Source: Candidatus Firestoneibacteriota bacterium
GTDB taxonomy: Bacteria; Oederibacteriota; D2-FULL-39-29; JBDRBU01
Direction: 5' to 3'
NCBI GenBank assembly: GCA_043822305.1
Contig: JBDRBU010000107.1
Coordinates: forward strand, 1-54,859
Length of the DNA stretch: 54,859 nucleotides
The notes under the pieces were generated by a model that was not told where the DNA came from, searched no databases, and was given only the letters and a program-made list of their open reading frames with translations. The position numbers and the translations under genes were made by a program. Shown piece after piece: positions 1-54,859 of the stretch (its first letter is position 1; each line of letters starts with the position of its first letter).

Positions 1-1
1 A

Positions 2-137
2 AATTTCTCAAAGATTTCATCTTATAGATTGAAGAAAGTCGAAGATCTATTAAACGATCGTCCAAGAGAAGTGCTTGATTGGCATACACCAAAAGAAGTA
101 TTTACTGAAACCGTTGCACTAGGGACTTGAATGTAAG
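2..137 (+). mobile_element. IS30-family transposase C-terminal fragment (2..130) and probable right end of the IS (~137); element runs off the left edge
   Basis: Frame 2 reads NFSKISSYRLKKVEDLLNDRPREVLDWHTPKEVFTETVALGT*, matching the IS30 C-terminal LNxRPRxxLxWxTPxEVF...VAL pattern. It ends in GTTGCACTAGGGACTTGAATGTAAG, an IS30-type terminal sequence overlapping the stop. Confidence 0.85.
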
Positions 138-211
138 CAGACACTATTTTTGTAAATCCTCACCGAACACTGTCATTGTGAACGGGTAGTGAAATAATCT
201 CAATGATTTTA

Positions 212-285
212 TGGAGTGCAACAACGATGTTGTTGCATATGCAAAATCACCGATTTTGCACTCCAAAGTTTAAATGCAAGGTAAT
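212..285. repeat. Double-hairpin REP-like element, GGAGTGC...GCACTCC family, copy 1
   Basis: TGGAG-TGCAACAAC gat GTTGTTGCA-TA-TGCAAAATC acc GATTTTGCA-CTCCA. A near-identical inverted copy lies at 40366..40424. Confidence 0.85.
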
Positions 286-316
286 GATGTTCACTGAATA
301 CTTACCTATTTTTCAG

Positions 317-1924
317 TCACTGTCCCAAATTTTTTATCCTTTTGTAATTCTCTTTTGCTTCAAACTGATCCGGGTTTATCTGTAATGCTTTCTTATAACT
401 TTCTAACGCTTTGGCGATATCATTTAATTGGAAATAATTATTTCCCAGCATAACATACGATTCCACCTTGCTTTCATTATGACTGATTGCTTTCAAACAG
501 TACTCCAAAGATTTCTTATAATCTTTATCTTTATAACATTTCAGACATAAACCATAATAAATATTAGATATTTTTTCTTTTACCATTAGAATAGAATTTC
601 TATCCGGATGCCAGTTTGCTTGAGGATAATATTCTACAGATTTTTCATAATGCTGTAATGCTTTATCATTCTCTTTAAGACTCTCGTAATATTCTCCAAG
701 ATTATAATTCGCCCTGACATTATCCGGTTGATATTTTAAAACAACATTCCATAATGAAAAATTATCCTTCCAATCATAATTCCGGCTAAAAGTAATCATT
801 CCAAAAATAATTAGAATAACAGAACCAAGAACTAAGAGTACCGTATTGCCAAAATTTCTAAATTTAGGGTAAATCCATATGGCTAAAATACTTAAACTAA
901 TAGAAGGTAAGTATAAAAACCTTTCTCCTATCAATGTTCCAATTGATATTATGTTAGAAACCGGTAAAATTGTAATAAAAAACCAAATTATTGAAAATGA
1001 TATTATTTTTTGCTTATCTTTAAATCTATAAGCAATAAAGAGCAAAACAACTATTAAAATAAGTGGAATAAAAACATCTAATTTAAACAAGGAATTACCC
1101 AGAGGGAAATCACTATAATCAGGAGTTAATGGGTATGGCCAAAACAAGAGTTTTAAATAGTGTCCTAAAACCTGAAACACTATAAATATTCTTTGGGGAA
1201 AATTTTGCTGGCTCAATATACCAGTTTGATGAGCAGATACTAATCCACCTAAGACTGTAGTTCTTATAATGAAATAAATGGCAATAACAATTAAAAATCC
1301 AATATAGTGTTTTTTTTCGCATTTCTTTTTAAATATAAACTCAGATGAAAACAAGACTAAAGGTAAAGTTATAGCCATTTCTTTTGAAAGTAAAGCCAGA
1401 AAAAAAGTTATAAGACAACCGAAGTATTTATTTTTAATATACAGCCACAATGTTAAAAGATAAAAAAATGTTGCGAGTAGTTCAGTTCTACCCACAATCA
1501 TATTTACGGCCTCAGTATGAACAGGATGGAATGAAAACAATAAAGCAGATAGTAGGTAGTAAGTCGAAGGTAAAGATTTAAAAAAACTAACTAATATTAA
1601 AAACAATAAGACTGAATTTAAGTCGTTTAATATTATATTTGTAAGGTGAAAGCCAAAAGGGTTATGGCTCCAGATAGCATAATCTATTGCAAATGAACTA
1701 ATAACCAATGGCCTGTATAAAAAAACTCCTTTTCCATATGGAGTATTTGCCCAATAGTTTGAGACAAAAATCTTTGGAAGATTACCAAGATTTCTTATTA
1801 AGGCATTACTCTCTACAATAGGTTTGTCATCCATTAAAAAAATATTCTGTAAAGAATTAAAGTAAATCAGTGTTGAGAGTAAAAATATTATTATACAAAT
1901 GCAAACAGATTTAGATAGATTCAT
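317..1924 (-). CDS. TMTC-like GT-C membrane glycosyltransferase (putative protein O-mannosyltransferase) with C-terminal TPRs
   Basis: FLMDD acidic pair after TM1, then YRPL, FHLTN, LFxFHPVHTEAVxxIVGRTELL, SKE, LTPDYS and GERFLYLPS; multiple TM helices followed by TPR repeats. Confidence 0.85.
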   Translation of the reverse strand: MNLSKSVCICIIIFLLSTLIYFNSLQNIFLMDDKPIVESNALIRNLGNLPKIFVSNYWANTPYGKGVFLYRPLVISSFAIDYAIWSHNPFGFHLTNIILNDLNSVLLFLILVSFFKSLPSTYYLLSALLFSFHPVHTEAVNMIVGRTELLATFFYLLTLWLYIKNKYFGCLITFFLALLSKEMAITLPLVLFSSEFIFKKKCEKKHYIGFLIVIAIYFIIRTTVLGGLVSAHQTGILSQQNFPQRIFIVFQVLGHYLKLLFWPYPLTPDYSDFPLGNSLFKLDVFIPLILIVVLLFIAYRFKDKQKIISFSIIWFFITILPVSNIISIGTLIGERFLYLPSISLSILAIWIYPKFRNFGNTVLLVLGSVILIIFGMITFSRNYDWKDNFSLWNVVLKYQPDNVRANYNLGEYYESLKENDKALQHYEKSVEYYPQANWHPDRNSILMVKEKISNIYYGLCLKCYKDKDYKKSLEYCLKAISHNESKVESYVMLGNNYFQLNDIAKALESYKKALQINPDQFEAKENYKRIKNLGQ

Positions 1925-1969
1925 ATCTTCGCTTTTTTCACTTTCTTTACTTTCCTTGCTTTTTTTACT

Positions 1970-4216
1970 TTATTTGCTTCCTTTTACTCTTTGTAAATTA
2001 ACTTTTGCATCACGAAAATCAGGTTTTATTTTCAATGTTTTTTCCCATAATTCTATTGCTTTCTCTTTATGACCACTTAAAAAATAGGCCACGGCTATAT
2101 TATTATACGCTTCAACATAATCGGGTTTTAATGAAATCGCCTTTTCAAATGATGATATTGCTTCTTTAAAATCATTAGTCTCATTATAGGCCACACCTAA
2201 ATTATAATATGAATCAGGATTACCTGGATTCATGCCAATAGCCTTTAATAATTCATTAATGGCTAATTCAAAATCTTTATTCTTAATATATAAATTACCC
2301 AGATTATTACAAGCATCTGAATAATTAGGGTTAATTCTCAAAGCCTCCCTATATTCTTTGATAGCATCTTCTATCATTCCTTTTTTACTTAAAGATAACC
2401 CTAAATTATAATGTGCAACCGCCGAGGATGGATTCGCCATTATGGCCTTATTGTAATTTTCTATAGATTTATCAATTAATCCTTTAGTTTCATAAATTAT
2501 ACCAATATTATTACTAACCCATGATATATCGTGGCCTATCTCCTGTGCTTTATCAAACATCCCAAAGGCTAAATCATCCTGTTTTTTCTCAAAATAATAT
2601 TCTCCCTGTGAAAAATAATATTGGGCCATGATATCTCTGACAAGATATTCTTTATATATTTTTTTATCTTCTATCCCATCAAAATTATAAATTTCAAAAT
2701 AATCTTTATCTGTTTTTTTATTTAAGGCAAACATTATACCCGTTAACTTTGCTTTATCTTTCATCCATTGATACATACTGCTTGTTCTTAAAAAATAAAC
2801 AGGTCTTTGTGTCGTATTCACCATATTCATCTGAACCTTTTTTCTTCTTTCCTGATGTTCTTTCATGCTTAATTTTAACATATCATCCCTGTATATATTC
2901 TCAAATACACAACCTAAATCCTCGTAGATAGTCACATCTTCTCTTACACCTTCTACTTTTTTAAAATAGGCAAGTATAAATACTTCATTATCCTGAGATG
3001 CAAACAATATAGAATTTTTCTCTGGGGTTTTTAACATATTTATCCCGTAATTATAGGCTATGTAATTCTTGCTTCTATCATTTTCAAAATAATTAAATCC
3101 TAAAGGCAACAGGAAAGTGAAAGAAGTGAATAAAGTGACAAAAGTAGAAAAAGATTTATTTTTAAACAATGCGATAAAATAACAAAAACCAAAAAAAAGC
3201 CAGATAGCAGAAACCAGATAGGCGGGAATATAAAAAACTTCTATCACCTCTAAATCATTTCTATTCATTTTAGGATTTATCAATAAAATCATAACAATAG
3301 TAAAAGTTAAAAAAATAAATAAAGTATAAATAAATATCTTTTTATTATTCTTATATAAATAAAATAAACCTAAAATTACATACGGAACAAGAAAAATAGT
3401 AAACTGGGAAATGTATGTTTTAAGAAAAGTTAAAATCTGTTGAGAAAATAAATATAATGTTATTTCTCCTTTGGCAAACCCTCCATACTGTTTTCTAAAA
3501 ACTAAATCTAATAATCCCTGCCAAGAAGTAATATTTCCCCAATTCATAGACGGATTAGAGATGGCTCTAATTGGTAAATATAAATAAAATGATAATCCTA
3601 TTAAAAATAGTAATACTATCTTCCAAAAATTCTTTACAAGCAAATCTTTCTGCCAAAAATATAAAAAGATAAAAGAAATTACAACTATGGCCAAGGATGT
3701 ATGATGGTTAGTTAAAATCAGTCCAGAAAATAAGGCAAAAACAAGTAGAGAAGCACCATCTTTATTAAATATAATCCTTAAAAACAAAATTAAAAGTATA
3801 ATCAATAAAAATGAGTTTAAAGTGTAAATTCCGCCTTTGGCTATAACACTTTGACACCAGAAAGTCCTGGAAAAAGCAAAGATTAAAGAAGTGGAGAAAG
3901 CGAGAAAAGTGGAAGAAGTGGATAAAGTAAAGGAAGTGAAAAAAGTAGATAAAGTGAGAAAAAATATAAGTACTGTGGCACTACCGAAGAATACAGCAAC
4001 AAGATTTACTCTATATGCAATATTACTTAAAGGTAAATATGTAAAAATTTTCCCTAAAAAACAATATAAAGGATATCCGGGAGGATGAGCAATTCCCATT
4101 GAATAACAAGCAGCAATTATCTCCCCGCTATCACCAACATATACGGAGGGACAAATTGTTGATAAATAAACAATAAGAACAACCACTAACAAAAGAATTG
4201 CAGATAAATTTTTCAC
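1970..4216 (-). CDS. TMEM260/DUF2723-family GT-C glycosyltransferase with long TPR array
   Basis: GDSGE and IAHPPGYPLY motifs, NHH, YLYLPIRA, many TMs, ~7 TPRs. Start placed at GTG 4216 (GTGA overlap with the upstream stop) rather than 4246. Confidence 0.85.
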   Translation of the reverse strand: MKNLSAILLLVVVLIVYLSTICPSVYVGDSGEIIAACYSMGIAHPPGYPLYCFLGKIFTYLPLSNIAYRVNLVAVFFGSATVLIFFLTLSTFFTSFTLSTSSTFLAFSTSLIFAFSRTFWCQSVIAKGGIYTLNSFLLIILLILFLRIIFNKDGASLLVFALFSGLILTNHHTSLAIVVISFIFLYFWQKDLLVKNFWKIVLLFLIGLSFYLYLPIRAISNPSMNWGNITSWQGLLDLVFRKQYGGFAKGEITLYLFSQQILTFLKTYISQFTIFLVPYVILGLFYLYKNNKKIFIYTLFIFLTFTIVMILLINPKMNRNDLEVIEVFYIPAYLVSAIWLFFGFCYFIALFKNKSFSTFVTLFTSFTFLLPLGFNYFENDRSKNYIAYNYGINMLKTPEKNSILFASQDNEVFILAYFKKVEGVREDVTIYEDLGCVFENIYRDDMLKLSMKEHQERRKKVQMNMVNTTQRPVYFLRTSSMYQWMKDKAKLTGIMFALNKKTDKDYFEIYNFDGIEDKKIYKEYLVRDIMAQYYFSQGEYYFEKKQDDLAFGMFDKAQEIGHDISWVSNNIGIIYETKGLIDKSIENYNKAIMANPSSAVAHYNLGLSLSKKGMIEDAIKEYREALRINPNYSDACNNLGNLYIKNKDFELAINELLKAIGMNPGNPDSYYNLGVAYNETNDFKEAISSFEKAISLKPDYVEAYNNIAVAYFLSGHKEKAIELWEKTLKIKPDFRDAKVNLQRVKGSK
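3888..3959. repeat. 9-bp minisatellite, 8 units of RAAGTRRAR, inside the TMEM260-like CDS
   Basis: gaagtggag aaagcgaga aaagtggaa gaagtggat aaagtaaag gaagtgaaa aaagtagat aaagtgaga. Other arrays lie at 1932-1970, 3114-3153, 33580-33615, within grpE and at 48913-48966. Confidence 0.8.
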
Positions 4217-5637
4217 CTTATAATATAATCTTTTATAATTGTCCATCCTGATTTAATATTACGCTTTAAATCATTAAAATTTCTGATTATTCTAACTCTA
4301 CTTAAAATATATTTAAACCTTAAATAAAATTTCCTGAATGCTCTTTTTGACATTTCATCCAAATCTTTTTTATTTAAACCGCTGGGTATATACGAAGGCA
4401 AATATTCTTCCCCTCTCATATATCTTCTCCAAACTAAAGGATGCTTTATTATCCCTTCTTTTATTGCTTCATCACAGAGAATAGACCCAGGTAATATAGT
4501 CGTAATATAAAAAGCAGCATAGTTTGGAGATAATTTACAAGTAAATTTTATTGATTCTTCCATCTCTTTAATTGTTTCTGTTGGATGACCAAACATAACA
4601 AAAGCATTTGTCTCCATACCTAACTCATGACACCATTTAAATGCTTTTATATAATCTTCATTTTTTACTTTTTTATTAATTAAATATCTAATTCTCTCAG
4701 AACCAGTTTCAACTCCAAATGATACTTTTATACAACCTGAATCTTTCATAACCTTTAAGAGTTCAGCATCCACTAAATCAGCACGAGTCTGACAACCCCA
4801 AGACACCTTTATTTTTTCGTCAATAACCTTCTCACAAAACTGCCTTGTTCTGTCCTTATTAAGCGTAAAGGTATCATCCTCAAAGTTTATATATTTCACT
4901 TCATATTTATTGATAACTTCTTTAACTTCTTTTATAATATTCTCAAGACTTCTAACTCTATACTCTTTACCAACCGCTGGTCTAGAACAATAAGCACAAT
5001 TAAATGGGCAACCTCGCGCAGTAATCATTGAAGTAATCCTTCCACTTATCACTGGACTAAAGTATTTATCATTATCAATTAAATCTCTTGCTGGAAAAGG
5101 TAAAGCATCTAAATCATCAGGTACTTTCTTTTTATTAATTTTAATAATTCCGTTATTATTGTACACTAACCCATCTATTTCATCGAATTCACCCTGATCT
5201 CTAACGAGTCTTTTACACAACTTAAGAAATCCATATTCCGCTTCTCCAATAAAACCATATTGGACATCCATATCTTCTATAATTTCCGGGTCTATGGATA
5301 TATGTGCTCCTCCAAGGACTATTTCACATTTAATATTTTCACTCTTTATTCTTTTTATAATTGAATAAACTGTTCTTATCAAAGGAGTAGTCACAGTAAT
5401 ACCAACTATAAAAGGTTTTTTATCCTTAATAATATCAATAATATTCTCTACATTTAACATTTCAACAGAAGCATCAAGAATTTCAACAGAAAAATTTTCT
5501 TTTTTCAGGAAAGATGCAAGATAACCTAAGCCAAGATGTGGATACCTTACATAAAATCCGCCTTGTTTTTTTTTACTTTTTAATTTTACAATCTCTGTAA
5601 AACTGTATGGAGGGTCTATGAGCAAAATCTCTGGCAT
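4213..5637 (-). CDS. B12-binding domain radical SAM protein (class B methyltransferase-like)
   Basis: N-terminal PHLGLGYLAS...VLGGAH...GEAE cobalamin-binding domain; RGCPFNCAYC (CxxxCxxC); EDDTF; GVETGS. Confidence 0.9.
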   Translation of the reverse strand: MPEILLIDPPYSFTEIVKLKSKKKQGGFYVRYPHLGLGYLASFLKKENFSVEILDASVEMLNVENIIDIIKDKKPFIVGITVTTPLIRTVYSIIKRIKSENIKCEIVLGGAHISIDPEIIEDMDVQYGFIGEAEYGFLKLCKRLVRDQGEFDEIDGLVYNNNGIIKINKKKVPDDLDALPFPARDLIDNDKYFSPVISGRITSMITARGCPFNCAYCSRPAVGKEYRVRSLENIIKEVKEVINKYEVKYINFEDDTFTLNKDRTRQFCEKVIDEKIKVSWGCQTRADLVDAELLKVMKDSGCIKVSFGVETGSERIRYLINKKVKNEDYIKAFKWCHELGMETNAFVMFGHPTETIKEMEESIKFTCKLSPNYAAFYITTILPGSILCDEAIKEGIIKHPLVWRRYMRGEEYLPSYIPSGLNKKDLDEMSKRAFRKFYLRFKYILSRVRIIRNFNDLKRNIKSGWTIIKDYIIR

Positions 5638-5677
5638 ATTTAATATTTCTCACAAATTAATCTTATCATGTTCTTAC

Positions 5678-6760
5678 TCACTTTTGACCTTGCTCTCTTA
5701 GTTTTTTATATGTTTCAATCAAACTCCTGTCCAGTTCAATTTCACGCTTTAATTCTTCTTTTGTCGGTAAATATAGTTTGTATTTTGAAGCAAAAATTCG
5801 CTTACTTCCACTTAGAAGGGTGTATTTAACCATCGTTTGGTTTTTATCCGAACAAAGGATAATTCCGATTGTTGGATTATCGTCTGGCTGTTTGATTTCT
5901 TTCTCAACATATCGAACATAGAAATCCATCTGTCCAATATCCTGATGCATGAGTTTTCCAAGTTTCAAATCAATGATGACGAAACACTTCAAAATGTAGT
6001 TATAAAATACAAGGTCAATGTAGAAATGTTCGTTTTCAACAGTTATCCTTTTCTGTCTTGCTACAAATGTGAATCCCTTGCCTAATTCCAGGATAAATTC
6101 TTGCAAATGGTCAATTAATGCTTGTTCAAGTTGTGTTTCCTTAAATTGATGTCTTTCTGAAATACCGAGAAATTCAAGAACATATGGATCTTTTACTGCA
6201 TCCTCTGGTTTTTCAATTACCTGTCCTTTTTGTGCAAGTTTCAGAACACCTTTTTTGTCTTTACTTAATGAAATTCTTTCAAACAGGAGAGAATTAATCT
6301 GTCGGTCAAGTTCTCTTGTTGACCAATTATTTTTTACAGTTTCCAATTCATAAAATTTTCTTGCAGTTTCATTTTCAACTCTCATTAAGATGCGAAAGTG
6401 CGTCCAACTCAATTGGCTACGCAGTGCGTATCTTTTTTCTCTTAAAGATTGGCCACGCAGTACATAGAGTTTAAGATAAACAAGATAAAACTGTCTCATA
6501 TTTTTAAGATTAGATGTTGTGAATCCTTTACCAAATTTTTTAACCAAATCATCAGATAATCGTTTAATTAAATATTCTCCATATCTTGCTCTTTGTCTAC
6601 CTTTCTGTTCTTCTTCAACAATAATTTTTCCTATTTCCCAGTATGTTTGAGTTATAATTGTATTTATTTGTCTGATTGTCTTTTTTCTCGCACATTCAAT
6701 TATTTCTGAAATATTATTAAGAATATTATCGTAATTTGATATCTTAGATGGTAATGTCAT
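5678..6760 (-). CDS. YhcG/DUF1016 PD-(D/E)XK nuclease domain protein
   Basis: YWEIGKIIVEEEQ, LSWTHF, WSTRELDRQI, KDPYVLEFL, ELGKGFTFVARQ, DIGQMDFYV, ASKYKLYLP. Confidence 0.92.
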   Translation of the reverse strand: MTLPSKISNYDNILNNISEIIECARKKTIRQINTIITQTYWEIGKIIVEEEQKGRQRARYGEYLIKRLSDDLVKKFGKGFTTSNLKNMRQFYLVYLKLYVLRGQSLREKRYALRSQLSWTHFRILMRVENETARKFYELETVKNNWSTRELDRQINSLLFERISLSKDKKGVLKLAQKGQVIEKPEDAVKDPYVLEFLGISERHQFKETQLEQALIDHLQEFILELGKGFTFVARQKRITVENEHFYIDLVFYNYILKCFVIIDLKLGKLMHQDIGQMDFYVRYVEKEIKQPDDNPTIGIILCSDKNQTMVKYTLLSGSKRIFASKYKLYLPTKEELKREIELDRSLIETYKKLREQGQK

Positions 6761-6804
6761 TTAGATTATCTCCTTATTAGATGCATTTTTGCGTTTTATT
6801 AAAA

Positions 6805-7458
6805 TTAGCACTTCTCGCAAATTAATACAATATCACTTGACATAAAATGAAACAACCTACCAGAATGTAAAAACAACCTTGAAAATATCTTACTTTTAAA
6901 AATAAACCAGTTTGCGATAGAATATCTTACCTGCATAATTCCAGTAATTTTTATTATCTTAAAACTATTTGCCTCGACAATCTCTTTTAACTCAGGTATA
7001 GTATATTCTTTAACATGATATTCATCACTCTTTGGCTTTAATACTTTTAATTTAACAAATACATCAGTTACTATTCTATTAGGTGTTGTTATTATACATT
7101 TCCCTTTTGGCTTCAATACACGGCATATCTCTTTTAATAATTTATTAGCATCATTTACATGCTCTATCACTTCTATTAATAAACAACCATCAAAATACTC
7201 ATTTTTAAAAGGGAGATTTAATCCATTTGCTTCTACTATATTTAATTCTGGATATCTCTTTCTTAATGTTTCCATACAATCTTTATCATTCTCAACACCT
7301 ATTACATCTTCAAAGTACTCTCTCGGATTAACTAACCCACAACCAATATCTATTACTTTACCTTTGATAAACTTTTTTGCATAATTATACTTAAATTTTG
7401 TACCTAATGATATAAAATTGTCTTCTAAAATATCATATCTTTCTGAGTTATCTTTCAT
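6805..7458 (-). CDS. Class I SAM-dependent methyltransferase
   Basis: VIDIGCG motif I, LPFKNEYFD, EVIEHV, RVLKPKG, TTPN. Confidence 0.88.
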   Translation of the reverse strand: MKDNSERYDILEDNFISLGTKFKYNYAKKFIKGKVIDIGCGLVNPREYFEDVIGVENDKDCMETLRKRYPELNIVEANGLNLPFKNEYFDGCLLIEVIEHVNDANKLLKEICRVLKPKGKCIITTPNRIVTDVFVKLKVLKPKSDEYHVKEYTIPELKEIVEANSFKIIKITGIMQVRYSIANWFIFKSKIFSRLFLHSGRLFHFMSSDIVLICEKC

Positions 7459-7483
7459 CTATTTTATCTGGGAGTGCCAAGAA

Positions 7484-7534
7484 TACCCCGTCTCTTGAGA
7501 CTGGGTGAACCCTGCACCATATTGATACAGGGTA
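7484..7534. repeat. Two adjacent short palindromes (ACCCCGTCTC..GAGACTGGGT and AACCCTGCACC..ACAGGGT)
   Basis: Imperfect inverted repeats in an intergenic gap. The second resembles the in-frame element at 15167..15193. Confidence 0.6.
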
Positions 7535-7595
7535 AATTGGCACAATTAATATTACATGATATATCCCCAACAAATAAAGGGAATTAATCATTTTG

Positions 7596-8378
7596 CTACT
7601 GAATATTAATACATTTTTTATAATCTGTCGAAATTTCACTTGAATTGAATGCACGATTATAGATACGAACTTCATCAATTATACCATTAATATATTCTCC
7701 ATTTGTTCTATGACCTATTTCCAGATTGCCTGTATTGGTAACTAATGGATTAGCAGTAAAGTTACCATTGATTGTATCTGCTAAAGTTCCATCAATATAA
7801 TATTTTATTTGATTATTAAGAACATCAACTATTGTTGCCACATAATACCATTGGCTCAAACTTAAAATGGTATCAGTTCCTCCTACCATATCTCTCCATG
7901 ATCCGTTAGAGTAATAAGTGAAATAATACTTTTTGGTACCCGCATAAAATCCGATTTTATAATTTGAATTTTCACCTTTGGCTAAAATTGTAGGAGACCA
8001 GCCTGCACTTCTTAAATAAACACAACTAATTATTGTAAAATTCGAGCCAATATTTAAACTGCTTGAGTGAGGCACAATAACGGTGCCATTATTATTAAAA
8101 TTTAAAGCATTTCCATATTTTCCTGTTGTCCATGTCGCTGTGCTGATAGTACCATTATTTCCATTCGTACTTGAATCATTAGCAGTATTTCCTGATCCTT
8201 CATCAAATTTCCAGTATCCTACCAAGTTAGTATCCGAAATGTCATTACCGCCACCACCTCCACCGACAATATTAACCGGATCAAATGGATTATCCCTGTT
8301 CATGTTTTGCGCACAGCTGATTAAAAATACAACGCAGATTGAAATGAATAATGTGAATTTTGCTGGTTTATGTATCAT
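7596..8378 (-). CDS. Lipoprotein with LamG/concanavalin A-like domain
   Basis: Lipobox FLISC, RDNPFDP linker, LVGYWKFDEGSG..A.DSS.NGN.G, G.IDEVRIYNRA. Confidence 0.85.
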   Translation of the reverse strand: MIHKPAKFTLFISICVVFLISCAQNMNRDNPFDPVNIVGGGGGGNDISDTNLVGYWKFDEGSGNTANDSSTNGNNGTISTATWTTGKYGNALNFNNNGTVIVPHSSSLNIGSNFTIISCVYLRSAGWSPTILAKGENSNYKIGFYAGTKKYYFTYYSNGSWRDMVGGTDTILSLSQWYYVATIVDVLNNQIKYYIDGTLADTINGNFTANPLVTNTGNLEIGHRTNGEYINGIIDEVRIYNRAFNSSEISTDYKKCINIQ

Positions 8379-8440
8379 TTTTTTTTGATTTATTTTCTTC
8401 GTATAAGTTATTTAAAGTTTAAATTATCTTTTAATAAAGC

Positions 8441-8472
8441 AAGTGGGCGCTGTCCCTACTTATGTCCTACTT
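8441..8472. repeat. GGGACA-core palindromic repeat
   Basis: Reverse complement AAGTAGGACAT-AAGTAGGGACAGCGCCCACTT; same architecture as 32622..32659. Confidence 0.7.
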
Positions 8473-8473
8473 A

Positions 8474-9208
8474 TTATTCGAGGTCCAAATCATCTTTTAA
8501 TTTTTTAATCTTCTCATCTCGGCGATTGTTTTCCTGCTTAATTTTTTGTGCCTTTTGTTCCTTAATCTCATCTTCTTTTTGCGCTTTCAAATCAGATTCC
8601 TTTTGTTTCTCAATGGTGCTATTTATATGCTGCATTTTATAATTATTACTGTTTGTTTCAACATATGTAAAACCCGTGGAACGGTATTCATGAACATATT
8701 CACGAGTTAGTTTTATTATACAACTGTTTTTCTCCCAATAACATCCGTCGGTTTTGCGTGAAAAGTCAGAACCCGCATTAAAGTTTTTATCTATTTCCTG
8801 GTAATCTTTGCCAATCTTACACACATATAATTCAACAATATCTTTCCAAGGAAACTTAGCGGAAACTTCTTTTATTAAAACTTCCTTATGCGAGATGGAA
8901 AAATTATACAATGTGCCTTTATAAAACTGAAATTCCGCATCACAACTAAATCCTTTTATGGGTGCTTTTGCGCTAATTGTCTCTTCGGTTGTTGTTTTTA
9001 TCTCTTTATATCTTGTATCATTTTTTATTTTATCCAGCACCACACTGTAAGCCATACCCAATTTTATCCCTCTAAAATCCATATCTTCCAGTTTACATGG
9101 CAAATTTCCAGTGTTTTCATTTTGTTTTATTTCTGCAACTACCGGACTATCCACCACGCATATACTTGTTATAAAAACAAGCATAGCCATAAACAACGAT
9201 TTATGCAT
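8474..9208 (-). CDS. Hypothetical exported protein with charged C-terminal coiled coil
   Basis: 244-aa ORF with an AGGAGG RBS and an N-terminal signal-like segment; no family recognised. Confidence 0.65.
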   Translation of the reverse strand: MHKSLFMAMLVFITSICVVDSPVVAEIKQNENTGNLPCKLEDMDFRGIKLGMAYSVVLDKIKNDTRYKEIKTTTEETISAKAPIKGFSCDAEFQFYKGTLYNFSISHKEVLIKEVSAKFPWKDIVELYVCKIGKDYQEIDKNFNAGSDFSRKTDGCYWEKNSCIIKLTREYVHEYRSTGFTYVETNSNNYKMQHINSTIEKQKESDLKAQKEDEIKEQKAQKIKQENNRRDEKIKKLKDDLDLE

Positions 9209-9249
9209 AAAAATCCTCCTTTTTTGAATGATTACCGTTCAAATTTATC

Positions 9250-10185
9250 TTAAAAGTTAATCAAATATGCTATTTTAATTCCGTCATTTTGATATTCAAA
9301 TGATATCACCCTTGGTTTTTGGACGCCTTTACTCTTAGCGGGATCAAATATAAACGGATCTATTACACCATAAACCCAGATGGCAGCAGAAACCCAAAAA
9401 CAAATATTATTTAAACTCCGTGTATCTCCTTCTTTTTTTACAAGAGATTGAAAATCGCTATCTGCACCTGCCGCTTGGTAATCCTTAACAGCCTGGTCAT
9501 GCAATAAATAGAAATAAATCGTACTGCCTATAGCCATAATTTCGCAGCCTGCTATTGCATATCCTTTAAGGTCCTGCCCATTTTCAATCTGACCCCATCC
9601 CGGCAGGAGTGCAGAACGCCAAGATATGTCATATGAAGTTTCAGCTCTGAGCACTATATTTTCAGTAACTTTTGCTTCCCGTTTAACAGGTTCTTTTAAT
9701 TTCTTTTCAACGGGTAAACCGGCCAGCAATCCGGCAACATATTTACAAAGGTCGGGTAGTTGAGTTTCTGAAATGCATTCTTCGGATACATTAGTAATTA
9801 CTTTAGCACTTTTAACATCAATTACTTTTGCTGTCATGTTGTATTTATATTCGATTTTACTTAAATTACCTATAACCACCTGCTGTACAGTTAAAATCGC
9901 TCCGATTTTTGCGATTTTAACTGTACAATCTGCTGAAATACAATCGGTCATTTGAAAAGATTGATCTTTTAGTATCTTATCAATATTTGATTTTTCCAAT
10001 ATGGAGTATTTTCCAGTATTAAACAACTCCATACGCAAACTATTAGATACCGTACTGGCCAGACTAAAAGATGTATCCTTGGGGACAAAGTCCATGACTG
10101 CTATTTGGATTTTCTGATCAGCTGACGATAATTTAAGACATGAAAAAATCATAAAAAACGAGACCAACAAGAGTTTTTTATGCAT
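9250..10185 (-). CDS. Exported CsgG/HfaB-like (TolB-N fold) protein with C-terminal DUF5683-like membrane region
   Basis: Signal peptide; IAVMDF...L..EL.NTGKY.ILEK..I.KIL..Q.FQ...C....C.V.I..I pattern; SALLPGWGQ motif. Start placed at ATG 10185. Confidence 0.7.
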   Translation of the reverse strand: MHKKLLLVSFFMIFSCLKLSSADQKIQIAVMDFVPKDTSFSLASTVSNSLRMELFNTGKYSILEKSNIDKILKDQSFQMTDCISADCTVKIAKIGAILTVQQVVIGNLSKIEYKYNMTAKVIDVKSAKVITNVSEECISETQLPDLCKYVAGLLAGLPVEKKLKEPVKREAKVTENIVLRAETSYDISWRSALLPGWGQIENGQDLKGYAIAGCEIMAIGSTIYFYLLHDQAVKDYQAAGADSDFQSLVKKEGDTRSLNNICFWVSAAIWVYGVIDPFIFDPAKSKGVQKPRVISFEYQNDGIKIAYLINF

Positions 10186-10214
10186 ATTCTTACCATCCCT
10201 CTTTAACATTTAAA

Positions 10215-11324
10215 TTATTTTCCATAAATTGCTTTTCTTATTTCTACAGGGTCCACAGGACATCCTTTTATTTTTGCCCCTTCAATTCCTAACTTCCTAA
10301 TAGCACAATCACCACATAATATAATTCTGCCTTCTTTACTACCTATTAAATCTTTATTCCCACCGGCAATAAGATTGACTTTCCCTTTTAATGTAAAACT
10401 AGACAAAACTTGCCATATATCCTTAATAACATTTGTTTGCCTCTTTATATGTCCTGGTCGAATTGCTTCCAGACAATTATCCCAGCATCTACTACAAGAA
10501 TTTGTAATATTTATACCTATTTTGCCAATATTTATCACTTTAAAAATCGGATTCCACTTAGCCAATGGTTTTGAAAATCCAATCACCTGTCCATCATCTT
10601 TTCTATCTTTCCATAGAGAATTTAAATAAGAAATCTTCGTAATATCCAACCCAACAAGGTCGCATGCAACTTTATCAACAAAAACAGAATCCTTACCACC
10701 AATTATACGATTAAACTCATACTTTCTGGGAAAAAGTTTACCAAAAGTTTCCCGAACAGTAGTTGCATCAACTAAGACCAATTCTGGTTTAAAATTATCC
10801 AAAAGTGACAGATTTTCTTCCAATCCCCATTTGTGAATATTTTTCTTATCTTCATCTGTTATTAAACCTTTTAAATTCTTTACCGCACATGTTATTGCTA
10901 CTTGAGGATGTCCTTTTAACACTGGAACATCAATTAAGGTTTTGTTTTTCAAAATTACCGGAGCATTTATCTTAAAAGTGCTTTTCTCATATTTCTCGTC
11001 TTTTAAATCCACTAATTTTACTTTCTCAAATTCTTTTTCAAGTTCATAATAACCCGCAATTAAAAATGATTTTTTTGTATCCGCATTTATGTAAGAACTT
11101 TCGGCCACATATATTTTTTCAATATCATATTTATCCAGAAGAACCTGGACTAACGCCCTGACTATTTTTACATCAGTAATAAATCCCGAGCCAGATTTAA
11201 GATAGGCCAGTACATTTGGTTTTATTATTATCTCGTTATGCTTTGGTGTAAAATTCAGTTCATCTAAAACATCAGCTATGTCTTTTTTTAGATTCTTTAT
11301 TTGTTTTATTATTACTTTATCCAT
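10215..11324 (-). CDS. DUF362 family Fe-S protein
   Basis: IIIKPN, TD, VAES, PVLKGH..AITCAVKNLKG, D.VAC; Cys-rich C-terminus (CSRC, GDCA, KGCP). Confidence 0.8.
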   Translation of the reverse strand: MDKVIIKQIKNLKKDIADVLDELNFTPKHNEIIIKPNVLAYLKSGSGFITDVKIVRALVQVLLDKYDIEKIYVAESSYINADTKKSFLIAGYYELEKEFEKVKLVDLKDEKYEKSTFKINAPVILKNKTLIDVPVLKGHPQVAITCAVKNLKGLITDEDKKNIHKWGLEENLSLLDNFKPELVLVDATTVRETFGKLFPRKYEFNRIIGGKDSVFVDKVACDLVGLDITKISYLNSLWKDRKDDGQVIGFSKPLAKWNPIFKVINIGKIGINITNSCSRCWDNCLEAIRPGHIKRQTNVIKDIWQVLSSFTLKGKVNLIAGGNKDLIGSKEGRIILCGDCAIRKLGIEGAKIKGCPVDPVEIRKAIYGK

Positions 11325-12174
11325 TTTTCTCTCCTATTATATAAAAATGATGAGCAAATAAATAATTTAAAGGAAAAATCATAAACTTCTCAAATAGTTC
11401 AAGCCGTTTTATCCACTTATTGTCTTTTAATTTGTCCTCATCGCCTTCCGGCAAAGAACTCCAATACCAGTTTTTCTTTTCTTCTTCGCTCATAATTGCT
11501 TTTATCTTGCCCCTCGTATGCATATCAAATGTATCAAACCAAGGAGGTGTGTCAAAACATCCTTTGGCCATAATTTTAAGTCCTGCTTTTTTAAAGAGTT
11601 TCTTCAACCGGCCAAGTCTCATCCACTTTACATATCCATGGTCCCAGACCTGTTTATTTTTAAAATGATAATATTTGTGAATGATATAACCGTAATTATA
11701 AAAGTTCTGTGTGGCTAAAAATACATATTTTTTTGAAACTCTTTTCATTTCATTAAGAAACGCTTCTCCATCTTTGAAATGCTCAAACATGCAGTAATTC
11801 CACACCAGGTCAAAACTACCGTCAGGAAAAGGGAGTTTCTCGTACACCCCGGGTTTAAAACTCGCCTTCTCGTTAAGTTTAAGTAAACTCCAGAACTTCT
11901 TTGCATTATCGAGCAGTGCTTCCGATGGGCTGCAAACGGTAACCGAAGAGCCAATTCTTGCAAAGACCACGCTGTTCATCCCCGGAATACCCATAAGCCC
12001 GTCAACCGGAGCCTCAAGTACAGTTTTCGGCTTCTGGTCATTATCAAAAACTTTTCTTATAATCCTGTTTAAAAAAATCCTTTCCGAAGCGATTCCCAAA
12101 CCTTCGTCAAAATCCTTGGTCATATCTGGCAGGTTCCTGTCTATAAAATTTAAAAGAAGTTCTCTGTCATCCAT
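11317..12174 (-). CDS. Atypical class I SAM methyltransferase-like protein
   Basis: LPFPDGSFDLVWN..MFEHF and EMKRVSKKYV; the canonical GxGxG is replaced by LEAP. Confidence 0.7.
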   Translation of the reverse strand: MDDRELLLNFIDRNLPDMTKDFDEGLGIASERIFLNRIIRKVFDNDQKPKTVLEAPVDGLMGIPGMNSVVFARIGSSVTVCSPSEALLDNAKKFWSLLKLNEKASFKPGVYEKLPFPDGSFDLVWNYCMFEHFKDGEAFLNEMKRVSKKYVFLATQNFYNYGYIIHKYYHFKNKQVWDHGYVKWMRLGRLKKLFKKAGLKIMAKGCFDTPPWFDTFDMHTRGKIKAIMSEEEKKNWYWSSLPEGDEDKLKDNKWIKRLELFEKFMIFPLNYLFAHHFYIIGEKNG

Positions 12175-12918
12175 TTACTTTTCCCCCAGAATATATATAT
12201 GGTGGCTTATAACTGCCTTGATAAATTCAGGAAAATTCTTTTTTTCCAAACTTCCAAGTTTTTCAACTATTCCGTAATCCACTTTTTCCTGATTAACCCC
12301 TTGTTCGACTTTAATTCCCAGCCACTGCTTGAGTTCTCTCCTCGAAAATCCTATATCCGGTATCGGCGGCATATCAATATACCCGCATTTTAGTATTTTT
12401 ATGTTATTCTTTCTGAAGAGTTTCATAATTCCCCGCTTTGTCCTTAAAGAAAGACTACCCCTCTCGGCATGCCGGCACTCCTGTCTCGTTATCAGGTGAT
12501 AACCAAAATGAAATGGCGACCCGCAATTTAAAACATTAGGCACAAAGGCCAGCAAGTATTTCTTTGAATATTTAAGCATGTCCTTTAACCCGGAAGGATC
12601 CAGCTGAAGCGAAGCAAAATTCCAGACCAAATCATATTGCTTAAGATTTTCTTTGCCAACAAATTCCGGGTTATCGTTAAATTTCCATTTTTCTTTTATC
12701 TTCTCCAGATTGTCATCGGTTAAAGTAACTTTACTTAAAGGCATGAAGGCTACATTATCATACCCTTTTGTGATGGGACACCCGAATTCCATCACTTCTT
12801 CAAACTTGTATTCATCATTTATACTTTTAAAAAACCTGTGAAGCATTATTCTCTCATAAACCGACCCGATACCCTCGTTCCATGTAACTTCGATTATTTT
12901 CTTTTCCATTTCATCCAT
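12175..12918 (-). CDS. Methyltransferase-fold protein, paralog of 11317..12174
   Basis: Shares EGIG..YER, DLVWN, SKKY, N..N.G...H..YH and G..D.PP..D with its neighbour; MEFGC as motif I. Confidence 0.65.
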   Translation of the reverse strand: MDEMEKKIIEVTWNEGIGSVYERIMLHRFFKSINDEYKFEEVMEFGCPITKGYDNVAFMPLSKVTLTDDNLEKIKEKWKFNDNPEFVGKENLKQYDLVWNFASLQLDPSGLKDMLKYSKKYLLAFVPNVLNCGSPFHFGYHLITRQECRHAERGSLSLRTKRGIMKLFRKNNIKILKCGYIDMPPIPDIGFSRRELKQWLGIKVEQGVNQEKVDYGIVEKLGSLEKKNFPEFIKAVISHHIYILGEK

Positions 12919-12922
12919 ATTT

Positions 12923-13996
12923 TCACCCAAAAATATATTTTATTCCCACCTTAAATAGAGCGGGATAACTCATCATAATATTTGTGTAGGCCATATTGGC
13001 CAGCGGGCAGTAGCAGGAAGTATTTTTTATATCTTCCCTTAATTTTTCGGCTCTTTCACCCATCCAGATTTTTTTAAAGTTAAAACCAGTATCTCTTAAG
13101 TTACCTATGGACTCTGCTTTTACACAGCAGAACCACACATTCCCATCCGGCGTAATATGAGCTGTCGTAATTCCAGCATAACAAGGGATAATTTCTTTTT
13201 TTTGAATTATACTTCTCTTTAAAATATTATAGTATTCTATCCTTATGGCTTTGGTTAACCTTCCTACACCCTGAAAGTGCTTTGCGTTAATCTCGCCTAA
13301 AAGAAAATCTATAACTCCGATATAATCCCTCTCTTCAGGAACAATATCCTTGTCTATAGTCATAAGCTCGTTTCTTTGCTCGGCTATCTCCGTAATATAC
13401 GAATCAGGATTAAGTTTAATAAGTTCGAAATAAATCTCCTTGAATCTTTTCACATTAAACCGAGAAATTACAGTATGAATGCCAACACTTATATTTTTGG
13501 TTTTTATCTCTTTTAACTTTTTCAGAACATCGACCGACTTGTTAAAGTTACCTTTCACCCCTCTTATTTCATCGTCCATTTCGCCTATTTCATCTATGGA
13601 CAGATTGAAAATAAACCTTGAATCCGGGCACGAGCGAACCATCTCTTCGGCTTTTACCGGAATAATATCCGATAATATTCCATTAGTTGGTATATTTATA
13701 ACCTTTGGTCTGCATCTTCTATAAAGGCTTTTAATTATTTCGGTGATATCTTTTCTTATAAACGGCTCTCCTCCGCTTATTGTAACCCAATATGGAGAAC
13801 TGCCGAGCGAATTGAATGTCCTGTCAAACTCCTCAAGAGTAAGATCATCAGATTTCCTGTCCCAGACATAGCATGTCTTACATCTTGAGTTACATTTAAA
13901 AGTAACACTTATCGTGTAGCTGAAAGGCATCATCTTCGGCCAGCCGAATCTATAAAACGACTTATATAGAGGTATTTTCAATCCTATTTTAATCAT
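12923..13996 (-). CDS. Radical SAM protein with SPASM/twitch-like C-terminal Cys motif
   Basis: CNSRCKTC, ISGGEPF, PTNG, CYAG...PDGNVWFCC...CYCP. Start at ATG 13996 (ATGA overlap). Confidence 0.88.
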   Translation of the reverse strand: MIKIGLKIPLYKSFYRFGWPKMMPFSYTISVTFKCNSRCKTCYVWDRKSDDLTLEEFDRTFNSLGSSPYWVTISGGEPFIRKDITEIIKSLYRRCRPKVINIPTNGILSDIIPVKAEEMVRSCPDSRFIFNLSIDEIGEMDDEIRGVKGNFNKSVDVLKKLKEIKTKNISVGIHTVISRFNVKRFKEIYFELIKLNPDSYITEIAEQRNELMTIDKDIVPEERDYIGVIDFLLGEINAKHFQGVGRLTKAIRIEYYNILKRSIIQKKEIIPCYAGITTAHITPDGNVWFCCVKAESIGNLRDTGFNFKKIWMGERAEKLREDIKNTSCYCPLANMAYTNIMMSYPALFKVGIKYIFG

Positions 13997-14874
13997 TTTA
14001 GTTTTTTTGTGCTTTCTGCAATATCCCACTTATATGGATTCTTTTTCTTAAAGTAAAAATCATAAAACCCGAGAAACCGGCCATATGCTTCTAATAGTAT
14101 TGCCCCTAGAGTAAACAATATAATTTTTGGCTTTAATTTAATATTACTTAAAATAATTCCAATTATTCTTTTATTATTCATTGTTGAAGCAACATAATTC
14201 TGATTTTTCTTAACCCATAAATGTCCGGCATAAATCCTTCTTCTTTGTTTAATAAAATCAGATATTGTCTCTGCTCCTTTATTGTAAACTATCGCTTCGG
14301 GTATATATCTTAATTCATAACCTTTCTCTTTTATTTGAGCTTCTAGGCTAACTTCGTCAACGGCAGTTTCTTCCGGTATAGATTTTATTATATTTCTAAA
14401 AGATACCATCTCTCCTAATTTTGGATACTCAAGCGCCAATCTGTGATGTAAATCCCATAACATATTCACTGTAAATCCCAAGAATGTATTCTTATCATCC
14501 ACAGGAGTGGGATGCCCACCCGTCATTCCTATTTTATTATCCCTAAAAGGATTAACTAAAACTTCTATCGTTTTCTTATCGGGAATAGTATCCGCACTTT
14601 CTAAAACACATACATCGCCCTTGGCTTCTTTTAAAAATAAGTTTATGGCTGATGCTTTACCTTCTCTTTCTTTTTGGGAAATTAATTTTATCCTTTTATC
14701 CCTATCAATAAACTCTTTTACAATAATTTCAGTATTATCTGTACAACCACTACAGACTACAATTATTTCCCCAATCTCTACTTCTGATAACTCTTGATGT
14801 CCCAATGTATCTAACAATTTACCCATATTATTTTCTTCATTATAGGCCATTATGCCCAGACTACACCTTATCAT
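13993..14874 (-). CDS. GT2 family glycosyltransferase
   Basis: GIMAYNEE, SGCTDNT, REGKASA, SAD (DXD position), VDE, QRRRI. Confidence 0.88.
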   Translation of the reverse strand: MIRCSLGIMAYNEENNMGKLLDTLGHQELSEVEIGEIIVVCSGCTDNTEIIVKEFIDRDKRIKLISQKEREGKASAINLFLKEAKGDVCVLESADTIPDKKTIEVLVNPFRDNKIGMTGGHPTPVDDKNTFLGFTVNMLWDLHHRLALEYPKLGEMVSFRNIIKSIPEETAVDEVSLEAQIKEKGYELRYIPEAIVYNKGAETISDFIKQRRRIYAGHLWVKKNQNYVASTMNNKRIIGIILSNIKLKPKIILFTLGAILLEAYGRFLGFYDFYFKKKNPYKWDIAESTKKLK

Positions 14875-17191
14875 ATCTTTTCCTCTTTATTTCTAAAACC
14901 ATAATTGATAAAGCAATTATAACAGCCATAATAGTAATAATCACACCTATGATAAAACTTGTAGGTTTGTAAAAAAATGTTATATTATGCTTTCCTTTTT
15001 CAACATATATTGCTCTAAACAATCCATATGCAGGATAAATCTTGGTTTCCTGGCCATCTAGACTCGCTTTCCACTCCGGATAAAATACTTCACTTAAAAC
15101 AAGCATTGAATTATTATCTGTATTAACTTCTATATCCACTTTGTTTGGAATATAGTTAACTACTTTAACCCGTGCACCAAAAAGTGCAGGGTTTACTTCT
15201 GCTGGTTTATTAACTGATTTATCTAATTGGTAAGGAATTTCTTCCTCTAATATCACCGAACTTAAAGGATTAAAGTCTGGAGCATTTATAGTCTTATAAA
15301 TACTTTCTTTATTTTTAATTACTGTCCTATTATTTACCAAATATGCTCTTGGCCAACATAAAAGATTCTCGTAAATCTTAACATTTTTATCAAATATTAA
15401 TTTAAAATTAGGATGATTTATCTCTTGATTGGATAAAAGATATTTAACATTTAATAAATTTAATACATTAATATTATTTAAACCGGCTTTGCTTGTGAAA
15501 TCAGTATATATTTTCAAAGGAAGTCCATGGTAACCGCCTATGCTTTGTATTTCCTCGGTTATAAACCAATTTTTCATATATAAGTCACCCAGAGGGTAAA
15601 CCCGGTATAAAGAATTATCCTTTTTTAACACATCAACTATTTCTTCTCGTATTATATCATCTTGTTTAAGAGGTGCAGTTTTCACACATAAAGATTCAAT
15701 AGTCCAAACATCTACTAAATGAAGAATTAACAAACAGACTATTAAAGAATATTTATCTATTTTAGAATAAAAAGATAAAAATACAAATATGGCGCCTATC
15801 CAGAAAAATATAACTAATCTAAACATATCGTCTAATATCATTTTATATAATATACTCCCTATTTGTGTTAAATCCTGATTAACAAATTTATTCTTTATTA
15901 ATTCCAGCTTTTGCATGGACGAAATAAAATCTGATGAATTAGAACCAAAGACAATCCATCCTAAAGAAAATATTACACCTAAAACAATCATAATTATTAA
16001 AAATTTTTTAAAATTCTTTAAATTATTTATCTTATCTTTTTTGTTGATAAAATTTAAAATAAAATCAAATCCGATACCAGAAAGTACTGTTATTGAAAAT
16101 GCGAAGAACACTAACCATCTGGCTGGAGACCTGAAACCGTTTATAATCGGAATCTTATACAGCAAACTATATAATGGAGTGTATTTACCAAAAGAAAGTA
16201 TTAGGGCTAAAACCGTTAAACAAACAAAAAATATTGCCCTTTTATCCTTTATTAAAAAAAACACAGCAACAAATGCAAGTATAAGTGGCAGTATTCCAAA
16301 ATACTCACTGGTTAGCCAAAAAGAGCAATGCCCCCAATATGTTGATTCCATAAGACCAAAAAACCTTGGCAACAAAAATGTAATTAGTTCAGCAGGATGA
16401 TATGACCAGGAAGTAAAAAATTCATAGTTAACATCTCCTCTAAAAGAAAACTTATTATAAAAAAATGCCGGAATAAACTGAAGGGCACTGATTAAGGGTA
16501 TAAACAAAATAAAAGCCAGAAAAAACAAAATTAGTTTGTATTTAAAATTATCTTTTAACCTGTATATAAAGTATAAAGTAACTACAAAAACACCATAGAC
16601 CATATATTGATGTCCAAAGGCTAATATCTGCAAAGCCGCCACAAAACTTCCCGCGATAAAATAAGAAAAGTATTCTTTCTGCATGCCTTTTTCTATGAAA
16701 TAAAACAAAAGCGGAATAAGGGCTATGGCGTGCACATTATTTAAATGTCCAGCATTGATTAAAGTGGTGATATTACCGCAAAACATCCAGAAAACTCCCG
16801 CAATAAAGGCAGATAATTTGGATAAATTTATGGCCCGAGCAAAAAGATACATAAAAAACCCGGCAAAAAAGATATGCAGAACATAAGAAAACAAGATAAA
16901 ATCATTCCATGGGAAATTTAACAAAAAATAAAATATGTAAGTAGGATAAAAAATACCTGTGGTTGGTTGATGAGGCATACCACCAAAAACATACGGAATC
17001 CAGTACGGTATCTGATGTTTATTTACTATTGTCTGATTGAAGGCATCATAATATTGTCCCATAAGAACAATATCATGTCCAAATATCATTTTATCTGCTT
17101 CAAAGAATCTTATTGAATATATAAAAGTAAGAAGAGCAAATAAAATTATTGGAATTATATTTTCTGAAAACCAATTTTTTTGATTATTCAT
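14861..17191 (-). CDS. YfhO-family GT-C membrane glycosyltransferase
   Basis: PYWIPYVFGGMP...FYP, ~12 TMs, FRSPARW, GGYHG, LLNVKY, PRAY, LVLSEVFYPEWKA.LDG, GLFRAI. Confidence 0.85.
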   Translation of the reverse strand: MNNQKNWFSENIIPIILFALLTFIYSIRFFEADKMIFGHDIVLMGQYYDAFNQTIVNKHQIPYWIPYVFGGMPHQPTTGIFYPTYIFYFLLNFPWNDFILFSYVLHIFFAGFFMYLFARAINLSKLSAFIAGVFWMFCGNITTLINAGHLNNVHAIALIPLLFYFIEKGMQKEYFSYFIAGSFVAALQILAFGHQYMVYGVFVVTLYFIYRLKDNFKYKLILFFLAFILFIPLISALQFIPAFFYNKFSFRGDVNYEFFTSWSYHPAELITFLLPRFFGLMESTYWGHCSFWLTSEYFGILPLILAFVAVFFLIKDKRAIFFVCLTVLALILSFGKYTPLYSLLYKIPIINGFRSPARWLVFFAFSITVLSGIGFDFILNFINKKDKINNLKNFKKFLIIMIVLGVIFSLGWIVFGSNSSDFISSMQKLELIKNKFVNQDLTQIGSILYKMILDDMFRLVIFFWIGAIFVFLSFYSKIDKYSLIVCLLILHLVDVWTIESLCVKTAPLKQDDIIREEIVDVLKKDNSLYRVYPLGDLYMKNWFITEEIQSIGGYHGLPLKIYTDFTSKAGLNNINVLNLLNVKYLLSNQEINHPNFKLIFDKNVKIYENLLCWPRAYLVNNRTVIKNKESIYKTINAPDFNPLSSVILEEEIPYQLDKSVNKPAEVNPALFGARVKVVNYIPNKVDIEVNTDNNSMLVLSEVFYPEWKASLDGQETKIYPAYGLFRAIYVEKGKHNITFFYKPTSFIIGVIITIMAVIIALSIMVLEIKRKRYDKV
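15167..15193. repeat. 27-bp palindromic element inserted in-frame in the YfhO-like CDS
   Basis: AACCC(G)TGCAC-CAAAAA-GTGCAGGGTT encodes NPALFGARV; removing it leaves EV-KVVNY in frame. Confidence 0.7.
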
Positions 17192-19130
17192 TTGAAATGT
17201 AATTTAATAATCCCCCTGCGAGAATAATGTCTTTTTGTCTTTTTTGAAGGTAAAGTTTAACTTTAAAACGATAATTTTTAGTTTTATTAGATATTTCTAA
17301 ATTTTCTTTCTGATTTCTGATTTCCAGGATATCTCCCTCACTGATTTTATCATAATCTTTTTCATTCGTAAAAGTTAAAGGCAATATTCCAAAATTTGTT
17401 AAATTGGCTAAATGTATTCTGGCAAATGATTTTGCCACAGCTGCTTTAACTCCCAGATATCTGGGTGATATGGCGGCATGTTCCCGACTGGAACCCTGAC
17501 CATAGTTTTTACCGGCGACAATAAAACCACCTTTCTTTTCTTTTGCTCTTTTTACAAAGTTAACATCAATTTTACTAAACACATATTCTGAAATCGCCGG
17601 AATATTTGAACGAAGTGGTAGTATCTTAGCCCCTGCTGGCAAAATATCATCAGTGGTTATATTATCTTTCAATTTAATTAAAACTCCTCCCGTTAAATTT
17701 TTCTTAAGTTTACTAAAATGAGGCAAGGGTTTTATATTAGGTCCTCTTATGATTTTTATTTTTAAAGAATCTTTTGGCGGTTTTATTATTAGGCTATCGT
17801 TTACATCCACTTTTGGTTCAATAATTTCAGGCATTTTTCTTAACTCTCTCGGGTCAGATATGTACCCTTTTATGGCACTATAAGCAGCAACTTCTGGACT
17901 ACAAAGATATACTTCTGCATCGGCTGTTCCTGAACGACCCTTAAAATTTCTATTAAATGTCCTGAGAGAAACTCCACAAGATGCCGGTGCCTGACCCATA
18001 CCTAAACAAGGACCACACGCCGTTTCTAAAATTCTCCCCCCGGCCTTTATTATTGTAGAAAGTGCGCCATTTTTGGCTATCATTTCTAATACTTGTTTAG
18101 AACCAGGGGCAACAACAAAACTTACATCAGGATGTATTCTTTTATTTTTCAAAATATAAGCAACTTTCATTAAATCTTTATATGAAGAGTTTGTACAACT
18201 TCCAACTATCACCTGATTAACTTTTATTTTTTTTAACTCACGAACTTTGCAAACATTATCTGGACTATGTGGTCTGGCAATTAAAGGCTCAAGTTTATCT
18301 AACTTTATTGTAATTTCTTCATCATAATGTGCATTATTATCTGGCTTTATCTCTTTCCAATCTTTTGCTCTATTCTGCCATCTTAAAAATTTCAAAGTTT
18401 CTTCATCAGAAGGGAAGATTGAGGTTGTCGCACCTAATTCTGCCCCCATATTACATATAGTAGCCCTTTCAGGAACCGATAAATTTTTTAAACCATTACC
18501 TGTATATTCAAATATCTTTCCGATACCACCTTTAACTCCCCACCTTCGTAATATTTCCAATATTATATCTTTAGCCGATACCCATGGTTTTAAAGTACCA
18601 ATTAAATTCACTTTAATTATCTTTGGCCTAATAAAATAAAATGGCCTGCCGGCCAGAGCCCAAGCAACATCTAAACCACCGGCACCGATAGCGAGCATTC
18701 CAAGACCACCGCAAGTTGGAGTATGAGAATCAGAACCAAGTAAAGTATCACCCGGAATGGCAAATCTTTCTAAATGAACCTGATGACATATCCCCTGCCC
18801 CGATTTTGAAAAATATATTCCATACTTTGCTGCAAATGTTTGCAAAAATAAATGGTCGTCAAAATTTTCAAATCCAGACTGCAAAGTATTATGGTCAACA
18901 TAGCTCACGGAAAGTTTTGTTTTAACTTTTGGAATATTTAAAGACTCGAATTCCAAACAGACCAAAGTACCTGTAGCATCTTGAGTTAATGTCTGGTCTA
19001 TTTTTAGACCTATTTCTTCTCCACATTTAAGAACACCATTTATTAAATGTTTTCTTAATATCTTCTGTGCTATATTCTCACCAAAAATAGTCGCTGTCCC
19101 TATTTTATTCCCAGTTTTCTTTTTCAACAT
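17184..19130 (-). CDS. Aconitate hydratase (single-chain ~650-aa aconitase type)
   Basis: QDATGT, DHN, GICHQVH, GSDSHT, GSCTNSS, ACGPCLGMG, RTFNRNF, TTDDI, NYGQGSSREHAA. Confidence 0.92.
   Translation of the reverse strand: MLKKKTGNKIGTATIFGENIAQKILRKHLINGVLKCGEEIGLKIDQTLTQDATGTLVCLEFESLNIPKVKTKLSVSYVDHNTLQSGFENFDDHLFLQTFAAKYGIYFSKSGQGICHQVHLERFAIPGDTLLGSDSHTPTCGGLGMLAIGAGGLDVAWALAGRPFYFIRPKIIKVNLIGTLKPWVSAKDIILEILRRWGVKGGIGKIFEYTGNGLKNLSVPERATICNMGAELGATTSIFPSDEETLKFLRWQNRAKDWKEIKPDNNAHYDEEITIKLDKLEPLIARPHSPDNVCKVRELKKIKVNQVIVGSCTNSSYKDLMKVAYILKNKRIHPDVSFVVAPGSKQVLEMIAKNGALSTIIKAGGRILETACGPCLGMGQAPASCGVSLRTFNRNFKGRSGTADAEVYLCSPEVAAYSAIKGYISDPRELRKMPEIIEPKVDVNDSLIIKPPKDSLKIKIIRGPNIKPLPHFSKLKKNLTGGVLIKLKDNITTDDILPAGAKILPLRSNIPAISEYVFSKIDVNFVKRAKEKKGGFIVAGKNYGQGSSREHAAISPRYLGVKAAVAKSFARIHLANLTNFGILPLTFTNEKDYDKISEGDILEIRNQKENLEISNKTKNYRFKVKLYLQKRQKDIILAGGLLNYISNE
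19083..19106. repeat. GGGACA-core palindromic repeat inside the aconitase 5' end
   Basis: Minus strand AAAATAGGGACAGCGACTATTTTT (24 bp) encodes KIGTATIF. Confidence 0.75.
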
Positions 19131-20271
19131 CGCCTTCTTTCTTTTTAACCTCTATTATTTCGTAATTTTTTGTTCCTAATTTATACTCTTCGGCAATATT
19201 TAAAATAACATCAGTATCTCTTTTATTGATAATTCCCAAAACATTACCTGAAGACTTTATTCCTAAATCTTCAGCAGAACTTTGGGGCAATGGTCCTGCA
19301 TTATTTACCATATCTAACGATGCTTTATCTATAGCCACCGGGTCATCACTTATCATTATCCCCTGGTCATTAACAACTGGAGTATCTGCTACCGGCATAC
19401 AGTCACATTCAGGCTGAACATCCATAATGAAATTAACAAAAATAATTTTATTGGGCTTAAATGTACTTAAGACTGCCTGGCTAGCCTCAACAATATGAGT
19501 GCATAATCTTTCTTGAGTAATGGGCATATCTAATGCACCTTTCTTGCAAATTCTAGCACATCGACCACATCTCCAACAAAGTTCATCATTTATTTCATAA
19601 ATTTCTTTGGGAATTATAGTAATGGCCGTTACCGGACAAATATCTTCACATTGTTTACACCAGGAACATTTTTCTTTTATCCATTTTGGAACCTTATCAT
19701 CAACACTATGGAGTCTGCCTCTATTTAACTTTCCTTCTCTTGTTTTAGGACTTACGCCACCCATACCTATATTTTTTATAGCTCCACCAAAACCCGGTCC
19801 TATATGTCCTTTAAAATGAGATAAAACAACCATAGCCTCAGCATGATAAATTGAACTAGCTACTTCAATTTCTTTTATATATTTTGCTCCTTCTACTTTC
19901 ACTGGTACGGCATCTCTTCCAAATATACCATCAGCAATTATTACCGGCGCGCCACAGGTTGCCTGGGTATATCCATTTTCCGTAGCAACTTCTAAATATT
20001 GTAATGCTTCTATCCTCGTTGTATCAGTCACAAAAGGTTTTCCACCTGTTTTTTTGATAGAATTAACAACCTTCCTCACAAAAACAGGTCTTATTGTTCT
20101 AAAGGCCCCACGGCCACCAAAATGCATTTTTACGGCAACTTTATCTCCATGAGTAATGTATTTTTTTAAATCTATTTTAAGCAACAACTCCTCTAATTTA
20201 AATGGTAAACTATAACTAACATCCCATATTTTTGCTCTGGCACTTGCAAAAAAAACTTTACTTTTTTTCAT
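19105..20271 (-). CDS. DUF362 family protein with 2x[4Fe-4S] ferredoxin insert
   Basis: VAVKMHFG, SHFKGH, FGGAIKNIGMG, CSWCKQCEDICP and CWRCGRCARIC, ECDC, DPVAIDKAS. Confidence 0.88.
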   Translation of the reverse strand: MKKSKVFFASARAKIWDVSYSLPFKLEELLLKIDLKKYITHGDKVAVKMHFGGRGAFRTIRPVFVRKVVNSIKKTGGKPFVTDTTRIEALQYLEVATENGYTQATCGAPVIIADGIFGRDAVPVKVEGAKYIKEIEVASSIYHAEAMVVLSHFKGHIGPGFGGAIKNIGMGGVSPKTREGKLNRGRLHSVDDKVPKWIKEKCSWCKQCEDICPVTAITIIPKEIYEINDELCWRCGRCARICKKGALDMPITQERLCTHIVEASQAVLSTFKPNKIIFVNFIMDVQPECDCMPVADTPVVNDQGIMISDDPVAIDKASLDMVNNAGPLPQSSAEDLGIKSSGNVLGIINKRDTDVILNIAEEYKLGTKNYEIIEVKKKEGDVEKENWE

Positions 20272-21361
20272 AATGCTTATCCTTCCTGAAAATCATTTTT
20301 ACCACAGCCATTAACGAGACTAAGTTTATAAACGAAAAATAAAAAGGTATGTAAGATATTCTTAAAAGTCCGGCCATATAAAATATTATCTGTAATAAAA
20401 ACATTATGACATACAAGGGTTTAACTAATATAAGGAAATTTATTATAAAAATCGAGATAAACAAGACACCAGCCAGATTTAAAAGAATATTGTAAGATAA
20501 TAATTGTATAAACATTAACAGACGAAAAGAGCGAATTAAATCAAATAAATATTTGATTGAACTCAACTCACTCATTATTCTATTTAACTCAATCTTAAAA
20601 TTCTCTCCAAAATCAAAACTTACATCTTTGTTCACAATGGCTAAGGGCTCATAAACTGTCTTAAATCTTTCTTTTAAAACACTTAAAGGTAAAACAATAC
20701 AAGCCGGAATGTTTAATTCTTTCATTTCCTTAAACAATGACTTTCTGATGGCATATAATTCTTTGTTAACTAAGGTTAGAACTTTTATTTTGCTTGATAG
20801 ATTTAATATGAGTTTTTTATACTTTAAAAATAAATTTTCGCCTTGGACAAATAAATTATCATTAACATTATATCTTAGATTTCCACAGACTAATCCAACT
20901 TTACTATCGGCAAAATTTCTAACCAGATTTTTAAGACTGTATTTATCCAAAACAGAATTATCATCAGTAAAAGATATTATTTCTCCTTTAGTTTGCAAAA
21001 TACAATTATTTAAAATTTCATTTTCGTTCTTTTTTTCTGCTTGATAAAATAATTTTATCCCTCTTTTGTAATAGTTAGACACTACCTCGGACATATTCTC
21101 AGAGGTACCACAGGAAGCAACTATTATTTCTAATTTATTCCTTGGATATTCCAACAATAAACAATTCTCTATCTTTTGCATTAATTTTTTATCATCGTTT
21201 GATGAAAAAATTATTAGCGAAACAGAAGGCTCAAAATCTGATTTAATAAGTTTCTTTCTGCTAAACAAAGATAAGAAGTACAGGAAAAGTGGATACCCTA
21301 TATAAATATATAAAACCAGAAATATTAACAACCAAAATTTGACTTTTAATATTAATATCAT
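20258..21361 (-). CDS. GT2-fold membrane protein with degenerate catalytic motifs
   Basis: YIYIGYP, PSVSLII, LEYP..KLEIIVAS, LVRNFADSKVGLVCG, VYEPLA; the usual AYNEE, ED and RxR motifs are altered. Confidence 0.75.
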   Translation of the reverse strand: MILILKVKFWLLIFLVLYIYIGYPLFLYFLSLFSRKKLIKSDFEPSVSLIIFSSNDDKKLMQKIENCLLLEYPRNKLEIIVASCGTSENMSEVVSNYYKRGIKLFYQAEKKNENEILNNCILQTKGEIISFTDDNSVLDKYSLKNLVRNFADSKVGLVCGNLRYNVNDNLFVQGENLFLKYKKLILNLSSKIKVLTLVNKELYAIRKSLFKEMKELNIPACIVLPLSVLKERFKTVYEPLAIVNKDVSFDFGENFKIELNRIMSELSSIKYLFDLIRSFRLLMFIQLLSYNILLNLAGVLFISIFIINFLILVKPLYVIMFLLQIIFYMAGLLRISYIPFYFSFINLVSLMAVVKMIFRKDKHYEKK

Positions 21362-21367
21362 AACTAT

Positions 21368-21396
21368 AGTATACCAGAAATAAGATGTTCTATCAA
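21368..21396 (-). promoter_or_regulatory. Sigma70-type promoter, probably producing a leaderless mRNA
   Basis: TTGATA-17bp-TATACT; the -10 box ends 6 nt before the ATG at 21361. Confidence 0.65.
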
Positions 21397-21473
21397 CAAA
21401 ACTTCAGCTTTCAGCAATTCTATTATCAGTTAAAATCGCATTCCAAAAACCTTTAATTACTCTTTCTGCCTTT

Positions 21474-21800
21474 TCACTTGTATTCATACATAAAACCCTG
21501 TTTCTCTAATATTATTCTCTTCTTTTCAATATTTCCTAAATACACTCGCATCAGGCTTTTCCAAAGTTTTCCATGATTGGGAACACGAAAGTGCAAAAGT
21601 TCGTGGATAATGACATATTTGCCTGCAGACTTATCCATCTTAAGAAGGTTAAGGTTGAAGTTCAAGTTGCCTTTGGTGGAGCAGGATGCCCACTTGTTCT
21701 TCATCAGACGGAATTTCATGGACTTAACTTTAACATCTATTTTATCGGCAAACTTCTTAACTTCTTTTTTAAACTCGTCTCTGTTCTTCCACTTACGCAT
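21474..21800 (-). CDS. M48/YgjP (DUF45) metallopeptidase-like protein, short form
   Basis: MKNKWASCS..G.LNFN..L, YVIIHELLH...NHGKLW; lies directly downstream of hsdR. Confidence 0.85.
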   Translation of the reverse strand: MRKWKNRDEFKKEVKKFADKIDVKVKSMKFRLMKNKWASCSTKGNLNFNLNLLKMDKSAGKYVIIHELLHFRVPNHGKLWKSLMRVYLGNIEKKRIILEKQGFMYEYK

Positions 21801-21811
21801 ATTAATGCCGC

Positions 21812-24724
21812 CTAATTTCCTATATTTTCCGCATCTTCCAACAATTTGAACAAATACTCAACGGTGTCGGTATATTTATCCATATCATCTTCAATAGATG
21901 CCAGATACAGCGTTATATCTGTTCTTAATTCTCTTTTTTCCTGCTCGCTCTTCTGCCAATTGGGATATTCGTCAAATATCTTTTTAATTTCTTTTGTCGT
22001 TTTATCTGGGTCTTTTATCTTTTTATCCGTAAGAACCGTGTTCACAAAAGCCGACATTCCGTCAAAACCCTTTGCTTCCATCTCTTTCTTTTGCTCTAAA
22101 TGGGTTTCAATTGCAGAGTATAATTCATCAAGAATATCTTGCGTTTCTTCCTGTCTGTCTTCATACAGTTCCTGTATTGCTTTTGCCCTTGCAGATAAAG
22201 AAATCAACAATAAATCGTCAGGATTATCAATAACATACTTTTCAATGCTCTTAACAAGGTTAATAACTTTTGTATTATTGTTTTTACCTTTTTCTTTTAT
22301 TTTTTTTAAAGTGTTTTCATTTATCTCGTAGATGTCCATTCCTCCGTGCAAGTCATAAAGTCCTATCTTCTCCTGAATCAGATTCTTGGTCTTTTGCAGA
22401 AATTCCCTGTCAACACTGGCTCGCTTAAAGAAAGCATTTAAAACAATATGATAGATTTGTGATAATTTGCTGTAGTCATTAATATAGGGTCTTAAAAAAG
22501 CATCTGGAGAGATTATCTCATACAGGGCTTCTATCTCTTTGTAAAACTTGCGAAACCCTTCCCTCTTTGATTTATCCTTGAAGTATTCTATAATTGCATC
22601 GGTATCCTTATCAGTAAATCCGTATTTTATAAGTCCAAGATACCTTGCCGATTCTTTTTTCATCTTTGTCTCAAACAACTGTTTTAGTAAACCGATGTCC
22701 TTTATTACCGCATTTACTTCGTCAGAATCAAACGCCAATGCCTTTTTTAACTTATTAAATATTCCGATAAAATCCAGAACAAATCCGTGCGGCTTTTTAA
22801 CCTCTTTACCGTCTTTGTCTATTTCATAAGGTCTATTTACCCTTGCTATTGCCTGAAGTAAAGTATGGTCTCTCATCGGCTTATCAAGATACATCGCATA
22901 AAGAATCGGAGCATCGTAACCAGTGAGTAGTTTATCGGTAACTATGAATATTTTTGGTAATTTATCGGGCTTAATGAATTCCTTCCTGATTTTCTTTTCC
23001 GCCTCTTTAGTAATATGATGTTTTTTGAGTTCTTCCGAATCATTATTATTACCTGTATATATAACACTGGAGTATTCTTTAGGCAGGTATTTGTCCAATG
23101 CCTTTTTATACATTGCACACGCTTCCCTATCTACTCCAACCATAAACGCTTTATATCCAAGCGGCTCAACATTATCTTTGTAATGCTTCGCTACAAACCT
23201 GGCGACTTCATCAACTCGCTCCTTCCCTTTGAGGAATGTCCTGGTGTTTACCGCCTTCTCAATGACTCGATTTAATTCATCAATATCACTTATACCTTCT
23301 GCCTCTGCTAAAGCAAGAAATTCCTTTTCTAATATTTCTTCTGGCACAAGCAAGTCATTAGGAGCCAAAGCATAAAATAACGGCAGGGTTGTGCCGTCTT
23401 TAATGGAATCCGCTATTGAATACTTATGAAGGTAACCTTTCTTATCATCTATACCAAAGATCTTAAAAGTTCCTTTGCCGTGTGCAGTATTGTCAACTGG
23501 GGTGCCAGTAAATCCTATAAAAGAAGCATTGGGAATAGCAGCCATCAAGAAATTCCCCAAATCTCCTTGGGTAGTCCTATGTGCTTCATCCACAAGAACA
23601 TAAATATTCTTTCTCATATTTATATTGGCAGGCATATCAGCAAACTTATGAATCATACTCACAACAATACCCCTAAAATCGTCCTTCAATAGTTTATTGA
23701 GTTTTGTTATACTGCCCGCTTTCTCGGCGTGTTCAATTCCAACAGAATGCAGATTTCTGATTAACTGGTCCTCAAGTTCATTTCTGTCAATCAATAAGAT
23801 AATCGTCGGCTTTTCTGCTTCTGGTGCTTTAAAAAGCATCTCTGCTACTTTTATCATAGTAAATGTCTTGCCGCTTCCCTGGGTATGCCAGACCAACCCT
23901 CTACATCTTTCTTTGTCAAGAGCCCTTTCAAAAACAAGTTTGACTGCTGCTATTTGGTACTGCCTTAAGATGTATTTATTAAGTTCCTCGTCTTTTTCGG
24001 AAAAGATTATAAAGTTTTTAATGCAGGACAAGATATGTTCTTTAGTAAAGAAGGTCTTAACCTTACTCTCAAGTTGTCCGATTTCTTCTTCTTTCCAGTT
24101 AAAAATATTCCTTCTAACCATATTCCAAGTAACCCCATAAGAAAATCCAAGTGATTCCGTCACAGTAAACATCTGCTCTGACACCATCATCTCTGGTGTT
24201 TCCCTGTGGTAACGTCGTATCTGGTCAATACCAAGGGCTAACGCTTCTTCCTTTGTAGCATTCTTGCATTCAATCACTGCAACAGGAAGACCGTTAATCA
24301 GAAATACAATGTCTTCACGATTCCCGTATTTACCGTTAGAATAATAATACTCGTCTGTTACTTGGTAGGTATTATTCTTTGGATTATCAAAATCTATTAA
24401 TATAAGGTTTGGCTCTCGGTTCTCTTTTTTGCAAAAAAATGTTTTTTCACCTCTTAAGTATTGTAGAAATTCCCTATTGCCGTGAATATTGCTTTTAAGA
24501 GTGCTTAAGGTCTTTATTAGGGCTTCTTTGGATTCATCATATTTAGGATTAAACTCTTTTACTTTCTTATAAAACAGGTCAACAAAGAATAGCGATGGTT
24601 CCGTGCCATAAGGCACAGGAACAATCTGCCGATATTTTTCGGCAGTTTCCCTGTTTACATACTCCCAGCCCAATTCCTGGACATATTTTAATATAGGGTT
24701 TTGAACCCCGCCACGTTCACTCAT
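21812..24724 (-). CDS. hsdR: Type I restriction endonuclease subunit R
   Basis: DIVFLINGLP..IECK nuclease motif, WHTQGSGKT Walker A, DEAH, FTGTP, LLTGYDAP, QAIARVNR. Confidence 0.95.
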   Translation of the reverse strand: MSERGGVQNPILKYVQELGWEYVNRETAEKYRQIVPVPYGTEPSLFFVDLFYKKVKEFNPKYDESKEALIKTLSTLKSNIHGNREFLQYLRGEKTFFCKKENREPNLILIDFDNPKNNTYQVTDEYYYSNGKYGNREDIVFLINGLPVAVIECKNATKEEALALGIDQIRRYHRETPEMMVSEQMFTVTESLGFSYGVTWNMVRRNIFNWKEEEIGQLESKVKTFFTKEHILSCIKNFIIFSEKDEELNKYILRQYQIAAVKLVFERALDKERCRGLVWHTQGSGKTFTMIKVAEMLFKAPEAEKPTIILLIDRNELEDQLIRNLHSVGIEHAEKAGSITKLNKLLKDDFRGIVVSMIHKFADMPANINMRKNIYVLVDEAHRTTQGDLGNFLMAAIPNASFIGFTGTPVDNTAHGKGTFKIFGIDDKKGYLHKYSIADSIKDGTTLPLFYALAPNDLLVPEEILEKEFLALAEAEGISDIDELNRVIEKAVNTRTFLKGKERVDEVARFVAKHYKDNVEPLGYKAFMVGVDREACAMYKKALDKYLPKEYSSVIYTGNNNDSEELKKHHITKEAEKKIRKEFIKPDKLPKIFIVTDKLLTGYDAPILYAMYLDKPMRDHTLLQAIARVNRPYEIDKDGKEVKKPHGFVLDFIGIFNKLKKALAFDSDEVNAVIKDIGLLKQLFETKMKKESARYLGLIKYGFTDKDTDAIIEYFKDKSKREGFRKFYKEIEALYEIISPDAFLRPYINDYSKLSQIYHIVLNAFFKRASVDREFLQKTKNLIQEKIGLYDLHGGMDIYEINENTLKKIKEKGKNNNTKVINLVKSIEKYVIDNPDDLLLISLSARAKAIQELYEDRQEETQDILDELYSAIETHLEQKKEMEAKGFDGMSAFVNTVLTDKKIKDPDKTTKEIKKIFDEYPNWQKSEQEKRELRTDITLYLASIEDDMDKYTDTVEYLFKLLEDAENIGN

Positions 24725-25749
24725 TTTTTGTCCTCTTTGATAAGTCTTAAGATTTGTTTTTCACGGTCTAATTCATTTATTAATTCTTTTTTACTTGGCA
24801 GATAAAGTTTGTACTTAGAAGCAAATAGTTTTTTATTATCTTTCAGAACCGAGTATTTAACAACTGTTTCATCTTTTTCAGTACACAGAATAATGCCAAT
24901 TGTAGGATTGTCATCTTTGGCTTTCATCTTATCTTCAAACAAACGAACATACATATCCATTTGTCCAATATCTTGGTGAGTAAGTTTTTCAGTTTTTAAG
25001 TCAATCAATACAAAGCATTTCAGTAAGTAATTGTAAAATACAAGGTCAATATAGAAATGCTGTGTTTCTGTTGAAATTCGCCGTTGTCTGGCAACAAAAG
25101 AAAACCCACGGCCTAATTCCAGGAGGAACTTCTGAAGATGATTAATTAATGCCTGTTCAAGGTGGCTCTCTTTTAGATTAGTATTTTCTTGAAGCCCTAA
25201 GAATTCCAATACAAACGGATCCTTAATTTGGTCCTCGGGTTTTATACTCAACTGTCTTGCTCTTGTATCTGCTTCTTGTTTAACTGAAGTCTTATTTTTG
25301 CTTGTCAGAAGACGTTCATAATAAAAAGAGTTGATTTGTCTTTCCAACTGCCTTGTACTCCAATTTGCATCAGCACATTCATTAAGATAAAATGCCCTGT
25401 TTCTATCATTGTCCACCCGTAATAATAACCGATAATGCGTCCAACTTAATTCTGAACGCAATGCGTTCACTTTTGGGAACATCACATAAAATTGCTTCAT
25501 AAAATATAAGTTTCTTTCATCAAATCCCTTGCCAAATTCTGCAGTTAATCGTTTTGAAAGGTCATCGATTAAATATGCCCCATATTCAGCACGTTTTTCA
25601 CCTTTCTGTTCTTCTTCTACAATTAACCTACCTATGTTCCAATAAGCAATAACCATCGTGGAATTAACAGTTCTATAAACATTATTCCTTGCTTCAACAA
25701 GGATTTTTCTAACATCAGAGTAAATATCAGTTCTTTTTGGTTTGTTCAT
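24721..25749 (-). CDS. YhcG/DUF1016 PD-(D/E)XK nuclease domain protein within the R-M cassette
   Basis: YWNIGRLIVEEEQ, LSWTHY, KDPFVLEFL, ELGRGFSFVARQ, DIGQMDMYV. Confidence 0.92.
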   Translation of the reverse strand: MNKPKRTDIYSDVRKILVEARNNVYRTVNSTMVIAYWNIGRLIVEEEQKGEKRAEYGAYLIDDLSKRLTAEFGKGFDERNLYFMKQFYVMFPKVNALRSELSWTHYRLLLRVDNDRNRAFYLNECADANWSTRQLERQINSFYYERLLTSKNKTSVKQEADTRARQLSIKPEDQIKDPFVLEFLGLQENTNLKESHLEQALINHLQKFLLELGRGFSFVARQRRISTETQHFYIDLVFYNYLLKCFVLIDLKTEKLTHQDIGQMDMYVRLFEDKMKAKDDNPTIGIILCTEKDETVVKYSVLKDNKKLFASKYKLYLPSKKELINELDREKQILRLIKEDKK

Positions 25750-25770
25750 TGTTTTTGCTCCTATAATTTA

Positions 25771-27039
25771 TTATGCAATTTTTAAGTCTTTCACCCGTAT
25801 TCGTCCAGTCATTAACTGATGAAGCATTGATTTGAAAAGAGACTGCAAACAATCTTTTCTTTTTATTGTAATCAATACCTTCTCATCCAATTGCTTTAAA
25901 ATACTTGATATTTCCTTTTGCCCTTTTATTGCTGGAAAAGGTATTTTCATTTCTCGCACGTTATCATCTCTAACCGCAGGATAACTTGCTCCTGTCTGCA
26001 ATTTACCAATCTCTTTTATAAAAGAATCTGTTATCAAATATTGATAAAGAAACTCGTAGTCAAGTCTACTTTCATCTGCCCTTAAAACGCAAAAAGCAGT
26101 GCTACAATATTCATTATTATATTCGCTTCCTACTTTTGCAACACGCTTTAAAGTAGGTCTGACTGTTGCAAATATAACATCGTTTGAATAAATAATTTTT
26201 CTCGCTCGTCCAGGAGCGTCTTTTCCAAGAAAAACTTGATGCCCTATTATAGAAAATATTTCATTTGAGACACTGGACACATCTACATACTTTATTGATT
26301 TTGACAGCTCTTTTTCAGGATTCTTTGTAAATGTCTCTCTTATCGCATCTTTTATTTTCACCACTTTCCAACTTTTGGGGATTTTGCCGATTTCGGTGTT
26401 TCTCTGCGGCTCATCGTAAAGCCCTTCGGCGAATAATTTCTGCATCATGGCTTTCTTTAGTTCTGTCGTGGTCTTAATAATTTTCTCCTGCGTCTCTATG
26501 GCTGATTGAATTTTGGAGAGAATGTAAGAAATATTTGATTGCTCAAAAATAGGAGGTAAAGGTATATTTATGTTTTGAATATCAGAATTATTTACTGCTT
26601 TTTGAGTACTACCGTGTGCAAGACTATCTTTAAATTTACCAAAATAATCTGAAAGAAATATTTGTTTTAGGAATATTGGATTTACTTTACCAGAACAAAC
26701 AACCCCTGTAAAACCTGTTGAAAGTATATACCTGTTTATTTCAGAGATATTCTCTTTTGTGAACGAATATACTTTCAAAGTATTTTTCATCTTTGCAAAC
26801 CAAACAGAATCCATCTTTGGTTGCATATTCGCTCTTAGTGGTCTGTTTTTAAATGTAATTTTGCATTCAATATTACCAATCTTATTGTATTCAATTGATG
26901 ATGTTGACAAGTAATCTTTCTCTTTTGAAAAATTATCAATACCACTGCTCAATATTGCAAATTTTTTTTTATCTCCCAATTTTACCAATTCCCACTCCTC
27001 TGGTATCAACCCTATTTCAGTTTCTTTAAATCCTTTCAT
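25771..27039 (-). CDS. hsdS: Type I R-M specificity subunit S
   Basis: Two repeats of TEIG.IP..W + TRD + IP(L/F)P..(E/G)Q..I..IL; ends LHQLMTGRIRV. Confidence 0.93.
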   Translation of the reverse strand: MKGFKETEIGLIPEEWELVKLGDKKKFAILSSGIDNFSKEKDYLSTSSIEYNKIGNIECKITFKNRPLRANMQPKMDSVWFAKMKNTLKVYSFTKENISEINRYILSTGFTGVVCSGKVNPIFLKQIFLSDYFGKFKDSLAHGSTQKAVNNSDIQNINIPLPPIFEQSNISYILSKIQSAIETQEKIIKTTTELKKAMMQKLFAEGLYDEPQRNTEIGKIPKSWKVVKIKDAIRETFTKNPEKELSKSIKYVDVSSVSNEIFSIIGHQVFLGKDAPGRARKIIYSNDVIFATVRPTLKRVAKVGSEYNNEYCSTAFCVLRADESRLDYEFLYQYLITDSFIKEIGKLQTGASYPAVRDDNVREMKIPFPAIKGQKEISSILKQLDEKVLITIKRKDCLQSLFKSMLHQLMTGRIRVKDLKIA

Positions 27040-27042
27040 CTG

Positions 27043-28617
27043 TTAATACCCCAACTTTTTTAAAATATCTTTCAGGTCTTTGTCTATTATCTTGGATTCG
27101 ACATCAAGTTCGTTTAATTCCGATACTATTTCCCCTATTGGTCGGTATTCTTCCGCTTCCGCAGTGTGAATATACCTTGACGGAGAAATATTGTAATCAT
27201 TCTTGATAATCTCGTCTTTTGTAACCACCTTGCTAAACTTTGCTGTCTCTTTCCATTTTAGAAATACATCCACAATCTTTTTCTGATTCGCTTCAGGGAT
27301 AAAGTTCTTCGGGTCACCTTTTTCAAATTCAAGAGAAGCATTCACAAGCAGAACTTTATTCTTTCTGTCTTTTGATTTAATTTTATTTACAAAGACAACT
27401 ACGCCAGGTGCCGTCGTATTATAAAAAAGATTCTCCGGCAAATATAAAACACTTTCAATAAAATCATTATCAACATACCACTTTCTGATTTCTTTTTCTT
27501 TATTGTTTCCAGCATTGCCAGAACCTCTTGATACTGCTCCAGTATCAAGAACAACAGCAGCTCTGCCGTCATCTTTTAAACTCGCAAAAATATGTTGCAT
27601 CCATCCCCAGTCAGCACTACTCGTAGGTGGAATACCTGCATTAAATCGTTCCAACTCGTCATTTTCATAATCATTTTGTTCAAAACTCTTCTGGTTCCAC
27701 ATAGGATTGGTCATAACCAAGTCAAAAGGTTTTAATTTACTCCCTGATTTAAATCTGGGGTTTTTCATTGTGTCGCCGATTTCAATCTTCCCTTCCATAT
27801 CGTGAATGACCATATTCATATTTGCCATTGCCCAAGTCGGAGCAGTATACTCCTGACCATAAAGAGCAAGCGGAGCATATTTACCCTTCTTGCCTCCCAT
27901 TTTCTCCTGTAATGCAATCTGGCTTTTTACAAGAAGTCCTCCAGAACCGCAACAAGGGTCATAAACTTCCATCCCTGGCTCGGGGTCAAGTATCCTCGCC
28001 ATTATCATTCCGACTTCCGCTGGAGTATAAAACTCTCCTGCACTCTGCCCACTGTCTTCTGCAAACTTTCTAATAAGATATTCATAACTTCTGCCTATAA
28101 TATCTGGCTCCACATCATCAAGCCCAAGCCGTTTTAAGCTCATTTTTTCAATGAGTTTTATTAAACTCTCTTCCGTAATATCCCTTTGTCCGTGGGTAGT
28201 TGCATTAAAGTCAATTCGGTCTATAATCCCCTGTATTCGTTCATTATGTTTCGCAATATCTCGCATAATACTGGTAAGTTTCTCGCCGACTTTATCAGTA
28301 AGCGTCCTGATTGCTGACCAAGTATCATCTTTTTCAATATCCTTGGCTCTCAAAGGTAAATAAAAACGAACAAGTTTCGGACTTTTTTCAATAAGTTTAA
28401 TCGCCTTGGATTTGGAATTACCGAACTTTGCAGCAATACGGTTTACCTCGTCATCAAAAACATCACAAAGCCGTTTCACAAACACTAACGGCAGGATGTA
28501 GTCCTTGTATTTGGACGCATCCTTCTCGCCCCTAATAACGCACGCAGCATCCCACAACCATGATTCCAAAGATTTATCTTCTTTGTTGTTATCTTCATTT
28601 ACCATAAATTCTCCCAT
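27043..28617 (-). CDS. hsdM: Type I R-M methyltransferase subunit M
   Basis: LESWLWDAA, YEYLIRKFA, GEFYTP, DPCCGSGG (motif I), NPMW (motif IV variant). Confidence 0.95.
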   Translation of the reverse strand: MGEFMVNEDNNKEDKSLESWLWDAACVIRGEKDASKYKDYILPLVFVKRLCDVFDDEVNRIAAKFGNSKSKAIKLIEKSPKLVRFYLPLRAKDIEKDDTWSAIRTLTDKVGEKLTSIMRDIAKHNERIQGIIDRIDFNATTHGQRDITEESLIKLIEKMSLKRLGLDDVEPDIIGRSYEYLIRKFAEDSGQSAGEFYTPAEVGMIMARILDPEPGMEVYDPCCGSGGLLVKSQIALQEKMGGKKGKYAPLALYGQEYTAPTWAMANMNMVIHDMEGKIEIGDTMKNPRFKSGSKLKPFDLVMTNPMWNQKSFEQNDYENDELERFNAGIPPTSSADWGWMQHIFASLKDDGRAAVVLDTGAVSRGSGNAGNNKEKEIRKWYVDNDFIESVLYLPENLFYNTTAPGVVVFVNKIKSKDRKNKVLLVNASLEFEKGDPKNFIPEANQKKIVDVFLKWKETAKFSKVVTKDEIIKNDYNISPSRYIHTAEAEEYRPIGEIVSELNELDVESKIIDKDLKDILKKLGY

Positions 28618-28673
28618 GCTTATTCTTTACTCTATGTCTTTAATATTAAAAAGATGATATTTCTTATCGCAAT

Positions 28674-30539
28674 CTATTTATTGGATATCAATGTCTTTAT
28701 TTTATCCAACTCAAATTCAATTTTCTCTGTTTCAGGATCGTTTGGACTTAATTTTAAATATTTTTCCCAGACCTCAACAGTTTCTTTGTATTTCTGAAAT
28801 TCATTAAGATAGACTATACCCAGATTCTTGTATGGAGAAGCAAAAGCAGTGTCTATCTTTATGGAATGTTGATATTCAGCAATGGCATAATCGTATTTTT
28901 TATAAAAATCATATGTCCAGCCCTGATTAAACCTTGCTTTAGCATATATAACTACTATTTCCGATTCAAATGAATCTGCATCGTAATACTTTGTCTCTAA
29001 TTTTCTATACTTAAAATTAAACCATATTTTATCATTTTCTGCTTTTACCTTCTCTATATCTATATAAGAATTACTCTTATATAAACATCTAAGCAATCCT
29101 TGTCCAAGCATAACATAATCAGTTTCTAAACTTTTTTCCCTTGGACCTGTTACAAAAATTCTATGTGAATCAAAATTACAATCCACTAAATCTTTAATAA
29201 CATGTTCTCGTCCATCATAATACTCGAACGGGATAATCAAATTTTTTTCTTGCTCTTTCTTTTGAGTAACATACCAGGTATAGGTTAATTTTTCCTGGTC
29301 CAACACTATGACATCTTTCTTAACCAATTCTACCATTTGCAAATAATCCAATCCCATACTTAATGTATCACCACTTACAATTAAAATAGAATTTGTTGGA
29401 TAACTTTTAATCATATTACCACAAAAATCATACAATAAATAATTATCTGATTTATTAATTCTATAATTTAATCCTATAAAAACAATTAGCAGTATTATTA
29501 AAACGGGATAAACATATTTAAAGATATGTAAAATACCTACACCGAAAAAAATCGCAAATATTAAAAATGAAACCAGATAAAGTCTTTGTAAAACATGTAA
29601 AACAATTTTATCGGAAGTATGACCCAAAAAACACACGAAAAATAATCCACTAAAAACAAAGGCAACTACAAGAAAATAAAAATATTTTTTTAAATTTTTA
29701 TAAGCAAAATAAATACCTGAAAGTCCAATTAAAAACCCGATAATTGTAAAATGTTTAATTAAAGATCTTAAATACACCCAAACTTGTCCATTATTTAAAT
29801 CAAAAAGATGTTCTACATGAAAACTCGTTTTCCCATAATCTGCCCTGGTAACCATATGAATAAAATTACTAAGATTAACAGGGTCATCCCAGTTTAATAA
29901 TGGTCTTAAACTGGCCGCGATAGGAAGATAAATATAAGGAAGTAAACCCAATGAAAATAAGGCCATGGCTTTAATTGGATTTATTTTTAAACTAAATCTG
30001 TTTTTATATAACAAATACAAAAATGCTGGGAATAAAAAAATGACACTAAGATGATGCGATAAACTTAATCCAAGTATAAACGAGAATAAATAAAAAAACT
30101 TTTCTTTTCTTGTTTCATCCCATATCATTAAAATATAAACTAACAAACATACAAAAAAATTATTTAAACCAAAGACTTCTGCCACAATTGAATATTCCCA
30201 GAATGTAGAGACAAAAGCAAGAAATACTGTTGAAAAAATCGACACAACTTCACTTTTAATTAATTTTAAAAGTATTTTATAAAATAATATCAAAGCTAAT
30301 ACCGAGAAGATAGCCGACATTATATTTATTCTATAAGCGATGCTAACTAATGGTAAAAATGTAAAAAGTTTTCCAAGTAAAGTATATAATGGATAACCGG
30401 GAGGATGAGCAATTCCCAAAACATATGGTGCAATTATCATTTCAGAACTATCACCAGTAGCCGTAATTGTAGACGCTAAAGTGATAATATAAACAGAAAG
30501 GATAGCCATAAAAACAATATAATAATATTTTTTATTCAT
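28674..30539 (-). CDS. TMEM260/DUF2723-family GT-C glycosyltransferase with short TPR tail
   Basis: GDSSE, GIAHPPGYPLY, AEVFGLN, SHH, PYIYLP; C-terminal TPRs. Confidence 0.85.
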   Translation of the reverse strand: MNKKYYYIVFMAILSVYIITLASTITATGDSSEMIIAPYVLGIAHPPGYPLYTLLGKLFTFLPLVSIAYRINIMSAIFSVLALILFYKILLKLIKSEVVSIFSTVFLAFVSTFWEYSIVAEVFGLNNFFVCLLVYILMIWDETRKEKFFYLFSFILGLSLSHHLSVIFLFPAFLYLLYKNRFSLKINPIKAMALFSLGLLPYIYLPIAASLRPLLNWDDPVNLSNFIHMVTRADYGKTSFHVEHLFDLNNGQVWVYLRSLIKHFTIIGFLIGLSGIYFAYKNLKKYFYFLVVAFVFSGLFFVCFLGHTSDKIVLHVLQRLYLVSFLIFAIFFGVGILHIFKYVYPVLIILLIVFIGLNYRINKSDNYLLYDFCGNMIKSYPTNSILIVSGDTLSMGLDYLQMVELVKKDVIVLDQEKLTYTWYVTQKKEQEKNLIIPFEYYDGREHVIKDLVDCNFDSHRIFVTGPREKSLETDYVMLGQGLLRCLYKSNSYIDIEKVKAENDKIWFNFKYRKLETKYYDADSFESEIVVIYAKARFNQGWTYDFYKKYDYAIAEYQHSIKIDTAFASPYKNLGIVYLNEFQKYKETVEVWEKYLKLSPNDPETEKIEFELDKIKTLISNK

Positions 30540-31579
30540 AATTTACTATATCGTGTAATAGTAGAATTAGGTCCCATGACTAAATTCCCTGATAAATAAC
30601 TAAAATCCCCTATATATGAATTATCAGATATAATACAATCTTTTAAAACACATCCTTCACCTACTTGGACATTATTCCATAAAATACAACCTTCTAAAAC
30701 AGAATTTTTTCCTATCAAACAATTCTTGCCTATAATAGAAAACTTTTTTACTATTACTCCTTCTTCTAAGATTGAACCATCACCTATATTGACTGGATTA
30801 AAAATTTTAACATTTTTTCCTAATTTTACATTTTTACTTCGCGTACCACCAGAGAGTGCGAGGTTTACCTTTAACCTTCCATTTAAAATATCATAATTTA
30901 TCTGCTTGTATTTTTCGGGTGTTCCAATATCTAACCAGTAAATATCTTTCTTTATATATCCATAAAAATTATTTTTTAATAGTTTTGGGAAAACATCTCT
31001 TTCTATTGAATATACTTTACTTTTTTTCATAAATTTTAAAATACAAGGTTCAATTAAATATACTCCAGCGTTTATGTTTGCTTTTTTCCCTGAAATTTCA
31101 TCCAAACTTGGCTTCTCCAAAAATCTTACTACTTCATTATTTTTATTAGTTTCAACCACACCATATGAGGAAGGATTTTCAACCGGGGTTAAGGCTAGGG
31201 TTAGATTGGACTTTTTCCTTCTATGAAATTTTATCATACTACTTATATTTAAATCTGTAATTATATCTCCATTCATAACTAATGTGGTCGCATCCATAAA
31301 TTTCTCTGCTCGCTTTATGGCTCCACCGGTACCTAAAGGTTTATCCTCATAGATGTATTTAATTTTCATTCCAAACATTTTACTGCCTAAAACTTTTTTT
31401 AACCTTTGAGGTAAATAGCACGCTATTAGAATTACTTCGTCTAGATTATAATTACTTAGCCATTTTAAAATATAAAATATTAAAGGCTGATTAACAACAG
31501 GAATTACAGCTTTAGAAACACTTAAGGTCAGAGGTCTAAGTCTGGTTCCTTCTCCACCAACAAGAATTACTGCTTTCAT
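30536..31579 (-). CDS. NDP-sugar pyrophosphorylase, mannose-1-phosphate guanylyltransferase-like, with hexapeptide-repeat C-terminus
   Basis: KAVILVGGEGTRLRPLT, E..PLGTGGAI, NGDI, YGVV, FLEKP, INAGVY, SIER.VFP, YWLDIGTPE. Confidence 0.85.
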   Translation of the reverse strand: MKAVILVGGEGTRLRPLTLSVSKAVIPVVNQPLIFYILKWLSNYNLDEVILIACYLPQRLKKVLGSKMFGMKIKYIYEDKPLGTGGAIKRAEKFMDATTLVMNGDIITDLNISSMIKFHRRKKSNLTLALTPVENPSSYGVVETNKNNEVVRFLEKPSLDEISGKKANINAGVYLIEPCILKFMKKSKVYSIERDVFPKLLKNNFYGYIKKDIYWLDIGTPEKYKQINYDILNGRLKVNLALSGGTRSKNVKLGKNVKIFNPVNIGDGSILEEGVIVKKFSIIGKNCLIGKNSVLEGCILWNNVQVGEGCVLKDCIISDNSYIGDFSYLSGNLVMGPNSTITRYSKL

Positions 31580-32253
31580 TTTGATACTCCTTTTTTGACT
31601 TCATTAACAATAATATTCACAACTTCATCAATATTTAAATTCGTCGTATCGATTTTTTTAGCATCTTTAACCAACTTTAATGCACCAAAAGACCTGTTTA
31701 CATCTCTCTCATCTCTTTTAGTAAGGTCCTGCCTAACAGTTTCAAAATCTTGTTTCATTCCTTTATTTAGTAATTCTTTATATCTTCTCTTGGCCCTCTT
31801 ATCTCTAGAAGCGTCTATATAAAACTTAAATTCTGCATCAGGGAAGACTAATGAGCCAATATCTCTGCCTTCTAAAACTACTCCACCATTTTTCCCCATC
31901 TTTTGCTGTAATTTAATAAGTATTTTCTTTACACCAACAGAATCGGCTATATCTGATGTATTTTTAGACACCAAAGGATTTCTAATTTCATCGGTTACTT
32001 CGGTCCCATCCATGAAAACTTTTAATTTTTTACCTTCCTTAAACTTTATTTTTGTATTCTTAGCCATCTTAATTAAACTTTTTTCATCTTTTAAATCTAT
32101 CTTGTTTTTTAAAGATTTTAAAGTTATTACCCTGTACATAGCACCCGTATCAATATAACAAAATCCTAATTTTTCTGCAACTAACTTAGCCACAGTACTT
32201 TTCCCAGAACTTACCGGTCCATCTATAGCCATTATCGGTTTTTTTCTTTTCAC
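31576..32253 (-). CDS. cmk: Cytidylate kinase
   Basis: AIDGPVSSGKST, IDTGAMYR, EGRDIGSLVFPDA, RDERD. Confidence 0.95.
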   Translation of the reverse strand: MKRKKPIMAIDGPVSSGKSTVAKLVAEKLGFCYIDTGAMYRVITLKSLKNKIDLKDEKSLIKMAKNTKIKFKEGKKLKVFMDGTEVTDEIRNPLVSKNTSDIADSVGVKKILIKLQQKMGKNGGVVLEGRDIGSLVFPDAEFKFYIDASRDKRAKRRYKELLNKGMKQDFETVRQDLTKRDERDVNRSFGALKLVKDAKKIDTTNLNIDEVVNIIVNEVKKGVSK

Positions 32254-32259
32254 ACTACC

Positions 32260-32604
32260 TCATCCTGGTGGCCATTGCATATGTCTTCCACCAATTAAAT
32301 GCATATGAATATGAAAAACAGATTGACCTGCTTCTGCATTACAATTAACAACTAATCTAAAACCACGATTTGCAATATTTCTTTCTGTCGCAATTTTGTT
32401 TGCCACTTGATACATATTAAACAATATATCTTTATGAGTTTCGTTTATCTCCAAAATTGTCGGTATATGTTCCTTGGGTATAATTAAAACATGCACAGGA
32501 GCTTGAGAGTCAATATCTTCAAAGGCTATACATTTATCATCTTCATATACAATCTTACTTGGAATTTGTTTCTGCACTATCTTACAGAATAAACATCCTA
32601 ACAT
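32260..32604 (-). CDS. hinT: Histidine triad nucleotide-binding protein
   Basis: CLFCKI, QAPVHVLIIPK, GQSVFHIHMHLIGGR..WPPG. Confidence 0.95.
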   Translation of the reverse strand: MLGCLFCKIVQKQIPSKIVYEDDKCIAFEDIDSQAPVHVLIIPKEHIPTILEINETHKDILFNMYQVANKIATERNIANRGFRLVVNCNAEAGQSVFHIHMHLIGGRHMQWPPG

Positions 32605-32621
32605 TAGTTTAACTCCTTTCT

Positions 32622-32659
32622 AAAATAGGGGACATAAAATAGGGGACAGATACCTATTT
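32622..32659. repeat. GGGACA-core palindromic repeat with partial tandem duplication
   Basis: AAAATAGGGGACAT-AAAATAGGGGACAGATACCTATTT. Confidence 0.8.
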
Positions 32660-33933
32660 CAGACAATCACCATCCCCAGATTAAAATCATCAACTTTAAG
32701 TAGTTTAACTTTTACGATTTTATTTATTAAACTTTCATCTGCATTTTCCAAACTCATTTTTATATAATTTGAAGATATTCCCTTAAATAGTCCCGAAATT
32801 TTATCTTTAGTTGATTCTACCAAAACTTCAAGTTCTTTACCCATAAAACTTTTAATAATCTCTTTTGAATTTAAACTACATATCTCCTGGGCTTCCAGAT
32901 GTCTTTTATTTTTAATATCGTCATTAACCTTGTTAAAAAAATTGTACGCATCAGTACCTATTCTATCAGAATATGTAAAAATATGCACCTTTAAAAATTG
33001 AATTTCTTCTATAACCTTGCAAGTATTATTAAAATTTTTATCATCTTCTCCAGGAAATCCAACAATTACATCAGTTGTAATAGATATGTCTTTTATTTTA
33101 TCTCTAGCATAACTTGCTATTTCTTTATAATCTTTTATCAAATAATTTCTCTTCATTTTTTTTAAAATCTCATCATCTCCGCTTTGTAATGGTATGTGTA
33201 AATGATTACAAATTTTAGAAGTTGTAGAAATTAAATCTATAAGTTCTCTTGATATATATTTCAGTTCGATAGAACTTAGCCTGATTCGACCTATATCTTT
33301 TATGTCAATAAGTGCTTTTAAAACCTCTAACAATCTAATTTCATTATCCAAATCTTTTCCATATGAGCCTAAGTTTATACCTGTTAAAACTATCTCCTTA
33401 TATCCTTTTTTAGTTAATCTTTTTACTTCATCAACTAGATCATTAAGGTTTCTACTTTTAATTTTTCCTCTAACATATGGCACCTTACAATAAGAACAAA
33501 AATTTTCACATCCATCTTGAATCTTTACAAATGCCCTAGTATGCCCATAAAAATCAGATATTTTTAAACCAAAATTTCCCTCACTTTCTTTACTTTCCCT
33601 ACTTTCTCCACTTTTCCCAATCACCTGCAATATTTTACCTTTGGATTCATTTTCTAAAATAAACTGGGCACCTTTAATGTTTTTATTCTCATTAGCCAGA
33701 CATCCTGTAACCACCACTGTAATAAAAGGATTATCTCTTATGGCTTTATTTATCTTTAAATACGAATCTCTCTCTGCTGTGTGAGTTACTATGCAAGTAT
33801 TAATAATGTAAAAATCTGCTTTTTTAATATTATTAGTTATTAGAAAGCCATTTGACTCAAGCAATTCCCTCATGGCTTGAGATTCGTACTGATTAACTTT
33901 ACAACCTAAGGTATCAATTACCGCTGTTTTCAT
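32659..33933 (-). CDS. mtaB: tRNA t6A37 methylthiotransferase
   Basis: TLGCKVNQYES, INTC.VT, VTGC, RAFVKIQDGCENFCSYC, RIRLSSIE, H.F.YS.R.GT. Confidence 0.92.
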   Translation of the reverse strand: MKTAVIDTLGCKVNQYESQAMRELLESNGFLITNNIKKADFYIINTCIVTHTAERDSYLKINKAIRDNPFITVVVTGCLANENKNIKGAQFILENESKGKILQVIGKSGESRESKESEGNFGLKISDFYGHTRAFVKIQDGCENFCSYCKVPYVRGKIKSRNLNDLVDEVKRLTKKGYKEIVLTGINLGSYGKDLDNEIRLLEVLKALIDIKDIGRIRLSSIELKYISRELIDLISTTSKICNHLHIPLQSGDDEILKKMKRNYLIKDYKEIASYARDKIKDISITTDVIVGFPGEDDKNFNNTCKVIEEIQFLKVHIFTYSDRIGTDAYNFFNKVNDDIKNKRHLEAQEICSLNSKEIIKSFMGKELEVLVESTKDKISGLFKGISSNYIKMSLENADESLINKIVKVKLLKVDDFNLGMVIV

Positions 33934-35045
33934 TTTTTCACTAATATATCAGCCCTTAAGATTTTCTTACCGTCTATCTTTACTTCTATCATTGGCCAAT
34001 TTGGAGTTTCTGAAATAACTTCGATTTTATCTTTTCTGACAATTATAGTATCTTCGCTTTTAGTTCCAGTAATAGAAGGATTCCAAGCAAAACCTTGATT
34101 AACCAAAACCACTTCATTATTTTCTGATGTTGCCTTGTAATCTCTACCTGCATATCCTGTGCTTCCACCCTGATGATGAAGTCTCCACTCATCTTCAAAA
34201 CCAGTTTGTTTATAAATGCTTAAAGCTTTTTTAAATATCTCGCCAACATTTGCTCCAACTATAGTATTTAAATTAAAGGCCGCATCTACTTTTACCACTG
34301 CATTGTGCTTCTTTCTTAATTCAGAAGGTATCTTCCCAAAATGAACAATACGAGTTAAAGACACTATAAGACCCCATTTTCTGGCACAAACTACAACCAT
34401 GACAACTTTTTTAATCTTTTTATTTGTAGGAATTGGATGTCTATACTTTGAAATTCTATCATCAGCCGCTACCAGCAAAACTACCGGAGTTATACCCTCT
34501 TTTAATAATTCCTGCGATAAAGCACCAGCAACCTCAAATTCTGTATCTCCTCTTTTAATCTTTTTACATACATCGACCATGGCCTTTCCTGACATTCCTC
34601 CAAGCCATTTGTACCTCTTGATTTCTTCTTCTGTAAGCGAATATCTTAAACGAGCAAACACATTATCAATATTTTTATATCCTCCAAATCCATCATCTGT
34701 GCCTATATTCCCGCTATTTACAATCTTTTTAATGATTCCTAATTTTTTAGCATCTTCCCACCAATTGTATTTTTCTAATATAAAATCCTGTCCTTTAACT
34801 TCTTCATCCATAATCCGACACGCTTCTATGTTGCTTGTAATTATATATTTTTTATCGTGTGTAACGAGTATCGAGGCCACACCATCTTGAGATGCAGTAA
34901 CAACATGATTATCCCCTCCTCTTGTCCACCAGGCAAAGTTATTCTGCTTTGTAATTAAAATCCCATCTAAATTATGTTTTTTTAAAAATTGCCTAACTCT
35001 TTCTTCTTTCTCTAATATTTCCTTTTCTAAATTAATATTTAACAT
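33930..35045 (-). CDS. M24 family (Xaa-Pro-like) peptidase
   Basis: Creatinase-like N-domain; YRHP, HHQGG..GY, WNPSI.G.KSEDT. Confidence 0.82.
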   Translation of the reverse strand: MLNINLEKEILEKEERVRQFLKKHNLDGILITKQNNFAWWTRGGDNHVVTASQDGVASILVTHDKKYIITSNIEACRIMDEEVKGQDFILEKYNWWEDAKKLGIIKKIVNSGNIGTDDGFGGYKNIDNVFARLRYSLTEEEIKRYKWLGGMSGKAMVDVCKKIKRGDTEFEVAGALSQELLKEGITPVVLLVAADDRISKYRHPIPTNKKIKKVVMVVVCARKWGLIVSLTRIVHFGKIPSELRKKHNAVVKVDAAFNLNTIVGANVGEIFKKALSIYKQTGFEDEWRLHHQGGSTGYAGRDYKATSENNEVVLVNQGFAWNPSITGTKSEDTIIVRKDKIEVISETPNWPMIEVKIDGKKILRADILVKK

Positions 35046-35115
35046 GTCTTTTCCCCTCCAGAGACTATACAGTAAATATTCAGTGAAAGCCCTCTAACTT
35101 TTAATTCCCCCTTTT

Positions 35116-35153
35116 AATTCCCCCTTAATAAAGGGGGTTAGGGGGTTGTTCTA
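35116..35153. repeat. CCCCCTT..AAGGGGG..GGGGGTT palindromic repeat, copy 1
   Basis: AATTCCCCCTTAATAAAGGGGGTTAGGGGGTTGTTCTA; a direct copy lies at 40329..40366. Confidence 0.85.
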
Positions 35154-35156
35154 ATT

Positions 35157-36734
35157 TCACTTCTTCATGGCCGGTGCAATAAAAACTTTCATGTTTTTTA
35201 TCTGTTTATCTTTCAGACTAACTAAAACCCCACGAGCCTTATCCAATGGAACTTCAAAAAACGAGAACTTATCAAGTATGTTTAAATTTTTTATCAATCG
35301 ACCATCTATTTTTGCTTCATTTTGAATGGCGGAAATAAAATCCCTGGTGTTCATATTTTGTGCCTTGCCGATGTTAATAAATAATCTGACCATCCCCGGC
35401 TCTGCCCCGGTATTATTTAAATCATCGTCGTCAAATTCTTCGTCATCGGTACCTATTATTATTTTAAGCATCGCGGCGGCCACATCCAAAGAAGTATAAT
35501 CTTCGCTCAGCAAAGATTCAACATAACTAACATATTTTGACAAATGCCCTTCTTTGATTATTTTCTTTATTCTTTCAAGTAAAAGGTTGTTCCTTATTTC
35601 CTCCACTTCATCGAATGAAGGGACTTTCTGACGGAGTATATTTACTTTTGCATATCTTTGTATATCCTTTAACTCGTAAATTTCCCGACCGACGACAAAG
35701 GTAAACGCTTTGCCTGCTTTCCCCATTCTTCCTGTCCTGCCTATCCGGTGAACATATCTTTCTTCGTCCTGAGGCATATCATAATTAAAAACCGCTTCTA
35801 TATCATCAATATCCAATCCTCTGGCCGCAACATCGGTGGCTATAAGAATTTCTACTGCACCGCGTTTGAATTTTGCCATCACTCTGTCCCTGGACACTTG
35901 CTTTAAATCACCGTGAAGACCAAGTGCGGAATAACCTCTGGACACAAGATGATCAACAACTTCATCGACCTCTTTTTTGGTGTTACAGAAAACAAGCGAT
36001 GATTTGAGATTATAAAAATCTATAAGACGTGATAATGTTTCGATCTTACCACCTTCCCTTACTTCGCAGTAATATTGTTCCGTATTTGGAACGGTTAAAA
36101 CTTCATGAACCACCTTCACCATAATTGGGGATTTTTGATATTTATGCGTCAAACCAAGAAATTCTTTTGGCATCGTAGCCGAAAAAAACATTGTTTGCTT
36201 TTCTTTCGGAGTCTTCCTTAAAATCGTTTCAATATCATCAACAAATCCCATATCAAGCATCTCATCCGCTTCATCCAAAACAGCCATTTTAATACCTCTT
36301 AAATCAATAGTTCCCCTGTCTAAATGATCAAGAACCCTGCCCGGAGTTCCAACTATTATCTGCACACCAATTTCAAGAGCTCTTAACTGTCTGTCTATCG
36401 CCTGCCCTCCGTAGACGGCAAGCACCTGAACTCCTCTTTTATGTTTTGATAATTTCCTGAATTCCTCAGAAACCTGAATAGCAAGTTCTCTTGTCGGGCA
36501 TAAAACAATTGCCTGCGGCTTCTTATTTCGTGCATCTATCTTCTCAATAATCGGAATTCCAAAAGCAAGCGTCTTTCCCGTTCCTGTCTGCGCCTGACCG
36601 CAAATATCCTTGCCCTGCCTTAATAAAGGAATGGACTGTGCTTGTATCGGGGTTGTTTCTTCAAACCCCATGTCATCAATTGCTTTTTTTATTTCAACCG
36701 GAAGATTTAAATCTTCAAATCTTACTTTTTGCAT
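35157..36734 (-). CDS. deaD: DEAD-box RNA helicase with DbpA RNA-binding domain (DeaD/CsdA-like)
   Basis: AQTGTGKT, PTRELA, TPGR, DEAD, SAT, ARGLD, HRIGRTGR; C-terminal RLFINIG. Confidence 0.9.
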   Translation of the reverse strand: MQKVRFEDLNLPVEIKKAIDDMGFEETTPIQAQSIPLLRQGKDICGQAQTGTGKTLAFGIPIIEKIDARNKKPQAIVLCPTRELAIQVSEEFRKLSKHKRGVQVLAVYGGQAIDRQLRALEIGVQIIVGTPGRVLDHLDRGTIDLRGIKMAVLDEADEMLDMGFVDDIETILRKTPKEKQTMFFSATMPKEFLGLTHKYQKSPIMVKVVHEVLTVPNTEQYYCEVREGGKIETLSRLIDFYNLKSSLVFCNTKKEVDEVVDHLVSRGYSALGLHGDLKQVSRDRVMAKFKRGAVEILIATDVAARGLDIDDIEAVFNYDMPQDEERYVHRIGRTGRMGKAGKAFTFVVGREIYELKDIQRYAKVNILRQKVPSFDEVEEIRNNLLLERIKKIIKEGHLSKYVSYVESLLSEDYTSLDVAAAMLKIIIGTDDEEFDDDDLNNTGAEPGMVRLFINIGKAQNMNTRDFISAIQNEAKIDGRLIKNLNILDKFSFFEVPLDKARGVLVSLKDKQIKNMKVFIAPAMKK

Positions 36735-36749
36735 TTTTCACCTCACTAA

Positions 36750-37823
36750 TTACACATTAAATCTGACGCCAATAATATCTCCATCTTCAACAATATAATC
36801 TTTTCCTTTTAAATAAAATTTTCCTGCTTCTTTTAAACTCTTCTCGGATCCAAAAGAAATCAAATCGTCGTATTTCATTACTTCAGCACGAATAAACCCT
36901 TTTTCTAAATCAGAATGTATTGCCCCGGCTGCCTGCGGAGCACTGGATCCCGCTCTTATAGTCCATTGCTTTACTTCATCCGAGCCAACACCAAAAAAAG
37001 AAATCAAATCAAGTGCCTTAATACATACTCTTTTTAAAATATCAATAGCCGGTTCACTTATCCCAACTTCTTTTAGGAACGCCTGTCTTTCGTCTTCTGT
37101 TTCCAAAACAGCTATCTCTGCCTCAACTTTGGCTGAGACGCACATCATATTAATTTTAAATGGCGCAAAATATGTTTCGAGTTTTTTTATTTCAGATTGA
37201 TCCTTAAGATCTTTCTCCGAAACATTTAAAACAACTATCATTTCCTTAAATGTAATTAACGGATAGCTGGATAATATTTTTTTATCTTCGCTCTTCATTT
37301 CCAATAAGCGTAATGGCTTTTCTTTTTCAAGATGCTGTTTTAATTTAAACAATAATTCTTTTTCCTTGATGGCAGAATCAACCATCAATCTTTTTATGTT
37401 TTTTTCTATTCTTTCCAAACGTTTTTCAATAAACAACAGATCGTTAAGAATAAGCTCAGAATTTATTTCCTCAATATCTCTTTTGGGATCAACCGAACCG
37501 CTAAGATGATACACGGAATCGTTATGGAAAGATCTAACGACATGGCATAAAACATCCACAACATTTATTTCTTTTAAAACCTCTTCTTTGGCCAAATCAC
37601 CTTTTCCCAATTTAGGCAATAAAACCAGATTTATCTTTGCTCTGGCTAATTTTTCCGGGTTATACATATGGGCAAGTTTTTCAAACCGAGGATCAACAAT
37701 TTCCGCAATCCCTTCAATAGGTTTACCTGATAATATATCATTTTCACTAAGATTATGCCTGGTTATCAATTCAAATAGTGTTTTTTTGCCTGTCTGTGGA
37801 AAACCTATGATTCCTATTTTCAT
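36750..37823 (-). CDS. ychF: YchF/OLA1-family ATPase with atypical P-loop
   Basis: KIGIIG..., CHVVR.F, APQAAGAIHSDLEKGFIRAEV, GKDYIVEDGD; the P-loop reads GFPQTGKKT. Confidence 0.85.
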   Translation of the reverse strand: MKIGIIGFPQTGKKTLFELITRHNLSENDILSGKPIEGIAEIVDPRFEKLAHMYNPEKLARAKINLVLLPKLGKGDLAKEEVLKEINVVDVLCHVVRSFHNDSVYHLSGSVDPKRDIEEINSELILNDLLFIEKRLERIEKNIKRLMVDSAIKEKELLFKLKQHLEKEKPLRLLEMKSEDKKILSSYPLITFKEMIVVLNVSEKDLKDQSEIKKLETYFAPFKINMMCVSAKVEAEIAVLETEDERQAFLKEVGISEPAIDILKRVCIKALDLISFFGVGSDEVKQWTIRAGSSAPQAAGAIHSDLEKGFIRAEVMKYDDLISFGSEKSLKEAGKFYLKGKDYIVEDGDIIGVRFNV

Positions 37824-37829
37824 ATGATT

Positions 37830-37838
37830 ATTATACCA
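37830..37838 (-). promoter_or_regulatory. Extended -10 promoter (TGgTATAAT), probably giving a leaderless ychF mRNA
   Basis: TGGTATAAT, then AATCAT, then the ATG. Confidence 0.55.
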
Positions 37839-37898
37839 TTATTCCTTCATTTAAAAAAGATTTTTTTATCGTTTGTAGACAAAGGAAGTTTATAGATA

Positions 37899-38054
37899 CT
37901 ACCTTTTCTCAGGATTTTTTAGGTTTACATTTATATGATTCTTCGAAAGATAAAGATAATATGCAGAAGTAGTAATACAAAATCCTTTAGGGATAAGTAA
38001 CCCTAATTTGTTTATTTCACCTAAGTTATATCCCCTACCACCTGTTAATGACAT
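37899..38054 (-). pseudogene. Remnant of a PEP synthase/PPDK-like nucleotide-binding N-terminal domain
   Basis: MSLTGGRGYNLGEINKLGLLIPKGFCITTSAYY matches GGKGxNLGELxxxGxPVPxGFxITTxAY; stops after 51 aa. Confidence 0.75.
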
Positions 38055-38073
38055 AAATGGGGACACCTTATTT
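38050..38073. repeat. GGGACA-core palindromic repeat (degenerate)
   Basis: GACAT-AAATGGGGACACCTTATTT. Confidence 0.6.
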
Positions 38074-38124
38074 AAATAATGTTTATCACTTTTTCATTTT
38101 CGTTTTTAACTTTATCCATTTCTT

Positions 38125-38895
38125 TCACTTTTTTCCTGCTAAATCAATATTAATCCCCATTAGCAATTCATCAATATATGAATCATCTATTTTTTCAAAG
38201 TAATAAATCATCCCCAATTTATTTTCCTTCTCTTTCTGCGATAATCTCCAATTTTCCAATATATTCTTTTTGGAAATAGGTTTTCTTATTTCTTTTTGTT
38301 TTATAAGTTCAATAATATCTTTTAAGTCAATCTTAAAATATTTAAAAATTAAACACAAATCATAAAAATCACGATATAAAGCCCTTTCACTCATTGCCCT
38401 GATTTTTTCAGCACAAATTTCTTTAATATCCATAACACTCACGCTTGTTTTTATACCCCAAACATTTTTGTATTCAAGATGTTTTACCGGAAGAACAACA
38501 TTCTGAATAAAATCAATTTCAACTTTCAGGGAATTCGGTAATCCTAACGGTCCGTCATATTTCAACCTTTCAATTTTTATGGTCGCTTTTGAAACATAAT
38601 CCTTTTTTACTTCCAAAAAATCTTGTGATTCAAGAACCGTTTTCACCTCATGAAGCGATATTGATTTATCTATGGAAGTAAAATCAAGGTCTTCTGAAAA
38701 ACGTGACTGCGGAATATAGCAATGGTGTATTGCCGTCCCTCCCTTAAAAACAATTTTATCTTTTAAGGATGATTCATAAATAATCTTTAACACTACAGCA
38801 AGGAAATAATCCTTTTCCGCATCAGCAAGTTTATAATTGAAACTACGTTTGTTAAGTAAACTTAATTGAGTCTTATCTAACAATTTTATCGTCAA
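38125..38895 (-). CDS. AbiEii/AbiGii nucleotidyltransferase toxin (type IV TA)
   Basis: AEKDY, FKGGTAI, RFSEDLDF, AEKIRAM.ER...RDFYDL. Confidence 0.92.
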   Translation of the reverse strand: MTIKLLDKTQLSLLNKRSFNYKLADAEKDYFLAVVLKIIYESSLKDKIVFKGGTAIHHCYIPQSRFSEDLDFTSIDKSISLHEVKTVLESQDFLEVKKDYVSKATIKIERLKYDGPLGLPNSLKVEIDFIQNVVLPVKHLEYKNVWGIKTSVSVMDIKEICAEKIRAMSERALYRDFYDLCLIFKYFKIDLKDIIELIKQKEIRKPISKKNILENWRLSQKEKENKLGMIYYFEKIDDSYIDELLMGINIDLAGKK

Positions 38896-39646
38896 AGTAC
38901 AACCTCCATTTCGAATTAAATACTTTCGAATCCTTGGTCATTTTGCTATAACTTGTTTTGCCTGAAATTAATTTATATAAATCATTAGTACTAATATCTA
39001 ATTTATCAAGAAAAAAACCTATTTGTCTGATAACATCATAATTAAATTTACTGGCATATTCTTTAAGCAGGTTAAAATCAAAATCATTTTTATATTCATT
39101 TAATTTTTGCCATACCAAACCGGCATAGTATTCATTTGAACGAAAATACAAAATATCTAGAATTGCTTTCTCTTTTTTTGCAATATTTACTATTCCAACA
39201 TCCCCTCGCTCTCCAGAAAAACCAAAATACAAGTTCCCGCTTATCTTAAAAAATTTAATTTCAACATTTCTCATTTTATATCTGCGCGCCCTTTTAAAAG
39301 TAATCGCACTTACAGTAGAAAGCATCTGGTCAAAAACACCATGGTATTGGAGAGCATTTTCAAAAGACACATATGAATCTTTATTTAAAGCAGAGATTAT
39401 ATCATACTCCGATACATTATTTGTATTCAAACTCCCGATATCCGTAATTACAACATACAAACCTTTTTTAATTCTAAACAACCATCCGGCTTTTGTCAGA
39501 ATCGATACCCTTTTCTTTACTTCAATTGCAGAATACTCTTTTTTAAAGATTTCTTTTAATTGATTAAAAGACGCAATACGGCCATAACGGAGAATCACAT
39601 CCTCCAATAAAAGAGTATCCTTTCTATTTAAAATGGTGTTTTTCAT
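38873..39646 (-). CDS. AbiEi antitoxin/transcriptional regulator (type IV TA)
   Basis: wHTH with GWLFRIKKGLY, SYVSFENALQYHG..DQ, YFGF, EKAILD; overlaps the toxin gene. Confidence 0.88.
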   Translation of the reverse strand: MKNTILNRKDTLLLEDVILRYGRIASFNQLKEIFKKEYSAIEVKKRVSILTKAGWLFRIKKGLYVVITDIGSLNTNNVSEYDIISALNKDSYVSFENALQYHGVFDQMLSTVSAITFKRARRYKMRNVEIKFFKISGNLYFGFSGERGDVGIVNIAKKEKAILDILYFRSNEYYAGLVWQKLNEYKNDFDFNLLKEYASKFNYDVIRQIGFFLDKLDISTNDLYKLISGKTSYSKMTKDSKVFNSKWRLYFDDKIVR

Positions 39647-39684
39647 AACCACATAGCATCCTTATATATCCACTATCTGGTAAT

Positions 39685-39713
39685 AGCATACACAATATTT
39701 ACAAATTATGCAA
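39685..39713 (-). promoter_or_regulatory. Putative sigma70 promoter of the abiE operon
   Basis: TTGCAT-17bp-TATGCT. Confidence 0.5.
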
Positions 39714-39722
39714 CACATTATT

Positions 39723-39743
39723 AAAGGGGACAGCATCTTATTT
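39723..39743. repeat. GGGACA-core palindromic repeat (degenerate)
   Basis: AAAGGGGACAGCATCTTATTT, abutting the stop of the upstream gene. Confidence 0.55.
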
Positions 39744-40296
39744 AATAGGGTCTGTTCATATTAGTATCTTTAACATCAAAATATTCTGGATTATATTCTC
39801 CTAACCACTCCACCATCTTATTATACTCATTGTTTTTTGGATCTTTAATAATTTCTAATAAATTTTCATAACCACCAATACCTCCACAATCTTCAGGTGG
39901 ACAATTCCTTTTGCCATCAAGACATATTGGATATCTTTTATCTTTTTCAAAAGGTAATATTTTTTCTAATAAAATTTCATGTTCCCATCCATCTCCAAAA
40001 TCATATTCATATATCATTTTATTTTTTTCATTTTCAAGCAAATCAGATAGTTTTATTTTTGAATAATCAATTATCTCCATATCGTCCCCATCATCTTCTG
40101 ATGGCAGACTATAAAATTGACCATTATAAATAAATTGATGAAGATGTGAATTTGACCACCCCATTACAGTTTGTATTATTCTATGTAAACTTGATAATAA
40201 TAAATCTTTATTAACCAAAACTCGTCTCCATATGGGTGGTCTGCTATATTTTAAAGTAATTTTTAATTGATAAATATTATTCATTTTGCTATTCAT
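39742..40296 (-). CDS. Plasmid pRiA4b ORF-3 (MM3350-like) family protein
   Basis: IYQLKITL..S.PPIWRR, MGWSNSHLHQF, YEYDFGDGWEH, CPPEDCGG.GGY; AGGAGG RBS before ATG 40296. Confidence 0.92.
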   Translation of the reverse strand: MNSKMNNIYQLKITLKYSRPPIWRRVLVNKDLLLSSLHRIIQTVMGWSNSHLHQFIYNGQFYSLPSEDDGDDMEIIDYSKIKLSDLLENEKNKMIYEYDFGDGWEHEILLEKILPFEKDKRYPICLDGKRNCPPEDCGGIGGYENLLEIIKDPKNNEYNKMVEWLGEYNPEYFDVKDTNMNRPY

Positions 40297-40328
40297 AACT
40301 TTATTACACCTCCTATAAATCCCCGTAC

Positions 40329-40424
40329 AATTCCCCCTTATCAAAGGGGGTGAGGGGGTTGTTCTATTACCTTGACTTTGGAGTGCAAAATCGGTGATTT
40401 TACATATACAACAACATCGTTGTG
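40329..40424. repeat. Composite repeat: CCCCCTT element copy 2 (40329..40366) joined to an inverted GGAGTGC element copy 2 (40366..40424)
   Basis: Matches 35116..35153 directly and 216..285 as the reverse complement. Confidence 0.85.
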
Positions 40425-40438
40425 TCTATTTCATTTTT

Positions 40439-41164
40439 CTAAATTTCATTAAATTCATGCATTATTAAAGAAACTGTTACTACTCCTGCTGTATCCACTC
40501 TTAAAATCCTATTTCCTAAAGAGACCGGAATAACTCCATATTCTTTAGCCAAATTAATCTCATTATATGAAAATCCACCTTCAGGACCAATAAAAATTAT
40601 AATCTTTTTAGCCTTTTTATCTTTTAATACATCCGATAATCTTTCTCCCTTAAATACTTCCCAGGGTATCAAGGCTAAATCCCAATTTTTAAGATTACTT
40701 AAAATATCCTTAAATTCCATTTCTTCTTTAATCAAAGGAATATCTGTTCTACCCGACTGCTTGGCAGATTCTTCTGCTATTTTTTCCCATCTTAATATTT
40801 TATTAGGAGAGATCTCTCTAACGATTACCCTTTCTGTAATCATCGGAATAATTTCTTTTACTCCAAGTTCTGTTGTCATCCTTATTATAGTTTCCATCTT
40901 ATCTTTCTTTGGAACTGCTTGAGCAAGCGTTATAGATACAAAAGGTTCTTTCAATACTTTTTTCTTATCAACTATCTTACCTACTACTTTATCTTTCTCT
41001 ACAGATTCTAACTTAACCATATACTCGGTAGATGTTCCATCAACAACAATCACCTGGTCGCCTGTTTTCAATCTTAATACATTTCTTATATGTCCAACAT
41101 CACTTCCAGAAATCGTTATCTTATTATTCTTAATTTCACCTGGATTTACAAAAAATCTATTCAT
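40439..41164 (-). CDS. rsmE: 16S rRNA m3U1498 methyltransferase
   Basis: HIRNVLRL, TELGV, ESAKQSGR, IGPEGGFS, SLGNRILR. Confidence 0.95.
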   Translation of the reverse strand: MNRFFVNPGEIKNNKITISGSDVGHIRNVLRLKTGDQVIVVDGTSTEYMVKLESVEKDKVVGKIVDKKKVLKEPFVSITLAQAVPKKDKMETIIRMTTELGVKEIIPMITERVIVREISPNKILRWEKIAEESAKQSGRTDIPLIKEEMEFKDILSNLKNWDLALIPWEVFKGERLSDVLKDKKAKKIIIFIGPEGGFSYNEINLAKEYGVIPVSLGNRILRVDTAGVVTVSLIMHEFNEI

Positions 41165-41171
41165 AAATGAC

Positions 41172-42278
41172 CTATTTAAACAAATTTTTCATTTTTTTGA
41201 AAAAACTTTCTTTTACTGGATAATTTTCGCCGCTAATTTTCGCAAATTCAATTAGTAACTGCCTTTGCTTCTCGCTAAGATTAGTAGGAACTTCTATAAC
41301 TACCCGGACTAATTGGTCTCCCTTTTCATTTCTTTTTAAATCTGTAATTCCTTTATTTTTTAATCTAAAAACCTTTTCTGAATGTGTTCCTGGAGGAATT
41401 TTCATTTCCATAGGGCCATTTAAGGATGGAACTTCTATTTCAGCACCAAGTGCTGCTTCAGTAAAACTTATTGGGACCTCACATATAATATTATTCCCAT
41501 CTCTCTCAAAAATTGGATGCTTATCAACATGTAAAACTATGTATAAATCGCCGATTCTCCCACCTCTTTCACCTGCTTCTCCTTCTTTTGATAACCTTAA
41601 TGTAGAACCATCATCAACACCAGCCGGAATATTAACTCTTATTTTTTTAACATCTTTTACTCTGCCTTCACCTTCACAGACATCACAAGGAGATGATATT
41701 ATCTTGCCTTCACCATTACATTTATTACAAGTCTGACTTATACTAAAGAAACCTTGAGAATAAATAACCGCACCTCGACCATTACATTTTGGACATGTCT
41801 TTAAAGCAGTTCCTTTACTTGCCCCTGTTCCACTACAATGTTTACAAACTACCATTCTCGAAACATCTATTAATCTTTCAACACCATTTACGGCTTCATT
41901 AAATGTAATATCCAAATCATATCTTAAATCCCTGCCAGATGCACCTCTTTTACTTTCTTTTGTTCCACCAAAGAATCCCTCAAACATACCTTCAAACATA
42001 CCACTAAACCTTTCAAATGGATTAAAGTCAGCATCATACCTAAAACCAGAAGAACTTAATCCGTCATGTCCATATGTATCGTATATTTCTCTCTTGTGGG
42101 AGTCAGAAAGCACATCATAGGCAACACTAATTTCTTTGAATTTTTCCTCACTTTGCTTACTACCAGGATTAGCATCAGGATGATACATTTTGGCAAGTTG
42201 TCTAAAGGCCTTCTTTATATCATCTAAAGATGTATTTCTGTGTACTCCAAGTATCTCATAATAATCTTTTTTATTCAT
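41172..42278 (-). CDS. dnaJ: Chaperone DnaJ
   Basis: J domain with HPD, four CxxCxGxG zinc-finger repeats, C-terminal GDLY/GDQLV. Confidence 0.96.
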
Positions 42279-42279
42279 A

Positions 42280-42912
42280 TTATTTTTTCTCCTCTTTCCC
42301 TTCCTTCACTTCCTCCACTTCTTCCACTTCCTTCACTTCTTTTTTCTTCGCTATTTTCACCATGGCTGGTCTTATTACCATATCTTTAAAATTATAACCA
42401 CTTCTCAACTCCTCTATGATCATACCATCTTCTTTATCCTTATCAGTCTCAACAATATTTACAACCTCATGCTCATTAGGATTAAAATATAACCCGTGTG
42501 TTTGTTGTTTTTTTAATCCCTCTTTCTCTAAAACTTCTTTCAAATTATTATAAATCAATTTAATACCTCTAATAAAGTTTTTATCTAATTTACTATTGTC
42601 GATTTTTAACGCTATCTCAAAATTATCAAGAACTGGAAGTATATTTAAAACAAGTGAAGATGTAGCATACTTTAAAAAGTCTTCTCTTCCTTTATTTATT
42701 ATTTTTTTAAGATTATCCATTTCGGCTAAGGATCTTAAATACTTATCTTTGTATTCGGATAATTCATTTTGCAATTTACTTAATTCATCTATCTCTTTTA
42801 TCTCTTCTTTCACTTCTTTCTCTTCTTTTTCTTCTTTATTTACTTCTTCCACTTTGCCAACATCCTCCACTTCTTTTACTTTTTCCACTTCTTCCGCTTC
42901 TTCTTCCTTCAT
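42280..42912 (-). CDS. grpE: Nucleotide exchange factor GrpE with repeat-derived E/V/K tails
   Basis: [27 protein letters not shown]...VIRPAMV. Confidence 0.93.
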
Positions 42913-42924
42913 ATTTATCTCCAC

Positions 42925-42944
42925 AAATAGGGGCAGCCCTATTT
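42925..42944. repeat. GGG(A)CA-core palindromic repeat
   Basis: AAATAGGGGCAGCCCTATTT. Confidence 0.65.
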
Positions 42945-42970
42945 TTTTTCCTTAAATTTTCAAAGGATTC

Positions 42971-43010
42971 ATTCGTCGCATATTCGTCGCATATTCGTTG
43001 CATTCGTCTC
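42971..43010. repeat. Short tandem repeat (ATTCGTCGCAT-like, ~4 units)
   Basis: attcgtcgcat attcgtcgcat attcgttgc attcgtctc. Confidence 0.7.
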
Positions 43011-43012
43011 AT

Positions 43013-44136
43013 CTATTTCAAAACATAAAAAGTATTTTTACCTTTGCCTAACCTCTCAACAATCCCAGATCTCTGTAATTCTATCAATTCTCTCACCACT
43101 GTGTCTTTTGACAATTTTAATAATTCTACAGTCTCTTTCCTGTTTATTCTCTTGTTTTCTTTCAAGTAATCAACAATTTTTCTTTGTCGTTCTGTTAATT
43201 CTTTCAATATTTCATCACTAATATGATATTTTCTAAATGTTACGACAAAGTCTCCTGCAACCTCTTCAAACAAAGGTTCAGGCAAATTATGTTTCTTGCA
43301 CCATTTAATTATTCTATTTGTTCCGGTTCCCCATTCTTCAATATATTTTATTAGAAAGAAGCATTTGCCTATTAAAGGATTTCTCAAAATAGATTTATGT
43401 TTTCTCTTCAAATTTTCAGGTGTAAGCGGTTCTGGAAGATGACCACATCCCCATATCTCAAGACGGTCATCAAATACTCTGCAGCCTTTATCTCTGACTG
43501 TAGGATAAACTTCTGTGAGTTTTTACCAAAAAGAAGTATGGCTGCATTAGTTAATTTACCATTAACAATGAGATTAAGTTTTTCCAGTGCTTCTTTTAAT
43601 GAAATTTGCAAACTAAATTCCAATCGTCTTTCTACTTTTGCTAATTCTAAAAATTTTTTTATAGTATCTTTATCAAGGTCATTTATTCTAACTGATTTAC
43701 AAATTTCCGAATCAAAGTATAATTTTTCTTTATGTTTTTCTAATATCCTTTTCTCATATTCATCTTTGCTCATTCTCACAGTGGATTTCCCTATTCTCTT
43801 AAATGGTCTACCAAAAGCTAAAACAAGTTTATCAGTTGACTCTTTAACCTCTATAACAAGAATTTGTTTATCTTGTATTGATTTTATTGAAATCTTTGGA
43901 TAAGCCCTTGGATCAGTATTCGTAATTATTTTATTCACTAAATCTTCAATCGTATCTTTACCTTTTTTCACACCTCTAATTTCACCCGCATTTGTTATCC
44001 CAACAAATATTTTCCCACCACTTGTATTAGAAAATGCTGATACTGTTTCAATAATTTCTTTCCATTCACTTACCGATTCCTTAAATTCTATTATTTCTGA
44101 TTCTTCCAGTTTGGAAATATTTTCTTTTATAGTCAT
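43013..44136 (-). pseudogene. AlbA_2 (Schlafen-like) + HATPase_c_4 + wHTH protein ('ATP-dependent DNA helicase RecG-like'), broken by an internal deletion and frameshift
   Basis: The N-part has EFKES, SAFSNTSGGKIFVGI and LTNAAILLFGK. At ~43480 the alternative frame resumes RVFDDRLEIWGCG.LP...RNPLI...IEEWGTG and the HTH. The EYP..ALREA..NA..HRDY segment is missing. Confidence 0.8.
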
Positions 44137-44570
44137 TTGTAAAACTCCTGTCTTAAATTTTTAATTTGAATTAACCGCTGATTTTTATTTTTTTTACGCA
44201 TGGTTATATTTATGCAATTAGCCGGCAAAAGTTCTCTTATCTTATCCGCCCATTCAATTATTGTTACTCCATCTCCATAAAAGTACTCTTCATAACCTAA
44301 TCTTTCTAATTCTTTGAAGTTTTTTATCCTGTAGCAATCAAAGTGATATACATTCAATATTCCTTTATATTCATTAATTATCATAAATGTTGGACTTTTT
44401 ACATCGGAATCTAAACCCATTCCCTTTACTATTCCTTTAGTTAAATAAGTTTTACCAACACCTAATTCTCCAATCAAAGAAACAATATCTCCTTTTTTTA
44501 AAAGAACCCCAATCTTTTCTCCGAGTTTAATGGTTTCCTTTTCATTATTAGTTTTGAGCAAAGTGGTCAT
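44133..44570 (-). CDS. tsaE: tRNA t6A biosynthesis ATPase
   Basis: GELGVGKT, VKSPTF, YHFDCYR, IIEWA. Confidence 0.95.
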   Translation of the reverse strand: MTTLLKTNNEKETIKLGEKIGVLLKKGDIVSLIGELGVGKTYLTKGIVKGMGLDSDVKSPTFMIINEYKGILNVYHFDCYRIKNFKELERLGYEEYFYGDGVTIIEWADKIRELLPANCINITMRKKNKNQRLIQIKNLRQEFYK

Positions 44571-45501
44571 ATCCTTTAGCCCTTAGTTTTTCTCTCTTTC
44601 CGTTTTTATTTATAATTGCAACTCCAAATTTTTTTGAGACTATCCTGCCTAAGACACTAACTTTTACATTATTTCTTGCCAATCGTAAAGTATTAAATAA
44701 ATTCTCTGGACTTACTGTAAACAGTAGTTCATAATCCTCGCCGCCGTTTAAAGCAAGCTGATGTGCATTTTTTTTATAAAGTTTTGCTGCCTTTAAAGTA
44801 TGATTTGATATGGGTATATTATTTTCAAAAATTTCAGCACCAACATTACTTTCAACAACAATATGATTAATTTCACTACTTAACCCATCACTTATATCTA
44901 TCATCGCATTTACTAAATTATGCCGGACAAGTTCTCTAACAAAATCTAATCTTATTTCAGGAATATAAATTTTATTTTCAAGTAAATGAGATGCACCATC
45001 GCCCAAAAAACCAGTTACCAGAATATAATCATCAACTTTTGCACTGCTTCTAAGTAAAAATTTGCCTTTCTCAATCTCTCCAAGAAGAGATATATTAATC
45101 ACTACTTTGTGTGAAAAAACTGTATCACCGCCTATTAAATCAATATTAAACTCCCGGCAAACATTTTGAATTCCTTTATATAAACTCTTTACAAATCCGA
45201 CAGTAATGGTCCTGGGTAAACCAATAGAGACTAAAGCATATCTGGGTATGCCTCCCATTGAAACTATATCACTCACATTTACTAACATGGATTTCTTACC
45301 TAGAAGATAAGGGGAAAATTTCAAAATAAAATGTACATCTTCAACTAACATATCTGTTGTAGCCATTAATAATTTTTTTGAATCTTCCCTGACAACAGCA
45401 CAGTCATCACCTAGACCCACTAAAACTCTTTTATCGTTTAATTTCACGGATTTTCTTATTAAATCTATTATTTTAAATTCTCCAATCCTGCTTAATTTCA
45501 T
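44548..45501 (-). CDS. thiL: Thiamine-monophosphate kinase
   Basis: GEF..I, GDDCAV, TDMLVEDVHF, NVSDIVSMGG, GGDT, IDISDGL, GGEDYELLFT, GYDHF. Confidence 0.95.
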   Translation of the reverse strand: MKLSRIGEFKIIDLIRKSVKLNDKRVLVGLGDDCAVVREDSKKLLMATTDMLVEDVHFILKFSPYLLGKKSMLVNVSDIVSMGGIPRYALVSIGLPRTITVGFVKSLYKGIQNVCREFNIDLIGGDTVFSHKVVINISLLGEIEKGKFLLRSSAKVDDYILVTGFLGDGASHLLENKIYIPEIRLDFVRELVRHNLVNAMIDISDGLSSEINHIVVESNVGAEIFENNIPISNHTLKAAKLYKKNAHQLALNGGEDYELLFTVSPENLFNTLRLARNNVKVSVLGRIVSKKFGVAIINKNGKREKLRAKGYDHFAQN

Positions 45502-45513
45502 ATTTTCTTTCCC

Positions 45514-46659
45514 TTACTTATTCTTTTGAAATTTCAACCAAAGTTTAACAAGAAAGCTATATTTAAGTTCTACGGCTTTATGTGGACATAATTCATAACA
45601 GCAAAAACATTCTATACATTTCTTCCTATCAACTTTTGGAAAACCATTTGGATAAGTAATAGCATTTACTGGACATGTCTTCCCGCATAGACCACATTTT
45701 TTACATGTTTTTTCTTCAAACTCAGGTTTAGCCGTAACAAAACTGTAATAAATTTGAGCCAGTATTCCCAATATTTTATTTTCAAAGATTTTTTTCGTTA
45801 ATTTTTGTCCACACAAAGAAGCAGGTAATTTAAAATTCGGGATTTTAATCAACTCTAAATTTTCACCTACTAATTCATTGCCTTCGGGTACGAATCCTTC
45901 CTTATATGCTTCGTTAAGCATCCCAATATTATTGGGGTCATAACCCATTATTTTTACCATGACTGTATCTAAAGCCACACAATCAGAACTCATTAGAATT
46001 AATCCAATTTTACGAGGGTTGCCACTAGAAGGGCCATTTCCTTCCATGCCTACTATGCCGTCCATTATACTTAAAGCAGGTTTAACTACCTTTAAAATAT
46101 TTATAAGTACTTTTGAAAATGCCTCGGCACTCGGATAATCCCTATGAAAAGACGCTTTATGCCATCCTGGAACCAAACCAAACAGATTTTTAATACTTCC
46201 TGTTATCCCGGTTAAACTATGTGTTTTAAATTTAGGTAAATTTATAATAACATTAAAATCATGTATTGCTTTTGATATGGCAATACCATTAAAAATTTCG
46301 CTTCCTCTTTTTTCAAGATAAACTAATTCAGTATTTGTTTCATCTGCTACCCGTCTCATTCCTGTTTTTTCCCAGATCTTTTCAATCCCAATGACAATGG
46401 CTCCAGGACAGTCTCCTATAAATGGAATTCCTCCAATTTCTTTTACACATTTTACAACGGCTTTAACAATTGCTGGGTGTGTGGTAATACCTTCTGATGG
46501 CAAATAAGCAGACAAAAGATTTGGTTTTAATAATACCCTGTCACCTGGTTTAATTATACTACTTAGACCACCTATTAAAGATATACCTCTTCTAATGGCT
46601 AATTCTACTTTTTCTTCATCGTAATCATTACATTTTACTATGGCTACTTTAGGTTTCAT
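45514..46659 (-). CDS. DUF362 family protein with C-terminal 2x[4Fe-4S] ferredoxin domain
   Basis: VLLKPNLL, TTHP, PKFKTH, KNLFG, MEGNGPS.G; CKKCGLCGKTCP and CIECFCCYELCP. Confidence 0.9.
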   Translation of the reverse strand: MKPKVAIVKCNDYDEEKVELAIRRGISLIGGLSSIIKPGDRVLLKPNLLSAYLPSEGITTHPAIVKAVVKCVKEIGGIPFIGDCPGAIVIGIEKIWEKTGMRRVADETNTELVYLEKRGSEIFNGIAISKAIHDFNVIINLPKFKTHSLTGITGSIKNLFGLVPGWHKASFHRDYPSAEAFSKVLINILKVVKPALSIMDGIVGMEGNGPSSGNPRKIGLILMSSDCVALDTVMVKIMGYDPNNIGMLNEAYKEGFVPEGNELVGENLELIKIPNFKLPASLCGQKLTKKIFENKILGILAQIYYSFVTAKPEFEEKTCKKCGLCGKTCPVNAITYPNGFPKVDRKKCIECFCCYELCPHKAVELKYSFLVKLWLKFQKNK

Positions 46660-48215
46660 TTAATATCCTTCATAATCTCTTTTATAGCCTTTGGAATATT
46701 TTCAACAACATCCGAGGCAATCATTCCATATTCAGTTTTAGATTCTCTGGCCATATCACCGGCAAGTCCATGTAAATACACACCAATCATGGACCCATTT
46801 AAGACATTCACCCCTTGAGCTATAATTCCGGCAATCATTCCGGTTAAAACATCTCCTGTGCCGGCCGTAGCCAGACCTGAATTTCCTGTGGAATTTATAA
46901 AAACATTACCGGCTGGGTGAGCTACGACTGTTCTTGCTCCCTTTAAAATTAGAATCACATTATATTTTTTTGCAAAATCCCTGGCAACCTCAATTCTATT
47001 TGACTGCACATCTTCTATGGTTATATTAGCCAACCTACTCATCTCGCCTGGATGTGGTGTTAGAATAAAAGGGGCTTTTTTGTTCTTTAAGACTGACACA
47101 TTACCTGAAATTAAATTTAAACCATCGGCATCTAATACTACAGGAATCCTGATCTCTCTGATTAAATTCCTGACTAATTGTCCAGTCTCTTTATCTCTTC
47201 CTAATCCAGGTCCTAAAACTAAAACATCATGATTTTTACTCATATTTAAAATATAACTTTCTGAATTTAATCCAAGTGCTCTATTGGAATTCTCAGGTAA
47301 TGGTTTAGATATAACTTCTGTCAGTTTGACTTCTATAATATCATTTAAACTTGCAGGAATTCCTAATGTTACTAAACCACATCCTGTTCTTAATGCTGAA
47401 AGACCGGCTAAACATGGTGCACCCGTTAAACCAACACTACCACCTATAATTAGTACTTTACCCGCAGAGCCTTTATTACAATCCGGGATTCTTTTTGGAA
47501 ATATATTAAGCAAGTCTTCTTTTACTATAAAATTAAGTTGAATATCATCCGATTCAATTAAATCTTTAGGAATTCCAATGTCCTTTACTATTAACTTACC
47601 AGTATAACTTGCCCCAGGATAAATTAGTGTTCCTACTTTCATAATTCCCAGAGTAACAGTATAATCTGCTTTTATACATGAACTTATAACTTGCCCATTA
47701 TTTGCATTTAGCCCGGACGGGAGGTCAACTGAGACAACGATAGTCTCAAGTGTATTAACATAGTCTATTAACTTGGCCAGTAGTCCTGTAACTGCACCCG
47801 TAAAACCAGTTCCAAGTAAAGCATCTATAATAATATCATCCATCTTAATTTCAGATTCTATTTCAGCCAAATCTTTAAAATTAGCAACTTCATTCACTGT
47901 CACTTTTTCTTTTAACAATTTATTTAAATTTATCTTAACATCTTTTTTTAATTCCTCTTTCTTCGCAAACAAAAACACCCTTACCTTCACTTTCATATGT
48001 GTTAGCCATCTGGCTATAACTAAACCATCTCCACCATTATTTCCTTTTCCACAAAGAATACAAATTTTCTTCTTTTTAAAATCAGGGAATTCTTGTTTTA
48101 AAAAATCCACAACTCCCTTACCGGCATTTTCCATTAAATCTATACTTGGTATTTTAAATTTAACGATTGCTTTTGTATCGATTTTTCTCATATCTTCACC
48201 ATTAACTACTTTCAC
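46656..48215 (-). CDS. nnr: Bifunctional NAD(P)HX epimerase/dehydratase
   Basis: LMENAG, GKGNNGGDG, DALLGTG, DLPSG; GPGLG, DADGL, TPHPGE, GLATAGTGDVL. Confidence 0.95.
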   Translation of the reverse strand: MKVVNGEDMRKIDTKAIVKFKIPSIDLMENAGKGVVDFLKQEFPDFKKKKICILCGKGNNGGDGLVIARWLTHMKVKVRVFLFAKKEELKKDVKINLNKLLKEKVTVNEVANFKDLAEIESEIKMDDIIIDALLGTGFTGAVTGLLAKLIDYVNTLETIVVSVDLPSGLNANNGQVISSCIKADYTVTLGIMKVGTLIYPGASYTGKLIVKDIGIPKDLIESDDIQLNFIVKEDLLNIFPKRIPDCNKGSAGKVLIIGGSVGLTGAPCLAGLSALRTGCGLVTLGIPASLNDIIEVKLTEVISKPLPENSNRALGLNSESYILNMSKNHDVLVLGPGLGRDKETGQLVRNLIREIRIPVVLDADGLNLISGNVSVLKNKKAPFILTPHPGEMSRLANITIEDVQSNRIEVARDFAKKYNVILILKGARTVVAHPAGNVFINSTGNSGLATAGTGDVLTGMIAGIIAQGVNVLNGSMIGVYLHGLAGDMARESKTEYGMIASDVVENIPKAIKEIMKDIK

Positions 48216-48217
48216 AA

Positions 48218-48586
48218 CTATCTCCTTATGGCCACGAAAGCAATAGCATGACTTTTATCCTGTGAAATTGTTAATTCTATATCTTTAATCTTTTGAATGA
48301 ACTTATATTTCGAAGAAAGCAGAAAAATCATTGGTTTGCCAAACTTATCATTATAAACCTCTATGTCTTTCCACTTTAACTTACCCTGCCAGCCAGAGCT
48401 AACTGCCTTTAAAAATGCTTCTTTCGCCGCAAATCTACTGGCAAAATGTAAACAAGGATTCTTTTTTGAACGACAATATGTAATTTCTTTCTTTGTAAAA
48501 ACTTTCGAAATAAAGTTTTTCCTTTTATTTATAAGGTTTTTAATCCTTTTTATCTCTACTATATCTATTCCAAATTTAAAATCCAT
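48218..48586 (-). CDS. acpS: Holo-ACP synthase
   Basis: GIDIVEI.RI, FT..E..YC, ASRFAAKEAF.KA, G.P; ATG 48586 with an AGGGG RBS. Confidence 0.93.
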   Translation of the reverse strand: MDFKFGIDIVEIKRIKNLINKRKNFISKVFTKKEITYCRSKKNPCLHFASRFAAKEAFLKAVSSGWQGKLKWKDIEVYNDKFGKPMIFLLSSKYKFIQKIKDIELTISQDKSHAIAFVAIRR

Positions 48587-48670
48587 TTTATTCCCCTTGC
48601 AAAACACATCCCCTTGTTAAATGGAGTCGGGGTCGTCCCTGACCCAGATATACCGTGAGGATTTGCCTTT

Positions 48671-48699
48671 ATAATATCAAAAAATTCCATTAAAGTCAA
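48671..48699 (-). promoter_or_regulatory. Sigma70 promoter for the acpS operon
   Basis: TTGACT-17bp-TATTAT; the palindrome AAGTCA-A-TGACTT overlaps the -35 box. Confidence 0.7.
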
Positions 48700-48815
48700 T
48701 GACTTAAATCCTTTGTGTTTTTTTACCAAAATATTAATTATTCGGTATAAACAATATTGAGCAGACAAATCATTTCGTGGATTTTTTGCGGGGGTTTTTA
48801 TTCCATTCCCCATTT

Positions 48816-48893
48816 TCACGAGGACAAGCTATAATAAATTAAATACCTACCATCTTCTTTTACTGCTCTTTCTTTTTGTAAGGTCTTCTTCAT
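48816..48893 (-). CDS. Candidate 25-aa small ORF MKKTLQKERAVKEDGRYLIYYSLSS
   Basis: ATG-to-TGA ORF in the gap between pilQ and acpS, containing a KEDGRYLIYY motif; no clear RBS. Confidence 0.4.
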   Translation of the reverse strand: MKKTLQKERAVKEDGRYLIYYSLSS

Positions 48894-48959
48894 AAAAATG
48901 TTGTTCTAATTATTTCTTTTTCTTTGCTTTTTTCCCTTTTTTCCCTTTCCCTACTTTCT

Positions 48960-50684
48960 TTACTTTATTATATGTGGCGTTATAAGCACGACCAGATCTC
49001 TTTTCACCTTAACGGTTGATTTACTTTGAAATAAAAGGCTCCCTATTAAAGGAATATCTCCAAGTAGAGGAACTTTACTTAATGAAATTACTTCATCCTC
49101 TCTAATCAATCCCCCTATAACAAGTGTTTCTCCATCTTTAACTAATACTTCTGTCTCTGCTGTTCTTGAATCTATTATTGGTGGAGGGCCTGGGTTCGTT
49201 ATAGAGCTAACAGTAGGTTTAACTTTTAATGTAACATAATTGTCCCTGTTGACCTGTGGTGTAACCTGTAATGTAACTCCTGCATCTACAGATGCATATG
49301 TAGTAACTCCTGTTTGGGAATTATAACCAGAGACATATGAATAGGCCTGAGTTGCTGTAATTGTTGCCGTCTTATTATCTAATGTAGTTATCTTTGGATT
49401 CGCAAGTAAATTAGCTTCACCATTTCTTATTAATGCATCTAATGATAACCAGAAATTAACATCCCCACCCAGACCAAATTGTAAAGCACCAGACCTGGCA
49501 TCAGTAGTCGTTGGTGGATTAACTGAACCTCTAAAAAGAAATATATTCGGATTAAGCGTTAAACTGGTAGGATATATATCTGCCCCGGCTAATGATGTAG
49601 GACCTTTCGTCTCTATATCCCATCTTATTCCTAATTTATCTTCACTTTCAAATTTAACATCAACTATCTTAGCTTCTATTTCAACCTGATATGTCTTCGT
49701 ATCTAATTTCTTAACAAGATCTTCTATAACTTCTAACTTTATGGTTATATCTGTAACGATTAAAGTGTTTGTTCTGGTGTCTGACTGTGCTTTTCCTTTA
49801 CCACTTAAAAATGGAGTAACAGCAGCCACAATATCAGACGCTTTAGCAAAATTAAGCCCAAAGTTTTTTGTCTCTATCAACGCATCCTCTTCTTCTGCTT
49901 TCATTTCAGCCGGTGTGGCTACTCTAACTATATTCCCTTCTAATTTATATGTAAACCCATTTTGTTTTAATACTACATCTAATATCTTTCTTAAGGTCAC
50001 ATTCCTTAATTGAATTGATGGTATTGTTCCAACTACACTCTTGCTGGTTACCAGATTAAATCCAGCTTCAGTAACTATTGTATTTAAAAAAGTAGGTAAA
50101 TCTACATTTAACAGATTTATATAAGGCACGACCTGATCTATCTCTCCTTTTTTCATTGAAAATTTATCAAATACTCCACTTTTTTCAGATTCCTCAGAAG
50201 ATGCAACTTCCTGACCACTTTTCATCGTCCCTTTTTCTACAACATCTTCTTCTTTGCTCTCAGTGGTTGTTGGTGAAAGTGTTTGTTTCCCTTTTAAGGT
50301 TATACTTAAAACTATTTTAGTTACATCCTCAGATAATTTATATTCACATTTAGAAAGGCATCTGGCTACAATTCTTGCTACTTTTTGAGGTTGATTCTGG
50401 TATTGTGATATGTCAATCTGTGAGATAATAGAATCCTTCACATCAATTATATTACGCTTTCCTGTTATAACCGCCGGAAATATATCCAGAACTACCCTGT
50501 CTGGATTATTAACCTTAATAACTTTTGCTTTTAAGGTGCCTTTTTCTATGGGAATAACTATGGTCACACCATCTTGTGTTGATTGGACATCGACCTTCCC
50601 CAAAACACCATATGTTTCCTTATCATCCTGAGCAAAAACAAAACATACCTGGAAAATTAGAAAAACTATAATTATTTTTTTCAT
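48960..50684 (-). CDS. pilQ: Type IV pilus secretin with AMIN domain
   Basis: Signal peptide, NPDRVVLD (AMIN), DTRTNTLIV, QVEIEAKIV, NPKITTLDN, GETLVIGGL, KVPLLGDIP, ITPHI. Start at ATG 50684 after AAGGAG. Confidence 0.9.
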   Translation of the reverse strand: MKKIIIVFLIFQVCFVFAQDDKETYGVLGKVDVQSTQDGVTIVIPIEKGTLKAKVIKVNNPDRVVLDIFPAVITGKRNIIDVKDSIISQIDISQYQNQPQKVARIVARCLSKCEYKLSEDVTKIVLSITLKGKQTLSPTTTESKEEDVVEKGTMKSGQEVASSEESEKSGVFDKFSMKKGEIDQVVPYINLLNVDLPTFLNTIVTEAGFNLVTSKSVVGTIPSIQLRNVTLRKILDVVLKQNGFTYKLEGNIVRVATPAEMKAEEEDALIETKNFGLNFAKASDIVAAVTPFLSGKGKAQSDTRTNTLIVTDITIKLEVIEDLVKKLDTKTYQVEIEAKIVDVKFESEDKLGIRWDIETKGPTSLAGADIYPTSLTLNPNIFLFRGSVNPPTTTDARSGALQFGLGGDVNFWLSLDALIRNGEANLLANPKITTLDNKTATITATQAYSYVSGYNSQTGVTTYASVDAGVTLQVTPQVNRDNYVTLKVKPTVSSITNPGPPPIIDSRTAETEVLVKDGETLVIGGLIREDEVISLSKVPLLGDIPLIGSLLFQSKSTVKVKRDLVVLITPHIIK

Positions 50685-50702
50685 CTGCATCACTCCTTTT
50701 TT

Positions 50703-50751
50703 GTGGTTGCTTGATTTATCAAGCGATTTGCCCAATGAATTGGGCAACTAC
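50703..50751. repeat. GTAG-type REP doublet
   Basis: Minus strand GTAG-TTGCCCAAT tc ATTGGGCAA facing plus strand GTGG-TTGCTTGAT tt ATCAAGCGA. Confidence 0.75.
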
Positions 50752-50757
50752 AATGAA

Positions 50758-50779
50758 AAATAGGTATCTGTCCCTATTT
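50758..50779. repeat. GGGACA-core palindromic repeat containing the pilO stop codon
   Basis: Minus strand AAATAGGGACAGATACCTATTT. Confidence 0.8.
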
Positions 50780-51679
50780 AATCTCAAAAACTACTTCTTT
50801 GACTGCTCCACTTACGGCATCTAAATGGGATAATCTGACTTTTCCTTTTTCAATCTTACCTTCTATGTTTTTAACCAAACTTCTATCCCTTAAATAAAAC
50901 TTATTGTTTATTAAAAAATATGAACTTTTATTGCTATCTTCAAATACGGCTATTTCACTTTCAGAAAGAGCAATAATACCCGATAACTTTAAGGCCGATA
51001 TATTTACATCTTCACTAACTACTTCGGCTTCACTTATATTTAAAGACTTAAAGGGATCTCTTAAAATATTTACTGAATATCTAAACATGGGAATGATTGG
51101 ATGTTCTGCTGCTTCTAACTCTCCAATAGAACCTTCTTTTTCTTTTGTGGATACAAATGCTTTAAGGATAACTGAGACATTAACACTTCCTTTTACAGAA
51201 CTTCCTACTCCAGAAAATTGACAATCATATGCATTTATTAAACGCATTGAATATCCTAACTTGGTTAAAAATCCTCCCAGATCATGATAATTACAAACTA
51301 CACTTAGTTTTATTGGAACTTCTGAGTAAAAGATTTTGCCCGGGACAACTTTCTGAAATTCAAAAGAAAGAATTGATACATCTTTTTCACCGGCAGCTTT
51401 ACTTACTTCTTTAATAAGCCCTGGTTGGTCATCAAACTTTGGTAATCTCTTCATGATGAAATTAAGTTCCATCTCTAATTGCTTTGCTTCTGCTTTTAAT
51501 TTCTCATATCCACTTGCATTTAACCTTGCATTCTCTAATTCCTTTTTCTTAACATCAAGTGTATTCCTTAATTCAATTACTTTCTTCCCTAATGGGAAAT
51601 ATAGAAATTGAAAATAACCATATAAAATGACACCGACAATAAGACCAAGTAAAATCCACTTTTGCTTCTCTTTAGACAT
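50774..51679 (-). CDS. pilO: PilO with C-terminal PilP-like domain
   Basis: TM + coiled coil, RLP...PGLI, FYSEVPI.L.V..NYHDLGGFL; then FRY....RDPF...LKLSGII.......AVFED. Confidence 0.82.
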   Translation of the reverse strand: MSKEKQKWILLGLIVGVILYGYFQFLYFPLGKKVIELRNTLDVKKKELENARLNASGYEKLKAEAKQLEMELNFIMKRLPKFDDQPGLIKEVSKAAGEKDVSILSFEFQKVVPGKIFYSEVPIKLSVVCNYHDLGGFLTKLGYSMRLINAYDCQFSGVGSSVKGSVNVSVILKAFVSTKEKEGSIGELEAAEHPIIPMFRYSVNILRDPFKSLNISEAEVVSEDVNISALKLSGIIALSESEIAVFEDSNKSSYFLINNKFYLRDRSLVKNIEGKIEKGKVRLSHLDAVSGAVKEVVFEIK

Positions 51680-51688
51680 AATCTTCTC

Positions 51689-52771
51689 CTACATTACCTT
51701 AAAACTATTCATGATTATATTAAAATCATCCAGATTACTTTTAAACTTATCATCAACATCTGTGAAGGTTAAAACATATGCATGAATATCTTTTATATAA
51801 TATACTTGCTTTTGTCTTAATGTTATCCACTTCCCTTTACCATCTTTTGATTTTGTCTGCCAATTAAAAACCACCTCGAAACATTTAAGGCTGTTTATCG
51901 TGATTTCTTTTTGGCTGAGCTCTTTATAGTTCTTAAATAACTTCTTATAGTTCTTTTCAATATTCTTGAAATATTCCTGCGGTAAAACATTACTTTTTAA
52001 CTTTGCTATAATTAATCCAATACTTGGTGTGAATTTTTCACTTACCTCTCTTTTCTCTTTTGTAATTAAAACTGACGCGGTGTTATCCTCTTTCATCGTC
52101 CATCCTTCCGGACTGAATATACTACACTTATAATCAGTATTTACATATGTGTTTCCATAAATACCTGTCTTAGAAACATCGCTCATTCCAACCTCTTTGG
52201 GCGGCTTGATTTTTATCTCTTCTATTGACTGAAATGTGAGTTTGAATGAATATACATTTTTTCCTGAAACAACTGTTTCTATTAATGTAATTAGACTTGC
52301 GTTTTTAAACATTCCATTCGGCTGATTTAAGTTAAAAATAAAATCTGCAACAGATTCTTTGAATAATGATATTCCATCTACGGTAAATGTTCTAAATCCA
52401 GATGCTTCCATCTTGTTCGTCAGAGAACTTAACCATATATTACTTGGAATGCATTTATTGAAATTATCTAATAGCAAAAACCATATCGTTTGAGAATCAA
52501 GTAATTCATTAATAACTCCTATCCTTTCTTGGACAAAAGATTTTGTCCTGTTTATATTATTTATCTCTTCTAATATATTTTTAATTTTTGCCTGCTCTTC
52601 TTCTACTTTCTTTATTTCACCACTTATTCTCGCTACATTCATTAAAGTAAATAAATATAGTCCGACTAAGATAACAGCAAATAGGATCACTCCTCCGGTG
52701 ATGGCGGCTATTATTTGTTTTTTACGCTTTGCTTTAAAATAACTATCTGGAAGTAGATTTATCTCTATCAA
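51689..52771 (-). CDS. pilN: PilN with extra C-terminal PsbP/DcrB-like domain
   Basis: INLLP motif, TM, coiled coil, IPSNIWLSSL; ~170 extra aa (Y.NTDY..SI..PEGW ... QKQVY...AYVLTFT ... F..IMNSFK). Confidence 0.8.
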   Translation of the reverse strand: MIEINLLPDSYFKAKRKKQIIAAITGGVILFAVILVGLYLFTLMNVARISGEIKKVEEEQAKIKNILEEINNINRTKSFVQERIGVINELLDSQTIWFLLLDNFNKCIPSNIWLSSLTNKMEASGFRTFTVDGISLFKESVADFIFNLNQPNGMFKNASLITLIETVVSGKNVYSFKLTFQSIEEIKIKPPKEVGMSDVSKTGIYGNTYVNTDYKCSIFSPEGWTMKEDNTASVLITKEKREVSEKFTPSIGLIIAKLKSNVLPQEYFKNIEKNYKKLFKNYKELSQKEITINSLKCFEVVFNWQTKSKDGKGKWITLRQKQVYYIKDIHAYVLTFTDVDDKFKSNLDDFNIIMNSFKVM

Positions 52772-53856
52772 CGGACTCTCCTCGTAGAAATTCCAACACT
52801 AACTGGCATATATACATCTAACTGCTTTATCTTTTCATCAAAAGTAGTAATATCCTCTATTTCAATATTGGTAAATGGATTATGTATATCTACCGGGGAT
52901 TTTAATCTTTCTGAAATAAATTTATCTATGTTTTTTAACTTTGAACTACCTCCACTTAAAAGCACCCGGCCAATTGAACGCTTCTTGGAAGAAGATTCAT
53001 AAAAATCAAATGCTCGTCGGACTTCTAAGACCATCTTGCTTAAAGTTGAAGATATAGCTGAAAAAATCTTTACCCTTTTATCCTCTTTGCTTGGTATCCT
53101 GGTTAAGACAATTTCTTCTGATTCGACTATTATACTCCCTTGTTCCCTTTTTAATTTCTCGGCATCACTAAAACTTATGTTGAATTCTCGCTGGATATCT
53201 TTCGTTAAACTTATACCGCCTAGAGGTATATCTCTTGAAAACTTCGTTACTCCATCTTCAACAACATTTAGATTAGTATACTTCGCTCCAATATTTATTA
53301 AGGCTATTGTCTCGCCTTCTTTTTTTTCATAATTAATTTCAAGAGAATTCTGCATAGCAAAACAATCAATATCTATTAAACTAACACTTAATCCTATTGG
53401 CTGAAGTAAAGATATATATTGATTTACAACTTCTTCTTTAACCGCTACCAACAAAACTTCTATTTTCTTCTGCCTATCTTCTGTGACTTCTCCTAAGATA
53501 CTAAAATCCATGACAACCTGATTAATATTAAATGGAATATACTGCTCGGCTTCATATTTAATTACTCCTTTTAATTCTTCTTTACTCATAAATGGTAATT
53601 TAATATACCTAACAATAACTTGCTCTCCAGACAAAGATAGACCAACTTCTTTTGTCTTAACATTCGTCTCGTTAAATATCTTTTTAATAGCTTCTAAGAT
53701 TAAAGTATTCTTCTGTGCCGGTTCTAAACTCTCTATCGGCTCTTCCGATATATCCACTACTCCAAAATTAACCAAAGAAAATTTGCCACCTTTGTCTTTA
53801 AGATCAGCAAGCTTAATACTATAACTACCTATGTCCAATCCTATTAGATTTCTCAT
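52768..53856 (-). CDS. pilM: Type IV pilus assembly actin-like protein
   Basis: IGLDIGSYSIK, EAEQYIPF, VLLVA, INIGA, SRDIP.GG, LSGGSS. Confidence 0.93.
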   Translation of the reverse strand: MRNLIGLDIGSYSIKLADLKDKGGKFSLVNFGVVDISEEPIESLEPAQKNTLILEAIKKIFNETNVKTKEVGLSLSGEQVIVRYIKLPFMSKEELKGVIKYEAEQYIPFNINQVVMDFSILGEVTEDRQKKIEVLLVAVKEEVVNQYISLLQPIGLSVSLIDIDCFAMQNSLEINYEKKEGETIALINIGAKYTNLNVVEDGVTKFSRDIPLGGISLTKDIQREFNISFSDAEKLKREQGSIIVESEEIVLTRIPSKEDKRVKIFSAISSTLSKMVLEVRRAFDFYESSSKKRSIGRVLLSGGSSKLKNIDKFISERLKSPVDIHNPFTNIEIEDITTFDEKIKQLDVYMPVSVGISTRRVR

Positions 53857-53869
53857 ATGATATTACCCT

Positions 53870-54640
53870 TTATCCATAAATTTGAAAAATTGGTAAGACT
53901 AAATTCATTATTTCATTACCCCATAAAACTACTAAAATATTACTTAACGCTATAAAAGGACCAAATGGTATATAACCACCCAATTTTTCCTTCTTAAGTA
54001 AAATTAGTATTCCGCCAATTATAGCCCCCAGAAAAAATGATGAAATCAAAGTTAATAAAACACCTTTCCATCCTAAGAAAGTCCCAATCCCGGCTGCTAA
54101 TTTAACATCTCCTAATCCCATACCTTCTTTTTTAAAAAAAATAATGCTTAGATAACCTACAATAAGAAGACTTACACTACCAACTAACATTCCTATTAAA
54201 GAATGAACAATATCCCTTTCGGGTAAAATCAAACTAAATACAAGCCCTATGATTACAAGTGGAAAAGATGTTATATCAAATATCAACTGGTGTTCTAAAT
54301 CTATAAAAGCAATTACGATTAGAAAAGAAAAAAGTATAATATTGCTTAAAAACTCTAAACTTATTCCAAACTTTTCATATAATAATATAAACAGTATAGC
54401 ACTTATTAATTCAACAGTCAAGTATTTTATTGAAATTTTTTCTTTACAATTTCTGCATTTCCCTCCCAGAACAATATAACTAAATAAAGGGATATTGTCA
54501 AACCATTTTATCGGTTTTTTACAATTTGGGCAAAATGAATTCGGGAATATCAAAGAACATTCTTTTGGAATCCTATAAATACAAACATTTAAAAAACTCC
54601 CTATAATTGCTCCAAAACAGAATATGAAAATTTCAATCAC
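53870..54640 (-). CDS. pilD: Prepilin peptidase/N-methyltransferase
   Basis: GSFLNVCIYRIP, CPNC, CRNC, IDLE, GMGLGDVKL, IPFGPF. Confidence 0.95.
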   Translation of the reverse strand: MIEIFIFCFGAIIGSFLNVCIYRIPKECSLIFPNSFCPNCKKPIKWFDNIPLFSYIVLGGKCRNCKEKISIKYLTVELISAILFILLYEKFGISLEFLSNIILFSFLIVIAFIDLEHQLIFDITSFPLVIIGLVFSLILPERDIVHSLIGMLVGSVSLLIVGYLSIIFFKKEGMGLGDVKLAAGIGTFLGWKGVLLTLISSFFLGAIIGGILILLKKEKLGGYIPFGPFIALSNILVVLWGNEIMNLVLPIFQIYG

Positions 54641-54693
54641 AATTTTCCTTTGTGTTAGATGAAGTTACAGAATATATTAAATATCTTGTTTTA

Positions 54694-54722
54694 ATTATAA
54701 CACAAAACTCCAAATTTGTCAA
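54694..54722 (-). promoter_or_regulatory. Consensus sigma70 promoter for the pil operon
   Basis: TTGACA-17bp-TATAAT with an extended TG. Confidence 0.85.
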
Positions 54723-54741
54723 TAGTTCGTTTTGCCTCATC

Positions 54742-54830
54742 AAAAATCGATACGAAATCGTATCATTGCCTCACATAAGAATCGATACAAAATTATATCA
54801 CTTTTTTACATAAAAATCTATACAAAAATT
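54742..54830. repeat. Three degenerate 35-bp-period direct repeats with an internal palindrome
   Basis: AAAAATCGATAC at 54742, AAGAATCGATAC at 54777, AAAAATCTATAC at 54812; unit 1 contains GATACGA-AA-TCGTATC. Confidence 0.7.
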
Positions 54831-54859
54831 AAAACTACCTCTATAATATTTCAAAAGGA

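Follow-up and report, generated by a model that had tools for sequence, protein, structure and literature searches.

The closest described counterparts of the glycosyltransferases discussed here come from bacteria and from animals. CsbB/YfhO and GtrB/GtrC are two-step lipid-carrier modules, in which a GT2 synthase is combined with a GT-C enzyme. In the Actinobacteria the Ppm1/Pmt pair leads from GDP-mannose via polyprenyl-phosphate-mannose to protein, as described in PMC5882110. The initial annotation of the DNA studied here took such a pathway to be undescribed in bacteria. That statement is too broad and holds only for TMTC/TMEM260-type enzymes: the existence of bacterial homologs has already been noted in print, and our literature search found no characterised representative. 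The animal proteins TMTC1-4 are GT-C O-mannosyltransferases for cadherins that are recognised by the DUF1736 domain and for which seven motifs, M1 to M7, have been listed (Table 4 of PMC7801869). Human TMEM260 (PDB 9rql, 9rqm, 9rqn) is an O-mannosyltransferase for IPT-domain proteins. A preprint on the human structure (10.64898/2026.03.17.711096) reports that residues D52, H67, R264 and Y267 are essential, that R355 contacts the mannose and E466 the peptide, and that D441 is the catalytic base, which activates the acceptor threonine.

Organisation of the 31-kb span

The window, i.e. the whole analysed stretch of 54,859 nucleotides from an uncultured, diderm candidate-phylum bacterium (Candidatus Firestoneibacteriota), contains densely packed genes. 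All open reading frames (ORFs) of at least 200 amino acids lie on the minus strand, and those of the plus strand measure 101-168 amino acids. Neighbouring genes overlap at 14 of the 29 junctions among the 30 genes of positions 317-37823, several of these junctions being between housekeeping genes. Since the window is one-stranded for these longer ORFs and overlaps are so common, the shared orientation of the glycosyltransferase genes carries no weight. A PilQ secretin and genes for type IV pili are encoded in the window; they imply an outer membrane, and hence a periplasm.

Two TMEM260-like genes, a TMTC-like gene, a YfhO-like gene, GT2 genes and a nucleotidyltransferase gene within a 31-kb span had been proposed to form one co-encoded pathway. 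This is not the case. Interspersed among the glycosyltransferase genes are a type I restriction-modification system, two YhcG nucleases, an aconitase-family gene, DUF362 genes, methyltransferases and radical-SAM genes, and the proposed partners are found apart in relatives. The restriction-modification island (21474-28617, minus strand; YgjP-like, hsdR, YhcG nuclease, hsdS and hsdM by Pfam) has a GC content of 0.358 versus 0.32-0.33 in its flanks, and it is missing between the orthologs of the second TMEM260-like gene (P0003) and of the GT2 gene GT2b in four Firestonebacteria contigs (L018-L021). It is an insertion that splits an older gene order and lies outside any glycosylation system. In all four contigs the order HIT, cmk, nucleotidyltransferase, TMEM260-like B, GT2b, DUF362, aconitase is unbroken; they stem from one genus and are therefore not independent.

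The span is best described as three distinct gene groups in a compact part of the chromosome that is coded on one strand. The first is the tandem of TMEM260-like A (1970-4246) followed by the TMTC-like gene (317-1924). The second is a long block with GT2b, DUF362/ferredoxin, the aconitase-family gene, the YfhO-like gene and GT2a, followed by radical-SAM genes. The third consists of cmk, the GMPPB-like nucleotidyltransferase and TMEM260-like B (28674-30539), the island having been inserted between the second and the third.

Nucleotidyltransferase and GT2 neighbours

The nucleotidyltransferase P0127 (30536-31579, minus strand; PF00483, 165.4 bits), located in a cmk operon, has a left-handed beta-helix tail and is GMPPB-like. 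Its overlap with the start of P0003, noticed earlier, is real and amounts to 4 bases. The proposed identity as a mannose-1-phosphate guanylyltransferase stands as far as the GMPPB-like type is concerned, but not with respect to mannose specificity: P0127 reaches no NCBIfam cut-off (man1P_GTase_Rv, 229.5 bits versus a cut-off of 440), and its top PDB matches tie between 8x7s, labelled UTP-glucose-1-phosphate uridylyltransferase (UGPase; 6.9e-48), and human GMPPB (7d72_K; 1.7e-47). In relatives the homolog remains tied to cmk and HIT, also where 1.5 to 6 kb separate it from the TMEM260-like gene or the two are not linked.

GT2b (P0125; 20258-21361, minus strand; PF00535, PF13641, PF13506) encodes a membrane GT2 of the cellulose-synthase-like/Glyco_transf_21 kind. 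An ortholog directly follows that of P0003 in the four Firestonebacteria contigs. The adjacency and shared orientation there of the genes for P0127, TMEM260-like B and GT2b allow a refined version of the pathway, namely a self-contained module of three genes, split here by the island, in which P0127 makes GDP-mannose, GT2b loads polyprenyl phosphate and TMEM260-like B transfers the sugar in the periplasm. The GMPPB type of P0127 fits such a module, as do the one N-terminal and several C-terminal membrane helices of GT2b and its best PDB match, 6yv7 (E 3.3e-8; record title 'Glycosyl transferase, family 2'), which we take to be an archaeal membrane GT2 that uses GDP-mannose. Nevertheless we consider the module improbable. 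By its PDB match and its structure neighbours in the Atlas (CESA-like GT2 clusters, TM about 0.9) GT2b belongs to the CESA-like/Glyco_transf_21 group and not to the DPM1/GtrB-type synthases, and a true DPM1-like synthase is encoded elsewhere in the genome. Moreover, the parts separate in the sister family, where the contigs that carry GT2b together with DUF362, aconitase, GT2a and the radical-SAM genes are not those on which the nucleotidyltransferase accompanies cmk and HIT; gene overlap weighs little in so compact a genome, and the supporting contigs represent a single genus.

The YfhO-like GT-C membrane protein P0004 (14861-17191, minus strand; PF09586, 61.4 bits versus a cut-off of 28.5) and the two GT2 genes reported earlier are all confirmed. 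The GT2a gene (13993-14874, minus strand; PF00535, 79.2 bits) overlaps that of P0004, which resembles the arrangement of CsbB/YfhO and GtrB/GtrC. P0004 is one of three YfhO-like proteins of the genome; the two paralogs are encoded on contig C118, where an ALG5-like GT2 gene follows one of them. The correspondence is incomplete: all NCBIfam matches of GT2a are below their cut-offs, so that it cannot clearly be assigned to the GtrB type, and the sister family has GT2a without a YfhO-like gene. In two relatives (L073 and L074) GT2a lies 3' of the aconitase-family gene.

The TMEM260-like and TMTC-like proteins

Both P0002 (1970-4246, minus strand; long-TPR subtype A, 102.6 bits) and P0003 (28674-30539, minus strand; short subtype B, 111.8 bits) match PF11028, the family of human TMEM260, far beyond chance (cut-off 24.2 bits). 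They carry the motifs VGDSGE and TGDSSE, respectively, and both contain AHPPGYP. With phmmer, P0003 matches human TMEM260 (9rql) at E 7.6e-50 over residues 8-431, which cover the membrane core as well as the Rossmann-like domain; the match of P0002 (E 4.7e-37) likewise extends over both of these parts. The TMEM260-type assignment of both proteins is thereby upheld. Position 4216, given before as the start of P0002, is an internal alternative start.

In the sequence alignment D30, H45, R232, Y235, R319, D391 and E416 of P0003 correspond to human D52, H67, R264, Y267, R355, D441 and E466, so that none of the seven functional residues listed for human TMEM260 is missing. In 64 aligned bacterial homologs conservation reaches 90% or more for D30, H45, R232, R319 and D391. 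In the AlphaFold2 (AF2) model of P0003 (pLDDT 95.1) the membrane core is followed by an alpha/beta domain and then by TPRs, the same build as in the human protein. P0002 has equivalents of D52, H67, R264, Y267 and D441 and lacks that of R355. Whereas human TMEM260 is single, this genome encodes nine full-length paralogs. All nine have the equivalents of D52, H67, Y267 and D441, and R355 has a counterpart in P0003 only. Judged from these aligned residues, the predicted active site of P0003 is the closest to human TMEM260 among the nine, and the other eight, P0002 included, may use a sugar other than mannose. One might suppose that some or all paralogs have lost their catalytic activity and are now TPR scaffolds or pseudo-enzymes, since one further copy is broken into two fragments with a TAG stop (C101) and the paralog on C74 has no R264 equivalent. 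The retention of the four residues in every full-length copy, together with the invariance of the catalytic motifs of P0001 in 63 homologs, makes this very unlikely.

In P0001 (317-1924, minus strand; 535 amino acids), as in the animal TMTCs, an N-terminal GT-C membrane domain, here about residues 1-390, is followed by TPRs at the C-terminus. Its AF2 model has a pLDDT of 93.3. Residues 4-391 are closest to the solved folds of ArnT (Z 20.4), Pmt1-Pmt2 (20.1), AglB (19.7), ALG12 (19.7) and Pmt4 (19.4); ArnT and PMT are also the closest folds reported for TMTCs. LMDDKP (D32-D33), YRP, HPVHTEAV (133-140; an HPxHTE-type segment), KExxxT and ERxxY occur at the corresponding places, and D32, D33, R71, P72, H133, R146, K181, E182, R335 and Y338 are invariant in the 63 homologs. 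Family-invariant residues match motifs M1 (DD), M4 (K181, E182, T186) and M7 (E334, R335, Y338); M2 (YRP only), M3 (R-T-E) and M5 (DY versus DW) are variants, and M6 has no counterpart. The proposed TMTC-like nature thus stands for the DD and HPVHTEAV motifs, the TPRs and the GT-C fold, but not for the Pfam domain: P0001 yields TPR matches only, with no DUF1736 match even at E 10 on the membrane part, nor is the domain matched in any frame of the genome. Three homologs, chosen because precomputed annotation had already flagged them, do reach DUF1736 (29.9-32.7 bits versus a cut-off of 27), and 16 of the 63 match PMT_2. From model and motifs we confidently predict a GT-C fold with TPRs and a TMTC-like set of active-site motifs.

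P0002 lies 45 bp upstream of P0001. The same tandem is found in two relatives (G002 and G010) and at 1 of 80 diverse TMTC-like loci, so the neighbourhood is maintained in close relatives only. A B12-binding radical SAM gene (4213-5637, minus strand; Pfam Radical_SAM and B12-binding) overlaps the start of P0002. Its best NCBIfam match is HpnJ (204.5 bits, below the cut-off of 577.6), and at one other locus (L185) a similar gene lies immediately 3' of a TMEM260-like and GT2 pair.

Lipid donor and acceptor

The 2.15 Mb genome has about 20 GT-C genes (9 TMEM260-like, 2 TMTC-like, 3 YfhO-like, 5 PMT_2-type and 1 DPY19-like). P0001, P0002 and P0003 are scattered members of this large repertoire, which is typical of the candidate phylum, and do not form a dedicated locus. 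Searches of the window with Pfam and NCBIfam profiles found no DPM1-type synthase, in agreement with the initial annotation, and the genome search that it suggested located one on contig C67. The ORF at 18103-18813 has Pyrococcus dolichol-P-mannose synthase as its best PDB match (5mlz, E 1.3e-35), and its operon also contains tyrS and a PMT/PMT_2 GT-C gene. This operon follows the logic of actinobacterial Ppm1/Pmt (GDP-mannose, polyprenyl-phosphate-mannose, extracytoplasmic GT-C), although the window enzymes are TMEM260-like and TMTC-like rather than GT39 and the host is no actinobacterium.

Among 31 related genomes 29 have TMEM260-like genes and 30, including all of these 29, a DPM1-type homolog. 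At 80 metagenome loci with a TMTC-like gene, a DPM1-like GT2 gene occurs within 5 kb in four (directly upstream and co-oriented in three) and an ALG5-like one in four. Together these make eight loci, with direct, co-oriented adjacency in seven, in line with the CsbB/YfhO and GtrB/GtrC arrangement. Of 39 loci with TMEM260-like genes in 14 further genomes belonging to the phylum, none has a DPM1-like neighbour, and about 25 have no neighbour from the query gene set at all.

From homology, the conservation of catalytic residues, the fold, the gene order seen in relatives and the presence of the synthase we regard it as somewhat probable that these are scattered, active periplasmic GT-Cs, which use a polyprenyl-phosphate-hexose made elsewhere and probably act on proteins. 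The three TPR-bearing enzymes are most likely active, with catalytic loops and TPRs expected to face the periplasm. Each would take one hexose from a polyprenyl-phosphate-hexose, presumably made by the DPM1-like synthase on C67; as the host is bacterial, such a donor would replace the dolichyl phosphate mannose of human TMEM260. For P0003 mannose is the best guess. The hexose would go to a hydroxyl group of an acceptor that the periplasmic domain grips. By analogy with human TMEM260, this acceptor is most likely an extended polypeptide.

The core of the sequon proposed for the human enzyme, GP..[GA]GG..[TS], does not occur in any of 2,915 genomic ORFs, nor were cadherin domains, the substrates of the animal TMTCs, found in the genome; it does contain 22 TIG/IPT matches. 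The missing sequon fits another possibility, which we consider rather unlikely: the TPR-bearing GT-Cs might decorate a non-protein envelope molecule (lipid A/LPS core, exopolysaccharide/capsule or glycolipid), their TPRs docking to machinery for export or assembly instead of to a protein substrate. Teichoic acids are glycosylated by YfhO-family enzymes, and YfhO-like, GT2, and HpnJ-like or lipid-type B12 radical-SAM genes are found as neighbours both here and in some of the relatives. Among solved folds P0001 matches best the lipid A transferase ArnT, in a tie with protein transferases, and it has a weak match, below the cut-off (E 8.7e-7), to the NCBIfam family 'cell surface glycopolymer formation protein'. 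Polypeptide acceptors, on the other hand, agree with the equivalents of D441 and E466 in P0003, and with the resemblance of its alpha/beta and TPR build to the peptide-gripping 'hand' of human TMEM260. Moreover, nine diverged paralogs with differing TPR arrays suit many acceptors better than one polymer.

TMEM260-like glycosyltransferases in the window and in the genome

Two GT-C glycosyltransferases of the TMEM260 (DUF2723) type were identified in the window, as the initial annotation had proposed. P0002 (positions 1970-4246, minus strand; subtype A) and P0003 (28674-30539, minus strand; the short subtype B) both carry the GDS(G/S)E and AHPPGYP motifs, and they match the Pfam family PF11028 (formerly DUF2723) with 102.6 and 111.8 bits, respectively, at a cut-off of 24.2. 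In a search of PDB sequences, human TMEM260 (9rql) was found with P0003 over residues 8-431 at an E-value of 7.6e-50, and with P0002 at 4.7e-37.

A preprint on the human enzyme (10.64898/2026.03.17.711096) describes D52, H67, R264 and Y267 as essential, D52, H67, Y267 and R355 as the mannose contacts, D441 of the Rossmann-like domain as the catalytic base and E466 as a contact to the acceptor peptide. According to HMMER sequence alignments, D30, H45, R232, Y235, R319, D391 and E416 of P0003 correspond to D52, H67, R264, Y267, R355, D441 and E466, respectively; in P0002, aligned in the same way, equivalents of D52, H67, R264, Y267 and D441 are present and that of R355 is absent. When P0003 is aligned with 63 bacterial homologs, conservation reaches at least 90% at D30, H45, R232, R319 and D391. 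The AlphaFold2 model of P0003 (pLDDT 95.1, pTM 0.93) consists of helices up to about residue 360, strands between residues 385 and 488, and TPR helices between residues 524 and 620. It thereby has the build described for human TMEM260, namely a GT-C membrane core followed by a Rossmann-like or alpha-beta domain and then by TPRs, and its top Foldseek matches were PglB, STT3, ALG12 and ArnT. The human structure (2026) allows the statement, at the level of individual residues, that the donor and base machinery is complete in P0003. A residue-level case, made from the aligned sequences, can be put forward that P0003 would be a working TMEM260-type transferase, and the conserved machinery makes the protein a concrete candidate for the first biochemical test of a bacterial member.

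The source genome is a metagenome-assembled genome of 2.15 Mb in 125 contigs (96.8% complete), of which contig C107 is the window of 54,859 bases. It contains nine TMEM260-like genes of full length and a tenth that is broken. Equivalents of D52, H67, Y267 and D441 are found in all nine encoded proteins and that of R264 in eight, and the equivalent of R355 occurs only in P0003. Seven longer proteins form the subgroup of P0002, with identities of 34-46% among themselves and of 27-30% to P0003. The broken tenth gene (contig C101, 11911-12517) consists of frames of 88 and 136 amino acids, with a TAG stop inside a PMT_2 match. Of the 31 related genomes, 29 contain between 1 and 16 matches to PF11028, and a match occurs in only one of the 14 control genomes. 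The N-terminal 520 residues of P0003 match 16,651 cluster representatives at E-values up to 0.001, and 2,319 at E-values up to 1e-30; judged by sequence similarity, the bacterial TMEM260-like proteins are a very large family.

Further GT-C genes of the genome comprise two TMTC-like and three YfhO-like genes and five others of the PMT_2 type, one of which also passes the Pfam family PMT; GT2 matches number 17. Dpy19 is a eukaryotic C-mannosyltransferase family. A DPY19-like GT-C protein of 753 amino acids with C-terminal TPRs is encoded outside the window (contig C34, 27139-29400; positions 4139-6400 of the fetched locus L095), directly after a TMEM260-like paralog. It matches most of PF10034 with 90.2 bits (cut-off 27.2), and Dpy19 matches were absent from the 14 control genomes.

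TMTC likeness of P0001

The protein P0001 (317-1924, minus strand) had been described as a TMTC-like GT-C. The motifs on which this description was based are indeed present, i.e. D32-D33, HPVHTEAV and the TPRs. The Pfam family DUF1736 (PF08409), which in the TMTCs covers the loop after TM7, was not matched: a search with the membrane part of P0001 returned no family at E-values up to 10, and a search of all frames of the genome gave no DUF1736 match at E-values up to 1. Three homologs of about 36% identity, chosen because a precomputed annotation assigned PF08409 to these 3 among the 120 listed proteins, do pass DUF1736 with 29.9-32.7 bits (cut-off 27). PMT_2 was matched by 16 of 63 homologs of P0001.

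Eisenhaber et al. 2021 (PMC7801869), who modeled the TMTCs on ArnT, list seven motifs: DD (M1), SHKSYRP (M2), RxD (M3), KE(T/Q)xxT (M4), DW (M5), PxxP (M6) and ERxxY (M7). P0001 has M1 (D32-D33), M4 (K181, E182, T186) and M7 (E334, R335, Y338). M2 is represented only by Y70-R71-P72, M3 reads R146-T-E148 and M5 reads D269-Y270, and a match to M6 was not found in the protein. Residues F29, D32, D33, R71, P72, H93, N96, H133, R146, K181, E182, P263, R335 and Y338 are invariant in the 63 aligned homologs, and this set falls on M1, M4 and M7.

The model of P0001 (pLDDT 93.3), together with the Pfam TPR matches, displays a GT-C fold with a C-terminal TPR domain. An exhaustive VIA-align search matched residues 4-391 to GT-C enzymes, with ArnT as the best match (Z 20.4, 328 aligned residues, rmsd 4.5), followed within about one Z unit by Pmt1-Pmt2 (20.1), AglB and ALG12 (19.7) and Pmt4 (19.4). 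These GT-C matches all came from VIA-align; the top Foldseek matches of the model against the PDB were TPR proteins only. TMTC chains were absent from both the sequence matches and the fold matches of P0001 in the PDB, and the only PDB sequence matched by the membrane part was a superoxide dismutase (E 0.15), which we consider a chance match. In an Atlas search a eukaryotic DUF1736 cluster was found at rank 17 with a score of 0.92, to be taken as a lead only. The likeness of P0001 to the TMTCs is real, but looser than the kinship of P0002 and P0003 to TMEM260.

The gene call for 317-1924 in a public collection (P0005, 505 amino acids) begins at M31. Such a start would drop the first membrane helix and put the DD motif at the extreme N-terminus. 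We favor the start that yields 535 amino acids, because the longer reading frame agrees with the homolog P0006 (535 amino acids, 75% identity over its full length).

Donor sugars and acceptors

A DPM1-type synthase is absent from the window, as had been remarked before, and the two GT2 enzymes, GT2a (13993-14874, minus strand) and GT2b (20258-21361, minus strand), are of other kinds. A search of the whole genome yielded a DPM1-type candidate on contig C67 (18103-18813), whose best PDB match is the dolichol-P-mannose synthase of Pyrococcus (5mlz, E 1.3e-35) and for which none of the NCBIfam models scored above its cut-off. The gene overlaps tyrS, which in turn overlaps the gene for a 667-residue GT-C protein matching PMT and PMT_2; a gene for an SLT transglycosylase follows. 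The tyrosyl-tRNA synthetase gene of this locus (L092; C67, 17507-22627) thus lies between the DPM1-like synthase and its likely transferase.

Homologs of the synthase are present in 30 of the 31 related genomes. One genome (G020) is devoid of both the synthase and PF11028, and another (G028) has the synthase and is devoid of PF11028. This co-occurrence fits a dependence of the TMEM260-like enzymes on the synthase, in a test that is low in power because the synthase is nearly universal among the related genomes. GT2b had been a candidate for the missing polyprenyl-P-mannose synthase. It was rejected, since it is a cellulose-synthase-like membrane GT2 of the CESA-like or Glyco_transf_21 kind and since in the sister family it and the TMEM260-like gene are found apart. 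On contig C118, an ALG5-like GT2 gene comes after a YfhO paralog.

P0127 (30536-31579, minus strand), a GMPPB-like nucleotidyltransferase, stays under all curated cut-offs, including that of the NCBIfam model man1P_GTase_Rv (229.5 bits, cut-off 440), and its best PDB matches tie between 8x7s, labeled as a UGPase (6.9e-48), and human GMPPB (1.7e-47). Contig C101 (22806-26734; locus L096) encodes an 834-residue fusion of a GMPPB-like nucleotidyltransferase and a phosphohexomutase, with a second mutase gene after it; this fusion is a candidate for a supply of GDP-mannose, or of another NDP-hexose, that is separate from P0127. GalU and a glucose-1-phosphate cytidylyltransferase are encoded elsewhere in the genome, both scoring above their cut-offs.

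As for acceptors, 22 TIG/IPT matches were found in the genome, in about eight large reading frames on contigs C84, C20, C51, C17 and C18. At least nine of these matches fall in a single open frame of 2,861 amino acids. Among the 14 control genomes, only two have TIG matches. Cadherin domains were not found in the genome. The core of the human TMEM260 sequon, G-P-x-x-G/A-G-G-x-x-T/S, does not occur in the 2,915 reading frames (mean in shuffled sequence 0.1), and the human sequon together with looser forms gave 0 to 2 matches, not above shuffled sequence. The sequon in IPT domains is a trait of the substrates of the human enzyme and not of the TMEM260-like family. Should the acceptors be proteins, the family would represent a new and widely distributed type of protein glycosylation in bacteria, with a bearing on how the ER mannosyltransferases arose; should they be envelope lipids or glycans, the animal enzymes would have been recruited from envelope-modifying ancestors.

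Gene neighborhoods and relation to known enzymes

The whole span 317-31579 had been proposed as one protein O-mannosylation system. This proposal does not hold, as other genes intervene and the pieces are separate in relatives. The description of the YfhO-like gene and of both GT2 genes is correct (P0004, 14861-17191, minus strand, matches YfhO PF09586 with 61.4 bits at a cut-off of 28.5, in two stretches of which the best is C-terminal only), and P0127 does overlap P0003, by 4 bases. Such an overlap is weak evidence for linkage, because overlaps occur at 14 of the 29 gene junctions between 317 and 37823, and several of these join housekeeping genes. According to Pfam and NCBIfam, the glycosyltransferase genes are interspersed with a B12 radical-SAM gene, two YhcG nucleases, two methyltransferases, a LamG-like and a CsgG-like protein, two DUF362 genes, a radical-SAM/SPASM gene, an aconitase-family gene and a complete type I restriction-modification system (21812-28617).

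In four contigs of Firestonebacteria the order HIT, cmk, nucleotidyltransferase, TMEM260_B (the subtype of P0003), GT2b, DUF362-ferredoxin and aconitase is contiguous. The adjacency of TMEM260_B and GT2b in these contigs implies that the restriction-modification island of the window (21474-28617) is an insertion; its GC content is 0.358, compared with 0.32-0.33 in the flanks. The island contains a YgjP-like gene, hsdR, a YhcG PDDEXK nuclease gene located between hsdR and hsdS, hsdS, and hsdM. The second YhcG nuclease gene lies at 5678-6760.

In the sister family, HIT and cmk keep the ortholog of P0127, apart from the half that contains GT2b. TMEM260_B is located 1.5 kb (G006) or 6 kb (G004) from the nucleotidyltransferase gene in two genomes, and is unlinked within the fetched stretch in two others (G002, G011). 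DUF362 keeps GT2b, in a block that extends through the aconitase, GT2a and radical-SAM genes in two of four contigs. Genomes G002 and G010 retain the tandem of a TMEM260_A gene (the subtype of P0002) and a TMTC-like gene; G012 does not. The stretch 9250-21361 of the window consists of tightly overlapping genes, for GT2b, DUF362/ferredoxin, an aconitase-family protein, the YfhO-like protein, GT2a, a radical-SAM/SPASM protein, an unknown protein, a methyltransferase, DUF362 and a CsgG-like protein. Part of this order is kept in the sister family (GT2b, DUF362, aconitase, GT2a, rSAM-SPASM, B12-rSAM). The aconitase-family protein, of 648 amino acids, scores above the cut-off of NF005558 with 963.8 bits.

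Beyond the close relatives, the neighbors within 5 kb were collected for 80 metagenome TMTC-like loci, of which 33 have a flank of at least 2.5 kb on both sides and 53 on at least one. A second TMTC-like gene was found at 18 loci, a DPM1-like GT2 at four (at three of them directly upstream and co-oriented; two are strong, with 264-266 bits), an ALG5-like GT2 at four and a TMEM260-like neighbor at one. With this single case, the TMTC-like/TMEM260-like tandem was rejected as a general two-enzyme module. For TMEM260-like genes we hand-picked 39 loci from the listed matches, up to four per genome, in 14 other genomes belonging to other families of the phylum; the queries were restricted to glycosylation genes of the source genome and genes of the window, such that other partners would escape detection. 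Within this query set a DPM1-like GT2 was found at none of the 39 loci, a directly neighboring ALG5-like GT2 with a B12 radical-SAM gene after it at one, a P0127-like nucleotidyltransferase nearby on the opposite strand at two, a YfhO-like gene at three, a PMT-like or DPY19-like gene at four and a tandem TMEM260-like pair at six, and about 25 had no neighbor from the set. The TMTC-like and TMEM260-like enzymes are thus for the most part encoded by stand-alone genes and would depend on donors made elsewhere.

The only established bacterial protein O-mannosyltransferases we know of are the GT39 Pmt enzymes of the Actinobacteria. For these, the logic of the pathway, from GDP-mannose and lipid-linked mannose to protein, is established with Ppm1/Pmt (PMC5882110). 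In print, TMEM260 is said to have "distant homologs in bacteria" (PMC10214176) and the TMTCs "homologues even among prokaryotes" (PMC7801869); bacterial homologs may also be displayed already in the preprint's conservation figure (10.64898/2026.03.17.711096) and in the alignments that supplement PMC7801869. In databases, such proteins go under "DUF2723 domain-containing protein" or, by automatic labeling, "protein O-mannosyl-transferase". A literature search returned no study on the function of bacterial enzymes of the TMEM260-like or TMTC-like kind; likewise, the titles and abstract openings listed for TMEM260 and bacteria named no bacterial enzyme, and the listed titles on Firestonebacteria no glycosylation. 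Since bacterial homologs are in print and the Ppm1/Pmt logic is established, the proteins described here add members from an uncultured lineage to families already known, and there is no new system at this locus.

The value of the finding lies in the residue-level case for P0003; it also documents the combination, within a small genome, of PMT, TMTC, TMEM260 and DPY19 homologs with a DPM1-like synthase. A rather unlikely extension is that the Firestonebacteria-like lineage performs extensive periplasmic protein mannosylation with bacterial counterparts of all four eukaryotic ER families, that one DPM1-like polyprenyl-P-mannose synthase would feed them all, and that the TPR array of each paralog would select its own exported proteins. 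If true, a free-living bacterium would display a prokaryotic form of the eukaryotic ER mannosyltransferase set.

The nearest named relatives by protein are metagenome-assembled genomes of Candidatus Firestonebacteria, with 40-42% identity for P0003 and 52% for P0001. The GC content is about 31% across the window, all of its open reading frames of at least 200 amino acids lie on the minus strand, and the GC skew is negative in each 2-kb bin. The secretin PilQ, PilMNO and a prepilin peptidase, all encoded at 48960-54640, point to a diderm cell with type IV pili. Finally, the region 38125-44136 contains defense- or mobile-type genes amid housekeeping genes, encoding an AbiEii toxin-family nucleotidyltransferase with an unknown gene upstream, a PRiA4_ORF3-like protein, and a Schlafen/AlbA_2 protein with a HATPase_c_4/HTH partner.
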